A DNA stretch of 64,000 bases from a virus: IMG/VR virus record IMGVR_UViG_3300026290_000011, positions 90 to 64,089 of that record. The stretch is one strand, 5' to 3'. Position numbers and translations under genes: made by a program. The notes beneath the pieces are model-generated. The model searched no databases, was not told where the DNA came from, and was given only the letters and a program-made list of their open reading frames with translations. Positions 1-64,000 of this stretch are shown one piece after another (positions within the stretch are counted from its first letter, which is position 1; each line of letters begins with the position of its first letter).

Positions 1-2
1 GC

Positions 3-233
3 AACAAGCGAGTAAAAAAGAGAAAGACTATAATCAAAGAGAAACTTGGTTTGGATAATATCGAAGGTATGAAGGAAGATGTCTTAAACGTTTGGAATGA
101 TTTAATAACGGAAGGTACAAAAAAGGAAAAAATGTGGGCAGCTAAAGAAATGAGCAAATACATCTTCCCTCAAAAGAGAGAACATTCCGGGGAAATAAAA
201 GAAAAAATAACAGTAACGATTAATTATGCCTAA
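3..233 (+). CDS. Terminase small subunit, C-terminal part (frame open from window start)
   Basis: Frame has no stop from position 3. Its TAA overlaps the terL ATG (TAATG at 231-235). The C-terminal EHSGEI..V motif is typical of TerS tails. Call rests mainly on position. Confidence 0.6.
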   Translation, partial: NKRVKKRKTIIKEKLGLDNIEGMKEDVLNVWNDLITEGTKKEKMWAAKEMSKYIFPQKREHSGEIKEKITVTINYA

Positions 234-1726
234 TGATAACACTAATTTTAGTTATTATAATATTTGTCATGCCGTCGTTTGAAAATATTGAAATAAACGG
301 CAAAGTATATTACCAACCTCAAGACAAGCAAAAAGTTTTTCATAATGCAATTCTAAACAGGAACGAAAACGGGTACAGAGATTTTTTATACGGTGGCGCA
401 GCGAGAGGCGGGAAATCTTATGCGTTGCGGTGGGAGGGGCATAGAAACTGTTTACAATATCCCCGCTTAAGAGGTCTGTTAATTCGCTCGTCCTTCCCCG
501 AACTTGAAAGAACCCATCTTGCACAAATAGAATTTGATTTACCCCAGGAAATTGTAAACTACAACCAACAAAAACACGTAGCATCATATTTCAATAATTC
601 AGTTCTTGAATTTGGTTACGGTACAAGGAGAGAGGATTTCCAACAATATCTTTCTGCCGAGTACGATTTTATAATGATTGATGAATTAACAACTATCCCC
701 TTCGAGTTTAGTTATTTATTACGTTCAAGGTTGACAGCTTCGAGAAAAGAATTTATCCCTTTTTGGGCGTGCGCAACAAATCCGGGCAGTATTGCCCATA
801 TCGATGTAAGAAATTATTTCGTCAAGAAGAACAATTTAGATCCTGACAAATTTCCTAACTATGACCCTAACGAGGTGTTTTTCATACCAGCCACAGTATT
901 TGATAACAAGGTTGTTTTAGAACGTGATCCTGGTGAGGTTTTGCGCTTAAAGCAGTTATCGAAGAAAGATCAACAGAAATTTCTTTACGGTAATTGGGAT
1001 ATATACGAGGGGCAATTCTTTGATAATTGGAACGCTGAAATCCACGTTGTCAAATCAAAGGATTATTTAAGCTATGAAGAAATTAAGGGGCTAAATGTTT
1101 TAGGTGGACTTGACTATGGCAATGTTACGGTTTTACTCTTAGGAGCGAAGGATTATAACGATAACGTAATAATTTTTGATGAATTATATCTTGAAAAAAT
1201 TAGCCGTTCAAGAAAAATAGAACTTAGCAAAAAATTTCTTGATGACAGGGGATTAGACAAGACGACTATAATTGCAGATACCAATATGTGGATACCGGAT
1301 GTTTTTGATATTTCTTCAAAAGAATCTCCGGCTAACGATTATCTTAATGCAGGAATACGTCTGATAAAAGTTAGCAAAGTTTCACCAGATAATAGGCGTT
1401 ATAGGATAGCTTGTAACGATGCTGTGTATGACGCTTTAGATTTTCAGTATGATCCAGAGACAAATATATTCGCAAAGGAACCAAGACTGAAGATATATGA
1501 AAGGTGTAAGCACTTAATAGAGACTTTACCTGGTTTAGTTAGAGATGAAAAAGATTATGAGGATATAGAAGACGGGCAAAACGACCACGCTTATGATGCT
1601 GGGAAGTATTTGTACATGGCACTTTCCAGACCGAAAAGCAAACCAAAAGACGACAGACCTATATGGCTAAAAGAAATGGAAAAAGAAAAACGGACAAAAA
1701 TCAACAATGATTTTATGGCTCTCTAA
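233..1726 (+). CDS. terL: Terminase large subunit
   Basis: Walker A GGAARGGKS, Walker B FIMIDE, coupling motif ATNPG, RNase H-like nuclease GLDYG and DHAYDA. Confidence 0.95.
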   Translation: MITLILVIIIFVMPSFENIEINGKVYYQPQDKQKVFHNAILNRNENGYRDFLYGGAARGGKSYALRWEGHRNCLQYPRLRGLLIRSSFPELERTHLAQIEFDLPQEIVNYNQQKHVASYFNNSVLEFGYGTRREDFQQYLSAEYDFIMIDELTTIPFEFSYLLRSRLTASRKEFIPFWACATNPGSIAHIDVRNYFVKKNNLDPDKFPNYDPNEVFFIPATVFDNKVVLERDPGEVLRLKQLSKKDQQKFLYGNWDIYEGQFFDNWNAEIHVVKSKDYLSYEEIKGLNVLGGLDYGNVTVLLLGAKDYNDNVIIFDELYLEKISRSRKIELSKKFLDDRGLDKTTIIADTNMWIPDVFDISSKESPANDYLNAGIRLIKVSKVSPDNRRYRIACNDAVYDALDFQYDPETNIFAKEPRLKIYERCKHLIETLPGLVRDEKDYEDIEDGQNDHAYDAGKYLYMALSRPKSKPKDDRPIWLKEMEKEKRTKINNDFMAL

Positions 1727-1740
1727 GGGGGGACTGAATT

Positions 1741-3876
1741 ATGTACCAGAGAAAAAGAAACTTCAGCATAAGAAACGATGATTTAATTTACGATATAATG
1801 AGAGAGCATCAGAACTTATCGGGCATATTTAGCCCCTTGGTTGATAGGATGACCAAGCTATTTGATTTTACATGTGCAGAGTTGCAATGGGATGAGACGG
1901 TTAAGAACAAAATAAAAAGTGAGGGAAGACCGGCGAATAGTTATAATTTAATCAGAACCATTCTTAACGTAATATTTTCTGTCGAACTTGAGAACAGAAA
2001 ACAAGGGATTGCCCGACCAAGAACTTCCGGCGATACTGAGCTTGCACATATATTAACAAAAGTCTTAAAATATTATATGTACCACGCAAGATTTAACAAA
2101 GCACAAAAGATAGTTTTTATGGATGCAGTGATAGCAATTTTTGGGGTTTATTATGTTGGATGGGATTTTAGGGGAGATGACGAAGTGGGTAAGTTAGTTG
2201 TTGAGCCATGCGACCCAAGAGAATTTATGTTTGAGCCAAATTTTGCGGATACTACTTGGGGAAACGCTGGTTATGTGATGCGTAAGCACTCGATGAGTGT
2301 TGAGGAAATACTTAACCGGTACGCCTTAAATGATTCTGAAATGCAAGAACAAATAATTGAAGAAGCTAAACAGTTCTATGACCAAGATGGCGTAAGTAAA
2401 GACAAGTTTATTACACGTAGATTAAAGGCATTGTTCTCGGCGGTCTATGAGACAGCAATGGGTTTTAGTTCTTCAAACGATAACGTTTACAGTAATCATC
2501 TGCAATGGTTTGATCCTCGTACAGGGAAATTCGACGTGTTGGAATACCACGAACAGCGAACAGAAAGAAAACTTATGGTGATGAATAATGAAGAAACTTC
2601 TCTATATGACATTACAGACCCGTATATATCGATGGTTAAAAGCAGAAATGACAAGTTTAGTTTTGATGGATTTAGGTTTGATGACAACGAAGCTGTGCAA
2701 GCAGTTAAGGAAAAATATCAATTAATTAAAGAACCAAAAATAGAATTAGTAACCCGCAGATATGTAACAGCATCAGTCCCATCTTTCAGAACTATAGTCA
2801 ACGAAAAAGCATATCCCTTTGAGAGTGATTATTATTGCTACATTCCTCAGTATTGTTATGACTTACATGCAGACCCGTTAAAATCACAATCCGTGATGGA
2901 TGATTTGTTAGACCCGCAATCGCATTTTAACAAAGCACAATCTTTGAAGTTAGAACTATTAGGCAGGTATCTTAACAAAGGTTGGATTATGGACGAGAAC
3001 GCTATAGATGGGTTAGAAGATGACTGGACTACTCAAAGAATAGCGCCTTACAGACGTGTTAGAGCAGGTTACTTGAACATGATACGTCCCGAAGAAGGGC
3101 AGACGATAAGCCCAGATTTAGTAAGAGACCCTATAGAGACCCAACAACTAATGAAGGTGATCAGTAATGCAGATGATGAGATTAGAGGACAACAGGGTAG
3201 TGATGTTAAATCAGGTAAGCATTTCATAGCTAAGGAACAACGTCAAAGTAAGAGTTTTTCTTATATCCTCGATAACAGAGACCATTCACAAAGAGCCGTA
3301 TATGAATTAGCGGTTAGTTTTATACAACATTTCGTAACAACGCAAAAAGTTTACAGAATTACTCAAGATGAAATACCAGAGATAAACGGGGTTGAAGAAG
3401 TAACTGTTAATCAAAGTAGGTTCGGCATAGACCAGAATACCGGAAGGATTATTGAAACGATAGTAAACGATCTTGATTCCGTTAAGTTCGACATAGAATT
3501 AAGCGATGAACCTTACAGCTTATCTGCTCAAGAAGATAGATACAGAAAATTAGGAGATGTATTTAACGCAGCTTTAGAAGTTGACCCACGCAAAGCGGAC
3601 GCCATGTTGCCGATATTGGTAGAAGAAAGTAACACCCCATCGGCAGACAAAATATTGAAAGCATGGAAAGCACTTGAAGCCCCAAACCCTCAACAGGTGC
3701 AAATGCAACAGTTAATGATGCAAGTACAGCAGATCATGGCAAAATTAGGAGTTGAAGAAAAGCAAGAAGAAATTAAAGACAAGAAGTTAAGGAATCTTGA
3801 AACGGTTCAGCGTATGCGCCACGCATCTAAAAATAGTGTGCTTGGCATGTTGCAAAAACCGCAAATGACAAACTAA
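1741..3876 (+). CDS. Portal protein (P22-like podovirus type)
   Basis: 711 aa directly after terL. GRPANSYNLI motif resembles the P22-type GRPxxxxN. Gln-rich coiled-coil C-terminus. Confidence 0.85.
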   Translation: MYQRKRNFSIRNDDLIYDIMREHQNLSGIFSPLVDRMTKLFDFTCAELQWDETVKNKIKSEGRPANSYNLIRTILNVIFSVELENRKQGIARPRTSGDTELAHILTKVLKYYMYHARFNKAQKIVFMDAVIAIFGVYYVGWDFRGDDEVGKLVVEPCDPREFMFEPNFADTTWGNAGYVMRKHSMSVEEILNRYALNDSEMQEQIIEEAKQFYDQDGVSKDKFITRRLKALFSAVYETAMGFSSSNDNVYSNHLQWFDPRTGKFDVLEYHEQRTERKLMVMNNEETSLYDITDPYISMVKSRNDKFSFDGFRFDDNEAVQAVKEKYQLIKEPKIELVTRRYVTASVPSFRTIVNEKAYPFESDYYCYIPQYCYDLHADPLKSQSVMDDLLDPQSHFNKAQSLKLELLGRYLNKGWIMDENAIDGLEDDWTTQRIAPYRRVRAGYLNMIRPEEGQTISPDLVRDPIETQQLMKVISNADDEIRGQQGSDVKSGKHFIAKEQRQSKSFSYILDNRDHSQRAVYELAVSFIQHFVTTQKVYRITQDEIPEINGVEEVTVNQSRFGIDQNTGRIIETIVNDLDSVKFDIELSDEPYSLSAQEDRYRKLGDVFNAALEVDPRKADAMLPILVEESNTPSADKILKAWKALEAPNPQQVQMQQLMMQVQQIMAKLGVEEKQEEIKDKKLRNLETVQRMRHASKNSVLGMLQKPQMTN

Positions 3877-3894
3877 AAACAAATCGGAGAGAAA

Positions 3895-4146
3895 ATGAGT
3901 ACACCTGAACTTATCTATGAGTTGACGAAGTTTTTCTTTTCTAATGTAGGGCATTTTTTATTATTGATGTTATTTATATTAACCGTGAGAGGAGATGTAA
4001 CAAAACTCATAATTAAAGTGAAAGACTTCTTTAAGAAACTAATCTTTAACTACAAGAACAAGTTCGTCCACGTAAAGCCACAGCCGGAATACCTCGATAG
4101 AGACACAAAGAAAATCCTTAACACAGACAGGGAGAAAAAGTCTTGA
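3895..4146 (+). CDS. Hypothetical membrane protein
   Basis: GGAG RBS; hydrophobic FFFSNVGHFLLLMLFILTV. Confidence 0.6.
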   Translation: MSTPELIYELTKFFFSNVGHFLLLMLFILTVRGDVTKLIIKVKDFFKKLIFNYKNKFVHVKPQPEYLDRDTKKILNTDREKKS

Positions 4147-4346
4147 TTACTAATTTGGTAATTAAAGATTGCGATAAAAAATTTGCTCAAATGGTCTACT
4201 CACTTCACAAAGCGTATGCAAAAAGATTGAGGTTTAATTTTGAGGCAAATTTTAGCGGTGATATAAGCGAGTTTAAGTATTTCTTTTCCAAAATGAACCC
4301 GGAAGATTTATACAACATAATAAAAGAAACATCGGAGACAAATTGA
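4143..4346 (+). CDS. Hypothetical protein
   Basis: Overlaps upstream stop (TTGA coupling). Confidence 0.5.
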   Translation: MITNLVIKDCDKKFAQMVYSLHKAYAKRLRFNFEANFSGDISEFKYFFSKMNPEDLYNIIKETSETN

Positions 4347-4359
4347 ATAAAGGATCGCT

Positions 4360-4599
4360 ATGAAAAGATTCTACGATTACAAATGTATAGCTTGTAACCA
4401 CGTCCAAGAATACCACGAAGAATATGAGGACAGGAACATAGAACATAGTTGCCCGGAATGTGGGTGCGCTATGCAACGCAAGATAGGCGCACCTTTGTTT
4501 AGCTTCACCAAACGCCCTAAAAACTGGGACATGAAACACAGCACCCGCAGAGAGCTATGGAACAGTCCCGATCCAAAAGATAAGAGAGAATTGGTTTGA
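4360..4599 (+). CDS. FmdB-like zinc-ribbon protein
   Basis: YDYKCIAC...CPECG pattern. Confidence 0.75.
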   Translation: MKRFYDYKCIACNHVQEYHEEYEDRNIEHSCPECGCAMQRKIGAPLFSFTKRPKNWDMKHSTRRELWNSPDPKDKRELV

Positions 4600-5198
4600 G
4601 AACTAAAGAAGAAATTCATAAGTATTGGAAGAACCCAAACGATAAGAATAATAACCCGGAATGTTATCTTGATAATGAAATAACTTTGTTGAGAAGTAAG
4701 TATTTATTTGAAGTGATAGACAAATATTTCCCATCAAAAGAAACGAAGATATTAGAACTTGGCAGCAACGTGGGGAGAAATCTTAATTATCTCTTTGAAA
4801 GAGGGTATAAAAATTTACTTGGCATAGAGATAAATAAAAATGCCATTGATATAATGAAGAAAGAATATCCCGATTGTGCTAAAGAGATTAGAATTATAAA
4901 CAATCCAATAGAGCATATCCTTTCTCAATTAACAGATAATCAATTCGATTTGATTTTTACATTTGCAGTATTAGAGCATATCCACCCAGAAAGTGAATTT
5001 GTATTTAGCGAAATGGTAAGGGCATCTAAAAATATACTTGTTGTAGAAGATGAAAAAAGTAGTTCTTGGAGACATTGCCCAAGAAATTACAAAGAAATAT
5101 TTGGTAAGTCTATGAGGGAAGTGCATAGCCAAAAATGCGGGAAGTTTAACGGACTATCAAAAAGATTCACAACGAGATTATTCGCAAAGGAGAATTGA
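4596..5198 (+). CDS. Class I SAM-dependent methyltransferase (small-molecule/glycan type)
   Basis: Motif I ILELGSNVGRNL, GIEIN, FDLIFTFAVLEHI; no DPPY/PC DNA-MTase motif. Confidence 0.85.
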   Translation: MRTKEEIHKYWKNPNDKNNNPECYLDNEITLLRSKYLFEVIDKYFPSKETKILELGSNVGRNLNYLFERGYKNLLGIEINKNAIDIMKKEYPDCAKEIRIINNPIEHILSQLTDNQFDLIFTFAVLEHIHPESEFVFSEMVRASKNILVVEDEKSSSWRHCPRNYKEIFGKSMREVHSQKCGKFNGLSKRFTTRLFAKEN

Positions 5199-5800
5199 TG
5201 GGATTATTCACAGGAAAGAAAGTAGTTATCACCGCACCAGCTCCTCATATAACAGAGGTAAAGCAAGATTTTAGCGATTATGATTTTGTATGTAGAGTTA
5301 ATGCGATGATCCCCTTGAGTGAAGAACTAATAGAAGCAACGGGAGATAGGGTTGACGTTTGGTTTCCGGCAAATAGTTTGTTAGAAAGACAACCGGAATT
5401 ATGCCAATACCCTAAAATAATAAGAACTACTAAGACGGGGCTTAGTTCAGTTCCCCAAGAATATAAGAGTAAAGTAAGTATAATGAATAAACACCACGAT
5501 AAGTTAAAGATTACTTTAGAGAGTACCCCGAATAGAGCGTTAAGGGCTATTGTTGACGTATTACTTGACTGTCCGGCTTTGCTTTATGTCACGGGGGTTA
5601 CGTTCTACAAAACGGGGGGATACTATAAAACATACGGATGTTACAATGTAAACGATAAAGCGGAAACTACCAAAGGAGATTTTGGAGGACACTCACAAGA
5701 AAGACAGTTGGGATATTTTGTTAAAGAAATAGCTCATAAAATAAAAATGGATACAACATTAGAGAAGATAGTAAAAAATTATGGCAAACAAACCAATTGA
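5195..5800 (+). CDS. GT29 (sialyltransferase-like) glycosyltransferase
   Basis: KKVVITAPA...DYDFVCRVN...GDRVDV resembles sialylmotif L; LYVTGVTFY and late H(SQERQ) resemble motifs S/VS. Confidence 0.55.
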   Translation: MMGLFTGKKVVITAPAPHITEVKQDFSDYDFVCRVNAMIPLSEELIEATGDRVDVWFPANSLLERQPELCQYPKIIRTTKTGLSSVPQEYKSKVSIMNKHHDKLKITLESTPNRALRAIVDVLLDCPALLYVTGVTFYKTGGYYKTYGCYNVNDKAETTKGDFGGHSQERQLGYFVKEIAHKIKMDTTLEKIVKNYGKQTN

Positions 5801-6518
5801 CATAGTTTACCCTTTAGGTGAAGGATTAAGTAATTTCAGAAACCAAGAAATAATGTTTTCCTTAAGGAGTGTTGAGAAACATTTAACGGGGTATAGGAAT
5901 ATTTTCATCATAGGATTTAAGCCAACGTTTTTGAATGAGAAGATTATCCATATTCCGCACAAAGATAACCCTTATTTCAACAAAGAACGCCGAATCATGG
6001 AGAAGTTTAAGAAAGCATGTTCGATACCGGAGATAAGCGATAAGTTCTTAATGTTCAATGATGATTATTTCTTCACTAAGCCGTTAAATGTTCAGAAAAT
6101 ACCTTACTACAACAAAGGCACTTTGGATGGGAGTGTTAAAAAAAGAAAGACAGGCAGTGTTTATAGGCATTCGTTAGAGAACACGTACAACGCATTAAAA
6201 GAGAAAGGTTACGGGACGAAGCATTTTGATATTCATTATCCTATGTATTACGACAAAAAGAAGTTCCCGGAAGTAATGGCTATGTACGATTGGGAGAACG
6301 CACGAAACGGTTTTGTGATAAAGAGTTTGTATGCTAATACATTAAAGATAAAAGGCGTTTACAGACACGACTGTAAAATAATGGGTTTGGTTACAAAGAA
6401 AGAAGAAGTAATTAAACAGATAAAAGACTACGACATGTTTAGTACATCTGAAATAACAAGAGCAATCATAGGTATATTGAGAGAAATGTACCCGGACAAA
6501 AGTATTTATGAAGTGTAA
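5781..6518 (+). CDS. Stealth-family sugar-phosphate transferase-like protein
   Basis: PIDIVY (CR1), EIMFSLRSVEKHL and ISDKFLMFNDDYFF (CR2). Confidence 0.75.
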   Translation: MANKPIDIVYPLGEGLSNFRNQEIMFSLRSVEKHLTGYRNIFIIGFKPTFLNEKIIHIPHKDNPYFNKERRIMEKFKKACSIPEISDKFLMFNDDYFFTKPLNVQKIPYYNKGTLDGSVKKRKTGSVYRHSLENTYNALKEKGYGTKHFDIHYPMYYDKKKFPEVMAMYDWENARNGFVIKSLYANTLKIKGVYRHDCKIMGLVTKKEEVIKQIKDYDMFSTSEITRAIIGILREMYPDKSIYEV

Positions 6519-6546
6519 AGTAATATGAAACAAAGTGAAAAACAGT

Positions 6547-6556
6547 TATATTTGCA
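6547..6556 (+). promoter_or_regulatory. TAnnTTTG-type (FCB-group) promoter box
   Basis: TATATTTGCA upstream of the 6574 gene; similar boxes occur at 43490 (+) and 44387-44395 (-). Confidence 0.45.
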
Positions 6557-6573
6557 ATAACAGTTGAGGGTTT

Positions 6574-6879
6574 ATGAAAACACTACTATTACTTACTTTC
6601 CTTTTTTGTTCAATCTTGACGGCACAGTCAAAGCCAAATGTAATTTATGCCGGAGGAGATACGTCTATAACTTCAAAGAGAATTGAAGGTCTTACAATAG
6701 GGCGCACAATACAATTCCATCGCATAGATAATTGGGGTTATAGAACTATGGTATTAACAGACAACATGGACACAATAAGAATCATAATCGACAAAGACAC
6801 CATCTACACAAAAGAATATTATTTGAAGGAATTTATCAAACGTTATTTTAGGATAACAGAACGGGAGGAAAAGGAATGA
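6574..6879 (+). CDS. Secreted hypothetical protein
   Basis: Signal peptide MKTLLLLTFLFCSILTA followed by Q. Confidence 0.6.
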   Translation: MKTLLLLTFLFCSILTAQSKPNVIYAGGDTSITSKRIEGLTIGRTIQFHRIDNWGYRTMVLTDNMDTIRIIIDKDTIYTKEYYLKEFIKRYFRITEREEKE

Positions 6880-7130
6880 AAAAAAATAGAATATCCCCGT
6901 GGCAAAAACTAAAAAAAGAAAGAGACGATGCGATAAAACTGAACAAACAATTTTATCAGGCAATATGGATGGCGAAAACGGAAGCTGGGTTTGAAACTGG
7001 ATATTGCCCGATACCATTGATGGGTAGAGAAGAAAGGCGAGTGCCGTTAAATGATGCTGAATATTTTAGAAACATTATTAAAAATATTCCTATAACGAGC
7101 AAAGATTTTGAAGGAACAATTTACCGATGA
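6876..7130 (+). CDS. Hypothetical protein
   Basis: ATGA overlap with upstream stop; GGAGG RBS. Confidence 0.6.
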   Translation: MKKNRISPWQKLKKERDDAIKLNKQFYQAIWMAKTEAGFETGYCPIPLMGREERRVPLNDAEYFRNIIKNIPITSKDFEGTIYR

Positions 7131-7272
7131 TAGTGAACCAAAATTTTCCGGCATAAGAATAACAGATTATGAATTAAAGTAAACAAAAATGAATTTGGGT
7201 ACTTGCATTTAAGTAAAAAAAAATACATTTTACAGTTGTTAATTGATGACCCTTGTTAAAGGGTGAGACCAA

Positions 7273-7327
7273 ACGGTAATCTAATAAAACAGAGCCGTAA
7301 TTCCCAAAGCGGGAGTTACGGCTTTTT
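7273..7327 (+). promoter_or_regulatory. Conserved leader hairpin plus overlapping intrinsic terminator, copy 1
   Basis: ACGG-TAA-TCT-AATAAAAC-AGA-G-CCGT, then terminator AGCCGTAATTCCC/GGGAGTTACGGCT-TTTT. Confidence 0.75.
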
Positions 7328-7354
7328 GTTTTTAAACAAAAGTTGGAGTAAAAG

Positions 7355-7654
7355 ATGGCTGATAAAACAGCGAAAGAAAGAGTAATTGAAAAGTTTAACC
7401 TTGCCGAAGATATAAGGGGAGCTAAAATTAAAACATCTATTTACCGAGTAGAACACATTGACGGCAAGTATAAAGCGGACTTTGAGATTAACGGACTACC
7501 GAGGGAAAAGACCAACAAAACTTTTGACTATCCAGACACCAGTAAAACAATCCCCAAGATATTCAACAACCCAAGCGAATTTACTACCTATACTGAAAAA
7601 TTCTTTTCAATGAGTGATGAAGATATAATTAATTTATGTAAAGAAACAAAATAA
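7355..7654 (+). CDS. Hypothetical protein
   Basis: GGAG RBS; first gene after the leader/terminator. Confidence 0.65.
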   Translation: MADKTAKERVIEKFNLAEDIRGAKIKTSIYRVEHIDGKYKADFEINGLPREKTNKTFDYPDTSKTIPKIFNNPSEFTTYTEKFFSMSDEDIINLCKETK

Positions 7655-7665
7655 TCGGAGAAAAA

Positions 7666-9054
7666 ATGGACAGCGACATTAAATTAAACAACGAGTACAA
7701 TCCAGATTCTAACGAAATTGACTTTATCGAAGAAGATAAAAGAATTGATGTAATAAAAAAACTAACCGACCCGGAAGAAATAACAGCCACACAGGAATTA
7801 TTAGAAGAAAAATATGATGCGCCCGAAGAGGAGACCGCATCAGAGGAAGCAGAACCCAAGAAACCCGAAGATACGAGTAAGGTTGAGGATACTTCTGGAG
7901 AATCAAAGGATAAAACCGAAACTAAGACCGACGAGGAACTTAAAAAACCGGAAGGTGATAAAGGGTTTATTCTTACAGATGAAGTAATACAGAAACAACC
8001 CGAAAACGTAAGGGATATTCTAAACAAGTATAAGGACAAAGGGAAAGATGATTTAGCAAAAGCAACGGCTCACGCCATTGCTGCAAAAACACCTTACCTA
8101 AAAGATGATGAAACGGCTATTAGCGCAATAACCGAGAAGATCAAAGTCTTGTCTGATGACGAGTTATTGAAAGCCCTTATAGACACACAAAAAGTAATCG
8201 GCGTGAACGAACAGCCGGACAAACCCAAAGAAGAAGTACAAAAACCCGCTAAGGTTGAATTGCCGGAAATCCCGGACACCGAAGAATTTAAGCAAGCTAT
8301 GAATTCGGAAGTCTATAAGAAGTTAAAGAAAAAGTACCCGGATATGCCTGAGTTCAATTCAGACGAATTCAAGGACTGGGAAGTAGACTTCAAGGATAGA
8401 AGCGGTTTGATTGGAGAAGGTAAGTTTGTACGTGATTTTGAATTAGCTGAGAACGAAGTTAAAGGCGAGTTACAAAAGGTTATTTATGCACAGACCGGAT
8501 TAAAAAACCTTTGGGTAGAATCACCGACTGAAATTTTACCAATACTGAACGAAGCTAATCTTCCTAAGCTAAAAGATTTGAACGATAACTTTGTAGAAGT
8601 GAATAATAAAGCACTTCAAGAAGAAGTAGAGACAATCAAGGAAGAATTAGAAAAGTACGGTGTAACAGAAAAAGATTTAGGTATTGACATGACGTTGACT
8701 AAAGATAAAAACGGTTCTTTGTATAATGAATACTTGAACTCGTTGATGTTTGCAGGCGATCAACCAGACCCAAATGTAATTAAACGAATTGGTAAAGTGC
8801 CGTTACTAAGCAAAGGACAATTAGCCGAAAAATTGATTTACAAGAATAATCTGAAAATAATGAATTTTCTTGTAGACAATAAAGCTAAAAAATCCAAAGC
8901 AGAAATTGAAAGATTAAAAGAAGACAACTTAAATACTATGGGAAGTTCTAAACCGGCGAATATAAAACCGATTGTGCAACCGGATAAAATTAGAAGTATA
9001 ACTAACAAAGACACTATAGGGAAGGTTCTTGACGATATAGAATCCAAGTATTAA
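7666..9054 (+). CDS. Putative scaffolding protein
   Basis: Acidic low-complexity N-terminus, helical body, immediately before the capsid gene. Confidence 0.65.
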   Translation: MDSDIKLNNEYNPDSNEIDFIEEDKRIDVIKKLTDPEEITATQELLEEKYDAPEEETASEEAEPKKPEDTSKVEDTSGESKDKTETKTDEELKKPEGDKGFILTDEVIQKQPENVRDILNKYKDKGKDDLAKATAHAIAAKTPYLKDDETAISAITEKIKVLSDDELLKALIDTQKVIGVNEQPDKPKEEVQKPAKVELPEIPDTEEFKQAMNSEVYKKLKKKYPDMPEFNSDEFKDWEVDFKDRSGLIGEGKFVRDFELAENEVKGELQKVIYAQTGLKNLWVESPTEILPILNEANLPKLKDLNDNFVEVNNKALQEEVETIKEELEKYGVTEKDLGIDMTLTKDKNGSLYNEYLNSLMFAGDQPDPNVIKRIGKVPLLSKGQLAEKLIYKNNLKIMNFLVDNKAKKSKAEIERLKEDNLNTMGSSKPANIKPIVQPDKIRSITNKDTIGKVLDDIESKY

Positions 9055-9082
9055 GGCAGTCTTAAAAGACTAATTAACTAAA

Positions 9083-9150
9083 AATTGTAATCTGATAAAA
9101 AGGAGCAATTATTACCCATAAGAGACGGGTGTAATTGCTTTTTCGTTTTT
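9083..9150 (+). promoter_or_regulatory. Conserved leader hairpin plus overlapping intrinsic terminator, copy 2
   Basis: AATTG-TAA-TCT-GATAAAAA-GGA-G-CAATT, then AGCAATTATTACCC/GGGTGTAATTGCT-TTTT. Confidence 0.75.
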
Positions 9151-9165
9151 AAAGGAGTAGAGAAA

Positions 9166-10455
9166 ATGGGATTAATAAATGATGATTTGAGAATGTACCG
9201 TGATGCGTTGTCGCAAGAACTTAAACTTTCTCAGTGGTATCCAGACTCAAAATGGGCTTCTATGATAGGTCATATTGGCGGGACTGATGCAAACGGTTAT
9301 CCAAAGTCTGTTAGTTATGGTAGCGTACAGGCAAAAACAATTAAAGGTACGGGTAAACCTATTGAAATGTTGACATCCTTAGACTTTCCTGGCGGATGGG
9401 CTATTGATGTTCCGGTAAAATTACCTTTGAGACAAAAACCGATTTACGGTGATAAACAAGCCAAAGATAACGAAGAGGATATGAATTGGGTTTACATGCG
9501 TGGTTTAATAAACCAAGTAAGATACCCGGTTAAAACCTCTGATGGTCTTATGGGTGATCAAGCATTAACTCCAAAGAGATTAATGCAAATATGGAAAAAT
9601 GTTAAGTCTGAGATTCAATCGGTTAACCAAAGATGGCAAGGGTATGCTCCTTACGATGCTATATATCGTGGATTCTCTGATAACTTATTCGACGACCCGA
9701 TAAACATAACACAAAAGTCGCATCCTAATTGCTATGTAGCAGGTTATGGTAGAGTACCATTCAATTCCGATAATGATACTTATGAAACAGCTATTGTAGC
9801 TCAATTGAATAATCTTGGTGCAGAAGACGGTCTGACAGTGCAAGCAATTAGAAACCTTACATATTTTGGTTCACATCACATGATTGTTCCAACGGTAGCA
9901 GGCAACAAACCAGTAAGAGGTATTTTATTTGTTAATGATGCCCAGATGGTTCAATTAGCTTCAGACCCATTGTTCGAAAAAATGGCAATAGCACTTATTA
10001 CAGCAGATGGTGAAAAATCACCATTCTTTAGCGGTTTCTACGAAGCATACTTAATTGAAGGTGTCTTGATTCTTGCCGATACAAATAATCCAGGTGTATT
10101 GATTAGCGGTGATTCCGGTTATGATTCTTCAAGAGGAATTATCAACTATGGTAATGTTAATCCTTTAGAGAATCCGATTCATGCAAGTGATATTAAAATA
10201 GCTGCTTATGTAGGTGCATCCGCAATACTTGGCGCACACACAGTACCGTTACAGTTTAAGAACAGAACAGATGACTATGATAACATTAGAGGCGAAGCCG
10301 GACGTACTGTAATCGGTTACACAAGAGCCGACAGATATGATCACGATAATTTCCTCGCAGCAAGTGAATTTCTTGGTAATACAAGTTCTCAAATACTCTT
10401 TACCAAGACACCGAATTCACCAACATGGTCTTCTGGATCAGGCAGCGAAGTTTAA
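9166..10455 (+). CDS. Major capsid protein (DUF4043/N4-gp56-like)
   Basis: 429 aa after scaffold. PIYGDKQAKDNEE...INQVRYPV matches the G..xEGNEE...IDQxR pattern of this family. Confidence 0.75.
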   Translation: MGLINDDLRMYRDALSQELKLSQWYPDSKWASMIGHIGGTDANGYPKSVSYGSVQAKTIKGTGKPIEMLTSLDFPGGWAIDVPVKLPLRQKPIYGDKQAKDNEEDMNWVYMRGLINQVRYPVKTSDGLMGDQALTPKRLMQIWKNVKSEIQSVNQRWQGYAPYDAIYRGFSDNLFDDPINITQKSHPNCYVAGYGRVPFNSDNDTYETAIVAQLNNLGAEDGLTVQAIRNLTYFGSHHMIVPTVAGNKPVRGILFVNDAQMVQLASDPLFEKMAIALITADGEKSPFFSGFYEAYLIEGVLILADTNNPGVLISGDSGYDSSRGIINYGNVNPLENPIHASDIKIAAYVGASAILGAHTVPLQFKNRTDDYDNIRGEAGRTVIGYTRADRYDHDNFLAASEFLGNTSSQILFTKTPNSPTWSSGSGSEV

Positions 10456-10519
10456 TTAATGATTAATAAACATGCCCCTTAAGTGGGGCAAAGATAAAAA
10501 ATATTAAAGGAGTATAAAG

Positions 10520-10855
10520 ATGTCAACTAAAACAGGAAAAAGAGCAAATTGGTCAGGGCTTTATGTATCTGATAGACCTCGTGATTTGTTAGGATTGACC
10601 GAAGCGCAAGAAGAAACGATAGATCAGTTTATTGGTTTCGTTGGTAAAAATCAAGACGGTGAAGTTAAAAATGCAAATCTATTAATTTTTACTGGTACAA
10701 GCGCACCAACAATAACTGATTATGCCAATACGCCGAAGGGTACGATTATTATAGCACCATTCTTAACACATTCGCTAATCTATGTGCATAAATCTCAATC
10801 TACACCCGCAGTGGTTGGTGATTGGGAAGTGTTCACAGCCGCAACGGTAACTTAA
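10520..10855 (+). CDS. Putative capsid decoration/minor head protein
   Basis: Follows MCP; AGGAG RBS; Thr/Ala-rich. Confidence 0.4.
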   Translation: MSTKTGKRANWSGLYVSDRPRDLLGLTEAQEETIDQFIGFVGKNQDGEVKNANLLIFTGTSAPTITDYANTPKGTIIIAPFLTHSLIYVHKSQSTPAVVGDWEVFTAATVT

Positions 10856-10932
10856 TTCTCAATTGATTAATTAAAACCGCCTCTTAGGTGAGGCGGTAAA
10901 CTTAAATAGTTAATTAACAATCGGAGAATTAA

Positions 10933-11382
10933 ATGCCAAAATTGGTAAGTAAAATAGATATTCAGTTGAATATACCTCCTAAGATGCGTGGTATTTTCCC
11001 AAATGAAGAAAGACTTATAATTGATTTAAGAGCAGGCGAACCAACTGAAGTTCCTAAATATGTTTTGGACTATTATACGAAAAATAGACCACATGTTTAC
11101 CGGGATGCTAAAAAGTCTGAACCGGAAACAGAACACGAAGAGAAAGCAACGCCTAAGCCAAAATTCGACCCATTAAAATTTCTTGAAACGTACTATAACC
11201 AAATAGAAGAAGGGATTCAAACGGTTAGCGATTGGAGGGACTTATTAAGTATTGCAAAAACACTTGGGCTAAAAGGTGCGCATAAACAAACCAAAGAAAG
11301 AGTTATTGAAAGAATAATCCATGATGTGGACGTAAAAAATGCTCAGCGAGAAAAACTTGATAAGCATGAGGACTCTAAATAA
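10933..11382 (+). CDS. Hypothetical head-completion region protein
   Basis: GGAG RBS; its TAA overlaps the next ATG. Confidence 0.55.
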   Translation: MPKLVSKIDIQLNIPPKMRGIFPNEERLIIDLRAGEPTEVPKYVLDYYTKNRPHVYRDAKKSEPETEHEEKATPKPKFDPLKFLETYYNQIEEGIQTVSDWRDLLSIAKTLGLKGAHKQTKERVIERIIHDVDVKNAQREKLDKHEDSK

Positions 11383-11996
11383 TGGATAACAGGAATAACT
11401 ATTTATACGGGAGAGTTAGGAATGAGTTAGACCTTAGAGATATTAGTTCAGAGCGAATACTCCCGGCGGATATTTATGATGCTTTATCTCAGGGGCAAAG
11501 ACAGATTTTTGCAAGGATAGGCGGGATAGAGAAACGATTTAAGATTAACCTTTCCGAAGGTAAATCTGAATACGGACTTGTGCCGGAATATAATCTGAGT
11601 TCAAGAATAATAGGGTTTATTACTCCCTCAACTTGGACATATAAATTAAACTATGTTGAAGAAGGTAAGTGGAGCGAAGTTGTAAAAGAAAGTATAAGTG
11701 TAAGCCAACCTATTTATGTAACGCTGTTTGAGAACAAACTAATATTTTACCCATCCCCTACGATTACAGGCGAACAAATAACAGTTCTTGCAAAAATAAA
11801 ATCACCATCAGAAAATATAAGTAATACGGAAGAGCCAATTCTTGATGAAGAATGGGACGATGCTTTAGAATATTACGCTTTATACAAGTTACTTAAAGAG
11901 GAAAGTTTTTTCGGAAAGTTTGAACATCAATTAAAAGAAATTAAGAACTCAACATCAAACAAAGGTTATCCCTTACAAAGATCGAGCGTGTGGTAA
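11382..11996 (+). CDS. Head-tail adaptor/ring protein 1
   Basis: N-terminal helix pair, LIFYPSP, and C-terminal P.LDEEWDDALEYYALY typical of podovirus adaptors. Confidence 0.65.
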   Translation: MDNRNNYLYGRVRNELDLRDISSERILPADIYDALSQGQRQIFARIGGIEKRFKINLSEGKSEYGLVPEYNLSSRIIGFITPSTWTYKLNYVEEGKWSEVVKESISVSQPIYVTLFENKLIFYPSPTITGEQITVLAKIKSPSENISNTEEPILDEEWDDALEYYALYKLLKEESFFGKFEHQLKEIKNSTSNKGYPLQRSSVW

Positions 11997-12631
11997 TGGC
12001 AACACCTAAAATAAATATTATCAGTTTGAGTTTTGCACGTCAGATAAACGACAGTAAAACAAGTGCCAATGCTGAGTTCACCGCAGGGACTGAGAACGGG
12101 AAAGTATTGAGTGCTTTGCAGAGAATGGAATTTATCAATAAGGCAATGTTTGAGTTGATAAACATTTATTGGAAAGAATCGGGGATGGATGTGAAATTAT
12201 TAGCAAGGATGTTCCCGGAATTAGTAGCTCTTAGAACAGGTACTACAAGTTCGGTAGGTGTATATACTATAGCAAATCCTAATCTTGATTTTTTCCAATT
12301 GATAGAAGTTGTAGCTGATGGTAAATATGCAGGTGTAGCTCCTAAACATTTATACCATGCTTCCGTATCTGGTGCAGAGCAATTCAGAGCAACGGCAGAT
12401 AATCCAAAAGCATTTGAATTTGGAGGCGCAATTTATCTTTTACCGGCTGCAAGTTTTAACACAAAGGGTTTGAGTTTCACAATGATAAAACAACCGTTAA
12501 ACCCTACTACAGGAGCTTGGTTAACTCAAGGCGGGGACTATGATTCGCCTTTTTACGATACGTGGAATCAAGACATAGTACAAATAGCAAAGAAAATCTT
12601 TTTTGAAGAAACAGGACAGTTGGAGGGTTAG
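11990..12631 (+). CDS. Head-tail adaptor/ring protein 2
   Basis: Same architecture (EFINKA...IYLLP...DSPFYDTWNQDIVQIA). Confidence 0.5.
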   Translation: MVMATPKINIISLSFARQINDSKTSANAEFTAGTENGKVLSALQRMEFINKAMFELINIYWKESGMDVKLLARMFPELVALRTGTTSSVGVYTIANPNLDFFQLIEVVADGKYAGVAPKHLYHASVSGAEQFRATADNPKAFEFGGAIYLLPAASFNTKGLSFTMIKQPLNPTTGAWLTQGGDYDSPFYDTWNQDIVQIAKKIFFEETGQLEG

Positions 12632-12633
12632 AA

Positions 12634-13266
12634 ATGAATAGTGTTGATTATACCTTGAATGATGCGATAAGTTTTTTGAGGATTTCCGTAGGACAAATAA
12701 GCCCGGAAAAAATAGTAGATCAACAGATAATAGACGCAATACATTTAGGTACGTGTGAAGTTGCTCAATTATTATCTGAGGTTAAATTAAACGATTATGG
12801 GACGAGTGCTACATTAACGGTTGCTAACGATGCAGCGAGTATTTCAAGTTTGGCAGTACAGAATATCATTAAGATAGTTGACTCTACAAACGGGCTTTGT
12901 ATTCCTAAGAATCAAAAGCAATTTGATGAGATAAGATTATCACCTCAAAATTTAGCTAATGTGTTCTGGGTAAGAAACGGAAATACGATAAATTTTTACA
13001 AAGGTAGTTTAGGAAGTTACGGCACAGTTACTATTTGGTATAATGCTGTACCTTCTAAAGTTACTTCAGGCTCCTCAAACCTAACCATTAAAGACACCTA
13101 TGCAGGAATAGTTTTAAGGAAAGCAAGGATTCATTTATTCCAACAGTTAAATATTGTGCCTCCGAAATCTTGGGAGCAGAGTGTGAACAATACTATTACC
13201 AGAGTGCGTAAACAATATATGGACACGTTGGAAAGTAAGAAAAGTAGTGCAACGAGGAGGAAATAA
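12634..13266 (+). CDS. Head-tail adaptor/ring protein 3
   Basis: Aligns by eye with 13266-14012 (YTLNDAISFLR/YTVSRAIGYMR; EVAQLL..DYG/EVALLI..DYG). Confidence 0.55.
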   Translation: MNSVDYTLNDAISFLRISVGQISPEKIVDQQIIDAIHLGTCEVAQLLSEVKLNDYGTSATLTVANDAASISSLAVQNIIKIVDSTNGLCIPKNQKQFDEIRLSPQNLANVFWVRNGNTINFYKGSLGSYGTVTIWYNAVPSKVTSGSSNLTIKDTYAGIVLRKARIHLFQQLNIVPPKSWEQSVNNTITRVRKQYMDTLESKKSSATRRK

Positions 13267-14012
13267 TGCCATCGATAACAAATTTAAGTTCTTACACGGT
13301 AAGCCGTGCAATAGGTTATATGAGAGGGATGCTCGATGAAGTAGCTCCGGGTAAATTAGACCAACTTCCTCTTGCAATGTACTTAAACCTTGCTCAAATG
13401 GAAGTAGCTCTATTAATCAACAGTAACAGATTACCGGATTATGGAGAAACCCTAACAATTAAAAATAGTGCTTCGGGTGCAGGTGAGGTTGAATTATCTG
13501 TTAGCGGTACAGATCCGACTTACGGATATGCAAATATAACCGTAGACGCTTCGACGGCTAAAATAAGAATAGACAATGTTGAAAGAGTTACCTACATCCC
13601 GGCAGAAGGCAGTCCGATAGCATGTAAAGAAGTTAGCCCGGTAGACTTTGAAGGATTAACAGGAAATACGTTAAAGGCAGGCGGAGTTTACTATTATTAT
13701 TTCGGTGGAGTTGTTTATGTGAAGAATTTAGTCTCAGGTATTACTCAAGAATCTCATTGGGGTTCGTTAAAAGTTTACTACAACAGATACCCGGCTAAAT
13801 TAAGTGCGGATAATGCGGATAGACTTGGCGATACTTTAGATGTAAGAGACGGCTATGTAAGAGCAGTTTTAGATAAAGCGATACTATTCGCTTTAGAAGA
13901 ACTCCAGGTGCAAATGCCTGAAGAAGCAAGTGAGAGCGTTAATTCACTTATTGAACAAATATCACAAGCGCAGACAGCAGAGACAAGTTTTATAAACACA
14001 GTAATGAGTTAA
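13266..14012 (+). CDS. Head-tail adaptor/ring protein 4
   Basis: Paralogue of the preceding gene. Confidence 0.55.
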   Translation: MPSITNLSSYTVSRAIGYMRGMLDEVAPGKLDQLPLAMYLNLAQMEVALLINSNRLPDYGETLTIKNSASGAGEVELSVSGTDPTYGYANITVDASTAKIRIDNVERVTYIPAEGSPIACKEVSPVDFEGLTGNTLKAGGVYYYYFGGVVYVKNLVSGITQESHWGSLKVYYNRYPAKLSADNADRLGDTLDVRDGYVRAVLDKAILFALEELQVQMPEEASESVNSLIEQISQAQTAETSFINTVMS

Positions 14013-14013
14013 A

Positions 14014-16488
14014 ATGCAATGGTTAAGACGGTTAATCAGATTAATAAAAAGATTCTTCTTAGGTAAAATGGAAATAGAATTCAAAAATTATACAGGTTTC
14101 CAAGAAAGTGTAACGCCGGATAAAAACGGATGTACAAAATTATATACCTATAATGTTGACCCAAGAGGTAGTAGAAAGGGTTCGCTTATTTTATCCCCAA
14201 AGATTGAGACTCATTTATCGAGACCGACTTCAGATACTCTTACCGACACTACCGACTTAGGTTTTTTCAATATGTATGTAACTCAATTTGGTGAATCTAA
14301 GAACGTAACATTTTTAATTCAGAAAGGGACTGTAAATAGAATAACGGGTTCAGGTGCAAGTATAACTACAAAAGATACAATAGCCGTATGGATGTACCCT
14401 TATTATGTAGCTGGTAGCGGATGGGTTAATGCTTGGCATTGGCTCAATAAGATGGAGATTACAAAAATAACAAGTGTAGGCGGATCGCTTAACCAGTTAT
14501 GTGAAATTACAATTTTCGGAGATAGTCTTACTGTCCCTAACGGTTCAACTGTTTATAATGTAACAAAAGACGAATATGCAACGGTACTTGATAACGCATC
14601 GATGGAATCTTTCACTATTTCAAGAACTATTAAAGAAACAGGGAATTGGGCTGAGAACGATACTGTAATATTCCAAGATCAGTTTACCCCTTTTGACAGA
14701 ATGGAAGCAAACGCAGACGCAAGTTTTAATGATGTTTCTTTTCATAGTGTAGCAAATGATATTCGTGTAGGATTCGGAGGATATTTAAATAGACTTGGAA
14801 TTGGTGTAGGACATAGATATAAATTTTTTAACATACACGCAATTACAGGCACGAGCAGTTCTACATTATTAAATAATGCAAGGAACATAGATAGATTTTT
14901 AGTAAATGCCTTTAATAATTCCGTAGCGGAAGACACGTTTAATCTTAGTGCTTCGTTATTAGATTCTTCTTATGGCAATACTCCTTTCCCATCAGACGCA
15001 AGGACTTTATATCTAAAGGTTACGGCAGTCTTAGACAATTATCAAGAGTTTGAAATCCCGGCAAGTACTAACTTCCCGGTAGGAGATGAAAACCCTTATT
15101 ATTTCTTGTATAATAATCCTAAAGCTGTCTACGCTTTGAATGTTTCTTTTAATATGCACTTCGCAACCTTAAATAAAAGGATTACCCATGTAAGATTTTA
15201 TATAGCAACAGGCGAAACTATGTATATGCCTCTTGAGGATGAAGGTAGCCAATATGTATCTAAGAGAAAAGAAGGTTATGTATTAGTAAGAGAAGTTGAA
15301 GTCGCTAATTCAGAAAGCGCAAAGGGTATTTTCACATTAAACGGATTAAGCAGGTTAGCTTTACCTCCTTTTAATATAACCTATAATATGTATACGGGTA
15401 ATCAAGGAAGATTACAAGATAATACAGGTTACATCCCGACAACGGATTATTTACAATCTTGGGACAAAGCAGTCCAATCGGGGAGTGAAGTTTTTTACAT
15501 AGGCGGGTTTTTAGGGGAAAGATATACTAATAAAGTTTTTGTATCTCATCAGAGTGAGGACGCACCAACGCCGGATATAGCAACAGGTACAAAGTTTGCG
15601 GATGCTGAGAGGAGAGACGGCGACGATATAATTACTGCCGAGATTTTACAGACAGGGCATATCGCTTTATTAAAGCAAAATTCGATTCAAGTATTAGACA
15701 GAAACACGTTACAAATTTCCGATATTATGCCAGGAACGGGGTGTGTTGCTAAGAACGGAGTAATAAATTTTGGTGATAGGATAGTCTTCCCTTCGAAACA
15801 CGGGATTTATACTTTTGACGGAATCCGGTTAGTAGATATTTCGGATGGATATTTTAGCGGAACATATAGCGAAGGTTCAACTTACCATAGCACGATAACA
15901 GCAGTAAAAGACCCTTTACAAAATTCATTTATAATGAATTGGAGTGGAGGTAATAAATTTTTATTTGTTCCGGGTAAAGGATGGTTTCAGTTTGCCGATT
16001 CTAATAATGTAAAACAGTACAGACTTAATAATGACGATAATCTTATTTACGGATTAACCGATAACGGAATAATAAAAATAACCAATACGAGAGAAGCGGG
16101 ATCAACGCTAAGCCCTTATTTAAGTTGGAACAGCGTTGAAATAAGCAATGCTACAACTGAAGAATTGAAAGATGTTGACAGATTTTTAATAACATATTTT
16201 TGGATGCAGTACAGCAGTCCAAAGCCCATATCGTTAATAATTTATCTTGACGATATATCGACTAATCCAATCACATTAACATTCCCGGCAACCACAGCAA
16301 TTATTTCGGGAGAGGCAGAAATAGGACGACAAGTGGAGGTTCATAGAATCCCGGTTAAAGCTGGTTCAACGTGCAGAAAATTTACTCACAGGATTACGTT
16401 AGGTCTTACAAGCGGTGATAAATACTTTGAACTATTATCTCACGGCGTAGGACTTGAGCCAAGAAAAGTTGGGATATGGGGTAGATGA
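14014..16488 (+). CDS. Tail nozzle / tubular protein B-like
   Basis: 824 aa beta-rich. C-terminal GTGCVAKNGVINFGDRIVFPSKHGIYTFDG is typical of P22 gp10-like beta-propeller nozzles; follows the adaptors. Confidence 0.65.
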   Translation: MQWLRRLIRLIKRFFLGKMEIEFKNYTGFQESVTPDKNGCTKLYTYNVDPRGSRKGSLILSPKIETHLSRPTSDTLTDTTDLGFFNMYVTQFGESKNVTFLIQKGTVNRITGSGASITTKDTIAVWMYPYYVAGSGWVNAWHWLNKMEITKITSVGGSLNQLCEITIFGDSLTVPNGSTVYNVTKDEYATVLDNASMESFTISRTIKETGNWAENDTVIFQDQFTPFDRMEANADASFNDVSFHSVANDIRVGFGGYLNRLGIGVGHRYKFFNIHAITGTSSSTLLNNARNIDRFLVNAFNNSVAEDTFNLSASLLDSSYGNTPFPSDARTLYLKVTAVLDNYQEFEIPASTNFPVGDENPYYFLYNNPKAVYALNVSFNMHFATLNKRITHVRFYIATGETMYMPLEDEGSQYVSKRKEGYVLVREVEVANSESAKGIFTLNGLSRLALPPFNITYNMYTGNQGRLQDNTGYIPTTDYLQSWDKAVQSGSEVFYIGGFLGERYTNKVFVSHQSEDAPTPDIATGTKFADAERRDGDDIITAEILQTGHIALLKQNSIQVLDRNTLQISDIMPGTGCVAKNGVINFGDRIVFPSKHGIYTFDGIRLVDISDGYFSGTYSEGSTYHSTITAVKDPLQNSFIMNWSGGNKFLFVPGKGWFQFADSNNVKQYRLNNDDNLIYGLTDNGIIKITNTREAGSTLSPYLSWNSVEISNATTEELKDVDRFLITYFWMQYSSPKPISLIIYLDDISTNPITLTFPATTAIISGEAEIGRQVEVHRIPVKAGSTCRKFTHRITLGLTSGDKYFELLSHGVGLEPRKVGIWGR

Positions 16489-17105
16489 TGAGTTTTTCGA
16501 GGGCGCATAAATTTTCCGAATATGATGAATTGGATATTAAAAAACTTGAAGCTGAGTTTGAGGGAATAGCAAGATTCTTAAACGTAAGCGTGATACCAAA
16601 TTTAGAAAAAGTAGTTAAGCAAGAGAAAATTCAAACGGGTACAACAGGCGAACCAAGTAACCCGGACTCTGAAGGACAACACGGTGGGATTGACAAATTA
16701 GTCAGGTATAGAAGTGCAATGCTAAGTAGTGTTGCTCAAGTAGCTCAAGAAAACTTATACCCGATTATAGGAATGAAAAAAACTTTAACGAAAGACGATA
16801 TAGGTGCAAATGTTTTAGTAGGGTCTGTACCTCAAGGATATACGATTAAAAGATTTTACTGGGATATAAAGGAAGGTTTTGAGGACAATAAAATAAAAAT
16901 AAATGATGGTGAAAAAGATATAGTAGCAAACGGAGAAGACGGAAGTTTTCAAATGGTTGATTTATCGATAGAAAATCTTGGGGATGCACCGATGAATTAC
17001 GAGTATTTAAGTCCGGCAGTTCTTACGGCAACCATAGAAGGAGCAGAGAGCGAAACGGGAGAGGTTGAATTGATTTTTGATTTACAAAAGATTCAGAAGT
17101 TATAA
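16485..17105 (+). CDS. Tail-associated protein
   Basis: Coupled to the nozzle gene; structural block. Confidence 0.45.
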   Translation: MMSFSRAHKFSEYDELDIKKLEAEFEGIARFLNVSVIPNLEKVVKQEKIQTGTTGEPSNPDSEGQHGGIDKLVRYRSAMLSSVAQVAQENLYPIIGMKKTLTKDDIGANVLVGSVPQGYTIKRFYWDIKEGFEDNKIKINDGEKDIVANGEDGSFQMVDLSIENLGDAPMNYEYLSPAVLTATIEGAESETGEVELIFDLQKIQKL

Positions 17106-17116
17106 GGAGATGTGAA

Positions 17117-17476
17117 ATGTTATTAACACCATATATGGATGACGATGGAAACCTTGTTGTAACACAGGGAGAGACTTTTGTCTATGCTTTGAATAATATA
17201 AAAGAAGACAATAATCTGATAGATTTTACTCAAGGTTGGTCTGTGGAAATGCAGGCAAGGACTGATGGGGAGACTTTGTTACTTGATTTGAGTTCTACAG
17301 GCGGGGAAATCATACTTGGAAACGGAACAATAACCATATCGGAATCAGCAAGTGCTATGAGTTCTTTGCCTGTAGGCACTCATAGGTACGACATAAAACT
17401 AACAGACCCAGACGGGAATGTTACACATTGGTTTAGGCGGAAAAGGTTTAAGGTGTTGAGGAGAGTTACGCAGTGA
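17117..17476 (+). CDS. BppU-N-like tail adaptor domain protein
   Basis: TQGETF...DFTQGWSVEMQAR...GTITI...YDIKLTDPDG pattern. Confidence 0.55.
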   Translation: MLLTPYMDDDGNLVVTQGETFVYALNNIKEDNNLIDFTQGWSVEMQARTDGETLLLDLSSTGGEIILGNGTITISESASAMSSLPVGTHRYDIKLTDPDGNVTHWFRRKRFKVLRRVTQ

Positions 17477-17961
17477 TTACGTTCACCGTAGAAAATAGGA
17501 TATTGAGTGTTACGCCTGAGAATATTGCCGGGGAGGTAAATGTATTTACAACCGATTCGCCTGAAATAAGCTTGCAAACAATAACAAAGGAAATAACATT
17601 TGATGTTATGGCAGGCGGGACAATAATAAATAATATTGTTGGCGGTGCAACATTAGAACTTCCTTTCACTTTTGAAGATTGGTCTTTGGGGTCTAAGAAG
17701 ATAGGTAAGGCATTGGGAGGTCTAAGGGTTGAGAAGACATCGACTGAAGTAACAGAATTATTCAACGGTGGAACGATAGTAATAGGTGATGCAGACGCAC
17801 ACGGTAGACTTGCAGCAGCAGCAGATATAAAATTAAACCAAGTGAAAAGGTTTCACACAGAACCAGATCATAAGTACGAAACAGACACAGACATATACGT
17901 TTATTTCGAGACCGGGACTCCGACACAGGGCGAGGGTACGGTTATAATTTATTTGCGGTAA
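17473..17961 (+). CDS. Tail-associated protein
   Basis: GTGA overlap; C-terminal beta-sandwich similar to the end of 16485-17105. Confidence 0.45.
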   Translation: MITFTVENRILSVTPENIAGEVNVFTTDSPEISLQTITKEITFDVMAGGTIINNIVGGATLELPFTFEDWSLGSKKIGKALGGLRVEKTSTEVTELFNGGTIVIGDADAHGRLAAAADIKLNQVKRFHTEPDHKYETDTDIYVYFETGTPTQGEGTVIIYLR

Positions 17962-17974
17962 TAGGAGATAGGAT

Positions 17975-18793
17975 ATGAGCTTACCAATAATTAAAAAATT
18001 AGACGGAACTTCTGAATCAAAGTTCTTAGTAGGTAGTGTAAACATTAAAGACAGTACTGGGGTTGCCGAAGTCAGAAATGCAGGTGATACCGATTACGGG
18101 GTGTTGCGTGCTAAGTCTATTCAGGCATCAAACGAATTAAATGATGTAGCTACTCTTATAGATGTTATGGATAAGGTAATTCAATTTAGCTTTGATGGAG
18201 CAAGTGCGCCAGCAGCAGGCACTAACACAAATAAGTATGGATTCTGCCATACCACGGGTGGAAGTTATACGGCTAATGATGTTGTCTATGACGATGGCGA
18301 TTCATTAATTAAACTACCACGAGACGTTGTAAAATTAATAGTTACGACCTCGGCAGTAAGTGGAACAGTTTCCTTAGACCCCAACGGTATCTATGGATGG
18401 AACGGATCGGCTTACGAACTTAAAGGCGATGGCGGAGCGACAAATACTGGAAAGATTCTTAATATCAAAGTAGCGTGGGATTTTGAAGATTCAACTGTTG
18501 ATAGTACTACCTCTATTCCCTCCGGTGCAGATGTAATAAAGACTGTGTTATATGTAACGACCGCTTTAAATGGTACAGCTCCAAAAGTGAATGTGAAAGT
18601 CAATGGTTCGACACCTTTAACTATTCTCGCCGATGATGACTTTAACGTTGGTGAAGCTAAACAATACACATCGGAAGAAGAGTTCGCAGTAAGCGGTGAT
18701 AATGCAGGGGTCGTAAGAGTAACAGTAACGCCAAGCACTTCAGATGCGGGTGCAGGCTATGTAAGAGTCTTTTATACAACAGCACATTCTTAA
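17975..18793 (+). CDS. Tail fibre-like structural protein
   Basis: Gly/Thr/Ser-rich; in tail block. Confidence 0.5.
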   Translation: MSLPIIKKLDGTSESKFLVGSVNIKDSTGVAEVRNAGDTDYGVLRAKSIQASNELNDVATLIDVMDKVIQFSFDGASAPAAGTNTNKYGFCHTTGGSYTANDVVYDDGDSLIKLPRDVVKLIVTTSAVSGTVSLDPNGIYGWNGSAYELKGDGGATNTGKILNIKVAWDFEDSTVDSTTSIPSGADVIKTVLYVTTALNGTAPKVNVKVNGSTPLTILADDDFNVGEAKQYTSEEEFAVSGDNAGVVRVTVTPSTSDAGAGYVRVFYTTAHS

Positions 18794-18804
18794 AGGATAG
18801 ATAA

Positions 18805-19629
18805 ATGGCTAAAGATGTTGTAAGTAAACAATTAGCAACTGAGAATATACCTCTTAGTTATTTAGACACGGACGAAGACTTAACAGCCGATTCCGACTTG
18901 AAAATACCGTCGCAAAAAGCAATTAAAGCTTATGTTGATGCTACGGCAGGCGGTGGAGAAGGATTTAATCCCCAGACAACTGTTGAAATAATGGAAGACT
19001 TTGTTGGAGGCAGTAACACTGCGAAGAATATAGGGTCTTTGGGTTGGAACATTACTATTGGTGGTGGAGGCGGGATTGCCAACGGTTTAGTATCTGGTGA
19101 AATGGAAAATAATGTTCTTGGTACGATACAAATTGATTCTGGAGCAGAAAACAATGGAACAGCGATTACTCTGGAAAACGCTGTAAATCAGTGCCCTATT
19201 TATTATGCTCAAGGTAATATGACAACTATAATAAGAGTCAGGAATATTCAGGCAGCCGATGCTAACACTACATTAAGAATAGGTCTCGTTACTTATGCCC
19301 GCACAAATAATGACGGTGTTCAGCATGGAATGTATTTTAAAGCTACTGGGACAGGGAATTGGTATGCAGTAACGGCAAATGCCGGCATATTAACAACGAC
19401 AGATACGGGAATAGCTCAATCGACATCTTATAAACAGTTTAAAATAGTTACCAACTCAAATTGTTCATCAATCGCATTTTATATTGATGGCGTTCTTAAA
19501 GCAACACATACAACTAATCTTCCGACAAAATCTCTATCTGGTTATTTACAGATTGATAATGCAGCAACAACGAGTATGAAAATGAATGTTGATTATTTTT
19601 ATTTGAAAGTAACCGGATTAACGAGGTAG
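18805..19629 (+). CDS. Tail fibre/spike with lectin-like C-terminal domain
   Basis: SDLKIPSQKAIKAYVD fibre motif; C-terminal IAFYIDGVLKATHTTNLP (ConA/LamG-like). Confidence 0.6.
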   Translation: MAKDVVSKQLATENIPLSYLDTDEDLTADSDLKIPSQKAIKAYVDATAGGGEGFNPQTTVEIMEDFVGGSNTAKNIGSLGWNITIGGGGGIANGLVSGEMENNVLGTIQIDSGAENNGTAITLENAVNQCPIYYAQGNMTTIIRVRNIQAADANTTLRIGLVTYARTNNDGVQHGMYFKATGTGNWYAVTANAGILTTTDTGIAQSTSYKQFKIVTNSNCSSIAFYIDGVLKATHTTNLPTKSLSGYLQIDNAATTSMKMNVDYFYLKVTGLTR

Positions 19630-19631
19630 CC

Positions 19632-20369
19632 ATGAGCCAACTAATTGAAAGTAAATTAAATCAAATAAAATTACTTGAAGAGCAGATGTATACAGATATT
19701 CGCTCCAACATTGAAGTGGTAGTTGAAGGTAATACAACAACCGAGATCATAGCGGATTGGAAGCGGAGTGAAATTGAAGATACATACTTGCCACAAATAG
19801 AATTGCTTAAGCAAGAGATTGTTGAGATAGAAGCTAACCCGCCTCACCCGCTTGAAACTTTTAGCAATGTTAACTTGCTTAATGAATTGCAGTCTGAAGA
19901 AATCTTAAGCAAAGTTAACGAAGAAGATTTAGAGGGCGAACAATTAGATACTTATAAAAAGGTCTATAATCGTAAGCTAAAATTTGAAGTGAGAAAAGAA
20001 TTTGTAAAAGAGGTTGGAGATTTACCAGACCAGTTAGCAGATGTTGATAAGCAAGTGCAAATGATTACTCCTATTGCGGTCAGGGTATTTATGTTCAATT
20101 TAGCTTTATTAAACAAATTGCATGAATTAGAGTTGATAGACAAAAATGCTTTCCTTTTAGATTTGGAAAACGATGGGATTATTGACGAAGAACTTATAGG
20201 TAAATATGAAACGTTTGGTTCTAATTATCTGGGGGCAATTGAAGCGGGTATATATGAAGATAGAGTAGATGTTGAACCAGACGAAGAAGTGTTGGTCAAT
20301 GATGTAATGCTTAAGAATATAAAGAAAGGTAATCTTGCAAAAACTTACATAGAAAATAAAAAGGTTTAA
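19632..20369 (+). CDS. Hypothetical protein (possible fibre chaperone)
   Basis: Acidic, helical; follows the fibre gene. Confidence 0.45.
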   Translation: MSQLIESKLNQIKLLEEQMYTDIRSNIEVVVEGNTTTEIIADWKRSEIEDTYLPQIELLKQEIVEIEANPPHPLETFSNVNLLNELQSEEILSKVNEEDLEGEQLDTYKKVYNRKLKFEVRKEFVKEVGDLPDQLADVDKQVQMITPIAVRVFMFNLALLNKLHELELIDKNAFLLDLENDGIIDEELIGKYETFGSNYLGAIEAGIYEDRVDVEPDEEVLVNDVMLKNIKKGNLAKTYIENKKV

Positions 20370-20371
20370 TA

Positions 20372-20968
20372 ATGTACAAAGCGAACTCGATAGTATTAAG
20401 TAATAATAAAAATAATGGTCTGTTTTCTGTTTCACGTTGGATAAGGTTCTTCACAGGCAAAGCATATGACGGAGTTGAACTAACTCATTCCATGTTTACT
20501 ATGGGGATTGATTTTAATTCCAGAGAGGAACAGGTTTTTTCAGCCGAACCCACGATGTCAATTTTACCTTTCAGCCATTTTAAGAATAACCCTAATATAG
20601 ATTATATGATTTACGAGTGGGTGGGAGTCCCGGAAGACTTTCTTAGTGAAATAGCTTACCACTTATATGATAAGTACGTTGTAGAGAGATACGCTAAGTG
20701 GCAATTGTTAGGACACATCTATCGTTGGTTTATGGAAAAGGTTTTTAGACAAAAGAACATGATTGAGAGACCTAATTTTTTCCCAAATGGGAATGTATGT
20801 AGTGAATTATGTATGCGGTCAATAAATATGATATTGGAAGTTTTTTTTGAAGGGATATTTAACAAAGTGAAAAAGTGGAATGTTAATTCCGTGAATCCCT
20901 TAGACATATATAAATTAATTCAAAAACACCCGGAAAATTTTAGATTGGTAGAAAAGCGGGGATTTTAG
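20372..20968 (+). CDS. Permuted papain-like (YiiX/NlpC-P60) amidase/peptidase
   Basis: His (LTHS) N-terminal to Cys (VCSEL), the permuted order. Confidence 0.7.
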   Translation: MYKANSIVLSNNKNNGLFSVSRWIRFFTGKAYDGVELTHSMFTMGIDFNSREEQVFSAEPTMSILPFSHFKNNPNIDYMIYEWVGVPEDFLSEIAYHLYDKYVVERYAKWQLLGHIYRWFMEKVFRQKNMIERPNFFPNGNVCSELCMRSINMILEVFFEGIFNKVKKWNVNSVNPLDIYKLIQKHPENFRLVEKRGF

Positions 20969-20976
20969 TACGGAGA

Positions 20977-21192
20977 TTGGCTATGGAGAAGATTAAATCA
21001 CTATTCCCTTTATGGTTGTTAAATCTTGGTGTAATTACAGCGACAAGTATTGGTGAAACTTTGAACTTTATCGAACAGGTATTAAAGATCGGGTTACTGG
21101 TATTAACAATTTATTTCACTTACAGAATAGGCAAGAAAAAATTAACAGAAAGAAAAGGGAAAGATGCAGATACAGATATTAAACCATTATAG
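20977..21192 (+). CDS. Putative holin/membrane protein
   Basis: Two hydrophobic segments and a basic C-terminus; lysis block. Confidence 0.5.
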   Translation: MAMEKIKSLFPLWLLNLGVITATSIGETLNFIEQVLKIGLLVLTIYFTYRIGKKKLTERKGKDADTDIKPL

Positions 21193-21200
21193 GAGGAAAA

Positions 21201-21545
21201 ATGAATAATCTACTTTATAACAACTTAGGCGACTGGGGTTTATTACTTATTCCCTTTGTTGCGGGAATTTTTACAAGTTTTGCAACTGGTTTTTTTGACA
21301 CAATAACGCCGGAAAAAATTAAGAGCAAGGGGATATTATTACTTGTTTCATTTGGTATCGTGTTTTTAATAATGAACATATTCCCGTCATATTATACAGG
21401 GGAGATATACGAATATATATTCTGGTATATAATAAACTTATCGGTAGCGTGGTTGTATTATAAAATATTAGGCAAATATACTGTTGATTTAGTTTTTAGA
21501 AAATTCAAACAACAATTAAACGACAAGGTTAAGAATGTCGAATAA
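21201..21545 (+). CDS. Putative holin
   Basis: Three predicted TM segments; GGAGG RBS. Confidence 0.55.
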   Translation: MNNLLYNNLGDWGLLLIPFVAGIFTSFATGFFDTITPEKIKSKGILLLVSFGIVFLIMNIFPSYYTGEIYEYIFWYIINLSVAWLYYKILGKYTVDLVFRKFKQQLNDKVKNVE

Positions 21546-22044
21546 GCATTTATTATTACTCGCAATATTAGCTTTGTTTGTGTTCTCTATAATAGGGAAT
21601 ATACTTAATTATTGTAATCCTCCAGAACCTATAGTCAAAGAAACTATAAGAACTGTTACTAAGACAGACACCATAGTTCAAGTAAAGCCGTTTTATTTGA
21701 CTAAGATTAGTTCAAAACTTGACACTATATATATAGATAGTAAACCGATAACAACGGCAACAGCCGACACCCTAATTAAAGAAGATTCCAGTTCTATAAG
21801 GATAACTTACTTCTTTCCTCCGGTGAATAAGTTTGACGTAAATATGAAGATAAGGGAAAGAACTATAACAAGAATCGATTCAATATTTAAGACAATAGAA
21901 AAGACACTGCCCTATCAAGAATCATTCTTTGATAGATTTAGCGTATCGGTACAAGCCGGATTAGGGCAAGGATTAATCCATAAGAACATAGACGTTTATT
22001 ATGGAATAGGAATCTCATACAAAATAACGAGTCTGTTCAAATGA
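21535..22044 (+). CDS. Membrane-anchored lysis accessory (spanin-like)
   Basis: N-terminal TM, TDT-rich linker, C-terminal YYGIGISY beta-strand. Confidence 0.45.
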   Translation: MSNKHLLLLAILALFVFSIIGNILNYCNPPEPIVKETIRTVTKTDTIVQVKPFYLTKISSKLDTIYIDSKPITTATADTLIKEDSSSIRITYFFPPVNKFDVNMKIRERTITRIDSIFKTIEKTLPYQESFFDRFSVSVQAGLGQGLIHKNIDVYYGIGISYKITSLFK

Positions 22045-22311
22045 ACTCCAAAGAACTTTTAGACTTCATACTGAAAAATCAAGGTGATTATGAACGTTGT
22101 TTATATACAATCGAATCAGAACTATTGCTCCGACAAATACACACACTTGCTACAAATGATAGAAAATATGAACGAATTGACAAAGAATATCCTATTGTTA
22201 GACTTACTACTGATGAAAGCAAGGTTGAAGGGTGTAAGTGTAGAACATCTGATAAAGGAGAAAGAGGATGCTATTAGTGAATTTAAGTCTTCCGTACAAT
22301 TACATGGGTGA
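22041..22311 (+). CDS. Two overlapping same-strand ORFs (22041-22277, 22084-22311), possibly one frameshifted gene
   Basis: ATGA coupling for the first ORF. An (AC)4 at 22139-22146 would fuse them if one AC were added. Confidence 0.35.
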
Positions 22312-22852
22312 TGCAGTAGAAACATGTAAGAAGTTCAACATAAATACAAAGCTAAGACAAGCGCACTTCTTTTCGCAATTAGACCACGAAAGCGGAGGGT
22401 TTAGAAGTTTAGAAGAAAACCTAAATTATTCGGCAACTGGTTTAATGAAAACTTTTGGTAAATACTTTCCCGATAAATCAAAAGCATTAACGTATGAGCG
22501 CAAACCGGAAGCCATAGCAAGTTTAGTTTATGGTAATAGATTAGGCAACGGTAATGAAGCGTCGAGAGAGGGATGGACATATAGGGGACGTGGGTTTATA
22601 CAGTTGACGGGAAAAGATAACTACAAATCAGCATCAGAATATTTCAACATAGATTTAGTTAATGATCCCGATAAGGTTAAAGAAATGCCTTTTCAAATTA
22701 GCGGGTGGTTTTGGTTTAATAAGAATCTTAATTCGTTTGCAGATAAAGGAAGCGATATAGAGACTATTAAATTAATTACTCGAAGGATTAACGGCGGGTA
22801 CAACGGATTAGAAGACAGAATAATAAAGTTTAGGAAGTATTATGGTTTATAA
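22268..22852 (+). CDS. Endolysin, glycoside hydrolase family 19
   Basis: AHFFSQLDHESGGF, YRGRGFIQLTGKDNY, RRINGGYNGLEDR. Confidence 0.92.
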   Translation: MLLVNLSLPYNYMGDAVETCKKFNINTKLRQAHFFSQLDHESGGFRSLEENLNYSATGLMKTFGKYFPDKSKALTYERKPEAIASLVYGNRLGNGNEASREGWTYRGRGFIQLTGKDNYKSASEYFNIDLVNDPDKVKEMPFQISGWFWFNKNLNSFADKGSDIETIKLITRRINGGYNGLEDRIIKFRKYYGL

Positions 22853-22903
22853 ATTTATACCCGGTGGGTACTATAATACACAAAACTAAGTAAAATAAAC
22901 CCG

Positions 22904-23128
22904 ATGGGGTACAATATGAAAGATGAAAACATAAAACACGTTTGTCAAGATTGCGGAAAAAAGAATAATTGGGATCAGTTTTCGGTTTCTACTTGGTATA
23001 TAGGAATTTGTGATATATGTAAACAACAAAAATCTGTAACACAATTTAGGGATTTTTTCTATGGAAGAAAAAGACAGAAAGAAATGCGACTCGGTGGAAA
23101 AGCTAACAAAGTTAGGAGTTCCTCTTGA
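22904..23128 (+). CDS. Small Cys-rich (CxxC...CxxC) protein
   Basis: CQDC and CDIC. Confidence 0.5.
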   Translation: MGYNMKDENIKHVCQDCGKKNNWDQFSVSTWYIGICDICKQQKSVTQFRDFFYGRKRQKEMRLGGKANKVRSSS

Positions 23129-23261
23129 TTCTGCATTAGTTATTAACGGAGTAAGTAAAGACCTTTATCAGCAATATCTTAATGAAAAGTTAAAAGAAGA
23201 TATACCGGATGTTTTGAAAGATATATTTAAGTAAATATTTATTAATAAAACGGAATAACTT

Positions 23262-24269
23262 ATGCCAAAAGAACCTGGATTAAAAGGTCAGACGATTATA
23301 AAGTATCTTACTGAAAACCCCGAAACACCTACCACTACTTTATCAAGGATAATTTACAAGGACAACCCATCATTATTTAAGGACAGTGAAACGGTACGTG
23401 GTTTAATCAGATGCTATAGAGGCGCACATGGAGATAAAATATATGCTAAGGGTAAGTTCAATAGGAAAGTAGAAAAACCATTCTCATTCCCTAAATTGCC
23501 TGAAGGGATAACAAGTCTTAATGATTGGCATTTAGTCAAAATAACCGGAGATTATAAAATATTATTACTTGGTGATATACATATCCCTTATCACTCAAAA
23601 AGCGCAGTTGAAATAGCTGTTAAGGAAGGATTAAGAAGAAAGATAGATTTAATTTTACTCAACGGCGATATAGCTGATATTTTTTCATTAAGTAAATGGG
23701 AGAAAGACCCACGTCAAAGACAATTTGATAGAGAACTTGAAACGTGCATTCAGTTCTTTGAATGGTTAAGATATAAATTCCCTAAGGCACGAATAATATT
23801 TAAGAAAGGGAATCACGAAGAACGATATGAAAGTTATATGCAGATAAAAGCGAAAGAACTTTTAGGAGTCAATAAGTTCGAGTTTGAAAGCGTATTTGAA
23901 TTAGACCGATTAGGGATAGAATGTATCGGTGATAAAAAACCGATTAAGTTGAATGAGTTGGTTGTTATTCACGGACACGAATACAAATTTGCAATAAGCA
24001 ACCCGGTGAACCCGGCACGTGGACTTTATCTAAAGAGTAAAGTGAACACGGTTACACATCACTTCCATCAATCGAGCCAACATAGTGAAAAGAACATTGA
24101 GGACAAAGTTACTTCTTGTTGGTCTTTGGGATGTCTGTCTGAATTACACCCGGAATATATGCCTTTGAATAAATGGAATCACGGATTTGCTATAGTGGAA
24201 ACAATGGGCGATAAATTGTTTAATGTTTATTCTTATAAAATAATCGATAACAAAATATATTCGGAATAA
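23262..24269 (+). CDS. Calcineurin-like metallophosphoesterase with N-terminal helical domain
   Basis: GDIH, GDIAD, GNHE, HGHE, HHFH motifs. Confidence 0.88.
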   Translation: MPKEPGLKGQTIIKYLTENPETPTTTLSRIIYKDNPSLFKDSETVRGLIRCYRGAHGDKIYAKGKFNRKVEKPFSFPKLPEGITSLNDWHLVKITGDYKILLLGDIHIPYHSKSAVEIAVKEGLRRKIDLILLNGDIADIFSLSKWEKDPRQRQFDRELETCIQFFEWLRYKFPKARIIFKKGNHEERYESYMQIKAKELLGVNKFEFESVFELDRLGIECIGDKKPIKLNELVVIHGHEYKFAISNPVNPARGLYLKSKVNTVTHHFHQSSQHSEKNIEDKVTSCWSLGCLSELHPEYMPLNKWNHGFAIVETMGDKLFNVYSYKIIDNKIYSE

Positions 24270-24503
24270 TAATGAACACATTAAGGTTCCTGACTAAAGA
24301 AGACATAAGATTTTTAGAACTATGGCACTTAAAAGCCACCAAAGGAATTAGCACTTTGGAGTTTTTAGAAAGGATAAAGACTTTTAGGTGTCGTAGGTTT
24401 TATGTTAGAATTATCAACGGAACTCTTACTTAATTACATTTTCTCCGAGATGTATGAGAGTAGGGGCTATGGGGCTGAATAAGCCCCAAAGATTGAGGTA
24501 AAT

Positions 24504-27500
24504 ATGAAAAAACTACTTTTATTATTACTTATCCCTTATTTAATCTTTGCTCAAGATGTTTTGCGCTTAGGTGCGTATAACGGAACTACTTCTTATTGGT
24601 TTCAGACAGGGCAAACCAAAGACGGAGCAAGACTTTATTTTAATAAAGATAAACAGAAATATTATTACATCACAAATTTACTTGGCGAAAAAGATACTAT
24701 CCCTTTAGGGGTAGATACTGCGGGAAATTACACTTGGGCAGGTAAACATACTTTTAAGAATATAGTAACGTTTGACTCTACGGTCTATGCGGATTCAGGT
24801 CAATTTTGGGGAAGTAAATCATTCGTTCCCGGATGGGCTGGTTCAGGATGGAAACTTGACTATGGGATAACCGATAGTGGGCGTACAAGTCTTACCTTAG
24901 ATGATCTAACTATAAGGGGTAGATTATCGGTTTATGAATTATTAGTCCGGCAGATAAGAGCCGTAAACGGGAATTTATTTGTTACATCTTCGGCTAAGGT
25001 AAAAGAGATTAGCGGTGATGACATATTATTTGACGATCCTACCGAGAATAATTTATGCCCTTTTAGTGAGGGTGATTTATTACTTGCACAAAGATATGAC
25101 CCTTCGGGAGATTTGATAAGACAGGTTAAGGCAACTGTAATAAGTGTAAGCGGTGCATCGGTAGAGGTAAGTTACGATACGGGAGAATTTAGGAAAGGTG
25201 ATGAAGTTGTAAGAGTAGGTAATACAACCGATGCGACAAAAAGAGGCAGTATATACTTAAGTGCCGATGACGTAGGTTCGCCGTATATGATGGTGATTGA
25301 CGGAGTTAGTTCTTGGGCTGAATGGGGTTCGTTTGATAAAGTAAAAGTAATAGTAGGGAAAATAGACGGTGTTGTTCATCCATATTGGGGTGAATTATCG
25401 GGCTATGGATTATTAGCTGATAATGTTTACTTGGATAACGCTTATTTCAGAGGAGAGGCAGTATTTACTAACCCTGGAGATATTGCCGATTCGTTAAAGA
25501 ATTACCTTTCAATAAGTGCGAACTGGGATTCCTTAACTAACAGACCTACATATTTTAATACTCCATCGGGAAGCGGATTATTCCTTTCAGCTACACACAT
25601 GGGTTATTACACAGGCGGGGCTTGGAAAACCTATTGGGATAATTCGGGGAATATGGTTCTTGGAAATATAGGTGCAGGCGGTCAAGGATTTAGTTGGAAT
25701 CAATCAGCAGGCACGATGTCAATATCCGGTTCTTTGAAAATATTTAACAAACAAGAAATTTCAGATTCGTTAAAATTTTCTACTGTATTTAGACAAGCGA
25801 GTGCGCCTACAATACGACCGGATGGGACGAGTTTAAAAGACAACGATCTTTGGATTGATAGTGATGACAATAATAGAAGATATATTCGTTCAGGCGGTTC
25901 GTGGGTTTCTATAAGTGCGGGATGGATTAATCCTACGTGGACTTCAGGCACTTCTTTCCCAGGTTCGCCTGCTGAGGGAGATTGGCATTTCTGGACCGGT
26001 GCTGAGGGGACATATCGTAAAAATACGTGGTATCAATATGTAAGTTCAACTTGGACAGCAAGGGGTCTTTATGGTACCTACATAGATGACACCGGATTAT
26101 ACACAGGAACGGTCGTTGCAAATAATATTCTCGCTGGTACGGGTCTTATAAATAATCTTTCTGTGTTATCAACTTTAACGGTGGGTTCTGCAGGTACTGA
26201 CGGCTATATACAAAGTTACGGATGGAACGGTACGGTAAACGGATTCCAAATTAAAGGTGGCAGCACACCGACTATAAATTTAATCGGTGGTAGTTTTACA
26301 AGCTCAACTATTACAGGCGGGACGTTAAGTATAGGTTCTGGTAATAATATTTTCAAAGCAACATCAGACGGTATACAATTAGGACATGCAACATTTGGAA
26401 GTGCGCCTTTTAGAGTTACAATGGCGGGAGCTTTAACGGCGAGCAATGCAACAATAAGCGGTGGAACTATCGGTGGTTTTTCGATTGGAGGGAATTATTT
26501 TACATCTAATAATATGGGTTTATATTCGGGTGCAACTTCTATGTTGTTGCTCGGACATGCTACAGACTATGCAAGTGCAAAGATAGGTTTTAAGAATGAC
26601 GGAAGTGGTAAAGTAGCCAGTGGAAATTTTTATTGGGACGCTTCAGGTAATATAACGGCGAGTACAATTACTTTAACAAATAGCACAGGCACAGGAATAA
26701 ATTTAATAAGTGGTGAGTCGAAAAGTTCCGCAACGATGACTTACGCAAGAGGTGTAGCGGGAACTGAATCCGGTTATTGGCTTGGTGATTTTGGTGGAAC
26801 GCCGTTATTTTTTATAGGAAGTTCAGCAACAAAACATCTCAAGTATGACGATAGTGGCAATCTTTCAATGGTAGGAGGTACTATTACAGGCGGAACTATA
26901 CAGACGGCTACGGGTGGAAAAAGAATAACTATTCGGAGTGCTGAAAATAGAATGGATTATTGGAACGCTTCGGGAGATAATATAGGTGGGCTGATATATA
27001 ATGCGGCTGATGCAAATGGTTTGCAATTGTTTTCAATTGGACAGCTTTCTTTATTATCAGGTTATGATGACCTATCTTTATCTGGTAATAATATAAACAT
27101 AACCGGAGCGCCACTTAAACTTGATGTAGGTGGTCTTTATATGGATAATTTAGGTTATGGAACTGGAAAAATCTATTTTGGTTCAAGTGCAGATGTCAAT
27201 CTTTATAGAAGTGCAGCGAATACCTTAAAAACAGATGATGATTTTATATGTGAGAATATCTATTCACCGGGTAGTATAAATATAGGTACTCCCGCATCTA
27301 AGTATTTTACGGTGGATTCAGACGGAGCTATAACTAAAGTAAACAACACGGCTGCAAGTGGAAACCAATATAAAGTCTTGGCAAGTAATAATACAAGTTT
27401 CACACCAGTAACCTTAAGCAGTTCACACTTACCCAGTGAAGTAGTTTATACAAATACAGCGCAAACAATAAGCGGAGCAAAAACTTTATCGGGTGTGCAA

Positions 27501-27770
27501 TCATTTAGTAATGAAGTAAGAACAACAAATGTTTTAACGGTTTACGGAACGGGGTCTTATAGTGTTGCGGGATACAATGTAGTTACAGCAACTCCTCCAA
27601 GTTCAGGGCATACAATCACGTTAACGGGTATGGCAACGGGTCAAAATATATTTGTTACCAATACAAGCGGTTCGCTATCAATAACAATATGCGGTGTTAG
27701 TTTACCTGCAGGCAAATCTATGTACGCCAGGTATAACGGTAGTTCTTGGAATACGGTAATAGGGAATTAG
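24504..27770 (+). CDS. Long tail fibre-like protein with N-terminal signal peptide
   Basis: LDDLTIRGRLSVYEL and Gly/Thr-rich ITGGTI repeats typical of fibres; begins MKKLLLLLLIPYLIFA-Q. Confidence 0.7.
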   Translation: MKKLLLLLLIPYLIFAQDVLRLGAYNGTTSYWFQTGQTKDGARLYFNKDKQKYYYITNLLGEKDTIPLGVDTAGNYTWAGKHTFKNIVTFDSTVYADSGQFWGSKSFVPGWAGSGWKLDYGITDSGRTSLTLDDLTIRGRLSVYELLVRQIRAVNGNLFVTSSAKVKEISGDDILFDDPTENNLCPFSEGDLLLAQRYDPSGDLIRQVKATVISVSGASVEVSYDTGEFRKGDEVVRVGNTTDATKRGSIYLSADDVGSPYMMVIDGVSSWAEWGSFDKVKVIVGKIDGVVHPYWGELSGYGLLADNVYLDNAYFRGEAVFTNPGDIADSLKNYLSISANWDSLTNRPTYFNTPSGSGLFLSATHMGYYTGGAWKTYWDNSGNMVLGNIGAGGQGFSWNQSAGTMSISGSLKIFNKQEISDSLKFSTVFRQASAPTIRPDGTSLKDNDLWIDSDDNNRRYIRSGGSWVSISAGWINPTWTSGTSFPGSPAEGDWHFWTGAEGTYRKNTWYQYVSSTWTARGLYGTYIDDTGLYTGTVVANNILAGTGLINNLSVLSTLTVGSAGTDGYIQSYGWNGTVNGFQIKGGSTPTINLIGGSFTSSTITGGTLSIGSGNNIFKATSDGIQLGHATFGSAPFRVTMAGALTASNATISGGTIGGFSIGGNYFTSNNMGLYSGATSMLLLGHATDYASAKIGFKNDGSGKVASGNFYWDASGNITASTITLTNSTGTGINLISGESKSSATMTYARGVAGTESGYWLGDFGGTPLFFIGSSATKHLKYDDSGNLSMVGGTITGGTIQTATGGKRITIRSAENRMDYWNASGDNIGGLIYNAADANGLQLFSIGQLSLLSGYDDLSLSGNNINITGAPLKLDVGGLYMDNLGYGTGKIYFGSSADVNLYRSAANTLKTDDDFICENIYSPGSINIGTPASKYFTVDSDGAITKVNNTAASGNQYKVLASNNTSFTPVTLSSSHLPSEVVYTNTAQTISGAKTLSGVQSFSNEVRTTNVLTVYGTGSYSVAGYNVVTATPPSSGHTITLTGMATGQNIFVTNTSGSLSITICGVSLPAGKSMYARYNGSSWNTVIGN

Positions 27771-27915
27771 TTGTGTAAAATGAATAAAAAATTTATTATA
27801 TTAAAAGTGCTTAAAAGTTGTCAAAACATTATTAGCTCGAAGTGTTTTATATCCGTGAGGATATAAGTCGGTTGACAAGCCGAAGCACACTTCGGGTTAA
27901 AATACGAGGTCTAAA

Positions 27916-28452
27916 ATGAAAAAATATTTATTCTTTTTTTTAATGTTGGTTTTACTCGCTTGTGGTCAAGAAATAAATGCTCCAGAGTCAAAACAAGGGG
28001 AAGCAGAAAAAACGAACATTAGCAGGAATGGTGTAGATACCCTAACTTTAGAGCGCATAAACTTTTCTAATTCGACCAGCAGTCTATATGGTTATCACGA
28101 TGGGGTCTTTGGTCATGTAATAATTGATGCGAATTCCATCATAGTAAAATCAGCCCTTAAATTTATGATTAAAGGTGCATCCCAAACATTCGGGACTTTC
28201 GAAGTAGACAATGCAAAATTTTTAATCAGTGCTGATGGTGAATTAACAAAAGTAAACGATTTGCACGCTTCTGAGTACAAGGGCTATATAATAAAGAGTG
28301 ATGGAGACAGTTTTACTCCTCAAAGAGTCGCAATGTGGAGAGGTGAACTTTACGAAGACCCTTTAGACGGAGCGAGTGGAGACACTTATTACAATTTGCC
28401 AACAAACAAAGAAAGAATATTTGTAAAAAATAATTGGCAAGACAGAAAATAG
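27916..28452 (+). CDS. Lipoprotein with a segment similar to the fibre tip
   Basis: Lipobox LLA-C; DGELTKVN...SFTP matches DGAITKVN...SFTP in 24504-27770. Confidence 0.65.
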   Translation: MKKYLFFFLMLVLLACGQEINAPESKQGEAEKTNISRNGVDTLTLERINFSNSTSSLYGYHDGVFGHVIIDANSIIVKSALKFMIKGASQTFGTFEVDNAKFLISADGELTKVNDLHASEYKGYIIKSDGDSFTPQRVAMWRGELYEDPLDGASGDTYYNLPTNKERIFVKNNWQDRK

Positions 28453-28481
28453 TAAAATAGGAAGTAGTAAGTTTTAGTATA

Positions 28482-28545
28482 ATCGGTAATTCGATAAAAA
28501 GAAGCCGATATTGGACGATGTAAGTCCGGTATCGGTTTTTTTATT
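28482..28545 (+). promoter_or_regulatory. Conserved leader hairpin plus overlapping intrinsic terminator, copy 3
   Basis: ATCGG-TAA-TTC-GATAAAAA-GAA-G-CCGAT, then AGCCGATATTGGAC/GTCCGGTATCGGTT-TTTTT. Confidence 0.75.
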
Positions 28546-28568
28546 TTTAAATAAAAAACGGAGAAAAA

Positions 28569-28817
28569 ATGAAGAAGTTATTAGTAATATTTTTTATAGC
28601 AGTTAGCATTTACGGACAAACAGACAGTTTAAAAGCACACCTTCAACAAGTAGCTTATGAAGAAATGAGGGTTAACATAAGAGTAATGGAAGTTAAGAGT
28701 ACAATTTTTGACCTACAGGAAGAACTTAAGGAATTATACAAATACAAAGACATTATAGACCGCAGAAAAAAAGAAGTAGAACTATTAATACTACAGGGGA
28801 AAGATAAGGAGAAATAA
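28569..28817 (+). CDS. Secreted coiled-coil protein
   Basis: Signal peptide MKKLLVIFFIAVSIYG-Q; GGAG RBS. Confidence 0.6.
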   Translation: MKKLLVIFFIAVSIYGQTDSLKAHLQQVAYEEMRVNIRVMEVKSTIFDLQEELKELYKYKDIIDRRKKEVELLILQGKDKEK

Positions 28818-28819
28818 CA

Positions 28820-29422
28820 ATGGGACGCAGAGAGGATATTTGGAACAAGACGTGGGCAGTAAACCCAACGGCTGCAAATAGGTTTGATAATTACGATACA
28901 CCTTTTAATTACAGTAATATGAGCAGTATTCTTGACCAAATTTATGACAGGAATAAAGGTGATGTGATTAAACAGGGTAATATGGCTTCGTCAAAAGCGA
29001 AACGAGGTTCATTAGCGAGGTTATCCTCTCAAGGAATTACGGGCGGAAGTACGTTTATGGATTATATGAATAATGCTGATGCAGACATACTTGACCAAAC
29101 CCAAAGTGTATTAGGGCAGTTAGGCACAAATAGAATGGCTCAAAGTGTACCTTTAATGCAAATGGAAAACCAAAATAAGTTTAACGTTACACAGGCGGGG
29201 CAGAGTACAGACTTTCAGAACATAATGAACGAACTTAGAAAAATGGGCATATTGCAAGGGCAGGTAAACGATTGGGAACAAATGGATATGCAGAGAGATG
29301 CACAGCCGGGATTCTTAGACGATTTATTTAGCGGGTTAGGATTAGTCACACAGGTATTAAGCATACCTACAGGGGAAAACACTAATGTTTTAACAGAATT
29401 ATTTCCTTCGTTAAAGGGGTAA
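28820..29422 (+). CDS. Putative ejection (internal virion) protein 1
   Basis: Gln/Met/Gly-rich, ARLSSQGITGGS, amphipathic C-terminus; precedes the giant protein. Confidence 0.55.
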   Translation: MGRREDIWNKTWAVNPTAANRFDNYDTPFNYSNMSSILDQIYDRNKGDVIKQGNMASSKAKRGSLARLSSQGITGGSTFMDYMNNADADILDQTQSVLGQLGTNRMAQSVPLMQMENQNKFNVTQAGQSTDFQNIMNELRKMGILQGQVNDWEQMDMQRDAQPGFLDDLFSGLGLVTQVLSIPTGENTNVLTELFPSLKG

Positions 29423-29425
29423 GAT

Positions 29426-30577
29426 ATGGCAGGTAATTTATTTAGAGCGACACAAAGGACGGGCGGACTTCAGCCGGTATTAGATTTATTCCGTTCCATT
29501 CAACAAGAGAGAGAGAAAAAAGATTACTACAACAATTTAGCCGATTTAGCGGGTAGGACACAGAGAAATATATCTGAGATAAAAGGCGGGTTTGACCCGA
29601 ATATGACTTTTATGCCTGGGCGTGGAAGTTCTGTAAACCAAGCGCAACCTTTTGACACAAAGAATCTTTTAGGTATTGATCCTAATCTTATTTCTGATAC
29701 GCCTCAAGTACCCTTAAGACCATCAAGACCTCAAGAACCGCAAATAGATGCAGGCACACCGGGAGATTATCTTTTGGGAGATGCTTTACTAAACCAAGAG
29801 GGAACTGGTTACGACAGAAAGAAAATGTATAACTTAGCCGGGGATGAACTAAGAAACAGTTTACTCCAAATGATAAGCGATGAGAATGCGGATTTACCAA
29901 GAGTTAATGCGTTAGGGAATTTGTTGGGTAACGAAGTGGCGAGTATGAAGCCGGGACAAATGACACCGATAAATCAAAATGTAAAAGCATTTATTGATGA
30001 TGACGGAAAGATAGTTCAGAATCCTTTTTATGAAAGGACTACATCACAAAGAAATCCTTTAAGTAAAGTTGGCAACGATGGATATATCCACCATTGGGAC
30101 GAGAACGAAAATAAATATACGAAAACCAACTTAAGAGCTAAGGAAGAAAAGACCGAGAAGGTAGAAAAATTACCGGATGTTTCTAAAAATATTGCCGAAG
30201 CAAGAGAAGGAATTAAAAAGATTAAGGACTTAAAATCTACAAGGAAAGCAACGGATAAAGGTAGCGAGTATAGAATAACCGGAGAAGAAAGAGGAGAAAC
30301 TGGTTATAAGAAAGGTAAACTTTATCCTATAAACGAAGAAGAATTTGGGAAACGTAGAAATAAATTAAAACAGCAATATACCAAACCGATTATTGAAGCC
30401 GTTCAGAAAAGAGGTTTACAAGAAGCTATTGACGTAATTAGAGAAGAATCCGAAAAGAGGGGTATGAAATCTTTAGATAAAATAGAAAACGCAATAGATA
30501 GTTTCATAAGAGTAAACCCGGATTACAGCACAGACAAAGAAACGTTAAAAGCATATTTTGAATTATTCTTGCTTTGA
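29426..30577 (+). CDS. Putative ejection (internal virion) protein 2
   Basis: Position and composition typical of podovirus pilot proteins. Confidence 0.5.
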   Translation: MAGNLFRATQRTGGLQPVLDLFRSIQQEREKKDYYNNLADLAGRTQRNISEIKGGFDPNMTFMPGRGSSVNQAQPFDTKNLLGIDPNLISDTPQVPLRPSRPQEPQIDAGTPGDYLLGDALLNQEGTGYDRKKMYNLAGDELRNSLLQMISDENADLPRVNALGNLLGNEVASMKPGQMTPINQNVKAFIDDDGKIVQNPFYERTTSQRNPLSKVGNDGYIHHWDENENKYTKTNLRAKEEKTEKVEKLPDVSKNIAEAREGIKKIKDLKSTRKATDKGSEYRITGEERGETGYKKGKLYPINEEEFGKRRNKLKQQYTKPIIEAVQKRGLQEAIDVIREESEKRGMKSLDKIENAIDSFIRVNPDYSTDKETLKAYFELFLL

Positions 30578-30587
30578 GGGATAAGAA

Positions 30588-33500
30588 ATGTTGCCAATAA
30601 AAAGAAGACCTATCAACAGAAATATATTTGGTGATGAAAACGAAGTATCTACATTGGAAAGTCCGAATAAAACACCTCTCAATAGAAAACCTATCAACAG
30701 AGATTTTTTATCTGATGCGCCTATAATAGAGCAACAAGAAACCGAACAAAGCAAACAACCATCATTAGCAACTCAAGAACTAAACAGATATTTCGGCGAT
30801 CCTTTAACCGGAGACGGTCAGATAAGACAGAATGAACTTGGGTTAAGCAATAAAGACAAAGACCGTGTTTATGACATAGCCAAGAAAAGAATAAAGCCCG
30901 AAGATGTTTTAGGGTTATTAGAACCGTCTCAGCCGAAAGGGAATATTTTAAGTACAATTATACCGGATGCAAAAGCAGAACCGAAATTTGATTCTTTCTT
31001 AGGAGATATTTCACCTATTAAAGATACTAAGGCGCAACCTTCAACATTAACACCCGCAGAATCTACACAAGGATTTCAAAAAGAAAGTCTTAACAGACAA
31101 TTACTAAAAGATATTTACGGGTTAAGTGATGAAGAAATTAATAAAGGAAGTTCTAAAAAAGCAGAAAGTATTTTGTTAGGTATTGAACAACAAGGAAAGA
31201 TTAACCAAAAAGAATATGATGAGATAGTTAAATCACTTGACACTAACACGAAGAACTTAGAAAAACTTCACATAAAGATTAACACGTTAAAAGATAATAT
31301 TAAAACTCCGCAAGACTTAGAAACCTTTAACCAAAGTATAGAAGAATATAATCAATTACTTAACCAGATAAATCCAAGTTTTAAGAGATTGATTGAATTA
31401 GATAAAAGCGGTGGGGAACTTGCAGACCGTTCAAAATTAGCACAGGATTATTTAAGCAGAAGTCAAAGGGAAGAAAGCAATGTTGGTGATTTACCAAAAG
31501 AATTTTGGAAGACATTGAAGTATATGCCACAACAAGCCATTGGCGGAAGTTTAGAAATGCTTAACGAAATCTTAGCTCAAATGAATTTAAACAAAGGAAT
31601 ACTTTACGATCCAGAGCAAACAGCTATTAAAAAAGCGGGTACGTGGTTACGTGAACAAGGTAAGTTAAAAGAAAGAGAATTAAAACCAAAGACCGGATTT
31701 TGGGGTGAACTTGGAAGCGGTGCAGCTACAATGGCAATAGCAGCCCCTTTAACAGCCGGAGTTTCAGTTGCTACAGGTAATCCAGTAGCGGGATTTGTAG
31801 CGGGTTTTATCCCTTCATTTGTTTTAGAAGGCGGGTTAGCTTATAACGAAGCTAAAGAATACGGACTTAGTGATAAAGAAGCATCTTTATATTCTTTGCC
31901 CGTAGGTTTAATTAGCGGAGCTATTGAACAGTTGAGTGAACTTAAGATATTGAAGAAGTTAGGACTTACAAAAAAGATTGCTCAAGAAGTAACCGAAAAA
32001 CTTGCACAGAAAAAGTTATTGCCTAAAATTGGCGAAGCTATGATAACTGGTGCAAAGTGGGAAGGAATAGAAGAACTATCTCAAGAAATCACCCAGTTAA
32101 TTTCCGAAAGTTTATATAAACGTTCCGAAGATTTACCCGGATTAAACGAGATATTAGAACGCATAAGTACAAGTGCATTATACGGAAGTATTTTAGGCGG
32201 GTTTATGGGCGGAGGTACTGCATTATTAACACATCCTCAGAGTAAAAAAATAGCCAAAGATTTAGGCATAAGATTAAAAGCAGCCGAAGAAAGAACACTA
32301 CAGGACGATACCGATAGAATAGAACAGATTAATAAATTATTTGACCGTAAGCAACCGATTCAAGAAAGAACGTCTCAACCACAAATGGGAGAAAGGATAA
32401 TCCCCGATGCAGAACAACAAACGGCAGACTTGCCAAGTTTAGAAGAATTACAAGGAATTAAAAATGAACCAGTACGAACAGATATTGCAGAGTTACCTAA
32501 AGAGAGGAGTACCGCTAAAGACAGCCAAGAAGTTGGCGAAGAAAAAACTACTGACTTTGAAAAAGTAACGCAGAGAATTAAAGAAGCGGGAATTACTGAA
32601 CAGCAAGATATTGAAGATATTATAGCTGAGGCTGAGTTAGTTCAACAGGACGAGCCGGGAAAAACTATTGATGCGATAATAGATGAATCTTTGAGTTACT
32701 ATAAAGGTTTACAGCAACCAAAAGTAGATAACAACGCAAACGCAATAAAGAATTTAGCTGAGAGAGGGCGTAAACCGGAAGAAATATCTAAGGCATTGAA
32801 CGTGCCGATTGAAGAAGTAGCTAAACTTGTTCAGGAAAAACCCAAAACAGAAATTGCCGAACAGAAACCTTTAGAACCTCAACCTATCGAGAATGTCGAA
32901 CAGTCGCCAACCAAATTATCTAATATTGATTATGCGACCGTAGAGAAATCCTTGAAAGATATTCCAGATTTACAAAAAAAACCTACAGGTTGGAAGTTAT
33001 TCGAGACGAAGAAAGGAGAAAAATCTTTTGCATTAGTTGATCCAAATACAAAAGAGTATAAAACGTTTAATTCTTACCCTGAGGCACAATCTTATGCTAT
33101 CGATAACCCCATAACACTAAAAGAAATTCCTTCTGGAGAAATTATAACACAAAAATTAGTTCAACCAGAACCGATTATAGACAAAAGTATTCAAACAGAT
33201 ACAAAAGTAACTGAACAACCCTCTAATTCCAAAGAGCCGTATGATGATTTTATAAATGAATTAACAAATGAACTTGAAAGAAGCGGGAAGCAAAGACGTA
33301 AAGCGATATTAGAAGGTAAACAGTCAAAGGCAACTGTTAATATTGAAAGATTGGCAAATAAATATAATTTACCAAAAAAAATGGTTGATAATCTTGCGGG
33401 CATAGGCGAATTATCATCAGTAGATTCTGATCCTAAAATAATAAAAGATGTTATTAATAAATCTTTCAAACAAGAACTAAAAAAATATACAGACTTAGCA

Positions 33501-36500
33501 GAGAAATACAAACCCCTCGAACCAGAGATGGTTACAGATGTAACGCCAGAGGTTGCAAATGTAACCAAGACAGAGAAAGTCATAAAAGATGCTCAGTCTC
33601 AACTCGATAAACTTTTAGCCCGTAGAAAAGAAATATACAATCTAATGGAGCAGACAAGGGATAATTTACAGTTTCAGAAGTTGGCAAAAGAAGATAGCGA
33701 CTTAATTGGTAAGATTAACCAAATAGAAAAAAAATATAAAATTGGTGGACGTGGTAAGTTTGGGGAAAAGACAATTAAAGATATTGTTAACTTGGCAGTT
33801 AGAGAATATCAAGAACAACCCGCCTTTATTAGTTTCCAATTTCTTAACCCACAAGCCAGAGGAATGGGGATTAAGAAATTAGAAAAAGCTGGTTATAATG
33901 TTAAGAAACTTGACGACAATTACATTAAAATTGAAAAGCGAATAGGGGAAGAAGTTACAAAAGAAACCGATGTAATAAGCGATAAAGAAAAAATAGAGGA
34001 GAAAGAATCAAGGGTAAAATTCTATGAAGTAGCTCCAGATGAAGTTAATGTCAATACCGAAGCGATGCAGAACAGAGAAGCGAAATTCAGCAAAGAAACC
34101 TATAATAGTATTATTGAAGATGTAAAGAGTGGTGATTTTGATATAGCAAACATTCCGCCGGTAATGGTTTACAAAGATGAAACGGGTAAATTATGGACGT
34201 TAAACCATTCACGGTTGAAAGCATATCAAGACTTAAAAGCAGAAGGTAATGAAGATTTCCAAACAATCCCGGTTCAAGAAATCAAAGCAAAAAATTTAGA
34301 AGAAGCCGGGAAGTTAGCAAAAGAAAAAAGTAATATAGGCGCAAAAGAAACCCCTATTGAAAGAGCAAAAATTTATCGTAAGGATAGAGAGGGCGGTTTA
34401 CCGGAAAACAGAATTATTCAGAAAGCCGAACAATTAGAGGGTAGAAATAAAAATCACGTAATCAATCTTAGTTATCTTAACCCGGACGGTAAAACTATAA
34501 CTTCTTATTCTAATGTAGGCGAGAATGTAAGCGGCGGACGTGTAATGAGAGATGTTGCCGATTATATAGGTGAAGTAAGAAAGGAAAATAAAGAACTTAC
34601 AGACTTACACGAAGATGAATTATTTGAATGGTTATATACTAACGGAGCTATGGATAACTTCAAAAATAAAATTAAGTTTAAGGAAAACATAGAATCGTTT
34701 GTAAAACATGCCTCATTCAATCCGAATGAACTTTTAGGAGTTGGTAAGAATAAAGTAGTACGTGGAAGCCACACAATAGAAGTAGATAAAAAACTTGAAG
34801 GCGCACGTAAACGAAGAAAAGATTTAGAAAAAGAAAGAACTGATTTTGAAGCGGGCAAAACATCGTTACCTTTTGGGCTTACACCAAAAGAATACCTATC
34901 GGAAATATCCCAAAAAATTGCTAATATTGATAAGGACATTTTAGACCTTACCGAAGATAGGCGTACTGCTGTTCAGTCCGATAGGTTACAAGACGATTTA
35001 TTTAGTCAAATAACAGAGGAAGTAGAAAATGAACAAGCCGAAGAAATTATCGCCACAAGACCGACTGAAGAACTCGAAGAACTTGCTGAGAATACTGAAA
35101 GCATTGAAAAGTCTAAAAAGCGAATTAGCACTGAGGAAATCCAGCAAGCAGTAGATAAAGTTGAAGTAGTAATAAAACCCAAAAAATCCGCTCCTCTAAT
35201 AAAACCACCTAAAGGCACAAACGCCGTAATAGTAACCTTCAACAACGGTAAAGTAAGTAAACTTCCGGCAAAAGACCTTGATGTAATAGGCAATGATTAT
35301 TCCACAGTAAAAGAGCTTTCTTTTGGCAATGTAGAGTTTAACAAATCGGGCGGGTTGAAGTGGGACACGTTCAAAGAAGTTAAAAAAATTGTACCAAGCG
35401 AACAGACCTTACGCCAAAGTATTGAGAATGAGGGAGATAGTGAATATCTTTCTTCTGTGAAAAAAGATAAAGGGGCGGGCGTAAACCTTCCAGAGAACAA
35501 ACCCCAAACGCCGGAAGGGAAAAAAGTGTTACCGAAGACAGTCAATGATTTGCCAAGTTTAGGGACGGATAGTATCGGTAGGAATATTCCCAACTGGAAG
35601 GGATCAAGAGTTTATCATTCTACAAACGAACAAGGGCTAAAAGACATATCACAAAAAGGTTACAGATTTTTAGAAGGGGATTTAGAAGATGAGCAAATGG
35701 GTTATTATGGCAAGGCGATTTCATTCACCCCAGATTTAGAATATACCCGCCAATTTGGAAAATATATCACAGTCGCAAAATTGTCTGATGATATAAAGAT
35801 ACTAAACCTTAACAACGAGACAGATTGGAATAAATATTTACAACTAACAAAGAATATTTCATCCGACAAATATGGAGACGCAATAAGAGAAGCTGGTTAC
35901 GATGGACTTTATGATGCCGGAGCGGGTGATTTATTTATCGTAAATCCAAAGAAAATTAAATATGAGGGGATAGACAAGGATTATGAAGATTCCCAAAGTC
36001 AACTTTTTTATGAGATGAGCAGAGAGGATTACGGTAAAATAAAGGGCGAAAAGCCAAAATTTTACGCCAGATTTTCGGCGCATTTGCCAGATGATTTGAA
36101 GCGTAATTGGAGTTCTTGGAATTTTGGAGCAGAAGGATTTAAAGGGACACAAGAAGAATTAGAAAATTATCTTAATTCAGCGACAGATGAACTCCCTGCA
36201 TTTGTTTCAGGGTTTGACATATATCCTGGAACAAAAAATCAATTTGATATTAGAGAATTATACCCTAACTATTGGGTTGTTGTTGACAAGGGGTTTCTTG
36301 GCGGTCTTGCAGGTCACGAATTAGAAGCAGAAGATATACAGAGTGCATTAGAGGAAGTCAAAAAAAATAGACATGGCGGAACAGGAGAGGGCGACTTTTT
36401 TAATGCCGAACAATTTATACCCGTTTATTCAGAAGAACCTTATGGAAAATTTGGTTTACATATTTTAAGAACGGAAGATGCAGAGATCACTAAAGAACAT

Positions 36501-39500
36501 AAGGCGTTAGTTAAACAAGCTATTGAGAATGGTAAAATAAAATCGCATCCAGACTATCCCGAATTATCAAGTCAACCAAACCGCACACCAGATAAGGGTG
36601 TGCAAACACTTAATCAAGATATACTTGAAAGAAACGACTTACAAAAACTACAGGACAGAAAACGACATCTTGAATTAGTTATTGAGGAAGCCGGAAAGAA
36701 AAATAACACTAAGGCAGTAACAGACGCTAAGAACGAATTAAAAGAAGTAAACCGTAAACTTTCAAACCGTAGGTCAAAAGAATCTCAGTTTGATATTTTT
36801 GGCGATGCGCAAAACCAAGAAACTCTTTTCCAAACAAACCACAATAAAACACGTACAGCGTTTAACAAGTTAAGCCCGAAAGAACAGACCAAGTTTCTTA
36901 ACCAACTTGAAAAGATGTTAGCCGATAATTGGGGAGTGGAGTTTAAGAACTTAAGCAAAGAGCAAGCGGCGGGAATTACTCAGTTACTTAAAAGAATGAT
37001 TCAGTTAGACCCGGACACAGCTAACCTTACTACTGTTTGGGAGGAAGCGTTCCACGCAAGTATGATAGCCCTTGCTAAACCTTTTGCAGCAAGAAATATG
37101 TTACGGGAAGCCGGATGGAACGGCAAGGGTGAAATTTGGGATGTAGTTAATAATCAATCTTTAAGAGACGCACACGAAAAACTTGCAAAGGATTTTATCA
37201 AGTGGGCAGAAAGCAGTAAAGAACCAAGTACACGCACAGAGAAAGTATTTGCTTTACTTAAAGATTTGTGGAACAAGATAGCAGCGTTTCTTTATCAATC
37301 TGGTTTTCACACACACGCCGGATATTTTGAAATGCTTTACAGTGGAAAGTTAAAAGCGAGTGCGGAGGGAATTAATGTAGAAGACTTAGCCCAAAGTTTA
37401 GCGCAAGAAATTAACAGAGAAGAAAACTTTAAGCGTTGGTTTGGAAAATCAAAAGTAGTTGATAAAAAGAAAAATCCTTTGATAGTCTATCATTCCAGCA
37501 CAGAAAATTTTGATGAGTTCCAAATAGGTGATGTTGGTTTTCATTTTGGCACAAAAGAACAAGCCGAGAAACGAGCATCCCCTATTTACAAAAGGGGAAG
37601 AAAACCCCTTACAAGAATTGACGAAAATAACAAGGTGCTTATAACCTCAGAGAGAGCGGGTTTTTATCCCGCTTATTTAAGCATCCAGAACCCGATAGAT
37701 ATTATTGATAATGGATTTGAAGACCCGAATGCGTATGTAGAATCTTTGGCTGAATCAAATGAAATGATGTACGATAAAAAGTTATTCACCAGAAAAGAGT
37801 TAGACGATTTATCCGCAAAACTTGATAATGTTGGAAACAAAAAAGGATTTTCTATTATCCAAAAATTCTTAAAAGACAAAGGATTTGATGGGATAGTTTA
37901 TTTCAACAACTTTGAAGGTGATGGACGTAGTTATGCTGCGTTTAACCCCACCCAAATAAAATCCATCTTCAACAGAGGCACATTTGACCCGAACGATGCG
38001 AATATATTAGGACAATCATTCAGCCCTATTTGGTTTAGTAAGTTAGAAAGAGTAATTGAACAGAAAGCGCCGAATAAGAATATTAACCCTACTTCTTTAA
38101 TAGCGATGTTAAAGAATAACGGAGTAAAGGACGAAGAAATTAAGTGGTTAGATGTGAAAGGATTTCTTGAAGCTAACCCAAAAGCGACTAAGAAAGAATT
38201 AATAGATTATGTAAAGAGTAATCAGGTTGAGATTAAGGAAGTAACGAAAGGAGTTTCTAAAAACATTGAAGACCAATTCAAAGAAAATAATCTAAAAATC
38301 GAAATCAATAATGACGAAACCGAATATCAAAGAGATGGAGAGAACTATTACGATTTAATCGACACAAAAAATGGACATACACTATTTACTGGCGACAGAG
38401 AACAGGTTAGAGAATATGTGCAGAATGATCCGAGATTCAAACTTGGTGAACCAACAAAATTTGAGGATTACAAAACTGCCGGAGGTTCAAATTACAGAGA
38501 AGTGTTGTTTACGCTGCCGGATAATGATACTTATATGCAAAGACATAATGATTGGATAAATTATGCAAGGAGTATGGAATCAAAATATGGTGGTGGATAT
38601 TATTCTCAAATGACACCTGAAGAAAAAATTAGGTATAAAGAATTAGAAGATAATGTAGGAACTCCGAAGAAGGTATTTTCATCCTCTCATTGGGACGAAC
38701 CAAACGTAGTTGCTCATGTAAGACTACAAGACTTTACCGATACAAAAGGAAGGAAAGTTTTATTAGTAGAGGAAGTTCAGAGCGATTGGCACCAAGCAGG
38801 GAAGAAGAAGGGGTATCAAGGCGACACATTAGGGGAAAACTATACGCAAGGCGTTGACGCAAAGGGTAGGGAAAACTATAAATTTCCTAATGCCAAATGG
38901 AGTATTTCTAAAACGCCATCGGGGTCTTATGTTGTCCTCGATGATGAGGGTTTAGCTGTTCATAGAGCAGATACCTTTGACAAAGCCAAAAACGAGATAC
39001 AAAAATGGGAGTTTGATACAAAGTCAACGCCTTCTGCGCCATTCAAATCAACATGGCACGAACTAACCCTTAAAAGAGTATTAAGACTTGCCTCAGAGGA
39101 AGGATATGACGGAATAGCACTAACTACAGGCGAACAGCAAGCGGATAGGTATGACTTGAGTAAACAAGTTGATGAAATAAGATATGACAAACTAAAAAAC
39201 GGTGATTATCAAGTAAACATTTTCAAAGATGGTAAGTCTATTGATTCTAAGAAGGGTGATTTAAAATCACTTGAAGATTATGTTGGGAAAGATATTGTAA
39301 AGAAGATTGCTGATAATAGTAACCCGACATTGAATAGAAATGATAATGTTGAATATAGTGGTTCGTTAAAAGGTGTTGATCTCAAAGTAGGCGGCGAGGG
39401 GATGAAGGGATTTTACGATAAAATGTTACCTTCATTCCTAAACAGTTACGCTAAGAAGTGGGGAGCGAGAGTTGATGAAATAACAATAAATGCCGAGGGA

Positions 39501-42239
39501 TTAGATTTTGATTCATGGTTAGAACAAAAATATCCCAACGAAATAGGGCAACAAATTTCAGCCCAAGACAGAACCCAACTTGTTAAGGAATGGGAAAAGC
39601 AAGTTGGAGATAAGAGCCAAAAAGTTCAATATCTTCCAATAACCGACGCAATGCGTAGTTCAGTATTATTTGAAGGACAGGCGTTATTCCAAAAGCTCCC
39701 GCAAGAACAAGTCAACGTAGAACAGAGAGGAAAGGAAATATACGATTCTGGTAAGACCCGTTACGCAGAATGGGTTAAGGAGATGAGGAAGGAGTTTGGG
39801 GAAAACCAAGATTATAGAAGTATTTATTTATTATCAAAAGTGAAAGATAGCTCTAAATTTAAGACCGATATAACAGCAGATATTTATGAAATGAACCGCA
39901 AAAACAGACAGGGCAAACTTTCCGAAAGTATCGGTAGGGAAAGTAAATCCGCCGTAGAATTTATGAGGAATAAACTTGTCCCGATTAGCACAAGACTTGG
40001 GAACATAGCTCCATCGTTAAAAAGTAGGTTAAGAGAATTTGAATTTGATTATGGCAAAGAAGTAACCGTACAACTAAAAAGGGTACAGCCATTTTTACAA
40101 AAGAGTTCGAAACTTGAAAAAGAAATACAGGCAGATTTAGACCTCGCATTAAAGAACGGCGATGTTAAAAAGATAAACGAAATAATAAAGAATAATGACT
40201 TAGAATCCGAATATAAAGAAGTAAGAACCTTGTTAGATGGATTGTATAAAAAAGCTATTGATGTAGGAATAGACTTAGGATATAGAGAAAATTACCATCC
40301 AAGAAGCGTTAAAGACCTTGAAGCGTTTATAGACTACTTTGAGAAATCCGGTGAATGGAATAGGTTCCAAGAATTGATAGACCAAAAGACAATCCAGAAG
40401 GGAGATATATTAACCCTTGAGGAAAAAGTAAACCTTATCAATAATGCGTTACGTGGTTATAATGACGGCATATCGCTTTCTAAAACCGCTAATATGAAAG
40501 AAAGAAAAGTTCCTATTATAGATTCGGAAATAAACAAATTCTATTATGATTCTAACACGTCTCTTGTAAGATACATCAGTGCAGTAAATGAAATTATAGA
40601 AGCGAGAAAATTCTTTGGTAAGAAGAAACAAGCTAAGGTAAGTAGCGAATTAACCGACATCAGGGATAAAACTAAGAGTTTAAGAAAAGCCAAAATTAAT
40701 GCTTTACAGAATCCAAACGGGGTAACGTTATCTATATATTACCAAGCTAAGAATGAGTTAGAAGATGCAAGGAAACAGTCAAAGGATTACCAAGAAAGAC
40801 TTAAACAAAGACGTGAAAAAACCCTTTATGAAAAGAGAATACTTGAAGGGCATACGGAACTAACTAAAAAGAAATTGATTCCGTTAGAAGAATTCAGCAT
40901 CGATAATTCAATAGGTAATTATGTATTGGATTTAATTAAAGAAAACCAACTAAATGCACAGCAAGCGCAAGAAGTTGAAAGTTTACTTAAAGCAAGGTTC
41001 AACCAACACGGAACTTCAGGACTTGTTTCTTCTATGAAAAACATAAGTTATGTAATAGCACTTGGTTCGCCAACGTCCGCAATTACTCAAATTGGCGATT
41101 TAGCCATACCTCTTTATAGGACAGGTCCCTTAAGAACGTTACAGGCGTTAGGGGAATCGGTATTTAATAGAGGAGCAATAAAACTTGAAGATTTAGGAAT
41201 TAACCCGGAGAAGATAGCCCAAGAATTTTCAGACCCAAGAAGAAGATCGAGAATGGTTCAGAAAGTGTTCACTCTTACGGGATTTAATAAAATTGACATA
41301 CTTGGTAAAGAAACGTTAGTGAATGCAACCTTAAAGAAATACCAGAGAAAAGCTAATAATCCTAATAAAGAGTTTCTTAGAAGATTAGAAAAGGTATTTG
41401 AAGGTGAAACAGACCAGGTAATAAAAGACTTACAAAACAAAGAGATTACCGAAAATGTAAAATTGTTATTATTCAATGAGTTATTAGACACTCAACCGAT
41501 AGCACTTTCAGAGATGCCCGAAGGATATTTAACGGCAGGCGATGGAAGAATATTTTATATGTTAAAAACTTTCTTTATTAGAAGAATAGATTACTACAGA
41601 AACGAAACCTTTAAGCTAATGAAGGATAAAGAAACAAGACCGGAAGGGATTAAAAATCTTATTTATTTGACTATATCTATTATGCTAATGGAAGCCGGGG
41701 CAGATGAATTAGAAGATTTATTACTCGGTAGAGAAACATCTCTAAAAGATAGGGTGATAGATAACCTTGCCCGTTTGGTGGGATTTTCAAAATATAGTGT
41801 AGATCAAGTTACAACCAAAGGACTTTTTTCCACAGTAGCCGGAATGATAGTACCTCCGTTTGATTTATTTGATGATATGCAAAAAGACATATTCAATTAT
41901 ATCAATGGTAAAGACGTACCTATTAGAAGCGTAAAAAACATTCCTGTATTAGGCAAGATAGCTTATAATTGGTGGATGGGTGCTTATATGGATAATAAAT
42001 CTTTACTTAGAAAACACGGATTAGATAAATCAGAACAAATTAAAGCCATTAAAGAAAAACAAAAAGAAGTAGACAAATTACGTGAAGACGTTCTTAAGGG
42101 TAAAATAGATAATAGAGTTTACCAGGATGCAAAGGACGACTTAGAATATATGAAACGTGATTCAGAAGATTATGACAGGTATAAATACTTACAGAACGAA
42201 AGGAAAAGAGAGAACGAAAGAATCCTTGAGGGTAGGTAA
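30588..42239 (+). CDS. Giant polyvalent ejection protein (3883 aa)
   Basis: Hydrophobic Gly/Ala segment near aa 380-420; ParB-like fold (IPPVMVY...TLNHSRL); two ART-like segments (VYHST..., FKRWFGKSKVVD...IVYHSS); zincin-like WEEAFH; LVEEVQSDW domain; helical C-terminus. Confidence 0.8.
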   Translation: MLPIKRRPINRNIFGDENEVSTLESPNKTPLNRKPINRDFLSDAPIIEQQETEQSKQPSLATQELNRYFGDPLTGDGQIRQNELGLSNKDKDRVYDIAKKRIKPEDVLGLLEPSQPKGNILSTIIPDAKAEPKFDSFLGDISPIKDTKAQPSTLTPAESTQGFQKESLNRQLLKDIYGLSDEEINKGSSKKAESILLGIEQQGKINQKEYDEIVKSLDTNTKNLEKLHIKINTLKDNIKTPQDLETFNQSIEEYNQLLNQINPSFKRLIELDKSGGELADRSKLAQDYLSRSQREESNVGDLPKEFWKTLKYMPQQAIGGSLEMLNEILAQMNLNKGILYDPEQTAIKKAGTWLREQGKLKERELKPKTGFWGELGSGAATMAIAAPLTAGVSVATGNPVAGFVAGFIPSFVLEGGLAYNEAKEYGLSDKEASLYSLPVGLISGAIEQLSELKILKKLGLTKKIAQEVTEKLAQKKLLPKIGEAMITGAKWEGIEELSQEITQLISESLYKRSEDLPGLNEILERISTSALYGSILGGFMGGGTALLTHPQSKKIAKDLGIRLKAAEERTLQDDTDRIEQINKLFDRKQPIQERTSQPQMGERIIPDAEQQTADLPSLEELQGIKNEPVRTDIAELPKERSTAKDSQEVGEEKTTDFEKVTQRIKEAGITEQQDIEDIIAEAELVQQDEPGKTIDAIIDESLSYYKGLQQPKVDNNANAIKNLAERGRKPEEISKALNVPIEEVAKLVQEKPKTEIAEQKPLEPQPIENVEQSPTKLSNIDYATVEKSLKDIPDLQKKPTGWKLFETKKGEKSFALVDPNTKEYKTFNSYPEAQSYAIDNPITLKEIPSGEIITQKLVQPEPIIDKSIQTDTKVTEQPSNSKEPYDDFINELTNELERSGKQRRKAILEGKQSKATVNIERLANKYNLPKKMVDNLAGIGELSSVDSDPKIIKDVINKSFKQELKKYTDLAEKYKPLEPEMVTDVTPEVANVTKTEKVIKDAQSQLDKLLARRKEIYNLMEQTRDNLQFQKLAKEDSDLIGKINQIEKKYKIGGRGKFGEKTIKDIVNLAVREYQEQPAFISFQFLNPQARGMGIKKLEKAGYNVKKLDDNYIKIEKRIGEEVTKETDVISDKEKIEEKESRVKFYEVAPDEVNVNTEAMQNREAKFSKETYNSIIEDVKSGDFDIANIPPVMVYKDETGKLWTLNHSRLKAYQDLKAEGNEDFQTIPVQEIKAKNLEEAGKLAKEKSNIGAKETPIERAKIYRKDREGGLPENRIIQKAEQLEGRNKNHVINLSYLNPDGKTITSYSNVGENVSGGRVMRDVADYIGEVRKENKELTDLHEDELFEWLYTNGAMDNFKNKIKFKENIESFVKHASFNPNELLGVGKNKVVRGSHTIEVDKKLEGARKRRKDLEKERTDFEAGKTSLPFGLTPKEYLSEISQKIANIDKDILDLTEDRRTAVQSDRLQDDLFSQITEEVENEQAEEIIATRPTEELEELAENTESIEKSKKRISTEEIQQAVDKVEVVIKPKKSAPLIKPPKGTNAVIVTFNNGKVSKLPAKDLDVIGNDYSTVKELSFGNVEFNKSGGLKWDTFKEVKKIVPSEQTLRQSIENEGDSEYLSSVKKDKGAGVNLPENKPQTPEGKKVLPKTVNDLPSLGTDSIGRNIPNWKGSRVYHSTNEQGLKDISQKGYRFLEGDLEDEQMGYYGKAISFTPDLEYTRQFGKYITVAKLSDDIKILNLNNETDWNKYLQLTKNISSDKYGDAIREAGYDGLYDAGAGDLFIVNPKKIKYEGIDKDYEDSQSQLFYEMSREDYGKIKGEKPKFYARFSAHLPDDLKRNWSSWNFGAEGFKGTQEELENYLNSATDELPAFVSGFDIYPGTKNQFDIRELYPNYWVVVDKGFLGGLAGHELEAEDIQSALEEVKKNRHGGTGEGDFFNAEQFIPVYSEEPYGKFGLHILRTEDAEITKEHKALVKQAIENGKIKSHPDYPELSSQPNRTPDKGVQTLNQDILERNDLQKLQDRKRHLELVIEEAGKKNNTKAVTDAKNELKEVNRKLSNRRSKESQFDIFGDAQNQETLFQTNHNKTRTAFNKLSPKEQTKFLNQLEKMLADNWGVEFKNLSKEQAAGITQLLKRMIQLDPDTANLTTVWEEAFHASMIALAKPFAARNMLREAGWNGKGEIWDVVNNQSLRDAHEKLAKDFIKWAESSKEPSTRTEKVFALLKDLWNKIAAFLYQSGFHTHAGYFEMLYSGKLKASAEGINVEDLAQSLAQEINREENFKRWFGKSKVVDKKKNPLIVYHSSTENFDEFQIGDVGFHFGTKEQAEKRASPIYKRGRKPLTRIDENNKVLITSERAGFYPAYLSIQNPIDIIDNGFEDPNAYVESLAESNEMMYDKKLFTRKELDDLSAKLDNVGNKKGFSIIQKFLKDKGFDGIVYFNNFEGDGRSYAAFNPTQIKSIFNRGTFDPNDANILGQSFSPIWFSKLERVIEQKAPNKNINPTSLIAMLKNNGVKDEEIKWLDVKGFLEANPKATKKELIDYVKSNQVEIKEVTKGVSKNIEDQFKENNLKIEINNDETEYQRDGENYYDLIDTKNGHTLFTGDREQVREYVQNDPRFKLGEPTKFEDYKTAGGSNYREVLFTLPDNDTYMQRHNDWINYARSMESKYGGGYYSQMTPEEKIRYKELEDNVGTPKKVFSSSHWDEPNVVAHVRLQDFTDTKGRKVLLVEEVQSDWHQAGKKKGYQGDTLGENYTQGVDAKGRENYKFPNAKWSISKTPSGSYVVLDDEGLAVHRADTFDKAKNEIQKWEFDTKSTPSAPFKSTWHELTLKRVLRLASEEGYDGIALTTGEQQADRYDLSKQVDEIRYDKLKNGDYQVNIFKDGKSIDSKKGDLKSLEDYVGKDIVKKIADNSNPTLNRNDNVEYSGSLKGVDLKVGGEGMKGFYDKMLPSFLNSYAKKWGARVDEITINAEGLDFDSWLEQKYPNEIGQQISAQDRTQLVKEWEKQVGDKSQKVQYLPITDAMRSSVLFEGQALFQKLPQEQVNVEQRGKEIYDSGKTRYAEWVKEMRKEFGENQDYRSIYLLSKVKDSSKFKTDITADIYEMNRKNRQGKLSESIGRESKSAVEFMRNKLVPISTRLGNIAPSLKSRLREFEFDYGKEVTVQLKRVQPFLQKSSKLEKEIQADLDLALKNGDVKKINEIIKNNDLESEYKEVRTLLDGLYKKAIDVGIDLGYRENYHPRSVKDLEAFIDYFEKSGEWNRFQELIDQKTIQKGDILTLEEKVNLINNALRGYNDGISLSKTANMKERKVPIIDSEINKFYYDSNTSLVRYISAVNEIIEARKFFGKKKQAKVSSELTDIRDKTKSLRKAKINALQNPNGVTLSIYYQAKNELEDARKQSKDYQERLKQRREKTLYEKRILEGHTELTKKKLIPLEEFSIDNSIGNYVLDLIKENQLNAQQAQEVESLLKARFNQHGTSGLVSSMKNISYVIALGSPTSAITQIGDLAIPLYRTGPLRTLQALGESVFNRGAIKLEDLGINPEKIAQEFSDPRRRSRMVQKVFTLTGFNKIDILGKETLVNATLKKYQRKANNPNKEFLRRLEKVFEGETDQVIKDLQNKEITENVKLLLFNELLDTQPIALSEMPEGYLTAGDGRIFYMLKTFFIRRIDYYRNETFKLMKDKETRPEGIKNLIYLTISIMLMEAGADELEDLLLGRETSLKDRVIDNLARLVGFSKYSVDQVTTKGLFSTVAGMIVPPFDLFDDMQKDIFNYINGKDVPIRSVKNIPVLGKIAYNWWMGAYMDNKSLLRKHGLDKSEQIKAIKEKQKEVDKLREDVLKGKIDNRVYQDAKDDLEYMKRDSEDYDRYKYLQNERKRENERILEGR

Positions 42240-42255
42240 TCTTTGAGTGTTGCAT

Positions 42256-42552
42256 TTAAATTGCCAAAGCAAAATGTGAGTTTATTTCCTCTATTTTTTC
42301 TTCCACAAGTTGTTCGGTTAACTGATTGTGTTTTTCTAAATGGCAAATTTCGCAAAGCACTACTAAGTCTTCCATTTTTTCTGAATAAATCCTTGCATAA
42401 GTCTTATGGTGTACTTGTAGGTTCTTTATATTCCTGCACGACTCGCACATGCTACCTACTGACTTCAGTTTAGCACCCCTTTTTATTTTCCATTCACGGC
42501 TTAATAGATATGATTTATAATCAGCCCATACTTTTTGCTTCTTTCTTTTTTC
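42256..42552 (-). pseudogene. HNH endonuclease, 3' part (interrupted by IS)
   Basis: YKSYLLSREWKIKR...CESC...LQVHH...LCEICH; frame is open up to the TSD. Confidence 0.85.
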
Positions 42553-42567
42553 GGTAGTGTCTCAGTT

Positions 42568-43398
42568 TCATTTTTTATCTAATAATTGCACTAAATCTTC
42601 AATCGACCATAGTTTTTTTGTTAATCCCGCATCCATTGCAGGCGTAACCCTTAAAGATTTATGGATTCTTACAAAGTTATAATACATGAAATGAAGTGCT
42701 ATTGCATGAGCGTGGTTTTCTATCTTCTTAGAAAATCCATTTGTTAGGCGTGTAAATCTTCTCATACTCATTCGCATTGTTAAATTTTGACGTTCAACAA
42801 AACTTGTTGAAATATGTTTTGTCTTAGGTATGCCTGTAACAACATTTACTTTTGTTCCTGTGCATTCTGCCGGACTGTATCTGTGTCCCCTGTCTAAAGA
42901 TTCTCCATATAGTTTTACAAGTTGAGCATAATCTATGTCTGCTCCAAATGTTGTTTCAACAGCTTCTAAGTATGCTTTCAATCCGTCTGTGGTTAATTGT
43001 ACCCGATCACTTAATCTTGATGCTACGTCTTCCATAAATATTTTTGCATATTCTGCATCACGATTTCCAACAAGCCAAGATACTGCAAGTTTAGAATCAG
43101 AGTCTAAAGCAACCCAAGTCCAAACACTTCCAAGCCCAAACTTGCCCTGCATATCTTCGGGAAGATTTTTTTCTTTGGCATAAACGAAAGACCAAATTTC
43201 ATCACATTGAATTCTTTTTGCTTTAACATTTTTTACATTTTCATCGTGGTATTTTTGACAAGCCGTTCCAATATCAACTAATAATTTTGTTACTGTGTTT
43301 ATCGAAACATCTGCAAGTCTTGAAGTTGCTCTTAAACTATTTCCTTCAACAAGTAATCCAACAATCTGAATTCTTTTTTCTGTTGATAGCTTATTCAT
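42568..43398 (-). CDS. IS1-family DDE transposase (single ORF)
   Basis: N-terminal HTH (GNSLRATSRLADVSINTV), CDEIWSFV, LTTDGLKAY, VERQNLTMRM..RRFTR; stop codon lies inside the TIR. Confidence 0.92.
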   Translation of the reverse strand: MNKLSTEKRIQIVGLLVEGNSLRATSRLADVSINTVTKLLVDIGTACQKYHDENVKNVKAKRIQCDEIWSFVYAKEKNLPEDMQGKFGLGSVWTWVALDSDSKLAVSWLVGNRDAEYAKIFMEDVASRLSDRVQLTTDGLKAYLEAVETTFGADIDYAQLVKLYGESLDRGHRYSPAECTGTKVNVVTGIPKTKHISTSFVERQNLTMRMSMRRFTRLTNGFSKKIENHAHAIALHFMYYNFVRIHKSLRVTPAMDAGLTKKLWSIEDLVQLLDKK

Positions 43399-43424
43399 AA
43401 CAACCTCATTTATTTTCTAACGGC

Positions 43425-43458
43425 AATATAATAAACTATACTTAATCAGTCAAGTATA
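43425..43458 (-). promoter_or_regulatory. Transposase promoter with overlapping palindrome
   Basis: TTGACT-17 nt-TATATT on the minus strand; TATACTT-N8-AAGTATA spans the -35. Confidence 0.65.
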
Positions 43459-43509
43459 AAGTTCAGTTTGCAATTATTTGTATTTATCATTACGTTTGCA
43501 TCAAAATAG

Positions 43510-43577
43510 TGGAGCTGGAGGGAATCGAACCCTCATTTGTCGGGTGGGAATCCAGACTTTTTACCATAAACAGCCCC
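43510..43577 (-). tRNA. Degenerate tRNA-like RNA: Ala-type acceptor (G3.U70, A73), shortened D-arm, UCC anticodon
   Basis: GGGGCTG/CAGCTCC stem; T-arm GAGGG-TTCGATT-CCCTC; anticodon stem has one mismatch, loop ATTCCCA; no encoded CCA. Confidence 0.55.
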
Positions 43578-43581
43578 ATAG

Positions 43582-43673
43582 CGGTGAGTGTTGGATTTGA
43601 ACCAACGGAACTGAGTGCGAGTCAGTTCGCCGGATTTACAGTCCGGTCGTTTAAACCACTCACGCAACTCACC
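43582..43673 (-). tRNA. Type II tRNA with GUA (Tyr) anticodon and Ser-like body
   Basis: GGTGAGT/ACTCACC acceptor, CCGGA-CTGTAAA-TCCGG, 7-bp variable stem, GTTGG-TTCAAAT-CCAAC, discriminator G. Confidence 0.85.
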
Positions 43674-43682
43674 GATTTTGAT

Positions 43683-43706
43683 AGCCACTCTTTTGAGTGG
43701 CTTTTT
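43683..43706 (+). terminator. Intrinsic terminator on the + strand (antisense to the tRNAs)
   Basis: AGCCACTC-TTTT-GAGTGGCT followed by TTTT. Confidence 0.6.
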
Positions 43707-43763
43707 ATTAATACCTTTCATAAACATATAGTCGATTGATCCTCAAAAAAAACAAATTTAAAA

Positions 43764-43833
43764 CAAAAAAAGCCGGTACTATTCTCGCTTTCATACGAGT
43801 TTAATACCGGCTCCTTTTCATCGGATTACCGAT
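43764..43833 (-). promoter_or_regulatory. Conserved leader hairpin plus overlapping intrinsic terminator, copy 4 (upstream of the tRNAs)
   Basis: Minus strand ATCGG-TAA-TCC-GATGAAAA-GGA-G-CCGGT, then AGCCGGTA...TACCGGCT-TTTTTT. Confidence 0.75.
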
Positions 43834-43922
43834 TTTTCTGTTAATGGGTTACATTAACAGTATAAAGTATTTTATCAATGTGAAAATTCATTATAAACGC
43901 AAGTGGTTGGGGCAAGGGGGGG

Positions 43923-44141
43923 TTATTGCTTTATAGGTTCAAGTTGTTGGAAGGAAACCCCGATAGATTTTAATCTTTCGGATAGATTGACTACTTCTCT
44001 TTCGTTTAACTTTGTTCTTCTTCCGGCTTTTTGTCTTTGTACTTTATGTTTAACATTAGAATAACTTACGCCTGCAGAATCACATATTTGCTTTAAATTA
44101 AGAAATCGAGAATATTCGTCTAATCTTTTAATATCGATCAT
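43923..44141 (-). CDS. Small HTH-like protein (IS passenger)
   Basis: LNLKQICDSAGVSYSNVK helix-turn-helix pattern; ATGA coupling. Confidence 0.55.
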   Translation of the reverse strand: MIDIKRLDEYSRFLNLKQICDSAGVSYSNVKHKVQRQKAGRRTKLNEREVVNLSERLKSIGVSFQQLEPIKQ

Positions 44142-44383
44142 TTTTTGTTCTCCTTTTTACTCCATCTTACTTGTGCTGCTTTTTTTGCAATCTCTACTCT
44201 TTGTTTCTTTGTTAGTTTCTCTGCTCTTGCTTTACCACCCTTTAACCCTCCTAATCTTCCGAGTTCTACTGCGTGAGGGTTCTTTGTGGTTGCTTCCTCT
44301 TTTTCTTCCTTCTCTCCAATTGCAAGTTCTACAATGTTCTTTGCAAGTTGGTTAGTGTCTTTTGGTCTCTTTGGCTTTTTCAT
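44138..44383 (-). CDS. Small basic KGG-motif protein, commonly seen next to this IS1-type transposase
   Basis: KRPKDTNQLAK...KNPHAVELGRLGGLKGGKARA...EIAKKAA..RW. TTGACC-17-TATCTT promoter (44390-44418) would give a nearly leaderless mRNA. Confidence 0.8.
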   Translation of the reverse strand: MKKPKRPKDTNQLAKNIVELAIGEKEEKEEATTKNPHAVELGRLGGLKGGKARAEKLTKKQRVEIAKKAAQVRWSKKENKK

Positions 44384-44458
44384 AATGCAAAGATAATATA
44401 CTGTTCTTTATCGGTCAAGCATTAACGGATTCCACTATTTTGAAACTGAGACACTACC

Positions 44459-44538
44459 CTTTTTTCTTTGTACCACTTATTAGATGCAATTCTTGACATC
44501 CTTTCTCTTTTTGTCTCCTTCATGTTCACCCTTGTCAT
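44459..44538 (-). pseudogene. HNH endonuclease, 5' part
   Basis: MTRVNMKETKRERMSRIASNKWYKEK joins in frame to RKKQKVWADY after removing the IS and one TSD copy. Confidence 0.8.
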
Positions 44539-44623
44539 CTCCCATAAATTAGTGCAAATCTATTTATTTCTTTAATAAAAATCAAACATAAAAAAAATAA
44601 TAAAAATATTTTTACGATTTTAC

Positions 44624-44652
44624 TTGACATGAAAATAATATTTCGTTAAGTT
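44624..44652 (+). promoter_or_regulatory. Rightward early promoter
   Basis: TTGACA-17 nt-TAAGTT in an AT-rich intergenic region. Confidence 0.65.
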
Positions 44653-44693
44653 GCTTGTAGAAACAATAAACAATAAATAGAATAAGGTTTCAA

Positions 44694-44915
44694 ATGATAA
44701 AAAATTATTTAAGGAAAGGGCAGCCGAACCAAGACAGAAGGGAAGAAATAAAGAAATGCCTGAAAGAGATGGGGAAGTCTCAAATTTATTTGGCTAAGGT
44801 TTTCAAAAGAAGACCTCAGCAGATAGGTCAAGCGTTTCAAGGTTTCCAACCAACTTTAATGAATAAAATTGAGAGACATTATTTATTACTAAAGGAGAGA
44901 GACAATGTTTCTTAG
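44694..44915 (+). CDS. Cro-like HTH regulator
   Basis: KSQIYLAKVFKRRPQQIGQAF HTH; first gene after the promoter. Confidence 0.6.
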   Translation: MIKNYLRKGQPNQDRREEIKKCLKEMGKSQIYLAKVFKRRPQQIGQAFQGFQPTLMNKIERHYLLLKERDNVS

Positions 44916-45029
44916 AATATTTTTTTCGGTTTCATCAATTTTAGGTTTGATGTACCTCTTAAGCGAAACAAGTTTGCCGGAATTGATTGCAGTACTTATC
45001 GGCACGATAGTCTGTGCGTTGTTAATCCT

Positions 45030-45380
45030 TTGGGTGGCATACAAAAATTTCAAATTCATACAAGACGAGGTAGAATCGTGGGAATAACAAACCAAAATGA
45101 AATTACCTTAGATAGTATTCTTAATAGTCCTCTCGGCTTTAAATACAATGGACTTGACAATAATGGAATGCCTAAAATAGAATATGTACAAAAAATATTA
45201 AAAATGAACGAAGAAGAGTTACTTGAAGAAACAGAGAGAAAAATTTGGCTAAGTGCTTATGCCAATAATAATGCACGAAGCGATTACCACTGGCAATGCG
45301 ATGCCTGTTACGCAGTCTCTTTCAAATACGGCAATTTGTATGAAAGAGCATATAAGAATGTTGAATCTACAGTCAAATAA
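45030..45380 (+). CDS. Hypothetical protein
   Basis: ORF in the early operon; true start uncertain. Confidence 0.5.
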   Translation: MGGIQKFQIHTRRGRIVGITNQNEITLDSILNSPLGFKYNGLDNNGMPKIEYVQKILKMNEEELLEETERKIWLSAYANNNARSDYHWQCDACYAVSFKYGNLYERAYKNVESTVK

Positions 45381-45396
45381 TTAAGGAGGAAGCAGA

Positions 45397-45720
45397 ATGA
45401 GTTTAGAAGCGGTAGTCGGAATACTAATGATCTTATCGATAGGCACTTTAATCTATGCAATAATAATATTGCTTACAGCAGAACTTTTGAAAAAGGAAAA
45501 GATGATAAAGCTGGAAAAGGAAAACGAGCGATTAAAGGAAGAGTTAAAAGTAAAACAAATATTTGAAAGAATGTTTATTGAAACAGACAAAAAGTATAAC
45601 TATTTGAAAAGTGAACTTGACAAGATAATGAACAGCAACGGAAGCGGAGCAAAGATAAAGTTAGATACTCCGCAAAGTGAAGCATCCCAAATATTGGAGA
45701 AGTGCCTTGAACAAGAATAA
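45397..45720 (+). CDS. Membrane-anchored coiled-coil hypothetical protein
   Basis: AAGGAGG RBS; N-terminal TM. Confidence 0.6.
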   Translation: MSLEAVVGILMILSIGTLIYAIIILLTAELLKKEKMIKLEKENERLKEELKVKQIFERMFIETDKKYNYLKSELDKIMNSNGSGAKIKLDTPQSEASQILEKCLEQE

Positions 45721-46005
45721 AAAATCTATTCCTATAATAATCTTTGAAACAAAAATCGAAGATGGCAAAAGGATTTATTTAGAAAGAGTTGAAGGGACGC
45801 AAAAAGCAATAGGTTTTAGAAAAGCGGATTGGGAGAGACACAAAGCAAGACAAGAAAGGTTACTCAAGGATAAAAAAAATGGAAATTAAATTTTACGATA
45901 AAGATAATAGGATAGTAGTGAACAAAGAGACGTTAATCTTTGATAAGTGGAATTATGAAAAAGCTAAGGCAAGATATTTAAGAATGTTAAAGAAAGAGGT
46001 AAGTA

Positions 46006-46287
46006 ATGGGAAGTGATATGGGCGAAGAATGGAGAGAATGGCATGAGCATTTTAAAGAAAAGAAAAGTATAACCGCTGCTCTAAATGAAACACGCCTTGA
46101 ACTTGTTTTTCCTAAAAGGTACAAGATAGTACAAGATTCAAGGGTTGCCATATTCAGAGAGCCGGGAAAGCCCAAAGTAGATTATTACTATTCACGTAAC
46201 AAGTGGAGAGTAGCGGGTAAGAGGAAAATATTTAACGGTGATTTCAACAGTTTTGAAAATTGGTATAATAAACAGGAGGAGAAATGA
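46006..46287 (+). CDS. Hypothetical protein
   Basis: GAGG RBS; coupled to the next gene. Confidence 0.55.
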   Translation: MGSDMGEEWREWHEHFKEKKSITAALNETRLELVFPKRYKIVQDSRVAIFREPGKPKVDYYYSRNKWRVAGKRKIFNGDFNSFENWYNKQEEK

Positions 46288-46682
46288 GTTTAACAGCACA
46301 GACACCACAGCAGATATATGATAACCAACACCCGGTAGAAAAAGAGTGGAAAGACTTTTCCTACGAAGAAAAGAAAGAATACTTAAAGGATAAGTACTCA
46401 GAAAAAGAACTCATAAAATTGTTAGTAGATAATGATTGCGGACACGTAGTAGTAGGAACTTTAATCGAAGTTTTAACTAACAGATTCAACAAGTTAAAGA
46501 AAGAGTTAGACCTTTATATAAAATATCGCAAACAACAACCCCACGAATGGGCAAAATGGAAAGGTTTAGCAGATGCAAAGAAACAAGAAATAGCAGATTT
46601 ATTACACGAGACTTGTTTTGAATACCACGATTATGCGCCGGAATTAATTAACACAGTAATGGATAACCAGATAGAAATATAG
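46284..46682 (+). CDS. Hypothetical protein
   Basis: GGAG RBS; ATGA overlap. Confidence 0.55.
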   Translation: MSLTAQTPQQIYDNQHPVEKEWKDFSYEEKKEYLKDKYSEKELIKLLVDNDCGHVVVGTLIEVLTNRFNKLKKELDLYIKYRKQQPHEWAKWKGLADAKKQEIADLLHETCFEYHDYAPELINTVMDNQIEI

Positions 46683-46689
46683 GGATCAG

Positions 46690-47271
46690 ATGCTAACTTT
46701 TAACGAGTCAAAACACGAATACAAATACAACGGTTTAATCATCCCCTCAGTTACGCAAATTCTAAGAGGTAGCGGATTAGTTAATCTTGATTGGATTCCG
46801 AAAGAACTATTAGAAGAAAAGGCGGACTTAGGTACTAAAATACATAAGACAACAGAATTATATGACCAGGACACACTTGATTATGAAAAACTACACTCCT
46901 TATTAAAAAATTATCTTAATGGTTGGATAAAGTTTAGAGAAACATTTCAGTTTGAACCTTTAGAGATAGAACCAGAGTATTATCATAAGATTTATAGATA
47001 TGCAGGTAGAATAGATAGAGTAGGCATCGTTAAAAAAGAGATAACTATTGTTGATATAAAAAGCGGGACACATCAAAAAACGCACGAAATACAAACTGCA
47101 GGCTATCAACTTCTTTATAATTCTAATAAACCTAAAAAAGAACAATCTACAAAAAGATTATTAGTATATCTGAAAGAAAATGATTTTAAGGTAGAAGAAA
47201 ATAAAAACAAAACAGATGAGTCGGTATTCCTTTCGGCTCTCACAATTTACAACTATAAAAGAGGTCTATAA
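46690..47271 (+). CDS. PD-(D/E)XK exonuclease
   Basis: PSVTQIL, YAGRIDR, IVDIKSG, QTAGY. Confidence 0.85.
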   Translation: MLTFNESKHEYKYNGLIIPSVTQILRGSGLVNLDWIPKELLEEKADLGTKIHKTTELYDQDTLDYEKLHSLLKNYLNGWIKFRETFQFEPLEIEPEYYHKIYRYAGRIDRVGIVKKEITIVDIKSGTHQKTHEIQTAGYQLLYNSNKPKKEQSTKRLLVYLKENDFKVEENKNKTDESVFLSALTIYNYKRGL

Positions 47272-47963
47272 TGAAAAATTTGATTGAAGTACAACCCATT
47301 GACGTGGAGGAAGTACAGTCTGAGACAAAAGATGTATCTCTACTTTACCAAAAGAGTAAAGAACTAAAAATTAATAGTCAAGAAAGTTATGAAGTTGCTG
47401 CCGATGCTCTTAAACAAATAAAAAATCGTTTCAAAGAAATTGACACACAAAGAAAAAAAATAACATCACCGCTTGATGCTGCAAAAAAAGAAGCTATGGA
47501 ATTATTCAAAAAACCACTTGACCAGTTAAGCGAAGCTGAATCCATCTTAAAGCGTAGCATGATTAACTATACTACTGAGCAAGAAAGAATAGCAAGAGAA
47601 GAAACGGAACGGCTTAAAAGGTTAGCAGAAAAACAAGCTGAAGAAGAACGTAAAAAACTTGAAGCGAGAATAGAAAGAGCCGAATCAAACGGTAAAATTG
47701 AAAAAGCTGAAGAACTTAAAGAGAAGAAAGAAAGCATTATCCCTATTAACGTTCCTATCGTTGCCCCTTCTATAGCAAAACCGAGCGGGGTTTCATATAG
47801 AGACAAATGGACGGCGAAGGTTGTTGATTTTTCTAAACTAACTGATGAATATAAATTACCGAATCAATCAATGTTAGATAAGATGGCTCAGGCATCAAAG
47901 GGAAATGCACAAATACCCGGCGTTGAGTTCATTTGTGAAAAAATATTATCAAGCAGGAGTTAA
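47271..47963 (+). CDS. Coiled-coil recombination-module protein
   Basis: Long coiled coil between exonuclease and ERF; C-terminal IPGVEF. Confidence 0.55.
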   Translation: MKNLIEVQPIDVEEVQSETKDVSLLYQKSKELKINSQESYEVAADALKQIKNRFKEIDTQRKKITSPLDAAKKEAMELFKKPLDQLSEAESILKRSMINYTTEQERIAREETERLKRLAEKQAEEERKKLEARIERAESNGKIEKAEELKEKKESIIPINVPIVAPSIAKPSGVSYRDKWTAKVVDFSKLTDEYKLPNQSMLDKMAQASKGNAQIPGVEFICEKILSSRS

Positions 47964-47965
47964 AA

Positions 47966-48706
47966 ATGGAAAATAATTTAGTAGTACAAGATGAAATGAA
48001 AGAGTTACAAAGTTATTCACCACAGGGATTAATTAGCCAAGCACTTGCTCAAAATTTACCCATTGAAACATTGGAAAGATTGATGGATTTAGCTGATAGA
48101 TGGGAAACTAAACAAGCTAAAACGGCTTTCCTAAGAGCATTAACGGAGTTTCAAAGTATTGTACCTGTATTAAAAAAGAAAAAAAGAGTTTCTTTCAATA
48201 CTACAAAATACAACTACACACCTTTAGCCGATATAGTAGCTGGTATTAAAGAAGCGGAAGAAAAAACCGGATTATCACATAGATGGGAAATAGAAGAAAA
48301 AGACGATAGTATTATTTGTACTTGTATTATATCCCATATAGCCGGACATTCTGAAAAAACATCATTATCAGCAAAGAGGGATTCATCAGGTAACAAAAAT
48401 GAAATACAAAGCAGAGGAAGTGCAGTAACGTATTTACAACGATATACGTTAATCGGTGCATTGGGTATTTCAACAGCAGACGAAGATAACGACGGATCGA
48501 CATCAGGGTCAGAAAAACAGAAAGAGGAAATTCCCGACCCAAAAGAAAAAGTGAATTGGAGTAAACTCATTAAGAATTGTGATTCTAAAGAAGAACTTAA
48601 CTCCGTTTGGAATAGGATGTCTGATTCTGAGAAAAAAGAACACAAAGCAACATTCACAAAAATTAAAACAAATATTGAATCCGCTAATAAAAAGGAAGGC
48701 AACTAA
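47966..48706 (+). CDS. erf: ERF-family single-strand annealing protein
   Basis: YNYTPLADI and GSAVTYLQRYTLIGALGI..ADEDNDG. Confidence 0.88.
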   Translation: MENNLVVQDEMKELQSYSPQGLISQALAQNLPIETLERLMDLADRWETKQAKTAFLRALTEFQSIVPVLKKKKRVSFNTTKYNYTPLADIVAGIKEAEEKTGLSHRWEIEEKDDSIICTCIISHIAGHSEKTSLSAKRDSSGNKNEIQSRGSAVTYLQRYTLIGALGISTADEDNDGSTSGSEKQKEEIPDPKEKVNWSKLIKNCDSKEELNSVWNRMSDSEKKEHKATFTKIKTNIESANKKEGN

Positions 48707-49125
48707 TGGCATTTTCATTAAACAAAGTAATGTTAATCGGTTCACTCGGCAAAGATGCCGAAACAAGATTCACCACAGACAATAAGTCTGTAACAAACTT
48801 CTCAATAGCAACAGAAAATAGTTATAAGGGGAAAGACGATAACTGGATAAAAGAAACAACTTGGCACAATATAGTTTCTTGGAATCTTTCAGACTTCTTC
48901 AAAGATGCCTTAAGGAAAGGTGCTAAGTTTTATGTTGAAGGTAGAATAAGTAAAAGAGACTACACAGACAAAGAAGGTATTAAGAAATACATCGTTGAGG
49001 TGGTTTCTGAAAAACTAATTCCCTTGAATAATGACCGACAGGTTCAAAACAATGAGGAAACTTATACTCCTAATGTAGATAACAATAAACCAGTAGAAGA
49101 AGACGGAGACGGACTCCCGTTTTGA
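48706..49125 (+). CDS. ssb: Single-stranded DNA-binding protein
   Basis: LNKVMLIGSLGKDAE, TTWHNIV, acidic tail DGDGLPF. Confidence 0.95.
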   Translation: MAFSLNKVMLIGSLGKDAETRFTTDNKSVTNFSIATENSYKGKDDNWIKETTWHNIVSWNLSDFFKDALRKGAKFYVEGRISKRDYTDKEGIKKYIVEVVSEKLIPLNNDRQVQNNEETYTPNVDNNKPVEEDGDGLPF

Positions 49126-49126
49126 T

Positions 49127-49537
49127 ATGAAGTTACTTGTTACAAATACCGAAAAAGGATTATTGCCAAAGTATGATTCAGACTTTGAAGAAAAAAAACG
49201 TTTGAAGATAGGTGAAGATTTTTGGTGTGATATTAAAAGAGCAAGGAATTATGAGTTTCATAAAAAATTCTTTGCTCTTATGAAAATAGGATGTGAAAAT
49301 TCTAAGAACGTAACAATGCCCTTAGATGCTTATAGGAAATATGCAACCATTAAAGCCGGATATTTTAAGACTTACAAAACGCCGAAGGGTTTATTTGTGG
49401 AAGCTGATTCAATATCGTTTGATAATATGAGCCAAGATGAATTTGAAAAACTTTATTCAGCTGTTTTAGATTTTATAATTCAAGATACTGAAGCTACAAA
49501 AGAAGATATAGAAAGCAATTTAATTAGTTTCTTTTAA
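49127..49537 (+). CDS. DUF1367/NinB-like protein
   Basis: RNYEFHKKFFAL...SISFDNMSQDEFEKLY. Confidence 0.7.
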   Translation: MKLLVTNTEKGLLPKYDSDFEEKKRLKIGEDFWCDIKRARNYEFHKKFFALMKIGCENSKNVTMPLDAYRKYATIKAGYFKTYKTPKGLFVEADSISFDNMSQDEFEKLYSAVLDFIIQDTEATKEDIESNLISFF

Positions 49538-49614
49538 ATAATTAGCACTTCATTGTGCCTCCTTCATCCGGTGAAATCGAAAGAGAGTAACCGGAGATTA
49601 AAAACGGAGTTAGT

Positions 49615-49881
49615 ATGCAAGAAATAATAGAGTATAAAGACGTTTTAAGTTTGGGCTTCCAGAGGGAAGATTTACAAGACAGTATATTCTTTAACAAGTT
49701 TGGATTCAACTATTATTTAATGACGTTAAAGTTATATAAGGGTATAAGTGCAGAGTGGGATATTAACGAAAGAACCGTAAAGATAATAAGATGCAACAAA
49801 GAAGGTGATATACTTGGACAGATATACGTGAAAGATTTAGCTGAACTTGAAATTTATATAAACTTTTTCAAAAACAAATAG
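49615..49881 (+). CDS. Hypothetical protein
   Basis: GGAG RBS. Confidence 0.55.
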   Translation: MQEIIEYKDVLSLGFQREDLQDSIFFNKFGFNYYLMTLKLYKGISAEWDINERTVKIIRCNKEGDILGQIYVKDLAELEIYINFFKNK

Positions 49882-49896
49882 AGGAGTAGGTCTAAA

Positions 49897-50805
49897 ATGT
49901 TTGTAAAATATCAGCACATAGAAAAATATGGAACAGACGAGACCCAAAATATAGAAATAGGAACGTGCTATATTTTCCCAAAAATAGATGGGACAAATGG
50001 AAGTGTATGGATAGAAAATAATATTATTAAAGCGGGTAGTAGAAGAAGAGAATTGAGTTTAGATGACGACAATGCGGGTTTTTATGAGTGGATATTAAAG
50101 CAAGAGAGCTTAAAACGCTTTTTGGAAGCATACCCTCATTTAAGACTATTTGGAGAATGGTTAGTTCCTCATAGTCTAAAAACTTATAGAGATGATGCCT
50201 GGGGAAAGTTTTATGTTTTTGATGTATGCCAAACAAGAGATGGCGATGAAGATGAACTATTAAAGTATCTAAGATACGAAGATTACAAACCTTTGTTAGA
50301 CCAGTTTGGTATTGAATATATACCCCCTATAAGGATTATTAAAAATGGTAGTTATGAAGATTTTATAAAACTTTTAGAAAGCAATAACTATTTAGTAAAA
50401 GATGGATTTGGTAGCGGAGAGGGTGTTGTAATTAAAAACTATAGTTATGAAAACAAATATAAACGACAAACGTGGGCAAAAATAGTAACAAGCGAATTCA
50501 AAGAAAAACATCACAAAGAAATGGGTGCGCCTATTGTGAATGGCAAACAGCTAATCGAAGATGAAATAGTAAAAGATTTTTGCACAGATGCTTTAATAAA
50601 AAAAACGTTTGGGAAAATTAAAGCTGAGAACGATGGATGGAATAGTAGATATATACCGCAACTTTTAGGGCGTGTTTGGCATGATTTAATTAAAGAAGAA
50701 ACTTGGACTTTCATTAAGAAATTTAAAAACCCGATTATAAATTTCAAAACATTACAATACAAGGTAACTTTAAAGATAAAAGAAACATTACCCGAAATTT
50801 TTTAA
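49897..50805 (+). CDS. RNA ligase (Rnl2-like nucleotidyltransferase)
   Basis: Motif I PKIDGTN, FGEW, FYVFD, EGVVIK, AKIV. Confidence 0.8.
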   Translation: MFVKYQHIEKYGTDETQNIEIGTCYIFPKIDGTNGSVWIENNIIKAGSRRRELSLDDDNAGFYEWILKQESLKRFLEAYPHLRLFGEWLVPHSLKTYRDDAWGKFYVFDVCQTRDGDEDELLKYLRYEDYKPLLDQFGIEYIPPIRIIKNGSYEDFIKLLESNNYLVKDGFGSGEGVVIKNYSYENKYKRQTWAKIVTSEFKEKHHKEMGAPIVNGKQLIEDEIVKDFCTDALIKKTFGKIKAENDGWNSRYIPQLLGRVWHDLIKEETWTFIKKFKNPIINFKTLQYKVTLKIKETLPEIF

Positions 50806-50916
50806 CAACAAAAGAGAGGAGTAAATTAATGCGTACCCTGTCCTATCAAAAAACAAACAACAATAGAATAGCCCTCAATCAAATACAGCAGGGTACGCTG
50901 ATTATTCACTAAGACT

Positions 50917-51183
50917 ATGAAAGAGATTAATTGTAAAATAATAATACTTGAGTGGATGAAAGAGAAAAATCCAATTACTTGTTTTCATCATAACATCGAA
51001 AAAGAAGTGCAGGAATACGGACTGGAAAAGTTTGGTAAGATGTATAGTTATGCTACTTATCACCGCAATTTTTGTTGGATAAAAAACGATGAAAAACTTT
51101 TAAGAGAAAACGGGATTGAGATTACCCCTTTGATAGAAGGTTCGGGGAAATTAAATAAATGGCGTATCACGTTGATTGTTTGA
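50917..51183 (+). CDS. Hypothetical (possibly winged-helix) protein
   Basis: Last gene before the cassette array. Confidence 0.5.
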   Translation: MKEINCKIIILEWMKEKNPITCFHHNIEKEVQEYGLEKFGKMYSYATYHRNFCWIKNDEKLLRENGIEITPLIEGSGKLNKWRITLIV

Positions 51184-51257
51184 AGGATGATAGCCGTTTT
51201 TCGGTATAACGATGTTGCGGTTAAGTTGCCTCTGGAAATTTTTATAGGGATAAAATA

Positions 51258-51587
51258 ATGAACAACAAAATTTATAAATGTATTCACTGTGGCAGAAACT
51301 TAGGCGATAAAGTGCCACATAGATGCAAAGGAACATTTAGAAAGAGAAAGTTACAATTTCGCAATCGGTTAAGCGGTCAACTTAAACCGCTTGTTATACC
51401 GAAAACGGCGGAAGTAGCCTTCTCGGAAGAATTAAACAAAATAATTGAAGCTGGCAATAAATTAGCCGAAGCAGCACATAAAGTTCAATCTGATTATGAC
51501 GGCATACATAGATTAAGATTAGCACTGTCAGAGTGGTATAAAGTGAGAGCTAATGAGTTTGACCGTGATAGCCGTTTTTCGGTATAA
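51258..51587 (+). CDS. Cassette 1 gene, CxxC zinc-finger hypothetical protein
   Basis: Starts in the attC loop, crosses GTT (51393) as Val, stops at the core TAA. Confidence 0.7.
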   Translation: MNNKIYKCIHCGRNLGDKVPHRCKGTFRKRKLQFRNRLSGQLKPLVIPKTAEVAFSEELNKIIEAGNKLAEAAHKVQSDYDGIHRLRLALSEWYKVRANEFDRDSRFSV

Positions 51588-51709
51588 CGGAATGGAAACT
51601 AAAGCGCAAAAAACTTATGAATGAATTAAATAAATATTTATAAACTAAATTATGCCAACAATCCTTAACTAACCAGCGATATTTTTTGTCGCTTTGAGTT
51701 TTTATTTAG

Positions 51710-51979
51710 TTGGATTTGAGGCGGGAGAAACTTATGAATTTTAAAAAAGGTGATAAGATAGAATGGACTTATGAACATTCTTTGAATCGAAAATCTAAAA
51801 CTCATATAACTAAAACCGGCATTTTTATTAGGGTACTTGATATGAGAAAATTAAGCAGAGCGAGAAGGATTCCGCAATATAATAGCGAAATATCATCTTA
51901 TGCAATAGTACATTTTGATGGGAATAAAAACCCGTCTAAAGTTTTAATTAATGAATTGCGAGCCGCAAATTCCAACTAA
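51710..51979 (+). CDS. Cassette 2 gene, SH3/KOW-like hypothetical protein (likely start 51734)
   Basis: FKKGDKIEW...TGIFIRV; GGGAG RBS before ATG 51734; stop is the core TAA. Confidence 0.65.
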   Translation: MDLRREKLMNFKKGDKIEWTYEHSLNRKSKTHITKTGIFIRVLDMRKLSRARRIPQYNSEISSYAIVHFDGNKNPSKVLINELRAANSN

Positions 51980-52033
51980 CGCTGCGGTTTTTAAGCCGTT
52001 GCGGAAATATTAACAATTTAATTTGAGGATAAA

Positions 52034-52393
52034 ATGAACACAGAAGAAAAGAAATTGCACAAAGAAATTGTTGAAGAATTAAAAAATAAAGGATGGACTA
52101 ACCCAGCAATAAATGAAAGTTTTGCACAGGAATTAATTTTAGATGTTTACAAGATAGCAAGCAATCGGCTTGAAAAAATTGTTAGCCAGAAAACGGCGGG
52201 CGGATGGAGAGACGCAAAGAAAGACCCGCCAGAGTTATCAACATCAATGAAAATAAATGCAGTATTAGTTATACACAGAAATTATATAAAATTTGGATGG
52301 AAAACAGAGATTGGGTGGCATATAGAAAATTCGCCAAGTTATTGGGACGAAGAAATTAAATATTGGATGCCATTACCAGAATTGCCAGAATGA
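52034..52393 (+). CDS. Cassette 3 gene, DUF551-like protein
   Basis: WRDAKKDPP...YWMPLPELP; crosses GTT 52181 as Val. Confidence 0.65.
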   Translation: MNTEEKKLHKEIVEELKNKGWTNPAINESFAQELILDVYKIASNRLEKIVSQKTAGGWRDAKKDPPELSTSMKINAVLVIHRNYIKFGWKTEIGWHIENSPSYWDEEIKYWMPLPELPE

Positions 52394-52566
52394 TAGCCGT
52401 TTTTCTGGCTAACAGATTTGCAACTAACAAGATTGCGGAAGCAAAGAATGAACTTAGATTTTTTAATTAACATAAAATTATTAACAAACAAAAATAGCCA
52501 AACCGTAATAGCAATTCTTTGTTGATTGCCTTGTTATACGGATTTTGGCGGACATAGGAGTATCTA

Positions 52567-52845
52567 ATGGAATTTACAAAAGAAGAAATATTGCAGTGCA
52601 TTAGCGGAGAATTGCTTGCCGAATGTATAGCAGATAAAATATTACAGAACAAAAAAAATCATTTTGAGGAATTTGATAAAGCCCTAATCGAGGGTATGAG
52701 AAAAGCTGCACGGATGGTAGTTGACGAACTGATTAAAGAATATGATTTTGAGAAGGAAATACAGACAAGAGTCAAAAACACTTTAACCAGTATGACGAAA
52801 GCGGAAGTATTAAGGCTTATAGCGAAAGAGGAAGTTATTTTTTAA
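52567..52845 (+). CDS. Cassette 4 gene, hypothetical protein
   Basis: AGGAG RBS just downstream of GTT 52533. Confidence 0.65.
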   Translation: MEFTKEEILQCISGELLAECIADKILQNKKNHFEEFDKALIEGMRKAARMVVDELIKEYDFEKEIQTRVKNTLTSMTKAEVLRLIAKEEVIF

Positions 52846-52930
52846 GGAATGCGAGCCAAAATTCCGTATAACGGATCGAGCATAAGCAGTTGCGGTAACA
52901 AATAAAAAAACTAAACAATAGGAGTTACAA

Positions 52931-53266
52931 ATGGAAACAGTAGTAAAAATTAAATGGGACGAACCGAGCGATAAAAATTGGTTGTGTCCAGACAACATCA
53001 AAACGGCTTTAAGTGCTTATTGCACAAATACAAAATTTGAGGTAAGCGAGGTTGATAGCAATCTGCTTGATGCGCAAGTTAGCCAAGCCGTTTCTCAGGC
53101 GATGCCGGAGCCGAACTCTCAAGTTTGCGCTAATTGTAAGTGGCTGGCTGATAGAGATGGAGAGAACAACTATTTCTGTAATTGTTATGAATCAGAAACT
53201 TGTGATATACTAATCATTTTGAAAGATACATTCGGGTGCAACAAATTTGAGCGCAAACTTTTGTGA
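52931..53266 (+). CDS. Cassette 5 gene, Cys-rich hypothetical protein
   Basis: AGGAG RBS in the loop; CANC...C.C...C; crosses GTT 53078 as Val. Confidence 0.65.
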   Translation: METVVKIKWDEPSDKNWLCPDNIKTALSAYCTNTKFEVSEVDSNLLDAQVSQAVSQAMPEPNSQVCANCKWLADRDGENNYFCNCYESETCDILIILKDTFGCNKFERKLL

Positions 53267-53429
53267 GGCGAAGGACTGGCTAACATTGTTGCAATTTACC
53301 CGATTGCGTGCATTGACAAATTGTTTTTATTAAAAGTTTAATGCCTTAAACAAGGCAAATTATAAACGACCGTATCTGATAGCAATTCGGAGTAGAATTG
53401 CGAGTTAGGCGGTAAAATTTGGACGTATT

Positions 53430-53642
53430 ATGAAAAAGAAAAAATTGAGTTGCTATTTTTATTTTGTAGGATGGGACTGTCTAAGTTTCGGAATTCATTT
53501 CTGTTGGAGACTGCCCAATATCGAAATACATATTCCCTTCGGATTTATAAGAATAGGTATAGAGAATCATTACGGGAAATGTATAAACGATGATTTCTGT
53601 AATAAAAGAACTTTTGGGTGGACGAAAATTTTATCCGCCTAA
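53430..53642 (+). CDS. Cassette 6 gene, hypothetical protein
   Basis: Starts after GTT 53404; stop is the core TAA. Confidence 0.55.
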   Translation: MKKKKLSCYFYFVGWDCLSFGIHFCWRLPNIEIHIPFGFIRIGIENHYGKCINDDFCNKRTFGWTKILSA

Positions 53643-53669
53643 CGAGTGGAAACTTACCCGATTGCGTAA

Positions 53670-54476
53670 ATGAAAAAGGAAAACATTTTGAAAGAAGAAA
53701 CTAACATAACAGCACAAACTAAACAGCCCGAAGATAAAAGCAATTCGGGTAGAGTTTTTAGTTATGTGCCGTTTTATGATTTAGATAATATTACATTGTT
53801 TAATAATGATTACCGAAATGTAATTGATAGCCTTGCGCCCGCAGATTTGATTATTGCCGATCCTCCTTATGGGGAAAAACAAGCAAGTTGGGATGAGGAG
53901 AAACCAGATGAAGAAGTTTGGCGGACATTCTATGATAAATTAAAAGACGGTGGTGTTTTATATTATTGGGGTTTTTGGGGGCACGCTGAATGGATATTGA
54001 GAAATGCAAGGCGAGCGGGTTTTACTGAACAGAGTAGAATCGTTTGGTGGTTTGCAACAGGAAGACCAGAGAAAAAAAGTTATAGGGAAGATACAGAAGA
54101 TTGTTATTACTTTTCTAAGGGTGAACCAAATTACTTCAATCCGAATAATTATTACGAACCTTATGACAAAGTTTCTAATTACGAACGATATAATAAAAAC
54201 GGCAAACATCCAGGAACGATATGGCGAGCGAGTCGGATAATGTGGAATCATCCCGAAAATGTCGGGCACGAAACCCAAAAACCCCTTACGCTTTATAAAA
54301 AAATAATTGATATATCTTGTCCGCCAAACGGCATTGTTTACGATTTCTTTTGTGGAAGCGGAACGACTTTATTAGCAGCTAAACAGTTGGGGCGCAAGGC
54401 GGTCGGAATAGAAAAAGAAGAAAAATATTGCAATATAATAACGAAGAGACTAAGCCAAATGGAAATGCAACTTTGA
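53670..54476 (+). CDS. Cassette 7 gene, beta-class N6A/N4C DNA methyltransferase
   Basis: ADPPY precedes HETQKP and DFFCGSGTT. Confidence 0.9.
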   Translation: MKKENILKEETNITAQTKQPEDKSNSGRVFSYVPFYDLDNITLFNNDYRNVIDSLAPADLIIADPPYGEKQASWDEEKPDEEVWRTFYDKLKDGGVLYYWGFWGHAEWILRNARRAGFTEQSRIVWWFATGRPEKKSYREDTEDCYYFSKGEPNYFNPNNYYEPYDKVSNYERYNKNGKHPGTIWRASRIMWNHPENVGHETQKPLTLYKKIIDISCPPNGIVYDFFCGSGTTLLAAKQLGRKAVGIEKEEKYCNIITKRLSQMEMQL

Positions 54477-54573
54477 AAAAATGAGGCACATAACGGAGTT
54501 GCGGCTAAGCGGTGCCGGAAAGGTAAGCACAAAACAGATTTGAATAACATAACCATAAACAAGGAGTAGTAAC

Positions 54574-54765
54574 ATGATTAATATAAGTGATTTAAACGAA
54601 CTCTATTCTGCCGTGCAAATGCTTGAAAGCATGACACAATTAGTAGAAAGTCTTAATAGTAAGACCAATAATAATATTTATGAAGAAACTAAATACGCGA
54701 GGATAGCAATTAAGCGAGCAAAAGAAGCGTATGAGAAAATTAAGACCTCTACCTATGTTAGTTAA
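54574..54765 (+). CDS. Hypothetical protein lying wholly inside the cassette 8 attC loop
   Basis: AAGGAG RBS; lies between the L arms at 54500-54515 and 54774-54791. Confidence 0.55.
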   Translation: MINISDLNELYSAVQMLESMTQLVESLNSKTNNNIYEETKYARIAIKRAKEAYEKIKTSTYVS

Positions 54766-55348
54766 AAATGATAGGCATCCGCTTGAGCCGCTTGTTATGC
54801 CGTTTGGGCACGACAAGAAATACGATATAATATTGGCAGACCCACCTTGGAATATACGCTGGGGAGGAAGTAACAGCATAGGGTTGAAACCTTTACAATA
54901 CCCCACAATGCTAATAACGGAACTTTGCCAATTGCCCGTTAAACAAATTGCAAATGATTGTAGCAAACTATTTTTGTGGACAACCAACGGCTTCTTGCCC
55001 GAAGCGTTGGGGATATTAAAATTTTGGGGTTTCCAATATGATAAACTTTGGACATGGTGCAAACCAACTGGAGCCGGAGGACACCCCAGAAATGCAACAG
55101 AACATTTAATTGAAGCAAGTAGAGGCGCAGTAAAGAGTATAGGCAGACATGAAAAAGCAGTAAACAATTGGTTTGAAGCCCCAACGCAAGGGCATAGCAC
55201 AAAACCAGAAAAGGCAAGAAGATTGATAGAATATTGTTACCCTAATACAACTAAGATTGAATTATTTGCAAGGCGTAAAGCCGTTGGTTGGGATGTGTGG
55301 GGGAACGAACTTGAAAATAGTATAGAGTTAGTGCCCAAATCGGCATAA
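54731..55348 (+). CDS. Cassette 8 gene, MT-A70-family adenine methyltransferase
   Basis: ILADPPW, LFLWTT, HSTKP, IELFAR; true start may be nearer 54797. Confidence 0.88.
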   Translation: MRKLRPLPMLVKNDRHPLEPLVMPFGHDKKYDIILADPPWNIRWGGSNSIGLKPLQYPTMLITELCQLPVKQIANDCSKLFLWTTNGFLPEALGILKFWGFQYDKLWTWCKPTGAGGHPRNATEHLIEASRGAVKSIGRHEKAVNNWFEAPTQGHSTKPEKARRLIEYCYPNTTKIELFARRKAVGWDVWGNELENSIELVPKSA

Positions 55349-55394
55349 CATATTGCGGTTAACCTTGCGAGCGGACTAAAACAGAAATGAAATT

Positions 55395-56048
55395 ATGAAA
55401 GAAAAAACAGGACAAAATAAAAATACTGAATTGACTGAGCGAATAGCGAAGTCAAGCGTTGAACCGCCAGTTATGCAGTTTGGGCACTGTAAGAAGTATA
55501 ATATTATTTACGCTGACCCACCGTGGTATAGAGGGCAAAGGATGTATAGCAGCAATAAGAACGACCACCACGTTGAAGCAGATAGACATTACCCGATTAT
55601 GAAAAAGAAAGCACTTTGCGATTTACCCATAAAACAAATTGCGGCGGATGATAGTGTATTATTTATGTGGGTTACTGACAGCAACTTAGACGAAGCAATG
55701 GGAGTCATTAAAGCGTGGGGGTTTAAGTATAAAACAGTTGCATTTATTTGGCTAAAGAAAGAAAAAAGCGGGAAGCAAGTTTGCTTTATGGGTTGTTGGA
55801 CTATGAAAAATGCGGAAATAGTTTTGTTGGCAACAAGGGGGAGAATGACTAAACACTTAAAAAGTCGCAAAGTGCGCCAATTACAAGAGGCAATAAGAGA
55901 GCGTAAGATACACAGCAGGAAACCACAAATAATTAGGGATAGGATAGTGGAAATGTTTGGGGATGAGCTACCTAAAATAGAATTATTTGCAAGGGAAAGG
56001 ATAGAAGGTTGGGATGCGTGGGGAAATGAAGTGCCCAAATCTGCATAA
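55395..56048 (+). CDS. Cassette 9 gene, MT-A70-family adenine methyltransferase
   Basis: IYADPPW, LFMWVT, HSRKP, IELFAR. Confidence 0.9.
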   Translation: MKEKTGQNKNTELTERIAKSSVEPPVMQFGHCKKYNIIYADPPWYRGQRMYSSNKNDHHVEADRHYPIMKKKALCDLPIKQIAADDSVLFMWVTDSNLDEAMGVIKAWGFKYKTVAFIWLKKEKSGKQVCFMGCWTMKNAEIVLLATRGRMTKHLKSRKVRQLQEAIRERKIHSRKPQIIRDRIVEMFGDELPKIELFARERIEGWDAWGNEVPKSA

Positions 56049-56075
56049 CGGTCAAAACTAAAGCGCAAAAACGGA

Positions 56076-56387
56076 TTGAATAAATTAAATGAATTACAAA
56101 CTAAAATAAGCCAAAAACCAACAACCCCAAGCGATGCTTTTGTCGCTTTGAGTTTGTTGTTGGTTTGCAAAAGGGCGGGAGTAAAAGATATGAAAATTAA
56201 AGAAGGTGGATCAACACAAAATATTAGGGGTAAGAAAATTGAGGAAATAAAAATTAATTGGACACAAAGTGAAAGTTATATATTTGAAATGTGGGTAAAT
56301 GATAGTTTGTCATACTTGACAATTAATGAATTGTTAGAATTAAAAACCGAAATACAAAAGGCATTAGATAAAGCGGTTAAATCTTAG
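56076..56387 (+). CDS. Cassette 10 gene, hypothetical protein
   Basis: Crosses GTT 56159; an internal ATG with RBS gives a shorter alternative. Confidence 0.5.
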   Translation: MNKLNELQTKISQKPTTPSDAFVALSLLLVCKRAGVKDMKIKEGGSTQNIRGKKIEEIKINWTQSESYIFEMWVNDSLSYLTINELLELKTEIQKALDKAVKS

Positions 56388-56456
56388 CCCTTTTGTCAAA
56401 CTAACGGAGTTGGCGATAATGCGCTATCACAAAATTAAAACAAAAGGAATGATGCA

Positions 56457-56819
56457 ATGGAAAACCAAAACAGAATTTACAAACTACTACTCGGAGTCGC
56501 ATTGATTGCCGAGTTAGTGGGATTTGCGCTCGTCCATTTCGATAACACAAAAAAACAAGAAAGAATTGAGCGACTTGAAAAGATTATTAACAACACACAT
56601 TTAGATACGCTGATTACAAAAACAGAAAGTATAAATATTGATGGTTGGTGGAGAAATTATTCTTCTTGGGAAGAACCTCTTAATCTTTTAGAAATGAATG
56701 ATAAACTTGATAAACTTATAAAAGCTACTGGTTATGAATATACGAGAGAAGTGCGATACAAGACTACACATTACGAAGATAGTAAACTTGAAAAAATAAA
56801 GAGCGCAAATTCCAACTAA
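56457..56819 (+). CDS. Cassette 11 gene, membrane-anchored hypothetical protein
   Basis: TM segment LLLGVALIAELVGFALV is encoded by the L arm and core; stop is the core TAA. Confidence 0.6.
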   Translation: MENQNRIYKLLLGVALIAELVGFALVHFDNTKKQERIERLEKIINNTHLDTLITKTESINIDGWWRNYSSWEEPLNLLEMNDKLDKLIKATGYEYTREVRYKTTHYEDSKLEKIKSANSN

Positions 56820-56862
56820 CGGTGTGGTTTTTTACCCGCACGGCTAAACAGAAAAAAATATT

Positions 56863-57501
56863 ATGGATGAAAATTTGGAACTAAAAGAGAACAAAATTAA
56901 CAGCACAAATTTAAGTGTCGGAGTAGAAAAACTTGTTAGCCCGATTGGGCACAACAAGAAATATAATGTTATTTATGCCGATCCGCCGTGGAGTTATAGT
57001 GACCAAGGATGCCAAGGAACGATGGCGAACCATTACCCCGGAATGAGCATGGACGAAATGAAGCAATTGCCGATAAAAGAAATTGCAGACAAAGATTGCA
57101 TTTTATTTATGTGGACTACTTACCCAATGTTGAAAGAAAGTTTAGAGCTGATAGACGCATGGGGATTCACATACAAAACAATCGCATTTAACTGGATTAA
57201 GAAAAACAAGAGCGATGCTGGGTTCTTCTTCGGGCTTGGAAGATGGACGAGGGGTAATGGTGAGCCGTGCCTTTTGGCGACAAAGGGGAAACCCAAAAGA
57301 GTAGCAAATAATATAAGCCAATTAATATTTGCCCCATTGACGAGACATAGTGAAAAACCCCCAGAGGTTAGGGATAAAATAGTTGAGCTTTGCGGGGACA
57401 TACCGAGAATAGAATTGTTTGCGCGCCAAAAGGCAAGTGGTTGGGATAGATGGGGTAATGAACTTGATAATAGTATAAACCTTGTGCCCAATTCGGGCTA
57501 A
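56863..57501 (+). CDS. Cassette 12 gene, MT-A70-family adenine methyltransferase
   Basis: IYADPPW, LFMWTT, HSEKP, IELFAR. Confidence 0.9.
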   Translation: MDENLELKENKINSTNLSVGVEKLVSPIGHNKKYNVIYADPPWSYSDQGCQGTMANHYPGMSMDEMKQLPIKEIADKDCILFMWTTYPMLKESLELIDAWGFTYKTIAFNWIKKNKSDAGFFFGLGRWTRGNGEPCLLATKGKPKRVANNISQLIFAPLTRHSEKPPEVRDKIVELCGDIPRIELFARQKASGWDRWGNELDNSINLVPNSG

Positions 57502-57549
57502 CGATGTTGCGGTTAAGTTGCCTCTGGAAATTTTTATAGGGATAAAATA

Positions 57550-57879
57550 ATGAACAACAAAATTTATAAATGTATTCACTGTGGCAGAAACTTAGGCGAT
57601 AAAGTGCCACATAGATGCAAAGGAACATTTAGAAAGAGAAAGTTACAATTTCGCAATCGGTTAAGCGGTCAACTTAAACCGCTTGTTATACCGAAAACGG
57701 CGGAAGTAGCCTTCTCGGAAGAATTAAACAAAATAATTGAAGCTGGCAATAAATTAGCCGAAGCAGCACATAAAGTTCAATCTGATTATGACGGCATACA
57801 TAGATTAAGATTAGCACTGTCAGAGTGGTATAAAGTGAGAGCTAATGAGTTTGACCGTGATAGCCGTTTTTCGGTATAA
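57550..57879 (+). CDS. Cassette 13 gene (duplicate of cassette 1)
   Basis: Identical translation. Confidence 0.7.
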   Translation: MNNKIYKCIHCGRNLGDKVPHRCKGTFRKRKLQFRNRLSGQLKPLVIPKTAEVAFSEELNKIIEAGNKLAEAAHKVQSDYDGIHRLRLALSEWYKVRANEFDRDSRFSV

Positions 57880-58001
57880 CGGAATGGAAACTAAAGCGCA
57901 AAAAACTTATGAATGAATTAAATAAATATTTATAAACTAAATTATGCCAACAATCCTTAACTAACCAGCGATATTTTTTGTCGCTTTGAGTTTTTATTTA
58001 G

Positions 58002-58271
58002 TTGGATTTGAGGCGGGAGAAACTTATGAATTTTAAAAAAGGTGATAAGATAGAATGGACTTATGAACATTCTTTGAATCGAAAATCTAAAACTCATATA
58101 ACTAAAACCGGCATTTTTATTAGGGTACTTGATATGAGAAAATTAAGCAGAGCGAGAAGGATTCCGCAATATAATAGCGAAATATCATCTTATGCAATAG
58201 TACATTTTGATGGGAATAAAAACCCGTCTAAAGTTTTAATTAATGAATTGCGAGCCGCAAATTCCAACTAA
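58002..58271 (+). CDS. Cassette 14 gene (duplicate of cassette 2)
   Basis: Identical translation. Confidence 0.65.
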   Translation: MDLRREKLMNFKKGDKIEWTYEHSLNRKSKTHITKTGIFIRVLDMRKLSRARRIPQYNSEISSYAIVHFDGNKNPSKVLINELRAANSN

Positions 58272-58329
58272 CGCTGCGGTTTTTAAGCCGTTGCGGAATA
58301 TTTATAAATTTAATTTGGAGTAGAAAACC

Positions 58330-58743
58330 TTGAAAGAAATAATTGATTTGATTGACAAATATTGGAAATTTGACGAAGACCAACAACCATTGTCAAGCTG
58401 GCACGATAAACAAGAATTATTGCAGATCATTAGCAATCGGCTTGAAAAACTTGTTAGCCAGAAAACGGCGGACACAGAAGAAATACTGAGCGCGGTTAAA
58501 GACACTATTTCTGATGGACAATTAATGAGTATGGAAGAATCTACAGAGAAGGAATTACAAAAACATTATGATAAAACTTTAACGGTACCCTTAATTGTAG
58601 GGTTAATAAATAATATTGAGCAATACTATCCAGCCGATGTTTTTGTAAGCGGTGCGGGGGCGATGGCGAGACACGTTTTGAAACTATTCAAACAAGAGTT
58701 AATACTTGCTTGCAAGATAGAGGATAGCCGTTTTTCTGGCTAA
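58330..58743 (+). CDS. Cassette 15 gene, hypothetical protein
   Basis: Shares SNRLEK-VSQKTA arm peptide with cassette 3; stop is the core TAA. Confidence 0.6.
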   Translation: MKEIIDLIDKYWKFDEDQQPLSSWHDKQELLQIISNRLEKLVSQKTADTEEILSAVKDTISDGQLMSMEESTEKELQKHYDKTLTVPLIVGLINNIEQYYPADVFVSGAGAMARHVLKLFKQELILACKIEDSRFSG

Positions 58744-58818
58744 CGATGTGGCAAATAGCCCGAAACGGCTTTGTAAAACAAAATTAATTAACAAATAATT
58801 TAGCTATGAGGCACACCG

Positions 58819-59067
58819 ATGGAAGGTGAACAAGATTTTAGAAATAGATTTATAAACGAAGCATTAGAGATTTGTGAAAGTCATAAACCTTTAATGACAG
58901 ATTGGGAAAGAAACTTTGTAATTGATATTGCAAGATTGCATAGAAAGAGTGGGAAAGGATTGACGCAAAAACAATACAACCAATTACAACTTATTGCTGC
59001 AAATGTTAAAAGACAAATTAATGAGGTGTGCCGGAATGAATATCCTTACCCAACCTATGAAAGATAG
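58819..59067 (+). CDS. Hypothetical protein inside the cassette 16 attC loop
   Basis: GAGG RBS; MTDWERNFV...LTQKQ phage motif; ends just before the 3' L arm. Confidence 0.6.
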   Translation: MEGEQDFRNRFINEALEICESHKPLMTDWERNFVIDIARLHRKSGKGLTQKQYNQLQLIAANVKRQINEVCRNEYPYPTYER

Positions 59068-59842
59068 TTTTCGGGCTGATTTGCTTGTTGGGCTGCCGAC
59101 AATAAACGTAAACGAAATTACTCTTGGCGATAGTTTAGAGCTGTGTGAGCGAATACCCGCCAAAACCGTTGACTTGATACTTGAGGACATGCCTTACAAT
59201 ACAACTGCTTGCGGCTGGGATAAAAAGATTGATTTAGAACTTTACTGGAAAACAAGATTAAGAATATTAAAGCCAACGGGCGTAGTAGTTTTGACAGCGA
59301 GCCAGCCGTTTACCGCTGAGTTGTTAATGAGTAACAAAACAATGTTCAAATATGAATGGATTTGGAAACGCGATAGAGTAACGGGATTTTTGAATGCTAA
59401 AATTATGCCGATGAAAGAACACGAATCAATTTTAGTGTTCGCAGAAAAAATACAAAAATATTATCCAATAAAATGGCTTGGCAGGAAAGCGCATAAGAAA
59501 GGAAAAATTGTTGGGAAAAAGGTAAACGGCGGAACTTATGGAAATTTTACTGCGGTTGATAGCATAAATGACTGGAAATACCCGACAAGTATTTTAGAAT
59601 TTGATAGACCTCATCCACCGATACACCCAACGCAAAAGCCCGTTGGCTTATTCGAATATTTGATTAGAACTTATACTGATGAGAACGATTTAGTATTTGA
59701 CGGTTTTGGCGGAAGTGGGACAACCGCTATTGCTTGCCATAGAAGCAAACGAAATTTTATCGTGATTGAGAAAGGATATACATATTATGACTTAGCAACA
59801 AAGCGGTTGGACAATGAGCGAACACAACTTAGTTTATTGTAA
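58994..59842 (+). CDS. Cassette 16 gene, beta-class DNA methyltransferase
   Basis: LEDMPY, HPTQKP, DGFGGSGTT; start probably nearer 59058. Confidence 0.88.
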   Translation: MLQMLKDKLMRCAGMNILTQPMKDSFRADLLVGLPTINVNEITLGDSLELCERIPAKTVDLILEDMPYNTTACGWDKKIDLELYWKTRLRILKPTGVVVLTASQPFTAELLMSNKTMFKYEWIWKRDRVTGFLNAKIMPMKEHESILVFAEKIQKYYPIKWLGRKAHKKGKIVGKKVNGGTYGNFTAVDSINDWKYPTSILEFDRPHPPIHPTQKPVGLFEYLIRTYTDENDLVFDGFGGSGTTAIACHRSKRNFIVIEKGYTYYDLATKRLDNERTQLSLL

Positions 59843-59903
59843 CGAGGTCAGCCCAACTATGTAATGACCAGACTAATTTGCAACGAAACGTTTATAAGGT
59901 ATT

Positions 59904-60107
59904 ATGAAAAAAGAGGTTAGTATAAAAACCATAAGATTAAACATTATAATAGAGCATCACAATGGTTTGATTGAAAGACATAACTTCTTAATAACCGGGT
60001 TTCTATTCCGGTTGCGACACTTGATTTATAATAAAAAGTTTTACTTAAGAACTTCAACAGAAATAAGAAATTGGATAGGTGATTTGTTACAGGGTATTAG
60101 GGAATAA
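59904..60107 (+). CDS. Hypothetical protein
   Basis: First ORF after the array. Confidence 0.45.
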   Translation: MKKEVSIKTIRLNIIIEHHNGLIERHNFLITGFLFRLRHLIYNKKFYLRTSTEIRNWIGDLLQGIRE

Positions 60108-60118
60108 GGAGAAAAGAA

Positions 60119-60550
60119 ATGTATGTAGAGAAAAAATTTAAGTACTATAAAAAACAGAACAAGTATAAAAATAAAATAATTGTAAACAACGGTCAAAAAT
60201 ACGATTCTATTCTTGAGAGCAAGGTTGGGCAAGACTTAGAAATTCTCAAAAAGGCGGGTGAGATAAAAGATTATGAGAGGCAAGTAAAAGTTGAGTTCAA
60301 CTTTATTTTTCAAGAAAATGGTGAAATTATATTTACTACCGAACCACGATTAGAATTAAAGAACTCTAATAAAGAAGTAATGCACTTGTTCAATTATTTT
60401 GTTGACTTTAAGGTATACCATAACGATGATATGATCGAGTTTATAGAAGTAAAGGGGATGTGGATAGAACCAGGTTTAACAAAGTTTAAGTTACTTGAAA
60501 TTTATCTTAAGAATAAACCAGAATATAAATTAACAGTAATGAAAAAATAG
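60119..60550 (+). CDS. DUF1064-like endonuclease
   Basis: YDSILE...YFVDF...IEVKG. Confidence 0.7.
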   Translation: MYVEKKFKYYKKQNKYKNKIIVNNGQKYDSILESKVGQDLEILKKAGEIKDYERQVKVEFNFIFQENGEIIFTTEPRLELKNSNKEVMHLFNYFVDFKVYHNDDMIEFIEVKGMWIEPGLTKFKLLEIYLKNKPEYKLTVMKK

Positions 60551-60646
60551 TAAAAATAAGTTAACAGAAATGAATAATAATAATTATATTGTTACTACAT
60601 TTCTATTAATCTTGGTCTTTCAAATAACAAAAATAATGGTGTAGTA

Positions 60647-61447
60647 TTGGAAGATGGATGGGTTAAAATTTATAGAAGAATACAAAGAAAATCCTATTAT
60701 AAAAAGTCTCACTATGTTCATCTTTGGATTCACTTATTATTAAAAGCTAATCACAAGGAGAATGAATTTATGTGGAATAATCAGACAATACTTATCCGGG
60801 AGGGTCAGTTTTTAACAGGCAGGAAAGAACTTAGCAAAGAAACGGGAATTTCAGAAACTACCGTCGAGAGAATACTCAAAATGCTCGAAAACGAACAACA
60901 AATTATTCAAGAAAAAACCACAAAATTTCGTATAATCACAATAATTAATTGGAAAGAATATCAAGGCGGACAACAGACGGACAACAAACGGACAACAGAC
61001 GGACAACAAACGGACACAAACAAGAATGATAAGAATGATAAGAATGATAAGAACTTAGTGGGGAGCGATAAACTTGAATATTTTGAATCTATATTTAATA
61101 TCCAAATTCCACCAGAACACCTAAACGCCTGGAGAACCTGGATTGAGTGGAAAGCAGAGAATGATAAACCGATAAAACGAATCGGTGCGCAAAGCGATAT
61201 TCAAATTCTTAAAGATGCAATGAGAGAAAGAATAAGTCCTACCAATTTGATAAAAGAAGCCATAGATAACAAACACGCCGGAATGAGAATAACCCTAAAT
61301 AAATTAATTGAGAAAAAAAATGGAAAAACAAAAAGCGATAGTACCACTTTCAGAAAATTTGCAAAAGGTTCAACTTCTATTGAGGACATCAACGCCGGGC
61401 TTAGTAAAGCATTCGCAAAAGACACAGTTGGAAGCGGGGAAATGTAA
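60647..61447 (+). CDS. Replication initiator (lambda O-like)
   Basis: GWVKIYRRI...HLWIHLLLKANH...GQFLTGRKELSKETG; contains internal iterons. Confidence 0.85.
   Translation: MEDGWVKIYRRIQRKSYYKKSHYVHLWIHLLLKANHKENEFMWNNQTILIREGQFLTGRKELSKETGISETTVERILKMLENEQQIIQEKTTKFRIITIINWKEYQGGQQTDNKRTTDGQQTDTNKNDKNDKNDKNLVGSDKLEYFESIFNIQIPPEHLNAWRTWIEWKAENDKPIKRIGAQSDIQILKDAMRERISPTNLIKEAIDNKHAGMRITLNKLIEKKNGKTKSDSTTFRKFAKGSTSIEDINAGLSKAFAKDTVGSGEM
60967..61053 (+). repeat. Origin iterons within the initiator gene
   Basis: CGGACAACARA x4 plus a partial copy, then AAGAATGAT x3. Confidence 0.75.
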
Positions 61448-62009
61448 ACCTGTATTTGTTGACGGAGATTTATATTATTCGACTGATTTAACATTTACTG
61501 AAGTTCATATAAAGTGCCGTGAGCTTGGATTAAAAAAAATGATAAACATTTCTGATGAGACTATTCAAATATGGTATATCGAATTTTTAAGAGAGAAATG
61601 GAGTAGCCAAAAATTCAACCAAAGAATTTCAGAAATGCGAAACATAAAAACCTATGGAGAAAGAATTGATATTGCAGATTGGTTTGAAAAAGAAGCTATG
61701 TATACGCCTATGCAAGTGGCTAACATCGTAGAACGGAAAATAAATAGTTTGATTAGAGAAGCTGAAAAAATATTATGTGATAAAATAATTGAGGTTGAAC
61801 TACAACCCTTGAAAATAAATTTAGAATCAGTTAGATATAAAATTGCAAAGACAATAACTACTTACTACAACAACGAATGCGAAGCAAAAGCAACAGAACT
61901 TTTTGAAATTATGTTGCCTGCAATATTAGAAAAATTGGGACTTAAAAAAGAAGCCGATAATTCTAAAATAGGAATCGGTTCAAGACTAAAATCAAAACTA
62001 TATTTTTGA
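61308..62009 (+). CDS. Replication-associated hypothetical protein (helicase-loader position; start probably 61320)
   Basis: Overlaps the initiator 3' end; no clear ATPase motif. Confidence 0.4.
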   Translation: MRKKMEKQKAIVPLSENLQKVQLLLRTSTPGLVKHSQKTQLEAGKCKPVFVDGDLYYSTDLTFTEVHIKCRELGLKKMINISDETIQIWYIEFLREKWSSQKFNQRISEMRNIKTYGERIDIADWFEKEAMYTPMQVANIVERKINSLIREAEKILCDKIIEVELQPLKINLESVRYKIAKTITTYYNNECEAKATELFEIMLPAILEKLGLKKEADNSKIGIGSRLKSKLYF

Positions 62010-62016
62010 GGTTGAC

Positions 62017-62217
62017 ATGACTGAAGAAAAACAAAAAGAACGAGATGAAAAAGTAAAGCAGTATAGGAAAGAGAAACTTCGTTTAGCAAAAGCAATCAAT
62101 CTGATTGATGAAGAAAGTAAATGTATAAAGAACAAAAAGGTAAGGTTAGGAATTGTTTATGCTACGGCTGTACTCCAGGATCGTTTAGAAGAAATAAGGG
62201 AGATTAAGAAATGTTGA
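62017..62217 (+). CDS. Hypothetical protein
   Basis: GAGG RBS. Confidence 0.55.
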   Translation: MTEEKQKERDEKVKQYRKEKLRLAKAINLIDEESKCIKNKKVRLGIVYATAVLQDRLEEIREIKKC

Positions 62218-62636
62218 CAAATGTTATTTATGAAAGTTTGAGTTATGAATTATTATTACAAGAATCATCGTCGCTTAAACAAAGAAAATCTGAAGTTGAG
62301 AATTTATTAACAGAATTAAAAATGCAGAACTTTGGAAAAACTCGTTGGGACAATAAAGACTGGGACTTGAAAACACGATATGGTGCGGAGTTAATGCGGT
62401 TAAACTATACCATTTCAAAAATAAGTTTAATAATTAAACACAAGCGAGTTGAAGCTGATAAAAGGTTTGCAAGCGAAGAATTAGATGTAAGAAATGGGAA
62501 CCATTTATTGCGCTGGTCTTTAAGGATTATAAGAAGCAATATTTCCATAGATGAATTGGACGAAAGAGATAAAACGATTTACAATATAGCCCAAGAAAAA
62601 CTAATGAATTATTTTGGAGCTTCGAGGTATATGTGA
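62211..62636 (+). CDS. Hypothetical protein
   Basis: Overlap coupling with the upstream gene. Confidence 0.55.
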   Translation: MLTNVIYESLSYELLLQESSSLKQRKSEVENLLTELKMQNFGKTRWDNKDWDLKTRYGAELMRLNYTISKISLIIKHKRVEADKRFASEELDVRNGNHLLRWSLRIIRSNISIDELDERDKTIYNIAQEKLMNYFGASRYM

Positions 62637-62665
62637 TTTTATAAAATAAAAACAAGGTATGTAAG

Positions 62666-62968
62666 ATGGAAATTACACACAGCATTGAAGAGGTTGCTCC
62701 TGTATTGACAAACACTAATCCGGCAGAATATCTACTACACCTAACGGCACGTGGCAATTATCAAGAAATACACTGGTTAGCCAGACAGTTAGAGGGACTT
62801 AGTGAAACTGATGGAACTTTGATAAATGTTTATGAGGACTATATAAGACTTTTAGCATCTGAAATTGAAGAGTTGGCTCCGATAGCACAATTACATGGAT
62901 GGTCGAGTACGAAGATAAAGCAAGGTTTAGAATTAAGAAATAAAATAAATGATTTGAAAAATCTTTAA
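62666..62968 (+). CDS. Hypothetical protein
   Basis: ORF in the operon. Confidence 0.5.
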   Translation: MEITHSIEEVAPVLTNTNPAEYLLHLTARGNYQEIHWLARQLEGLSETDGTLINVYEDYIRLLASEIEELAPIAQLHGWSSTKIKQGLELRNKINDLKNL

Positions 62969-62981
62969 TTAGGAGTGTAAC

Positions 62982-63290
62982 ATGATTAATATTTTTAAGA
63001 ATTTTTATAATCCACAGTTCAAACAGAAAACAAAATATTATGACCGGGATAGTCAATTCGAGAAAGCATATAAGCACGCAATGAAAGTATTACAAGATCA
63101 CATTAATAAAACAAAACAAGATGCTGAACGTTGGCTTAAAGAAAATAACAATAAAGAAAGTTATGAACACAAAAAAATGAAAGCACAATTTTTACATACA
63201 GCTAAAAGAATTATAGAAGAAAACATAAAGATTTACTTACAACATCCAGAAACCTTAGAGAGCAATGAAGATGAAAAAAAATCTAATTAA
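62982..63290 (+). CDS. Hypothetical protein
   Basis: AGGAG RBS. Confidence 0.55.
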   Translation: MINIFKNFYNPQFKQKTKYYDRDSQFEKAYKHAMKVLQDHINKTKQDAERWLKENNNKESYEHKKMKAQFLHTAKRIIEENIKIYLQHPETLESNEDEKKSN

Positions 63291-63666
63291 ACTAATCGTT
63301 CGTTTGTTAAAGTTTTTGAATCTTTTTATAAAAAGACTTATCGGGAAAAGACGCTACACTGGGTTTAGGGACTGTAATGACAAAAAGATATTTGAGGGTG
63401 ATTTTATTTTAATAAGAAACGGATGGGGCAGATTATTCGAAAATCAAAAGCGTCCTCATACATCTCTCCACATAGTAAGAAGGTATAAAAAAGAGTGGTG
63501 TATGTTTGGGGTAGACGTGGTTAATGATGAAGGCAGATGTTCTATTAATATACTAAGCCAGAATTGGTTTGAATATGATTGTTACCCTGCATTTGTAATT
63601 AGTAATATTTATAATAGTCCAGAATTATTATCACCAGAAGTCAGGGAATATATTATTCACTTATGA
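63265..63666 (+). CDS. YopX-family protein
   Basis: YTGFRDCNDKKIFEGD...VISNIYNSPELL. Confidence 0.75.
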   Translation: MKMKKNLIKLIVRLLKFLNLFIKRLIGKRRYTGFRDCNDKKIFEGDFILIRNGWGRLFENQKRPHTSLHIVRRYKKEWCMFGVDVVNDEGRCSINILSQNWFEYDCYPAFVISNIYNSPELLSPEVREYIIHL

Positions 63667-63854
63667 AACTATTTTGTAAAATATTAGGTCATAAGTGGTT
63701 CACTGAAAAAGAGAATGTTTATATGGAGTTTACCAATGAAGAGAAAAACATTCTGAACATAATAAAGAAACCTTGTAAATTAAAGTTACTAAAATGCAAG
63801 AGATGTAAAGAAAAAAAAGTAATTTTTTTATCAAGGAAAGGAAAAGAGAAATGA
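63663..63854 (+). CDS. DUF1660-like small protein
   Basis: MKLFCKILGHKW...CKRC. Confidence 0.6.
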   Translation: MKLFCKILGHKWFTEKENVYMEFTNEEKNILNIIKKPCKLKLLKCKRCKEKKVIFLSRKGKEK

Positions 63855-64000
63855 AAATTAGAAGAAATAAGGGGCGGGGCAATTGAATAAAGAATTAAAA
63901 CAAAGTGAAATAAGATTTATGCCCTTTACAGATTACTTAGTGAAGGAAAGTTAAAAAAGTAAAACCGATTCACCCTCCCCACTTGCATTTCATTAATTAT

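Follow-up and report, generated by a model that had tools for sequence, protein, structure and literature searches.

A compact RNA hairpin overlapping intrinsic terminators ahead of phage late operons as a candidate antitermination module

Four hairpin copies and the genes around them

The window, by which we mean the whole 64-kb stretch of phage DNA analysed here, carries four copies of a bulged 28-nt hairpin built of P1, U-N-A, a 3-bp pyrimidine/purine helix P2, an 8-nt loop, a G and the returning strand P1'. The first-pass annotation had placed them at 7273, 9083 and 28482 on the plus strand and at 43833 on the minus strand with one common geometry (P1, UAA, P2, 8-nt loop, P2', G, P1'), and both positions and geometry hold in all four. 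Copy 1 (7272–7299, plus) has P1 at 7272–7276/7295–7299, the bulge at 7277–7279, P2 at 7280–7282/7291–7293, the loop AAUAAAAC at 7283–7290 and the G at 7294. Copy 2 (9083–9110, plus) combines P1 AAUUG/CAAUU and P2 UCU/GGA with the loop GAUAAAAA, which is found in two copies. P1 is AUCGG/CCGAU and P2 UUC/GAA in copy 3 (28482–28509, plus); copy 4 (43806–43833, minus) has P1 AUCGG/CCGGU, P2 UCC/GGA and the loop GAUGAAAA. The internal loop as described earlier is better counted as a 2-nt bulge, because RNAfold pairs U10 with G27. Two alternative pairings, an AAU/AUU helix and an ATCGG-TAAT-CCGAT hairpin, each fit two copies only and were rejected. A degenerate 20-nt core pattern matches exactly these four sites (0.23 matches expected by chance in the 64-kb window; four or more in none of 100 shuffles), and with a covariance model the four copies score 72–86 bits, while the rest of the window nowhere exceeds 20 bits.

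The genes previously assigned downstream of the four copies are found there. Copies 1 and 2 are followed by genes at 7355–10455 (plus) for a 99-aa protein, a 462-aa protein in the scaffold position and the major capsid protein. For the "scaffold operon" proposed behind copy 1, the 99-aa and 462-aa genes stand, and the word scaffold reflects the position ahead of the capsid gene, since the 462-aa protein has no PHROG match. Copy 1 is preceded by a non-coding leader (7131–7271, plus), which includes a hairpin, H0 (7249–7264), and shows no sigma-70 consensus. Copies 2 and 3 lie within operons, about 29 nt past stop codons; copy 2 is 29 nt past that of the 462-aa gene and directly ahead of the major capsid gene. 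Downstream of copy 3 runs an operon at 28569–42239, whose last gene encodes a 3883-aa polyvalent protein. A leader peptide (SD-like GGAG, then ATT) was rejected, the ATT not being conserved beyond the source phage.

Copy 4 lies inside an IS1-family element (42553–44458, minus). Perfect 18-bp terminal inverted repeats (42553–42570 and 44441–44458) flank a 276-aa transposase ORF (42568–43398), which matches a transposase PHROG weakly (E 1e-4); of its 31 relatives in other phages, many lie between similar inverted repeats. KGG and HTH genes are located on one side of the copy, and the tRNA genes (43510–43673) and the transposase gene, which it precedes, on the other. Phage G003 has the same element (transposase 85% identical) with a homologous module upstream of its tRNAs. 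Covariance model R1, which represents the terminator structure only and leaves the 5' arm of P1 unpaired, retrieved homologous modules from related phages and had no match in 30 other IS1-family loci, the module being found only in the closest copy of the element. An origin of the 5' arm as a target-site duplication was rejected, as it leaves the complementarity to an internal segment unexplained.

Two mutually exclusive folds

The hairpin-bearing sites are the strongest four canonical intrinsic terminators in the 64-kb phage sequence. Each has the Rho-independent form, a stem of −12 to −22 kcal/mol followed by a U5–7 tract. The terminator of copy 1 (7294–7333, plus) comprises the stem 7294–7322, whose first bases are P1', and a U5-G-U5 tract at 7323–7333. 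With their U-tracts, the others span 9105–9150 (plus; copy 2, 15 nt ahead of the major capsid gene start at 9166), 28504–28548 (plus; copy 3, upstream of the long operon) and 43761–43811 (minus; copy 4, upstream of the tRNA and transposase genes). P1' had been proposed to be the 5' arm of a terminator, and in every copy it indeed forms the first 4–5 nt of the canonical stem, with the U-tract after it. Hairpin and terminator thus share a strand and exclude each other, as in attenuators generally.

The hairpin alone is predicted at −4.6 to −10.3 kcal/mol versus −17.8 to −35.3 kcal/mol for the terminator form, which makes it weaker by 8.5–16 kcal/mol. When P1/P2 are enforced in the folding computation, the residual terminator stem no longer adjoins the U-tract. 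In the terminator form, the purine run and the A-rich loop also pair with the U-tract, yielding duplexes of 19–22 bp, and this pairing explains part of their conservation.

The compensatory changes noticed earlier are real and hold on 19 copies from other phages. Among these distinct copies P2 is paired in 100% and P1 in 82%. Overall, 89% of cells are paired versus 68% in shuffles (96% versus 74% for 10 copies), the observed value being reached in none of 500 shuffles in either case, and slid controls are 29–55% paired. Changes on both sides occur in seven of the eight pairs. Across phages of very different GC and gene content G9, U10, A12, G27 and C28 never vary, and A17, U18, A20 and A22 hardly do. 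The loop reads GAUAA(A/C)AA in most copies, and 18 of the 19 form a single hairpin with an 8-nt loop. The terminator stems differ fully in sequence and length; the 5' flank is conserved, also in unrelated phages. Given the compensatory changes and the shuffles, comparison of the copies thus shows both alternative folds to be under selection, and the mutual exclusivity claimed earlier is upheld, with both folds kept by covariation.

Distribution, transcripts and candidate effectors

The earlier count of four copies understates the family. By covariance model and by pattern scans, the module was detected in no fewer than ten additional phage contigs, including GC-rich ones that are not otherwise related. 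All 10 matches of a looser core pattern in IMG/VR directly precede a hairpin that starts at GCC; none was found in the 401 Bacillota genomes and 5 further genomes searched. A strict 27-nt pattern (core plus ATT), too narrow to represent the whole family, had one chance match in IMG/VR and 83 matches in 185,579 species genomes, and none of the 40 best ranked by P1/P2 pairing has P1, P2 and terminator together. Within the genomes searched, the module is restricted to phages. BLASTN of the capsid region and the IS against 50,697 GenBank phages gave no match, and no relatives turned up in locus scans with the 383-aa or the 462-aa protein alone. The first-pass annotation could not assign the element to a family, and Rfam agrees: no Rfam 15 family matches it at the gathering threshold, the scan of the whole window returned two tRNA matches only, and relaxed scans of copies 1 and 4 gave sub-threshold terminator-like noise (best 26.9 bits versus a gathering score of 47).

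The module stands at operon boundaries or in promoter-proximal leaders. In other carriers some copies lie 10–30 nt downstream of good sigma-70-type promoters (G414, G008 and the IS of G003), which is the layout of a leader attenuator, and others 26–39 nt past a stop codon. Translation-coupled control was rejected because the distance from stop codon to hairpin is not fixed (17 to 156 nt). Relative G001 has neither hairpin nor terminator at the two equivalent sites, so the two parts come and go together. Three relatives lack the conserved loop, which is therefore dispensable: G004 has P1 only, with a UAAGA loop, at the site equivalent to copy 1, while in G005 and L130 both P1 and P2 are retained around loops of unrelated sequence. 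P1 is reduced to 2–3 G-C pairs in distant members. G008 carries a tandem hairpin pair, one copy of which is terminator-less, and the copy in L185 overlies a ribosome-binding site. These two cases suggest a recognised unit.

RNA was followed in four metatranscriptomes as contigs, which give no strand, ends or time course and whose depth is a per-contig mean. This depth is 41–73 downstream of copy 1 and 1.5–21 upstream of it, 3- to 25-fold higher downstream, and high values span from about 7.2 kb to 14.6–16 kb. Window parts that lack RNA contig cover in single runs were left out as evidence. Contigs bridge copy 1 in two of the four runs and copy 2 in all four, so read-through RNA across both copies probably exists. 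In run X2 a contig upstream of copy 1 ends in the U-tract, at position 7332. One high-depth contig begins at 7303, and contigs of two runs begin well upstream of the core, at 6773 and 7216, and continue through it. We infer a late promoter somewhere between about 6773 and 7303.

The factors named as candidates in the first-pass annotation find no support. The FmdB-like protein is also encoded by G001, module-free at the equivalent sites. The HTH and KGG proteins are both IS-borne and have no Pfam match, and the IS copy of G003 lacks the HTH gene. Protein clustering, also with the E-value relaxed, found no family common to AT-rich and GC-rich carriers of the module. Among about 30 window proteins scanned there is no known antiterminator domain, and Pfam and PHROGs gave recombination/replication functions or no match for the early-region ORFs.

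Proposed mechanism, alternatives and relation to known systems

We suggest that each site is a cis-acting attenuator, in which the terminator is the default and an effector-held hairpin allows read-through into the late operon; we judge this to be just on the probable side. By default, the thermodynamically favoured strong terminator would halt host RNA polymerase just ahead of the late operon and, at copy 4, ahead of the IS tRNA and transposase genes. The small bulged hairpin would be transcribed before the terminator, with a P1 of 2–6 bp capped by the invariant U·G pair, and above it the 2-nt N-A bulge, the 3-bp pyrimidine/purine P2 and the 8-nt loop. It would sequester the G-C-C base of the terminator stem. 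With the hairpin held, the remaining upper stem would stop 5–6 nt before the U-tract, and the polymerase would read through. An effector appears to be needed, because the hairpin is 8.5–16 kcal/mol the weaker fold and unrelated phages conserve the bases of its bulge and loop. Read-through would then be regulated, with late-operon expression coupled to the effector, and an RNA-binding protein of the phage or the host is the most likely candidate.

More tentatively, the hairpin may be the modular, IS-captured sensor of a hitherto unrecognised switch in unrelated phages, responding to one widely conserved effector, a host factor or metabolite and not a phage protein, that times the late genes. 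Most copies join it to a terminator, and a jumbo phage may join it to a ribosome-binding site; the IS1-family element would have captured it as a gate for the tRNAs and transposase that the element carries.

An attenuator that responds to an effector has to be weighed against a tuned terminator that needs none, which we regard as unlikely. Here the 5' arm and the P2 hairpin would be kinetic competitors of the terminator, and termination efficiency would be fixed at an intermediate level; upstream messages would gain stable 3' hairpins, read-through would be constitutive, and nothing would be sensed. The loops lost in G004, G005 and L130 leave room for this, and the lack of a phage protein common to the carriers and the RNA crossing copies 1 and 2 agree with it. 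However, a purely structural competitor has no need of (near-)invariant bulge and loop bases across dissimilar phages, so weak a hairpin should be easily displaced, and the terminator-less copy in G008 and the L185 copy over a ribosome-binding site speak for a recognised unit.

The same invariant unpaired bases and covarying helices are compatible with a small-molecule riboswitch, in which the bulge and loop form a pocket and the ligand stabilises P1, turning transcription on. The lack of a common protein would fit a universal ligand, a second expression platform may exist over a Shine-Dalgarno sequence, and the complementary bases U10/A20 and A12/U18 could be tertiary pairs. As in riboswitch 'ON' platforms, the conserved element contributes its 3' strand to the terminator, where it forms the 5' strand. 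We nevertheless find this reading quite improbable: the element is very small (28 nt, 3-bp P2), L130 and G005 have a different loop and G004 has lost it, no association with metabolic genes appeared, and the bacterial genomes searched did not yield the module.

The rise, rather than fall, of RNA depth around copy 1 and the contig starting there would also suit a DNA-level signal, likened to the lambdoid pR'-qut-tR' system. The core would be a late promoter or a palindromic protein site (GTnATC n GATnAC; four of six consensus positions are palindromic) before a terminator, and its pairing in RNA would be incidental. DNA recognition leaves the P1/P2 covariation unexplained, however; the palindrome does not covary (72% versus 71.5% in shuffles), the core has no −35/−10 match, copies 2 and 3 sit inside operons, and contigs of two runs pass through the core from upstream, so that we hold out little hope for it. 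Least probable are ordinary strong (bidirectional-type) terminators or RNase processing/stability hairpins with flanks alike through recent duplication or A-tract/U-tract constraints, which would suit the U-tract pairing and the place of every copy at an operon boundary, but not the conserved 5' flank beside wholly different stems, its presence in unrelated phages, the covariation of the 5' arm with the terminator base or the motif-less terminators that also occur in these genomes.

The preferred reading, the effector-dependent attenuator, has relatives among known systems. BglG/SacY/LicT-family antiterminators bind RAT hairpins, which lie in leaders or between cistrons and prevent termination when held. 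The comparison with RAT drawn earlier proves apt: the logic is alike, a short imperfect hairpin with conserved unpaired bases overlapping the terminator 5' strand, and on direct reading core sequence and geometry differ. The module has 28 nt, a 2-nt bulge, a 3-bp P2 and an 8-nt A-rich loop, and occurs in phages, not sugar operons; no CAT or PRD domain was found among the window proteins scanned. In the N-nut system of lambda and P22, boxB consists of a GNRA-like pentaloop on a 5-bp stem and acts processively, at a distance and with no terminator overlap. The module likewise is a phage RNA hairpin with a purine/A-rich loop, ahead of terminators and linked to delayed gene expression. However, its loop is 8 nt and its P2 3 bp, no N-like protein was identified, and it shares bases with each terminator, so its action would be local.

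The put RNAs of HK022 are larger, with two stems; they bring about a processive modification of RNA polymerase and form no pairs with the terminator. ANTAR sites consist of two hexaloop hairpins, the second overlapping the terminator, and are stabilised by an RNA-binding protein. The module resembles them as a small hairpin overlapping a terminator, and differs in that it usually has a single, bulged hairpin with an octaloop, the tandem pair occurring only in G008; no ANTAR domain was detected. PMC7496416 deals with dual-hairpin substrates of ANTAR proteins (EutV/AmiR/NasR), and PMC11658703 with antitermination in Tn916. Like put and Tn916, the module may represent phage or mobile-element antitermination that requires no dedicated phage protein, which would fit the absence of a shared protein among its carriers. 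A 2023 catalogue of structured RNAs in IMG/VR holds 1241 candidates that contain terminators, and some candidates upstream of capsid genes (PMC10690425). The module is likely a new class of RNA, new with respect to Rfam 15, whose mechanism would be of a known kind. Considered as leads only were possible resemblances to rrn/lambda boxA, the T4 gene 43 operator loop, the MS2/PP7 operator hairpins, the K-turn and the UAA/GAN motifs.

Since the hairpin overlaps the four strongest terminators and recurs in unrelated phages, the hairpin-terminator module is likely a new device that turns late genes on or off. Little is known about the onset of late-gene expression except in a few model phages, and here a compact, covariation-supported RNA device lies directly ahead of operons for capsid, scaffold-position, packaging and ejection proteins, in phages with hardly any genes in common. 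That an insertion sequence has captured it hints at mobile elements borrowing the timing signals of phages. If the effector is found, the module would define a new antitermination system or riboswitch-like class and would also serve as a marker for late-operon boundaries in uncultured phage genomes.

Anatomy of the four-copy module

The 64,270-bp phage record, of which the window is nearly all, was judged complete. It has a G+C content of 35.6%, and its + strand holds nearly all genes, including those for terminase, portal, major capsid protein and tail; a 462-aa protein without a PHROG match occupies the scaffold position. A clear Shine-Dalgarno sequence is present in 41 of the 65 genes, hence the host uses Shine-Dalgarno sequences.

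The first-pass annotation was correct in describing a four-copy structured element here. The 28-nt bulged hairpin is present, with the geometry it gave, at 7273, 9083 and 28482 on the + strand (copies 1–3) and at 43833 on the - strand (copy 4). Each copy consists of a 5′ arm (P1) of 4–5 nt, U-A-A, three pyrimidines (P2), an 8-nt A-rich loop (GAUAAAAA, GAUGAAAA or AAUAAAAC), three purines pairing with the pyrimidines (P2′), a G, and a 3′ arm (P1′) pairing with the 5′ arm. With this G and 3′ arm begins a long G+C-rich stem, followed by a U5-7 tract, (G)UUUUUAAA and the next gene's ribosome-binding site. A degenerate core pattern matches these four sites only (chance expectation 0.23), and covariance model scores are 72–86 bits for the four copies and at most 20 bits for the rest of the window. 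In terminator scans the copies rank first to fourth in strength among the canonical terminators of the genome, and copy 1 is the top match in the first 20 kb of a simple consensus scan. The operon downstream of copy 3 ends with a 3883-aa polyvalent protein (30588-42239, + strand), in which residues 2292-2462 form an ART-PolyVal ADP-ribosyltransferase domain.

The folding energy is -4.6 to -10.3 kcal/mol for the hairpin alone and -17.8 to -35.3 kcal/mol for the terminator form. When P1 and P2 are enforced, the leftover upper stem stops 5–6 nt short of the U-tract. RNAfold adds a U10.G27 wobble pair, thus the internal loop is a 2-nt bulge. We also note a small non-conserved hairpin 4–12 nt upstream of the 5′ arm in copies 1, 2 and 4 (7249-7264, 9058-9071 and 43838-43860 on the - strand), as well as in the copies of phages G003, G004 and G007.

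Covariation of the two folds

The compensatory changes noticed earlier in both helices are real. In a gapless alignment of 10 copies and 36 columns, 96.3% of the P1/P2 cells are paired versus 74% after shuffling, a value reached by 0 of 500 shuffles; six of the eight pairs have both-sided changes, and sliding the partners by 1–3 columns brings pairing down to 30–51%. The result holds for 19 distinct copies, drawn from 10 or more phages (88.8% versus 68.4% shuffled, again 0 of 500), with compensatory changes in seven of eight pairs. P2 is paired in 100% of these copies, as UCC/GGA, UUC/GAA, CUC/GAG, UCU/AGA, CUU/AAG or CCC/GGG, and the P1 pairs reach 100%, 100% and 74% for the inner three and 68% for each of the outer two. 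G9, U10, A12, G27 and C28 are invariant, and A17, U18, A20 and A22 almost invariant.

The 3′ strand of P1 has in every copy a second required partner, the 3′ arm of the terminator. Being bound to pair with both, it makes the element a genuine two-state RNA, and the alignments indicate that the hairpin fold and the terminator fold are both under selection. The mutually exclusive architecture proposed at first was therefore right, as P1′ is the terminator base and both folds covary. Read as DNA, part of the consensus forms a palindrome (GTnATC n GATnAC), which has no covariation, with pairing of 71.9% versus 71.5% shuffled.

Occurrence, loss and variants of the module

The module is a family, more than a four-copy oddity. 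R1, the covariance model built from the four copies, contains the terminator stem as its only structure; the 5′ arm was left free, so that P1 can be tested independently. Capsid-protein relatives were taken from metagenomes and IMG/VR and searched with R1, a kind of search advised in the first-pass annotation, and modules were found in relatives. They occupy the same kinds of place: locus L131 has two modules, counterparts of copies 1 and 2, L132/L134 have two, and in L130 the module is immediately upstream of the capsid gene. Additional R1 modules occur in G008, G007, G003 and L135/L136. Separately, a ~70-aa ORF of the window (53430-53642, + strand) is 96% identical to a G007 ORF, whereas the capsids of the two phages are only ~29% identical, which suggests a recently exchanged cassette.

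The looser core pattern gave 10 IMG/VR matches, and all 10 run directly into a hairpin starting at GCC. A U-tract follows in nine; the exception, L171, has a long hairpin without it. Several carriers are GC-rich phages with essentially no genes in common with the window phage; G414 has three modules and G415 two. The contexts are operon boundaries, as in the window phage: in L170 the module is followed by scaffold-like and capsid genes, in L173 it separates the capsid gene from a small head gene, in L172 it lies between terminase and portal, and in L178 it precedes the small terminase. Several modules have a good sigma-70-type promoter 10–30 nt upstream and are thus 5′ leaders; others begin 26–39 nt past a stop codon. 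The strict pattern gave chance-like matches only in 185,579 species genomes (best 40 of 83 judged), and the loose pattern was not found in ~400 Bacillota genomes.

At the counterparts of the copy-1 and copy-2 sites, the closest fragmentary relative, G001 (capsid 77% identical), lacks both hairpin and terminator; hence, the two parts come and go together. The complete genome G004 (capsid 52% identical) has no model match. Its copy-1-equivalent site (~59,800-59,885; L164) contains a copy-1-like upstream hairpin, AAUCG-UAAGA-CGGUU and a -20 kcal/mol terminator, so that P1 is retained and P2 and the loop are gone. G005 and L130 retain P1 and P2 with unrelated loops. In G008 the terminator-linked copy is preceded, 63 nt upstream, by a second hairpin without terminator (5073-5115; L169; P1 GGG/CCC); both have the same 22-nt core, and the pair is therefore probably a local duplication. 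A core with a perfect 6-bp P1 (UUACUG/CAGUAA) and no terminator is found at 1563-1582 (- strand) of L185, a 259-kb IMG/VR phage contig. The GGAG of this core serves as Shine-Dalgarno sequence for an ORF beginning 7 nt further on, and the core may represent either a form of the switch that acts on translation or a chance match.

Copy 4 resides on a 1.9-kb insertion sequence (IS) bounded by perfect 18-bp inverted repeats (42553-42570 and 44441-44458). On the - strand of the IS, genes for a KGG-type and an HTH protein are followed by the module, a tRNA-Tyr-like gene, a second weak tRNA and the gene of a 276-aa transposase, which bears out the placement of copy 4 ahead of the IS tRNAs: the module precedes the tRNA and transposase genes inside the repeats. 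The same IS (transposase 85% identical) is present in phage G003 in the order KGG gene, module, tRNAs, transposase, with no HTH gene; G003 has an additional module outside the IS, upstream of the head operon. A search with R1 of 30 further phage loci of this transposase family did not find the module. The second tRNA-like gene (43510-43577, - strand) is detected by Rfam only, at 31 bits, just above threshold, and missed by ARAGORN; the G003 IS instead carries a tRNA-Gly plus a tRNA-like gene whose anticodon is AUA. A plain canonical terminator without the hairpin motif (43680-43701, + strand; GCCACTC-TTTT-GAGTGGC and a T-run) lies between copy 4 and the tRNA genes and would halt + strand transcription entering the IS.

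Transcription across the modules and the proposed switch

The stretch is present in fifteen public runs, of which six are bioreactor metatranscriptomes that come from different studies. For four RNA runs (X2–X5), contigs were compared with positions 1-20000; the caveats are serious, as contigs are unstranded, have one depth value each and carry neither true ends nor a time axis. Mean contig depth is 1.5–21 from position 1 to ~6800 and 41–73 from ~6773-7303 to 14.6–16 kb, in X2 past 20 kb. This uneven depth favours RNA over contaminating DNA. In X2 the low-depth contig stops at 7332, where the copy-1 U-tract ends, and the high-depth contig starts at 7303; the high-depth contigs of X3 and X4 start at 6773 and 7216, and both cross copy 1. 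The X5 start is at 7746, where the contig has a loose end. Copy 2 is bridged in all four runs. Within the first 20 kb, RNA is most abundant in these four runs over the block 7216-16051, with the genes of the 99-aa protein, the 462-aa protein, the capsid and those following. The high-depth contigs end at 14587, 15084 and 16051, with no module or obvious terminator there. An A9 run upstream of copy 1 (7214-7225), at which the X4 high-depth contig starts (7216), has a one-base length difference in X3. We read from the contigs that a strong late transcript begins within the 7131-7271 leader or shortly before it and passes the copy-1 and copy-2 terminators in the sampled cells; some of the transcripts from upstream may end at copy 1.

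The default state would be termination. If the hairpin is held, the G-C-C base of the terminator would be removed and read-through would follow. The best reading, to which we give about an even chance, is an effector-stabilised antiterminator, since the hairpin is by far the less stable fold and unrelated phages conserve its unpaired bases. A terminator tuned to be leaky without any factor is the main rival and is unlikely; the loop-less variants speak for it, the invariant loop and bulge bases against it. A promoter or operator acting at the DNA level, which accounts for the depth rise at copy 1 and leaves the covariation unexplained, is very improbable.

As to the effector of such an antiterminator, protein clustering of the carrier phages gave no common family. 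The FmdB-like candidate proposed earlier gains no support: it occurs also in G001, module-free at the equivalent sites, and in G004, which has the reduced P1 form only. Nor do the HTH and KGG candidates gain support, being IS-borne and without a Pfam family match. Early-region ORFs with database matches have recombination and replication functions. Small phage proteins that evolve fast would fit this pattern, as would a metabolite or a conserved host factor.

Rfam 15 at gathering thresholds gives two tRNAs and nothing else in the window, so the scan advised in the first-pass annotation assigns the module to no family; relaxed scans of two copies returned sub-threshold terminator look-alikes only. 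A literature search found no description of such a motif. A 2023 catalogue lists ~10,000 anonymous structured-RNA candidates from IMG/VR, many with terminators and some upstream of capsid genes (PMC10690425). Within the genomes searched, the module has so far been seen only in phages and one IS family. With respect to Rfam 15 and described motifs, it forms a new RNA class, whose mechanistic kind, an antiterminator against a terminator, is well known.

Follow-up and report, generated by a model that had tools for sequence, protein, structure and literature searches.

An IS1-family transposon carrying a tRNA gene and a tRNA-like gene interrupts the HNH endonuclease gene of a tailed phage

The window (the whole 64,000-nt stretch of viral DNA analysed here) contains a 1,906-bp transposon of the IS1 family, located at positions 42553-44458, which as a single unit has interrupted a free-standing HNH gene. 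The recipient is a tailed phage, with genes for TerL, portal, major head protein and tail fibre. We consider it likely that the element is a unit transposon of a poorly described lineage of IS1-type elements sharing a KGG-motif gene, that it is equipped with a recurring RNA module, and that it was recently inserted in the phage HNH gene. The features of the element, of its target and of the related motif copies in the phage backbone are as follows.

9071-9152, plus strand: backbone copy of the hairpin/terminator motif, after an ORF ending at 9054
28470-28548, plus strand: backbone copy of the hairpin/terminator motif, after an ORF ending at 28452; the copy most similar to that of the IS
42256-42552, minus strand: HNH endonuclease, C-terminal part (interrupted; Pfam HNH, E 5e-4); its last 8 bp (plus strand) are the left copy of the target-site duplication
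42545-42552, no strand: target-site duplication, left copy (CTTTTTTC), an 8-bp direct repeat
42553-42570, no strand: terminal inverted repeat, transposase end (GGTAGTGTCTCAGTTTCA); contains the transposase stop codon
42568-43398, minus strand: single-ORF IS1-type DDE transposase, 276 aa, intact (Pfam PF03400)
43425-43470, minus strand: transposase promoter block (promoter scan), with a CAAACTGAAC box, a near-palindrome ATACTTG-N6-TAAGTAT over the -35, and a -10
43510-43577, minus strand: tRNA-like RNA, 68 nt, without a D stem (Rfam tRNA, 31.1 bits; gathering score 29)
43582-43673, minus strand: class II tRNA, anticodon GUA (Tyr) (Rfam tRNA, 57.5 bits; gathering score 29; ARAGORN tRNA-Tyr)
43758-43845, minus strand: hairpin/terminator motif of the IS, after the HTH-like ORF (consensus fold of four copies)
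43923-44141, minus strand: HTH-like ORF, 72 aa, four-helix; overlaps the KGG stop by 4 nt
44138-44383, minus strand: basic KGG-motif protein, 81 aa (tblastn across related elements)
44390-44423, minus strand: promoter-like site upstream of KGG (AATGCTTGACC.. as -35, then a -10), resembling the transposase promoter
44441-44458, no strand: terminal inverted repeat, KGG end (GGTAGTGTCTCAGTTTCA)
44459-44466, no strand: target-site duplication, right copy (CTTTTTTC)
44459-44538, minus strand: HNH gene, N-terminal part, with its ATG at 44538; matches the N-terminus of P0124

The two inverted repeats are complementary at 18 of 18 positions, CTTTTTTC stands on both sides of the element and the transposase frame is uninterrupted, all as the original prediction had described. 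The ends being perfect and the transposase complete, with its match to DDE_Tnp_IS1, the proposal of an intact transporter IS of the IS1 family is upheld as well, and the KGG gene, the HTH-like ORF and the hairpin/terminator motif lie where they had been placed. Since the exact element is found once in its own record, with no counterpart in the collection of phage records and no second copy in the other sequences searched, its current mobility is judged from its intactness, which suggests that it may still be able to move.

As it now stands, the HNH frame enters the IS and then stops. Deletion in silico of the element and one repeat copy reopens an HNH frame of 122 aa (..WYKEK/RKKQKVWADY.., the slash marking the junction), so that the claimed restoration of the gene by excision holds. 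The uninterrupted protein is encoded on other public contigs (P0121, P0124 and P0126) with 100% identity across the junction, and the C-terminal part present here is identical to P0121 and P0124; the empty allele that it had been suggested to look for therefore exists at the protein level. The interrupted allele is recorded on 4 contigs from three sources, and no close HNH relative was found in viral contigs. Since an uninterrupted allele whose flanking protein sequence is identical is on record, the insertion appears to be both recent and polymorphic. Moreover, because this protein is found on public contigs without the 1,906 bp, we infer that the whole unit, tRNAs included, was transposed together; the same gene order in the closest relative likewise places the tRNA block within the inverted repeats. 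The phage has thereby lost the HNH gene, a dispensable nuclease gene, and acquired the only tRNA gene that it possesses. A fixed spacing between the insertion site and a -35 box was considered and rejected: TTGAC is seen near the sites of many relatives (by eye, uncounted), but here lies 27 nt from the duplication.

The transposase is full length by comparison with homologues of 274-278 aa (thousands, among at least 8,000 transposase homologues), possesses the invariant residues D66, D138 and E202 and scores 28.0 bits against PF03400 (cutoff 24.1). Its score against the NCBIfam model transpos_IS1 (63.1 bits) is below the equivalog cutoff of 100, suggesting that it belongs to a distant IS1 subgroup. 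Related elements, 84 of which were delimited by their inverted-repeat pairs, measure 1.5-4.8 kb and come from many phyla; a perfect 8-bp duplication is present in 55 non-redundant ones, including relatives with other cargo. In most of the 84, tblastn detects a KGG gene just inside the same inverted repeat, indicating that this gene is not a passenger but a conserved core gene. The KGG protein has no match in Pfam or NCBIfam; its Atlas clusters are auto-named 'histone H1 family'. Most relatives have also conserved the promoter block in front of the transposase gene.

These elements constitute a distinct and very widespread cargo-carrying lineage of the IS1 family, for which no description of cargo-carrying IS1 elements was found in the literature searched. 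The core of the lineage comprises GGTAGTG-type repeats, the KGG gene at one end and, at the other, a single-ORF DDE transposase situated behind a conserved predicted promoter with a putative palindromic operator, while a variable cargo bay separates the KGG gene from the transposase. The copy described here is a member of this lineage (a unit transposon, or transporter IS): the CAAACTGAAC/ATGCTTGAC promoter block, the KGG gene inside one repeat and the transposase at the other end are all present. In the closest relative, L002 (85% at the amino acid level), the order KGG, terminator, tRNA, tRNA-like gene, transposase is the same as here.

The bay of the present copy holds an HTH-like gene closed by a terminator, followed by a two-gene RNA module; other bays of the lineage carry XRE/ImmA-like, toxin-antitoxin-like and ATPase genes, as judged from their sequences. 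A search of 1.8 billion proteins gave ten homologues of the HTH-like ORF at E<=1e-3, one of which (P0128) was not found in viral contigs. The ORF matches nothing in Pfam or PHROG, and NCBIfam below threshold only; its AlphaFold model (pLDDT 89) bears a weak resemblance to XRE/Cro domains and gave no significant match in Foldseek. Absent from L002 and from every other locus compared, it is a lineage-specific passenger.

The motif that closes the HTH-like gene had been regarded as a phage-type RNA switch. Its layout is that of a small hairpin (ATCGG-TAAT-CCGAT) followed by a plain terminator of A-tract, long stem and U-tract, with compensatory changes in 4 of the 18 pairs of the consensus fold; no Rfam family reaches threshold, and the backbone copies directly follow ORF ends. 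The switch reading is thus not sustained, and the motif is predicted to behave as an ordinary intrinsic-type terminator. It had also been counted as the fourth copy in the window, which contains two others (near 9094 and 28493) rather than three. The IS copy resembles the backbone copy at 28493 more closely than it does that of L002, in whose 26-kb record the motif occurs inside the element only. The motif may come from a related phage or be host-wide, as first suggested; a search of 81 genomes from the class of the closest bacterial relative, a class that we take to be Ignavibacteria, did not find it.

The class II tRNA folds into a 7/5 cloverleaf with a variable-arm stem of 7 bp, and is the only one of the two RNAs called by ARAGORN with default settings (as Tyr(gta)). 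As far as is known, A73 is universal and required in tRNA-Tyr; the discriminator here is G73 (the G at 43582). Given this residue and the long variable arm, the tRNA may accept serine in place of tyrosine. Its counterpart in L002 has the anticodon AUA, U73 and an 8/4-like fold that reaches 49.5 bits with the Rfam tRNA-Sec model (threshold 47). The two sequences are 57% identical, and across the 43% by which they differ the stems are kept through compensatory changes. Neither 5 genomes that hold close relatives of the transposase nor 301 genomes from the phylum of the closest bacterial relatives contained a near match to the class II tRNA.

The D-armless tRNA-like RNA possesses the loop AUUCCCA, C at position 37, a G3·U70 pair and A73, and its acceptor/T arm is of the kind seen in host tRNA-Ala and tmRNA. 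It matches the ends of the Rfam tmRNA model at 36.6 bits, short of the gathering score (47), and its 3' half shares 92-96% identity with the 3' termini of tmRNA and tRNA-Ala genes from the phylum of the closest bacterial relatives. Across four sequences, pairing is complete (100%) in the acceptor and T helices, compensatory changes are seen in 5 of 12 pairs, and G3·U70 is always G·U; the covariation score, counted on these four RNAs as a six-sequence MAFFT alignment was out of register, was equalled by 0 of 500 shuffles. Identity to L002 amounts to 88% for the tRNA-like RNA, 80% for the transposase gene and 57-59% for the tRNA and KGG genes, so that the tRNA-like RNA falls in one high-identity block with the transposase gene. 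A degenerate 44-nt pattern derived for this RNA retrieved, from a metagenome scan and viral contigs, the L002 sequence only and no further member of the sub-lineage.

Passenger tRNAs in an IS had been called unusual. This is correct in general; within the lineage, about 17 of 106 relatives (~16%) have a co-oriented tRNA or tRNA-like gene upstream of their transposase. Fourteen of these upstream RNA genes, in twelve loci, reach the Rfam gathering score, and in some relatives the tRNAs have GGU and GCU anticodons and acceptor stems of 8 bp. The distance from RNA gene to transposase start is mostly 80-200 nt (340-790 nt in two cases). Across the lineage, an RNA gene in the same orientation thus recurs immediately before the transposase promoter block. 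As ~84% of the relatives have no such gene, it is not essential for transposition.

What the RNAs do can be proposed from their sequences. Both would be transcribed towards the transposase gene, and RNase P and 3' processing enzymes would cut them out, severing cargo read-through before the transposase message and releasing stable small RNAs, of which the tRNA-like one would probably be charged by AlaRS via G3·U70 and A73. An insulating role is not obviously needed, however, since a promoter of its own lies between the RNA module and the transposase gene, and the tRNAs are already preceded by a terminator. In a further reading, the module is a working device of the transposon: the alanine-type tRNA-like RNA and the Ser-like tRNA with its Tyr anticodon would be produced, matured and aminoacylated, and would then regulate transposase output or transposon maintenance, or else enter conflicts between host, phage and tRNA-targeting toxins as decoys or mistranslating tRNAs. 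We regard this further reading as doubtful.

It is equally unlikely, in our estimate, that the RNAs are ordinary adaptive cargo for which the IS is a mere vehicle, supplying or replacing a host tRNA, for example to outlast a tRNA-cleaving defence. The XRE/ImmA-like, toxin-antitoxin-like and ATPase genes seen in the sequences of other bays would fit such a role, as would the RNA ligase of the tRNA-repair kind encoded by the phage, the status of the class II tRNA as the only tRNA gene of the phage, and the Tyr-anticodon tRNA at the same place in L002, even though it is only 57% identical. However, neither RNA resembles a normal decoder: the tRNA-like RNA has C37 and no D stem, and the class II tRNAs have G73 here and U73 in L002 instead of the A73 of tRNA-Tyr, the anticodon in L002 being AUA. 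Furthermore, position and strand beside the transposase promoter are largely fixed across phyla, which is unexpected for free cargo, and the 301 genomes contain no near match to the tRNA. Considerably less probable is a decaying relic, that is, tRNA or tmRNA fragments brought in by illegitimate recombination and drifting without function. The lost D arm, the C at position 37, the low Rfam score and the absence of the block from most relatives are compatible with decay, and Mukai et al. report allo-tRNA pseudogenes overlapping a transposon-related ORF (PMC5389517). Yet compensatory changes preserve the stems, the G·U pair has never been 'repaired' in four diverged copies, and the 88% identity to L002 exceeds that of the neighbouring transposase gene.

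Finally, the locus might not be one transposon at all, but an IS of ~1 kb accompanied by phage tRNA, HTH and KGG genes and by a solitary or fortuitous repeat, or an assembly chimera. Typical IS1 elements are indeed about 0.8-1.2 kb in length, and many contigs with homologues are ~1 kb long. We nevertheless hold this to be extremely improbable: none of the 1,906 bp is present in the empty allele (at the protein level), repeats and duplication are perfect, the KGG gene adjoins the same inverted repeat in dozens of elements from other phyla, and the interrupted allele has been recovered on 4 contigs from three sources.

Among known systems, the likeness to IS1 is apparent. Members of that family have repeats beginning with GGT and target duplications of 8-9 bp; the element shares the DDE_Tnp_IS1 match, the GGT start (here GGTAGTG...), an 8-bp duplication and a promoter/operator at the transposase gene. 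It differs in its single 276-aa ORF, without the insA/insB' -1 frameshift (a feature of canonical IS1 only, not of single-ORF subgroups), in the extra conserved KGG gene and in the cargo bay, which brings its size to 1.9 kb and that of relatives up to 4.8 kb. Transporter IS (tIS) share the IS build, the passengers inside the inverted repeats and movement as a unit, but their definition refers to the IS1595 and IS66 families (TnCentral preprint 10.1101/2021.05.26.445724); the present element is IS1-type and its passengers include RNA genes. The restriction of tIS to other families in that preprint can thus be set against an IS1-type lineage present in many bacterial phyla.

The tRNA-like RNA recalls tmRNA and alanine minihelices in its GGGGCUG...CAGCUCCA acceptor, G3·U70, A73, canonical T arm and missing D stem. 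It is only 68 nt long, however, with no tag reading frame or pseudoknots; ARAGORN calls no tmRNA, and the match to the tmRNA model is limited to the two ends. Located beside a transposase promoter, this structured, alanine-type RNA is a candidate for the short list of non-coding RNAs built into bacterial transposons. The class II tRNA, for its part, has the GUA anticodon and a class II cloverleaf in common with canonical tRNA-Tyr, but not the discriminator A73.

To our knowledge, the route by which phages acquire tRNA genes is largely unknown. In the present case, transposition carried a tRNA gene into the genome of a phage, and the target gene is on record in its empty as well as its filled form. 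Should the module prove to be a working device, IS1-type transporter elements would be a direct route for phages to gain tRNA genes. Irregular tRNA polycistrons near toxin-antitoxin and transposon genes have been described by Mukai et al. (2017, PMC5389517), whose tRNAs were charged in vitro and not used in E. coli translation. Tandem arrangement, unusual identity elements and proximity to toxin-antitoxin or transposon-related genes are common to those tRNAs and ours; the paper places none of them in a defined IS1-type transposon or in a phage. The lineage described here may explain the irregular tRNAs beside toxin-antitoxin genes reported there. The 12-bp acceptor branch of allo-tRNAs, divided 8/4 or 9/3, is absent from the present tRNA, which has a canonical 7/5 fold, whereas the L002 counterpart is 8/4-like.

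The element is delimited by the terminal inverted repeat GGTAGTGTCTCAGTTTCA at 42553-42570, a perfect complement of 44441-44458, and is flanked on both sides by the target duplication CTTTTTTC (42545-42552 and 44459-44466); these positions give it a length of 1,906 bp. Its contents are ordered below in the orientation of the transposase.

Contents of the element, all on the minus strand
ahead of the KGG ORF, first feature: promoter-like site (promoter scan)
44138-44383: 81-aa basic ORF with the KGG motif
43923-44141: 72-aa ORF, overlapping the KGG ORF by 4 nt
43758-43845: hairpin/terminator motif
43582-43673: class II tRNA, anticodon GUA
43510-43577: 68-nt tRNA-like RNA, five bases after the class II tRNA
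between the tRNA-like RNA and the transposase: second promoter
42568-43398: transposase, 276 aa, stop codon inside the inverted repeat

In-silico removal of the element and one copy of the duplication restores an open HNH frame. When the C-terminal HNH part was used as a query, it retrieved P0121 (119 aa). P0124 (122 aa) and P0126 (117 aa), which share its cluster and come from other public contigs, span the junction unbroken, reading ..SNKWYKEKRKKQKVWADY.., and are 100% identical to both HNH halves of the window. Since two 8-bp copies would break the frame, the empty site must contain exactly one. A truncated 64-aa HNH form is recorded on four contigs, and because both forms are on record, the insertion is polymorphic among the phage population. 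The insertion is real and recent and moved as a single unit: KGG, the HTH-like ORF and both tRNA genes came in together with the transposase. The refutation originally envisaged, in which other copies would show a tRNA block not bounded by these inverted repeats, therefore does not hold. No other copy of precisely this element was found.

The transposase matches Pfam DDE_Tnp_IS1 with a score over threshold and scores below the NCBI IS1 equivalog cutoff. It has at least 8,000 homologues, and residues D66, D138 and E202 are invariant in 12 diverse members. Among the relatives sampled (31 on viral contigs, 80 in bacterial genomes), the nearest bacterial ones, at 80% identity, come from Ignavibacteriota and Bacteroidota MAGs, and those at 60-70% identity from Nitrospirota, Acidobacteriota, Proteobacteria, Zixibacteria and others. 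GGTAGTG-type inverted repeats could be paired around the transposase gene in 84 loci, delimiting elements of 1.5-4.8 kb, with the window's copy among the smallest of the lineage; 55 non-redundant elements of this set possess a perfect 8-bp duplication. A literature search found no paper describing this IS1/KGG lineage.

A KGG-motif ORF, labelled "histone H1 family" in Atlas clusters, lies just inside the transposase-distal inverted repeat in most of the delimited elements, so that KGG is a core gene and not cargo. Variable genes fill the interval between KGG and the transposase and, at times, also the region after the transposase gene; their sequences suggest XRE/ImmA-type proteins, ATPases and pairs resembling toxin-antitoxin systems. 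Ahead of the transposase gene, the block CAAACTGAAC followed by ATGCTTGAC-N-GTCAAGCAT is conserved across phyla, its form in the window being ATACTTG-N6-TAAGTAT (43438-43457).

As to insertion sites, in 55 related elements (loci L003-L116) the 8-bp duplication tends to be A-rich at its start and T-rich at its end. Inspection by eye places TTGAC or GTCAAG within about 25 nt of the insertion sites of many relatives, and 27 nt from the duplication in the window. One related 2.9-kb element (L035:6300-9280) starts 2 bp past a tRNA-Pro(CGG) gene, and at another locus (L033:175-345) about 60 bp separate an inverted repeat from a tRNA-Pro gene.

The closest relative, L002 (85% amino acid identity), resides on a different viral contig and matches the window in order: inverted repeat, KGG, terminator motif, class II tRNA (AUA, a Tyr-type anticodon), tRNA-like RNA, a third tRNA-like gene and transposase. 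It has lost the transposase-side inverted repeat and adjoins an ORF (L002:4822-5109, minus strand) which, from its sequence, looks HicA-like. The two elements are not equally similar along their length, with identities of 88% for the tRNA-like RNA, 80% for the transposase gene, 59% for the KGG gene and 57% for the class II tRNA. The tRNA-like RNA therefore moves together with the transposase module.

In the hairpin/terminator motif a small hairpin (ATCGG-TAAT-CCGAT) is followed by GATGAAAAGGAGCC, a long stem and a U run. Besides the copy in the IS, the phage backbone has copies near 9094 and 28493, both directly past ORF ends, and the L002 element has one. In the consensus fold the A-tract and stem base pair with the U-tract in the fashion of an intrinsic terminator, with compensatory changes in 4 of 18 pairs. 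A search of Rfam returned no family at threshold (best 26.9 bits against 47), and neither an aptamer nor alternative pairing was seen in the motif; the RNA switch originally proposed is not supported. A search of 81 genomes from what we take to be Ignavibacteria, the class of the closest bacterial relative, did not find the motif, and the 26-kb record of L002 has no copy outside the element. By eye, about 27 of 31 positions agree between the IS copy and the one at 28493, a closer match than the IS copy has with that of L002; this similarity mildly favours an exchange of the motif with this phage lineage. The neighbouring 72-aa ORF has ten homologues among 1.8 billion proteins. It is confidently predicted to fold into four helices, and its likeness to XRE/Cro domains is weak; the proposed HTH identity is plausible.

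In about 17 of 106 relatives the transposase gene is preceded, on the same strand, by a tRNA or tRNA-like gene, mostly 80-200 nt from the transposase start (two outliers lie at 340 and 715-790 nt); 14 such genes, spread over 12 of these loci, reach the Rfam gathering score. Six elements (window, L002, L055, L060, L064 and L086) share a common design of 68-71 nt without a D stem, with a 7-bp acceptor stem, G3·U70 and A73. In the four copies that could be aligned, pairing is 100% throughout the acceptor and T helices, compensatory changes occur at 5 of 12 pairs, G3·U70 stays G·U in all four, and none of 500 shuffles matched the covariation score, which, for four related sequences only, is supportive of structural constraint. 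The window's RNA matches the two ends of the Rfam tmRNA model at 36.6 bits, short of the family's gathering score (47). In genomes of the closest bacterial relatives' phylum, tmRNA and tRNA-Ala(GGC) genes have 3' ends with 92-96% identity to the 3' half of this RNA, and most of these genes also contain its 5' strand GGGGCTG. G3·U70 suffices for charging by AlaRS, even of minihelices, and the tRNA-like RNA is therefore predicted, from its sequence, to be probably alanylated. A perfect 13-bp inverted repeat links its 3' trailer (43501-43513) with a site just inside the KGG-end inverted repeat (44431-44443), and L002 has a 9/10 counterpart by eye; the two arms could pair in a read-through transcript.

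The class II tRNA of the window has G73 and a 7-bp variable-arm stem. tRNA-Tyr has A73, and the combination of G73 and a long arm is typical of tRNA-Ser, so that the identity of this tRNA is uncertain. It is 43% diverged from the L002 counterpart, every stem being preserved via compensatory changes. The latter (L002:3626-3715; anticodon AUA, U73, 8/4-like acceptor branch) is allo-tRNA-like. Further tRNAs at the same place in relatives (L117:3325-3411, L105:3263-3349, L064:3346-3420) comprise a class II species whose UUA anticodon would decode UAA, a stop codon, another whose anticodon is AGA, and one whose anticodon loop (UCCC) is 8 nt long. Mukai et al. (PMC5389517) described allo-tRNAs and irregular-tRNA polycistrons, including GGU species with G-1 and GCU species, encoded close to toxin-antitoxin systems and a "transposon-related protein"; in vitro, some of them were charged, yet E. 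coli did not use them in translation. Relatives analysed here have GGU and GCU tRNAs with 8-bp acceptor stems, and the class II tRNA of L002 passes the Rfam tRNA-Sec threshold (49.5 bits against 47). We think that Mukai et al. observed pieces of this transposon lineage but not its boundaries.

These comparisons establish the architecture of the element, its movement as a unit, its conserved core and a recurrent, co-oriented, structurally constrained RNA module adjoining the transposase promoter. The RNA genes would be transcribed toward the transposase gene, and RNase P and 3' processing would cut out both RNAs, severing cargo read-through and releasing small stable RNAs, one of them probably alanylated. 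The presence of a terminator and a separate transposase promoter in the window's element is a caveat on such cutting of read-through, and the module is accessory, as most relatives are without it. The main rival explanation, in which the RNAs are no more than useful tRNA cargo, loses weight because their identity elements are irregular and the position of their genes is largely fixed.

The parent virus record (64,270 bp) is rated complete by CheckV and encodes a large terminase subunit, portal protein, major head protein, tail fibre, RNA ligase and two DNA methyltransferases. Almost all long ORFs of the window are on the plus strand, the exception being the minus-strand block holding the element (42256-44538). 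The RNA ligase (49897-50805, plus strand; phrog_548, E 9e-47) is of the class by which phages mend cleaved tRNAs, relevant context for a phage that has newly gained a tRNA. The region 51172-58752 contains a 300-nt direct repeat, 99% identical (51200-51499 and 57492-57791), accompanied by shorter repeat families (GATAGCCGTTTTTCGG-type boxes), and with the two paralogous methyltransferase genes (53670-54476 and 58994-59842) looks like a duplicated phage module. A single ORF of 3,883 aa (30588-42239, plus strand) stops shortly before the HNH gene.

Follow-up and report, generated by a model that had tools for sequence, protein, structure and literature searches.

The early region of a complete 64-kb phage genome (IMG/VR record IMGVR_UViG_3300026290_000011, positions 90 to 64,089; this whole stretch of 64,000 nucleotides is called the window) contains an array of 16 tandem units, each combining a structured site with a gene, which raises the question of what kind of element the array is, on which strand its sites act and which enzyme could move its units. 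Both flanking regions described here are encoded on the + strand. Upstream, positions 46690..50805 encode a PD-(D/E)XK nuclease, an Erf-type annealing protein, an SSB, NinB and an RNA ligase, which constitute the phage's own homologous-recombination module. Downstream, a gene at 60119..60550 encoding a DUF1064 protein (a Holliday-junction-resolvase-like PHROG) occupies the slot where integrase-bearing arrays carry their recombinase. Neither intI nor attI was found beside the array, and the 64-kb genome has no integrase and no match to PF00589.

In order to define the units, the cores, stems and spacings of the region 51210-59857 were compared. All 16 units, contained within 8.6 kb, follow one grammar on the + strand, as the sequence-only reading had proposed: an AA|C core, a spacer, a 12-bp inner stem, a G located exactly 8 nt before a GTT core, and the gene body. 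The start and the unit count of the span originally given (51210-59856) held, but its right end moves to 59857, the final base of the last core. The AAC cores end at 51210, 51588, 51980, 52413, 52872, 53284, 53643 and 54494 (units 1-8), and then at 55349, 56049, 56405, 56820, 57502, 57880, 58272, 58744 and 59857. The GTT cores start at 51393, 51705 (TTT), 52181, 52533, 53078, 53404, 53761 and 54794 in units 1-8, and at 55470, 56159, 56513, 56935, 57685, 57997 (TTT), 58453 and 59087 in units 9-16. This makes 17 AAC, 14 GTT and two TTT cores, with GTTA/TAAC in nearly all units. The distance from AAC to GTT is 107-120 nt in nine units, 180-205 nt in five, and 299 and 342 nt in the remaining two.

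The stems are conserved as structures. In the 14 distinct sites, 152 of the 168 inner-stem cells are Watson-Crick pairs, three to five different pair types occur at most positions, and a site's own halves form 11.2 pairs on average, versus 7.1 when halves of different sites are mixed; the possibility, raised at the outset, that the arms are coding motifs conserved with no compensatory change is at odds with these values. The inner stem is degenerate in units 4, 6 and 12. Two bulged bases, T and G, lie on its 3' arm, only on the + strand and at a fixed distance from the R box: 13 of the 14 distinct sites have G at the position 8 nt before GTT (units 1/13 have A), and the second bulge, 7 nt further in, is T in 12 of the 16 units. 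Each gene body is in addition enclosed by an outer bracket, a stem of 9 bp, a bulge and 8 bp, which is fully paired (17/17) in 10 of the 16 units and forms on average 15.6 of 17 pairs with the unit's own far end vs 9.9 of 17 with the adjacent arm. A simple detector of this pattern returned 13 true and 2 false matches on the + strand of the window and none on the - strand, against a background, measured on 2.86 Mb of other viral DNA, of about one match per strand for every 90 kb. Promoter and terminator scans showed no enrichment within the array, and an Rfam search of the array gave no family match. A MITE-like hairpin element was ruled out, since the pairing of the arms spans the gene, not the junction.

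The units, all on the + strand, are as follows. The left boundary (51193..51210) is an R-arm ending in TAAC behind an 88-aa ORF (50917-51183); it has no upstream partner arm, and its sequence is exactly that of the closing arm of unit 1. Cassette 1 (51210..51587; site 51210-51393) carries a 109-aa ORF (51258-51587) with its start in the site loop and the TAA of TAAC as stop codon, and cassette 2 (51588..51979; site 51588-51705, with TTT replacing GTT) a small ORF that starts 3' of the R' arm and ends at 51979. Cassette 3 (51980..52412; site 51980-52181; 119-aa ORF 52034-52393) has all site parts in common with cassette 15 (58272..58743; 137-aa ORF 58330-58743), whereas their loops and bodies differ. 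In cassette 4 (52413..52871; 92-aa ORF 52567-52845) the bracket is a perfect 17 bp despite the degenerate inner stem, and in cassette 5 (52872..53283; site 52872-53078; 111-aa ORF 52931-53266) the bracket is weak, with 12/17 pairs. Cassette 6 (53284..53642; site 53284-53404) encodes a 70-aa ORF (53430-53642), cassette 10 (56049..56404) a small ORF (56190-56387) and cassette 11 (56405..56819) a 120-aa ORF (56457-56819). The five DNA methyltransferases are found in cassette 7 (53643..54493; N6_N4 type, 53670-54476), cassette 8 (54494..55348; MT-A70, 54731-55348, with a 299-nt loop containing a 63-aa ORF at 54574-54765), cassette 9 (55349..56048; MT-A70, 55395-56048), cassette 12 (56820..57501; MT-A70, 56863-57501) and cassette 16 (58744..59856; N6_N4, 58994-59842, with a 342-nt loop containing an 82-aa ORF at 58819-59067). 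The bracket of cassette 16 has only 9 bp, and the array ends at its AAC (59857). Cassettes 13 and 14 (57502..58271) are an exact copy of cassettes 1 and 2, within an 800-nt identity (51207-52006 = 57499-58298) that starts at TAAC. Apart from the methyltransferases the cargo consists of small early proteins, and for ten small cassette proteins PHROGs gave no function. MT-A70 homologues elsewhere lack the arm-encoding ends, because the match is restricted to residues ~31-200.

All 16 genes lie on the side of the strand that carries the bulges, each site being located upstream of its gene, and the site loops contain gene starts or even whole ORFs. The start codon falls within the loop in 11 of the 16 units, 10 of the 16 use the TAA of TAAC as stop codon (a count already made in the first reading and reproduced here), and GTT is an in-frame Val codon in nine of the 11 genes that span it; the arms are coding sequence in some units and lie 3' of the stop codon in others. 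As the sites are transcribed in sense, these start and stop positions would be compatible with stems that act in the mRNA, a ribosome terminating at the core TAA opening the hairpin that holds the next start, or with nuclease processing sites, the cassette appearance being secondary. This explanation is very improbable: bacterial versions of the sites are antisense to their genes, the bulges occupy the positions that integron integrases read, matches to other metagenomes lose their identity at the cores, and the pairing of the outer stem spans entire genes of 200-850 nt, which fits a circular cassette and not a local RNA switch. A role in RNA could nevertheless be an added function.

The comparison with integrons provided a clearer identification. 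A covariance model (R1) was built from eight sites of bacterial arrays that had not been picked by the phage-derived pattern. It matches 14 of the 16 sites, all on the + strand (E 2e-8 to 0.02), and had no match in 460 kb of other viral loci; the custom-model check suggested in the sequence-only reading thus recovers most of the array. The model also matches a site beside a true integrase (contig L243), and on 29 of the 51 integrase-bearing viral contigs found it matched only one site; it is tuned to sites of ~125 nt. In a Fibrobacteres genome the same grammar adjoins a true integron integrase, 385 nt upstream of it; this enzyme scores 452 bits with TIGR02249 (cut-off 265) and carries the integron-specific insertion, and therefore the + strand of the window corresponds to the bottom, recombinogenic strand. 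Bacterial arrays built from such sites hold typical integron cargo (among it TIR, reverse transcriptase, beta-lactamase and an IS110 insertion), and, beyond the integrase-adjacent site, the recombinases of these genomes are not adjacent to the arrays on the contigs examined. Their polarity is classical, with genes on the strand opposite to the bottom strand, whereas four other phage contigs, and every other phage array examined, are mirrored as in the window. The sites are thus of attC type and inverted relative to the genes, a reversal proposed from the start and borne out by the bacterial arrays and the integrase-adjacent site. The further proposal that the system is distinct from canonical integrons is not supported, because a model made from bacterial sites recognizes 14/16 and the spacing G-8 nt-GTT is canonical.

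The correspondence with integron attC sites (PMC2727003) is detailed: AAC at the end of one R box and GTT at the start of the other, an inner stem whose 3' arm carries extrahelical bases on one strand with G 8 nt before GTT, a crossover at AA|C, and a first core complementary to the cassette's own last core. Several differences can also be observed. Phage genes lie on the bottom strand with the site preceding the gene, in contrast to the classical top-strand gene with attC downstream; the loop has 107-342 nt and in most cases includes the ribosome site together with the initial 20-60 codons; the R-L stretch is mostly paired (6 bp; unpaired 6 vs 2) and its 5' side is longer by 3 nt, confirming an earlier impression of a longer 5' side; and the R stem is longer, with 9 + 8 bp and a T bulge. 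Published attC sites have up to 9-11 consecutive pairs (Bouvier et al. 2009, PMC2727003). Unlike a complete integron, the phage array has neither integrase nor attI.

Mobility of the units was evaluated by searching for their recurrence. Whole cassettes were found in other metagenomes with 99-100% identity and unrelated flanks, the identity ending at the TAAC core, which supports the initial view of the units as mobile cassettes with AA|C junctions. Cassette 7 is 100% identical over 857 nt in another array (contig L217), where its junctions lie in TAAC and share only these four bases, because the flanking arm and the next site there are unrelated. Cassette 10 is present whole, with 2 differences and unrelated flanks, inside a 2.5-kb contig of another study, and the identity of cassette 12 to a compost run starts at its TAAC. 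Further breaks are at 56406, 56816 and 59855, and another 14 runs, belonging to 11 other studies, contain single cassettes; exact-protein look-ups returned mostly fragments of the same phage. Among the assembled contigs compared, neither a circle nor an excision joint was seen. Some breaks occur at GTT instead of AAC (56159 and 53400) and are unexplained by AA|C cleavage alone. GenBank holds no near-identical phage, and neither the detector nor the model found such sites in relatives identified by the RNA ligase and replication genes that flank the array (105 loci) or by MT-A70 homologues (80 loci).

Part of this record could be read in another way, with the arms as short homology linkers through which Erf, SSB and the exonuclease shuffle genes by relaxed homologous recombination, no site-specific recombinase being needed. 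The Erf, SSB, NinB and nuclease genes immediately precede the array, unrelated cassettes draw on common arm families of 22-40 nt, cassettes 3/15 have all site parts in common but neither loop nor body, many contigs from other metagenomes match the arms only, and the 800-nt duplication and the joining of unit 0-1-2 to unit 15 in contig L360 are expected products of homologous exchange. The junctions of cassette 7 in L217, however, share TAAC only, the cassettes have in common a geometry kept up by compensatory changes and not a sequence, and bacterial arrays beside a true integron integrase use the same grammar. Homology linkers are consequently a rather unlikely complete explanation; homologous exchange probably acts alongside site-specific exchange without replacing it. 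Shuffling of small early genes is not new in phages. The PeSL cassettes of T4-type phages, reportedly described by Arbiol et al. in 2010, are likewise small early genes that are shuffled among related phages, with a repeated structured motif bounding every gene. PeSLs are said, however, to be conserved sequences with a promoter and a terminator hairpin that serve homologous exchange, whereas in the window the sequence varies and the geometry is conserved, with arms co-varying per cassette around a core of 4 nt.

No tyrosine, serine or HUH recombinase was found in three complete array-bearing phages, and therefore the array is regarded as an attC cluster without integrase, served in trans. Serine recombinases were ruled out because none was found in array-bearing phages, IS200/IS605-type single-strand transposition because the three phages have no Y1 transposase, and invertible segments or a shufflon because every cassette has inverted arms of its own and identical cassettes are relocated whole. 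A candidate enzyme was found in five viral contigs (L338, L306, L320, L296 and L358), in which mirror-oriented arrays lie directly upstream, on the same strand, of short (277-281 aa) Xer-like phage recombinases that lack the integron-specific insertion and are 55-77% identical to each other. Literature searches found no description of such arrays, which have the same mirrored layout, AAC/GTT cores and a bulge 8 nt before GTT, and some of whose sites are matched by R1. Their loops are shorter (about 50-120 nt), and the recombinase stands at the 3' end of the array. An enzyme of this kind, acting from another phage or lost here, is nonetheless an unlikely candidate for this array: the bulge in those arrays is T or A, vs G in 13/14 sites here and G also in integrase-adjacent bacterial sites, and no remnant of such a gene was found in this phage or in the phages G001, G009 and G010.

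Taken together, the array is quite probably an integron-type gene-cassette array without integrase (CALIN) in the early region of a phage, with its enzyme supplied in trans, and is best filed as an orphan attC cluster of mirrored, phage-typical layout. Each cassette begins with the C of an AAC core and finishes with the AA of the following one. We infer that in a circular single-stranded cassette the two ends would pair, and that the paired ends and the inner bulged stem would rebuild one attC-like hairpin, a folded single strand on which a tyrosine recombinase in trans would cut at AA|C on the + strand and exchange the cassette. This enzyme would most likely be a host integron integrase and less likely the short Xer-like recombinase of a co-resident phage. 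Against this explanation stand the three complete array-bearing phages with no recombinase of the tested families, the breaks at GTT (56159, 53400), and the site loops (107-342 nt, with gene starts), which far exceed classical attC loops. The accepted attC length is 57-141 nt with a short variable terminal loop, a definition that the window sites do not fit. Standard integron finders probably miss half of the window sites, because of their length limits.

CALINs with DNA methyltransferase cassettes have been described in virulent phages, with 2-4 sites each, found with standard tools and recombined by IntI1 (Qi et al. 2023, PMC9892861). The window likewise has attC sites without an integrase and methyltransferase cassettes, but its cassettes number 16 and are all mirrored, and the cited study reports neither gene-to-site polarity nor gene starts inside sites (PMC9892861). 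Phage attC clusters without integrase are hence already known (2023), but the mirrored arrangement, in which site loops contain the starts of genes, was not published with them. In Polaribacter phage P12002L our detector finds weak same-strand sites beside methyltransferase genes.

Integrons are viewed as bacterial gene-capture platforms, in which cassette polarity is held essential because cassettes depend on one promoter at attI. The array is a large, clean and mobile cassette set in a phage with the opposite polarity, whose cargo suits a reshufflable store of anti-restriction and other host-takeover genes traded between phages. It suggests a trade in anti-restriction methyltransferases and other early genes among phages that rely on integron chemistry without carrying the enzyme, and its sites are useful for probing the strand choice and loop-length tolerance of integron integrases. 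A more speculative proposal, which we consider possible but doubtful, is that phages keep their own mirror-image cassette pool apart from the bacterial pool. The recombinogenic strand would then be the coding (non-template) strand, so that transcription of the early operon, and not conjugation or replication, would expose the folding strand; each site would double as the translation start region of its gene, and exchange by host integrases at the two R boxes, with AA|C used on one strand and the GTT side on the opposite strand, would recombine bodies and leader/N-terminal modules in frame. If this is true, the array would be a combinatorial protein and operon shuffling device, with host integrases serving it during infection.

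The sixteen tandem units proposed for the window by the sequence-only reading were confirmed. All of them lie on the + strand (51210-59857) and are flanked by genes for an RNA ligase (49897-50805) and a DUF1064 protein (60119-60550), and the Erf, SSB, NinB and nuclease genes of the phage adjoin the array; the IMG/VR record is 64,270 nt long, with a completeness rating of 100%. Each unit begins with the C of an AAC core, followed by a spacer of 4-6 nt, a 12-bp inner stem whose two arms are separated by a loop of 107-342 nt, a GTT core and a gene body that extends to the next ...AA. On the 3' arm of the inner stem, one base bulges out exactly 8 nt ahead of GTT, as originally described; it is G in 13 of the 14 distinct sites. 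Another base, T in 12 of 16, bulges 7 nt further in, and the stem carries on past it. Across the 14 distinct sites, Watson-Crick pairs fill 152 of the 168 inner-stem cells, and each position shows several types of pair. Additionally, an outer stem, named here the "bracket", joins the 17 nt that follow each GTT to the 18 nt that precede the next AAC; it consists of 9 bp, one bulged base (mostly T) and 8 bp. Ten units have a perfect bracket, and the mean number of pairs is 15.6 with the unit's own end versus 9.9 with the arm of the neighbour.

Some units have their arms within the coding sequence and others behind the stop codon, and MT-A70 homologues found elsewhere align to residues ~31-200 only, without the arm-encoding ends; the arms are therefore a feature of the DNA and not a protein motif. 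A simple detector, with a background of ~1 match per 90 kb per strand, recovered 13 true sites on the + strand of the window and none on the - strand. Straight after the RNA ligase stop codon, which is itself part of a TAAC, a stem of 10 perfect pairs (GCGTACCCTG / CAGGGTACGC) encloses a loop of ~50 nt (50806-50900). It has neither a bulge nor a GTT at the expected distance, and the left edge of the array may thus hold a terminator or a site that has decayed.

The GTDB genome collection was searched with a pattern derived from the commonest stem. Short contigs with the same site pattern were found in Bacteroidia, Saprospiraceae, Ignavibacteria, Calditrichota, Anaerolineales and two alphaproteobacterial genomes, and carry cargo typical of integrons (TIR, reverse transcriptase, beta-lactamase, IS110/IS21 insertions). 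A Fibrobacteres contig has one site 385 nt upstream of the gene for a protein of 432 aa, which contains the integron-specific insertion and reaches 452 bits against the integron-integrase model TIGR02249, whose cut-off is 265. Here the genes are on the - strand and both site and integrase are on the + strand; therefore, the strand reading AAC ... (G) 8 nt GTT corresponds to the canonical bottom strand, consistent with Bouvier et al. (PMC2727003). A covariance model built from 8 bacterial sites, none of them picked by the search pattern itself, gave full-length matches (E 2e-8 to 0.02) to 14 of the window's 16 sites, every one of them on the + strand. It also matched the arrays of the other phage contigs and the integrase-adjacent site, and had no match in 460 kb of other viral loci. 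The earlier suggestion that the system is distinct from canonical integrons was thus not upheld.

The proposed inversion of the sites relative to the genes did hold. Cassette genes of the bacterial contigs are opposite to the strand of the site pattern in 8 cases and on the same strand in one, which is an IS. In the window, where unclear cases were settled by Pfam and stop codons, the genes are on the same strand as the pattern, a layout that we call mirrored. Four further viral contigs show this layout too: the complete G001 (70.5 kb) with at least 6 units, the complete G009 (51.7 kb) with 8 sites, G010 with 9 sites, and L205. By a crude open-frame measure, the phage arrays gave 13 same and 1 opposite, and the inverted layout seems typical of them. 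Polaribacter phage P12002L, a published carrier of attC sites lacking an integrase, has weak sites of the same pattern, with a bulged T, on the - strand (30011-30053, 32800-32922, 39833-40047 and 40764-40946), the strand of its methyltransferase genes, and may share the mirrored layout.

Unit-level gain and loss, named at the outset as the test, was found. Sequence words of the array are present in 15 public runs from 12 studies; all of them occur only in the probable source run, and the other runs hold 5-10%, equivalent to one or two cassettes. A wastewater contig of 905 nt carries cassette 7 (53640-54496) at 100% identity; the R arm and the next site that flank it there both differ from those of the window, which places its junctions within TAAC. 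Another contig, 2.5 kb long and from a fuel cell, contains cassette 10 (56049-56407) with 2 differences and between flanks unlike those of the window, and other breaks of identity between contigs and array fall at 56406, 56816 and 59855. Within the array, cassettes 13-14 are an exact duplicate of cassettes 1-2, the 800-nt identity beginning at TAAC. Two further breaks, at 56159 and 53400, are on the GTT side of the site and are not explained by AA|C cleavage alone. Many contigs of other metagenomes match the arms only, and bodies with their arms were found behind different loop modules. The GTT-side breaks and arm-only matches indicate that loop modules and bodies have also recombined separately; exchange that occasionally uses the top strand, or homologous recombination via the conserved arms, could account for this.

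In a 1143-nt contig of another sample, compared with window 51110-52034 and 57492-58544, unit 0 and cassettes 1-2 are joined directly to cassette 15; either this reflects a variant array that lacks cassettes 3-14 and is ~6.3 kb shorter, or the assembly took a path across the 800-nt repeat. G001 contains a Dam-like methyltransferase cassette (L208 9169-9444, -) whose site and arm are homologous to those of window cassette 7. This cassette has decayed: it is truncated to 91 aa, and its closing arm has ceased to match.

The three complete phages with arrays encode neither a tyrosine or serine recombinase nor a Y1 transposase, and no remnant of one is present. Because they have almost no early genes in common, it is unlikely that they share an unrecognised enzyme of their own. 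Five other viral contigs (L338, L306, L320, L296 and L358) carry mirrored arrays (~5000-10800 in each) directly upstream of a Xer-like recombinase of 277-281 aa; these recombinases lack the integron-specific insertion and are 55-77% identical to each other. In the sites of these arrays the bulged base is T or A instead of G. Since the G-type sites of the window match the integrase-associated bacterial type, we favor a host integron integrase, which would act in trans on the window sites. Close relatives (40-59% identity) of a true integron integrase are encoded by 51 IMG/VR contigs (L363-L413), which may be phages or mis-called bacterial DNA. In the window itself, a DDE transposase with weak IS1/rve matches adjoins a tRNA and a tRNA-like element (42568-43398 and 43507-43673, both -).

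The cargo includes five DNA methyltransferases, of which three are MT-A70 and two N6_N4; the remaining cassette ORFs, all shorter than 140 aa, received no family assignment, and a comparison of ten small ones with PHROGs gave nothing informative. In 10 of the 16 units the ORF stops at the TAA of TAAC, as had been read from the sequence, and the ORF starts within the site loop in 11 of 16, with GTT in frame in 9 of these 11. In this AT-rich genome, the three MT-A70 cassettes are also crossed by antisense open frames of unusual length (54640-55200, 186 aa; 55589-56170, 193 aa; 57120-57491, 123 aa; all -).

Clusters of attC sites without an integrase in virulent phages, methyltransferase cassettes included, and their recombination with IntI1 were published by Qi et al. 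(2023, PMC9892861). Gene-to-site polarity and gene starts inside sites, both present in the window, are unreported there, and our literature search found no description of mirrored polarity, gene starts inside sites or Xer-associated arrays. The window array is among the largest and cleanest examples of its kind and contributes cross-sample evidence of cassette movement; it is a variant of integron-type cassettes and not a system apart from integrons.

Follow-up and report, generated by a model that had tools for sequence, protein, structure and literature searches.

Most cassettes of an attC array carried by a phage are bracketed by a pair of outer arms that probably prolong, in the outward direction, the R-box stem of the cassette's own attC site, giving a long stem that would help the site of the free cassette. 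Judged from sequence comparison, the phage arm appears to be a lengthened version of the short end-pairing of bacterial integron cassettes. Coordinates refer to the window, the whole 64,000-nt stretch of viral DNA that was analysed.

Results

An attC array without an integron integrase

The array comprises 16 AAC-to-GTT segments within 8.7 kb (Table 1), and their sequences and predicted folds identify them as putatively genuine integron attC sites. Such sites have an R box (RYYYAAC/GTTRRRY), an L box and a bottom-strand crossover at AA|C; their extrahelical bases lie opposite the AAC arm, one at position 16 and others at 20 and/or 23-24, and 6 bp of stem separate the first from the last (Nivina et al. 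2016, PMC5027507). All 16 phage cores start with ..TAAC or ..CAAC and 14 end with GTTA or GTTG, the two that end with TTTA being identical copies. In constrained folds the AAC lies on the 5' arm of every core, as the rules for an attC bottom strand demand, and single-base bulges occupy the opposite arm, often with a 6-bp stem between them. Nearly all cores have a bulge at position 16, joined by a second at 23 or 24 in six of them (B3, B5, B7, B8, B10 and B15) and by bulges at 20 and 24-25 in B6 and B12. The central spacer is unpaired and asymmetric, taking up 4-6 nt of the AAC arm but only 0-3 nt of the GTT arm, and mirrors the 2/6 spacer of bacterial attCs of the same family. When canonical arrays of Vibrio and Bacteroidota were folded from the gene strand with the same pipeline, the bulges fell on the AAC arm; it is the coding (+) strand of the phage array that folds as attC bottom strand. 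The cores themselves fit IntI-type rules exactly.

The array differs from classical ones in length and orientation. Cores measure 121-356 nt, and eight of the 16 exceed 141 nt, the upper end of the published 57-141 bp range; the excess lies wholly within the terminal loop (about 110-340 nt, partly coding), which can include start codons, N-terminal coding sequence and even entire ORFs. Reading frames run through the L', R'' and outer-arm sequences, and the stop codon often falls within ..TAAC. In several units a Shine-Dalgarno-like GGAG and the start codon come directly after the opening arm, and the stop codon lies within the closing arm; in many, the opening arm is inside the reading frame. 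All genes and all arms are on the transcribed strand, and the genes do not follow the bacterial arrangement, on the top strand and facing away from the integrase promoter. No match to PF00589 (tyrosine recombinase) was found in any part of the complete phage record (64,270 nt), and neither intI nor attI adjoins the array as in a complete integron. Since the phage lacks an integrase, the array is a CALIN, defined by at least two consecutive attC sites with no integron integrase nearby. It terminates at the AAC of unit 16, with no attC beyond.

Table 1. Parts of the phage attC array, in window coordinates
Feature	Position	Strand	Core length (nt)	Opening arm	Closing arm	Score	Remarks
Orphan closing arm	51193..51210	+					GCCGTTTTTCGGTATAAC; left edge of array
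attC core B1	51204..51399	+	196				R' ..TAAC to R'' GTTATAC; constrained fold with R box, asymmetric spacer, bulges on GTT arm; start of ORF 51258-51587 in loop
Unit 1 bracket	51393..51588	+		51393-51409	51571-51588	15	9 bp + T + 8 bp
attC core B2	51582..51712	+	131				fold
Unit 2 bracket	51706..51980	+		51706-51723	51960-51980	10.5	weak; opening starts TTT
attC core B3	51974..52187	+	214				bulges 16, 23; includes start of ORF 52034-52393
Unit 3 bracket	52181..52413	+		52181-52197	52396-52413	15	
attC core B4	52407..52539	+	133				fold
Unit 4 bracket	52533..52872	+		52533-52549	52855-52872		
attC core B5	52866..53084	+	219				bulges 16, 23
Unit 5 bracket	53078..53284	+				8	weak; about 8 bp + partial pairing
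attC core B6	53278..53410	+	133				bulges 16, 20, 25
Unit 6 bracket	53404..53643	+		53404-53420	53626-53643	15	
attC core B7	53637..53767	+	131				bulges 16, 24
Unit 7 bracket	53761..54494	+				10	weak; 10 bp; body N6_N4 DNA methyltransferase
attC core B8	54488..54800	+	313				bulges 16, 23; complete 63-aa ORF 54574-54765 in loop
Unit 8 bracket	54794..55349	+		54794-54811	55331-55349	16	body MT-A70 methyltransferase
attC core B9	55343..55476	+	134				fold
Unit 9 bracket	55470..56049	+		55470-55488	56030-56049	17	body MT-A70 paralogue
attC core B10	56043..56165	+	123				bulges 16, 23
Unit 10 bracket	56159..56405	+		56159-56176	56387-56405	13.5	
attC core B11	56399..56519	+	121				fold
Unit 11 bracket	56513..56820	+		56513-56531	56801-56820	14.5	
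attC core B12	56814..56941	+	128				bulges 16, 20, 24
Unit 12 bracket	56935..57502	+		56935-56954	57482-57502	18	body MT-A70 paralogue
B13, unit 13 (57685-57880), B14, unit 14 (57998-58272)	57496..58272	+					copies of B1, unit 1, B2, unit 2; part of 836-nt repeat matching 51200-52034
attC core B15	58266..58459	+	194				stems identical to B3, loop different; bulges 16 and 23 or 24
Unit 15 bracket	58453..58744	+		58453-58469	58727-58744		unit 3 arms, unrelated body
attC core B16	58738..59093	+	356				82-aa ORF 58819-59067 in loop
Unit 16 bracket	59087..59857	+				9	weak; 9 bp + partial pairing; body N6_N4 methyltransferase

Pairing of the cassette ends

A first-pass annotation of the sequence had described the outer arms, and the five examples that it quoted (units 1, 4, 6, 8 and 12) lie where it put them, both openings and closings. 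An anchored gapped scan found 12 GTT...AAC pairs scoring at least 13 between 51 and 60 kb; mononucleotide shuffles gave a mean of 0.03, and the remaining 55 kb of the window yielded no such pair. Over all 16 units an opening arm scores on average 13.6 with its own closing arm, 5.5 with the closing arm that directly precedes the same attC and 5.0 with all other arms; none of 20000 permutations reached the own-partner score. Extended pairing is confirmed, but not at 14-19 bp beyond the R box: the arms total 15-21 nt including the 7-nt R box, an extension of about 8-14 nt. Nor is the arm equally developed on every unit, since it is strong in 12 of 16 and weak in units 2, 5, 7 and 16. The orphan closing arm at the left edge has no opening partner upstream, yet it is fully complementary to the opening arm of unit 1 (score 15), so attC B1 has its extended R stem in situ.

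In its regular form the arm consists of 9 bp, one unpaired base on the closing side (nucleotide 10 from the AAC end) and a further 6-11 bp. Of 48 distinct arm pairs, drawn from five unrelated phages with almost no genes in common, 36 have the bulge at position 10; the bulged base is T in 30, C in 7 and A in 2 of the 39 single-bulge pairs. This base is 9 nt 5' of the crossover C, mirroring the position-16 base, 9 nt 5' of the paired G.

Covariation, likewise proposed at the outset, is clear. Among 36 units in one shared register, each of the variable positions 5-17 shows three or four Watson-Crick pair types, and pairing is kept at 95-97%, compared with 35-41% for shuffled partners. The arms of unit 9 differ from those of unit 8 by one compensated change (C-G to A-T), and those of unit 12 from both by three. 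Only 4 G.T and 3 A.C pairs occur among 612 positions, and this near-absence of G.T pairs fits pairing in DNA better than pairing in RNA. The second helix is semi-conserved in sequence (an A/T run, then GGC, then GG) and is closed by a conserved G/A mismatch; such semi-conservation is not predicted by a purely structural role.

In thermodynamic predictions of + strand ssDNA folds, outer stems form in 12 of 16 units and in-array R boxes only at B1 and B9. As both arms belong to one cassette, both would flank its attC in the excised circle. The suggestion that units pre-fold like that circle is supported as far as these predicted stems and the unit-specific covarying arms go. The accompanying ideas, that the arm could set directionality or be used by a different recombinase, are so far unsupported.

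Bacterial cassettes for comparison

In the Vibrio anguillarum chromosomal array, and in about 230 distinct cassettes beside true IntI genes in Bacteroidota (GTDB phylum), the ends of a cassette pair with each other over 9-13 nt and so pass the R box by 2-6 nt. In the Bacteroidota cassettes this pairing mostly ends at 11-12 nt, and scores are 9-13 in 97% of 227 distinct bacterial cassettes versus 13-18 in the strong phage units; a cassette's ends pairing better with each other than with those of its neighbours is thus a classical trait, taken further in the phage. Matched runs of at least 6 beyond position 9 are found in 5% of bacterial cassettes (control 3%) and 88% of phage units (control 5%), and no bulge or second helix was seen in the approximately 230 cassettes. 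The earlier statement that classical attC sites lack an outer arm is accordingly right for the bulge and second helix and wrong for the short form. A search for the arm-type pattern returned none of 185,579 bacterial species representatives, so no bacterial source of the long-arm form is known.

The cores do have close bacterial relatives. Bacteroidota chromosomal integrons with arrays beside IntI (G186, G202, G395 and others) share the attC architecture, a near-identical stem, the asymmetric spacer (6 nt versus 2 nt) and GTTATAC/GTATAAC R boxes, but carry their genes on the top strand, whereas the phage genes are on the bottom strand. The B8 stems nearly match the reverse complement of bacterial attCs beside true IntI genes, in L194 and L186.

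Cassette exchange among phages

The C-to-AA unit 51209-51587 is common to this phage and the unrelated phage G003 at 87-94% identity, while the flanks reach only 45-66%; the shared unit is therefore bounded at AA|C on both sides and carries both arms. The arms of unit 4 also bracket unrelated bodies in phages G003 and G002. Both within this window and across three phages, identical 17-nt arms surround bodies that are unrelated, and they adjoin different attC cores; units 3 and 15 share all stem sequences and differ in both loops. AA|C crossovers alone do not explain identical arms around unrelated bodies, which hints at sequence-level selection on the arms or other exchange routes. In the sample, the majority of arm types are represented just once.

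No recombinase was found in this phage or in phages G002, G004, G005 and G006, and phage G003 has only a generic Xer-like enzyme, with the array downstream of its gene. Apart from cargo methyltransferases, no proteins are common to the array-bearing phages. Genes for an Erf-like protein and an exonuclease lie some 3 kb upstream of the array.

Discussion

The outer arm may be understood from the position of the cut. With the crossover at AA|C of the + (coding) strand, which acts as attC bottom strand, the sequence 5' of the cut (RYYYAA and its extension) would move to the far end of the cassette in the array, while its partner (GTTRRRY and extension) would remain beside the attC core. Excision would rejoin the two halves, and the attC of the circle would become one long rod: a helix of 6-11 bp with the G/A closure, the extrahelical pyrimidine, 9 bp including the R box, the asymmetric spacer, and lastly the L box and the extrahelical bases that belong to it. 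Bacterial cassettes would represent the short form (9-13 bp) and phage cassettes an elongated two-helix form. We infer that the long stem and flipped-out base stabilize and mark the folded bottom-strand site of the free cassette, and that in a single-stranded array the two ends of a cassette would pair with each other rather than form the poorly matched in-array R boxes, leaving the array pre-folded in the connectivity of the excision product. Since the phage encodes no recombinase, one would have to be supplied by the host, presumably the IntI of a Bacteroidota-type integron.

Other readings of the arms are less probable. The two-helix arm with its flipped-out pyrimidine could serve as a binding site for another protein, a non-IntI recombinase or accessory factor of phage or host, with machinery distinct from that of classical integrons. 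In favour of this, five unrelated phages have the second helix and bulge, which the 230-250 or so IntI-adjacent cassettes lack; Polaribacter phage P12002L shows a comparable irregularity at position 10-11; the second helix displays preferences in sequence and is closed by the conserved G/A; and the G003 array follows an Xer-like recombinase gene. We nevertheless consider such a protein unlikely, given that array-bearing phages have only cargo methyltransferases in common, that four of five of their records contain no tyrosine recombinase, that the attC cores obey IntI rules to the nucleotide and that IntI1 is reported to have recombined one of the P12002L attCs (Qi et al. 2023, PMC9892861). 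A related and still fairly improbable reading is that the arm is itself the recognition element of a distinct integron site form, with a doubled R-side stem and a fourth extrahelical base, read by a partner protein or in a phage-adapted use of host IntI; if so, cassettes could be pre-folded dumbbell circles with genes threaded through both site loops.

Alternatively, the arms may act in RNA, as a long-range stem closing a transcript segment for RNase III-type processing, message stability or tuning of translation. The position of genes and arms on the transcribed strand would suit this, as would opening arms just before GGAG and a start codon and closing arms holding a stop codon, and the duplex (17-20 bp with a bulge) is borderline against the about 20 bp of RNase III-type bracketing stems. 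Yet G.U-type pairs are no commoner than A.C, the register is tied to the GTT/AAC crossover triplets, cutting at the many opening arms inside reading frames would destroy the message, and bacterial cassettes have the short pairing too, which makes a role in RNA quite doubtful. There is a similarly slim chance that the arms are shared boundary sequences for homologous module exchange between co-infecting phages, performed by the phage's Erf annealing protein and exonuclease, with arm pairing being secondary. The nearby genes for these proteins, the recurrence of identical arms around unrelated bodies and the differing loops of units 3 and 15 are consistent with this; however, homologous exchange needs direct identity between partners rather than complementary ends of one unit, it leaves the degree of pairing, the several pair types per position and the fixed bulge unexplained, and most arm types were sampled once. 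Pairing by chance, or as a by-product of coding constraints at protein termini, has practically no probability: the arms of the three MT-A70 paralogues do encode similar N- and C-terminal peptides, but these paralogues differ by compensated changes, arms also occur at non-coding positions and around unrelated genes, and the shuffles and permutations refute it.

As a continuation of the R-box stem, the phage arm extends a known system. Classical integron cassettes (PMC5027507) have the same R boxes and extrahelical bases, AA|C bounds the one shared phage cassette likewise, and in both the bases after GTT pair with those before the cassette's own AAC. The phage form differs in its two helices and bulged pyrimidine (continuous pairing in the bacterial arrays measured), its longer attCs, its inverted gene orientation and its lack of IntI and attI. 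Arrays of attC sites without an integron integrase and with methyltransferase cargo have been reported in phages in passages of Qi et al. 2023 (PMC9892861); the outer arm, bulge and inverted gene orientation are not described in the passages of that paper considered here. In P12002L, too, the genes are bracketed by GTT...AAC arms, irregular near position 10-11, and lie on the attC bottom strand, but a mismatch or small internal loop replaces the single bulged T, and the short attC cores measure only about 60 nt.

The definition of integron recombination sites rests on folded structure, with the R box taken as an element of 7 nt. The phage sites form a natural family with an R-side stem of 15-21 nt and a conserved flipped-out base, compared with about 11-12 nt in IntI-adjacent bacterial relatives. 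Should the extension contribute to recombination, it would add a new determinant of site folding or recognition and offer a handle on the exchange of anti-restriction genes (e.g., methyltransferases) among integrase-less phages; if it is irrelevant to recombination, its conservation across unrelated phages would still need explaining. A recombination role would also provide a natural design rule for coding-embedded recombination sites. In synthetic coding-embedded attC sites (Nivina et al. 2020, PMC7439510) the arms are likewise read in frame as protein, but those sites were engineered, whereas the phage arrangement is natural.

Extended pairing of cassette ends

The two ends of the array units, an opening arm that follows GTT and a closing arm that precedes AAC, pair with each other past the 7-nt R box (RYYYAAC/GTTRRRY), as the first-pass annotation had proposed. 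When all GTT...AAC pairs at 80-1300 nt spacing were scored for inward pairing from both triplets, with bulges allowed, 12 pairs within the 9-kb array region scored at least 13 against a mean of 0.03 in mononucleotide shuffles, and the other 55 kb of the window held zero such pairs. Across a matrix of 16 opening and 17 closing arms, the mean score was 13.6 for a unit's own partner, 5.5 for the closing arm across the same attC and 5.0 for all other combinations; none of 20000 permutations reached the observed own-partner mean. Arms were weak in units 2, 5, 7 and 16. All five arm pairs originally quoted as examples were recovered in place, but the stem is shorter than the 14-19 bp claimed for it: arms measure 15-21 nt with the 7-nt R box counted in, so the extension past the R box is about 8-14 nt.

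The geometry of the paired arms is nearly constant. Nine base pairs (GTTRNNNNN with NNNNNYAAC) make up the first helix, which is followed by a single unpaired base, nucleotide 10 from the AAC end, on the closing arm, and then by a second helix of 6-11 bp, most commonly 8-9. On the opening arm, the second helix is usually an A/T run followed by GGC, with GG next after the arm; the closing arm usually has an A immediately before it. Among 48 distinct arm pairs from five phages, 39 had a single bulge, at position 10 in 36 of the 39, and the bulged base was T in 30, C in 7 and A in 2, bearing out the earlier description of, usually, one unpaired T on the 3' side. The bulged base and the crossover C are 9 nt apart, with the base on the 5' side; the position-16 extrahelical base of the attC core has the same 5' spacing from the G partner of that C. 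Bulged-T hairpins of the IS200/IS605 type are local and subterminal; the phage arms stand 170-770 nt apart, and this likeness was set aside.

Arm sequences vary while their pairing is kept, as had also been claimed. In 36 distinct same-register units, each of positions 5-17 showed three or four Watson-Crick pair types, and pairing reached 96.7% in helix 1 and 94.8% in helix 2, compared with 41% and 35% for shuffled partners (maxima of 56% and 47% in 2000 shuffles). G.T pairs did not stand out as commoner (4, with 3 A.C pairs, among 612 positions). Coding constraint was rejected as the source of the pairing, given this diversity of pair types and the unrelated bodies found within identical arms.

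Fold and strand of the attC cores

The 16 attC cores (B1-B16, the AAC-to-GTT segments between units) were folded with the terminal loop replaced by a tetraloop and the AAC and GTT ends forced to pair, and all shared the same layout. From the R box inward come a spacer whose unpaired bases are mostly on the AAC arm and a 5-6 bp stem. With numbering from the outer end of GTTRRRY, the GTT arm next has a single-base bulge at position 16; past this, some cores have a 6-bp stem and a further bulge at 23-24, and others have bulges at 20 and 24-25. These features agree with the published bottom-strand rule, in which AAC is on the 5' arm, extrahelical bases lie opposite at 16, sometimes 20, and 23/24, and a 6-bp stem separates the first from the last of them (PMC5027507). 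Two bacterial control sets were passed through the same pipeline on the gene strand, the Vibrio anguillarum chromosomal array (on phage record MK672802) and arrays adjoining true integron integrase (IntI) genes; both placed their bulges on the AAC arm, that is, showed the top strand. Because the phage bulges fall on the GTT arm and those of the controls on the AAC arm, the coding strand is the attC bottom strand in the window phage and in four other phages, opposite to the bacterial arrays.

Core lengths span 121-356 nt, where the published attC range is 57-141 nt, and the surplus lies wholly in the terminal loop. These loops hold start codons, the initial 20-50 codons of a cassette's gene, or an entire ORF; since B8 and B16 each enclose an entire ORF, genes occupy both loops of the folded site.

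Likeness to bacterial integrons

A chance match in a Flavisolibacter genome led to a sample of 401 genomes of its GTDB phylum, 113 of which had a match above the curated cut-off to the integron-integrase model TIGR02249; Bacteroidota are listed among clades earlier found without integrons (10.1101/2024.07.02.601686). We examined the flanks of 20 above-cut-off integrase genes. Arrays beside these genes have R boxes of the GTTATAC/GTATAAC type, as in the phage, and the reverse complement of a bacterial attC (gtataac-aa-gcgttt-c-aagcgg ... ccgctt-aaacgc-cgggtc-gttatac) presents its elements in the order seen in phage core B8 (acataac-ggagtt-gcggct-aagcgg ... ccgctt-g-agccgc-tt-gttatgc), the 6-nt/2-nt spacer and the bulged G among them. 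By this correspondence, the phage cores belong to this family of bacterial attC sites.

Bacterial cassettes also pair their own ends, over a shorter distance. Own-end pairing covers 9-11 nt in the Vibrio anguillarum array, and in 227 distinct chained cassettes beside IntI genes 97% of scores were 9-13, mostly 11-12, any lower tail being cut off by a scan threshold of 9; 7 of the 227 scored at least 14. In none of the 227 was a 9-bp helix followed by a bulge and a further 8 bp. Nor did a direct search reveal a hidden second helix past position 9, where a run of at least 6 matched bases was present in 5% of bacterial cassettes versus 3% of shuffled partners; the corresponding values for phage units were 88% and 5%. 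A short form of the arm is thus general among cassettes, whereas published attC definitions give the R box as 7 nt (PMC5027507), and of the arrays compared only those of phages have the bulge and second helix. The first-pass statement that classical attC sites lack an outer arm therefore stands for the bulge and second helix and fails for the short own-end pairing of 9-13 nt.

Phage genome and array content

The window covers nearly all of its parent virus record (64,270 nt, complete by CheckV). The phage is tailed, encoding a terminase, portal, major head protein, tail fibre, exonuclease, Erf-type annealing protein and RNA ligase, with nearly every gene on the + strand, and in a terminase search all cultured phages proved distant, with at most 32% identity. 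The 16 units of the array are short, their cargo being small ORFs plus five DNA methyltransferases (three of MT-A70 and two of N6_N4 type); relatives of the unit 1 protein are partial-length only and mostly from short metagenome contigs. No tyrosine recombinase was found in the complete 64,270-nt record.

One unit, comprising B1, opening arm, body and closing arm, recurs in phage record G003 with 87% identity in the core and 94% in the body, while identity falls to 45% in the 40 nt upstream, 66% in the next attC core and 52-62% in the next body. Judging from this drop in identity at the flanks, the shared cassette is bounded at AA|C, the integron-type crossover point, on the + strand and carries both arms along, in agreement with the prediction from the bottom-strand assignment. 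This single shared cassette was the only mobility event seen.

Coordinates of features in the window phage and in other array-bearing phages
Record	Position	Strand	Feature
Window	30588-42239		One ORF of 3883 aa, downstream of tail genes
Window	42568-43398	-	Sole sizeable minus-strand gene; weak IS1-type DDE transposase matches (PF03400, 28 bits)
Window	50831-50895		10-bp inverted repeat GCGTACCCTG...CAGGGTACGC, ~45 nt spacing, between RNA ligase gene and first unit; not attC-like
Window	50917-51183		ORF upstream of array; closing arm present, opening arm absent
Window	51.2-59.86 kb		Array of 16 units
Window	51193-51409		Array left end, a complete extended attC in linear DNA: type-1 closing arm, B1, type-1 opening arm
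Window	51200-52034, 57492-58327		836-nt direct repeat, 98.8% identity; duplicates cassettes 1 and 2 plus ~50 nt at start of next attC core; left edge at TAAC of R box, right edge within attC loop
Window	C 51209 to AA 51587	+	Cassette shared with G003
Window	52160-52199, 58432-58471		Embedded peptide SNRLEK(I/L)VSQKTA shared by the unrelated proteins of units 3 and 15; encoded by L', R'' and opening-arm sequences, a natural in-frame read-through of the recombination site
Window	54574-54765		Entire ORF (63 aa) in terminal loop of B8
Window	58819-59067		Entire ORF (82 aa) in terminal loop of B16
G002	C1:32060-32215		First attC core; AAT for AAC at R' end
G003	C1:41466-44927 (L089), 43.6-46.6 kb		More ..TAAC-bounded units with methyltransferases; run begins directly after Xer-like tyrosine recombinase gene (IntI-model match 352 aa)
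P12002L (L147)	29.2-31.2 kb, 37.2-40.8 kb		Arm-bracketed genes, including methyltransferases and a Mom-like gene

Possible roles of the outer arm

Since crossover would fall at the R box's inner end, the outer arm is the outward portion of the attC stem that belongs to the same cassette. Integration would split the AAC-arm segment of the stem lying outside the cut from the core, making it the cassette's far end, and in the excised circle this segment would rejoin the core; the earlier comparison of the folded unit to the excised circle junction is thus geometrically right. When + strand DNA was folded to minimum energy in pieces of 1.2-1.7 kb, outer stems formed in 12 of the 16 units, whereas in-array R boxes, which pair over just 4-6 nt, formed only at B1 and B9, where neighbouring arms chance to match. 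Since the outer stems are predicted to form and the in-array R boxes mostly are not, single-stranded array DNA may be a string of alternating stems, each core hairpin flanked on one side by the closing stem of the cassette before it and on the other by its own opening stem. If strands were then exchanged at two AA|C sites in a row, the rod of the resulting circle would already be paired. This model fits a role for the arm in stabilising the site of the free cassette and, possibly, in biasing the reaction.

A purely structural role fits poorly with three observations. Identical arms enclose unrelated bodies (unit 4 and units in G003 and G002; units 3 and 15 in the window) and adjoin differing attC cores; units 3 and 15 have every stem sequence in common and differ in both loops; and the second helix has sequence preferences that pairing would not demand. 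These misfits leave room for other explanations: a partner protein may read the arm sequence, homologous exchange may occur at the arms, or cassettes may form by some other route.

Other array-bearing phages and the published record

Viral contigs scanned for the pattern yielded five more records with arrays of this kind (G001 to G005), of which G001 and G002 are 100% identical and represent one phage, so that this pair yields no gain or loss events. The five array-bearing phages, the window phage included, have almost no proteins in common except cargo methyltransferases. Only G003 encodes a tyrosine recombinase, a generic Xer-like protein beside the array, and its identification as an integron integrase was rejected at 66 bits against a 265-bit cut-off. 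The first core of G002 looks, from its sequence, like a degenerate half-site at the array edge.

Searches for further relatives were negative. Megablast against 50,697 phage records gave no match to the array; the recurrent opening arm GTTAWACGGATTTTGGCGG had 9 chance matches and no arrays in species-representative bacterial genomes; and a metagenome scan with the unit 12 arm returned two unrelated chance matches only. None of 25 phage contigs carrying a relative of the RNA ligase gene just upstream of the window array had an array, so the array is not a lineage trait of this phage group.

Arrays without an integron integrase (CALINs) carrying methyltransferase cargo are already known from phages, including the cultured Polaribacter phage P12002L, as reported by Qi et al. 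(PMC9892861). Our literature search turned up no account of an elongated arm built of two helices, of the fixed position of its bulge, or of such an arm being missing from bacterial cassettes in the same attC family. In P12002L, as in the window phage, genes lie on the attC bottom strand; the GTT...AAC arms that flank them are 17-23 nt long, their pairing interrupted around position 9-11 by a mismatch or a small loop. In several of these arms, the motif GTAATTTT stands opposite AAAACTAC, giving a conserved mismatch near position 11.
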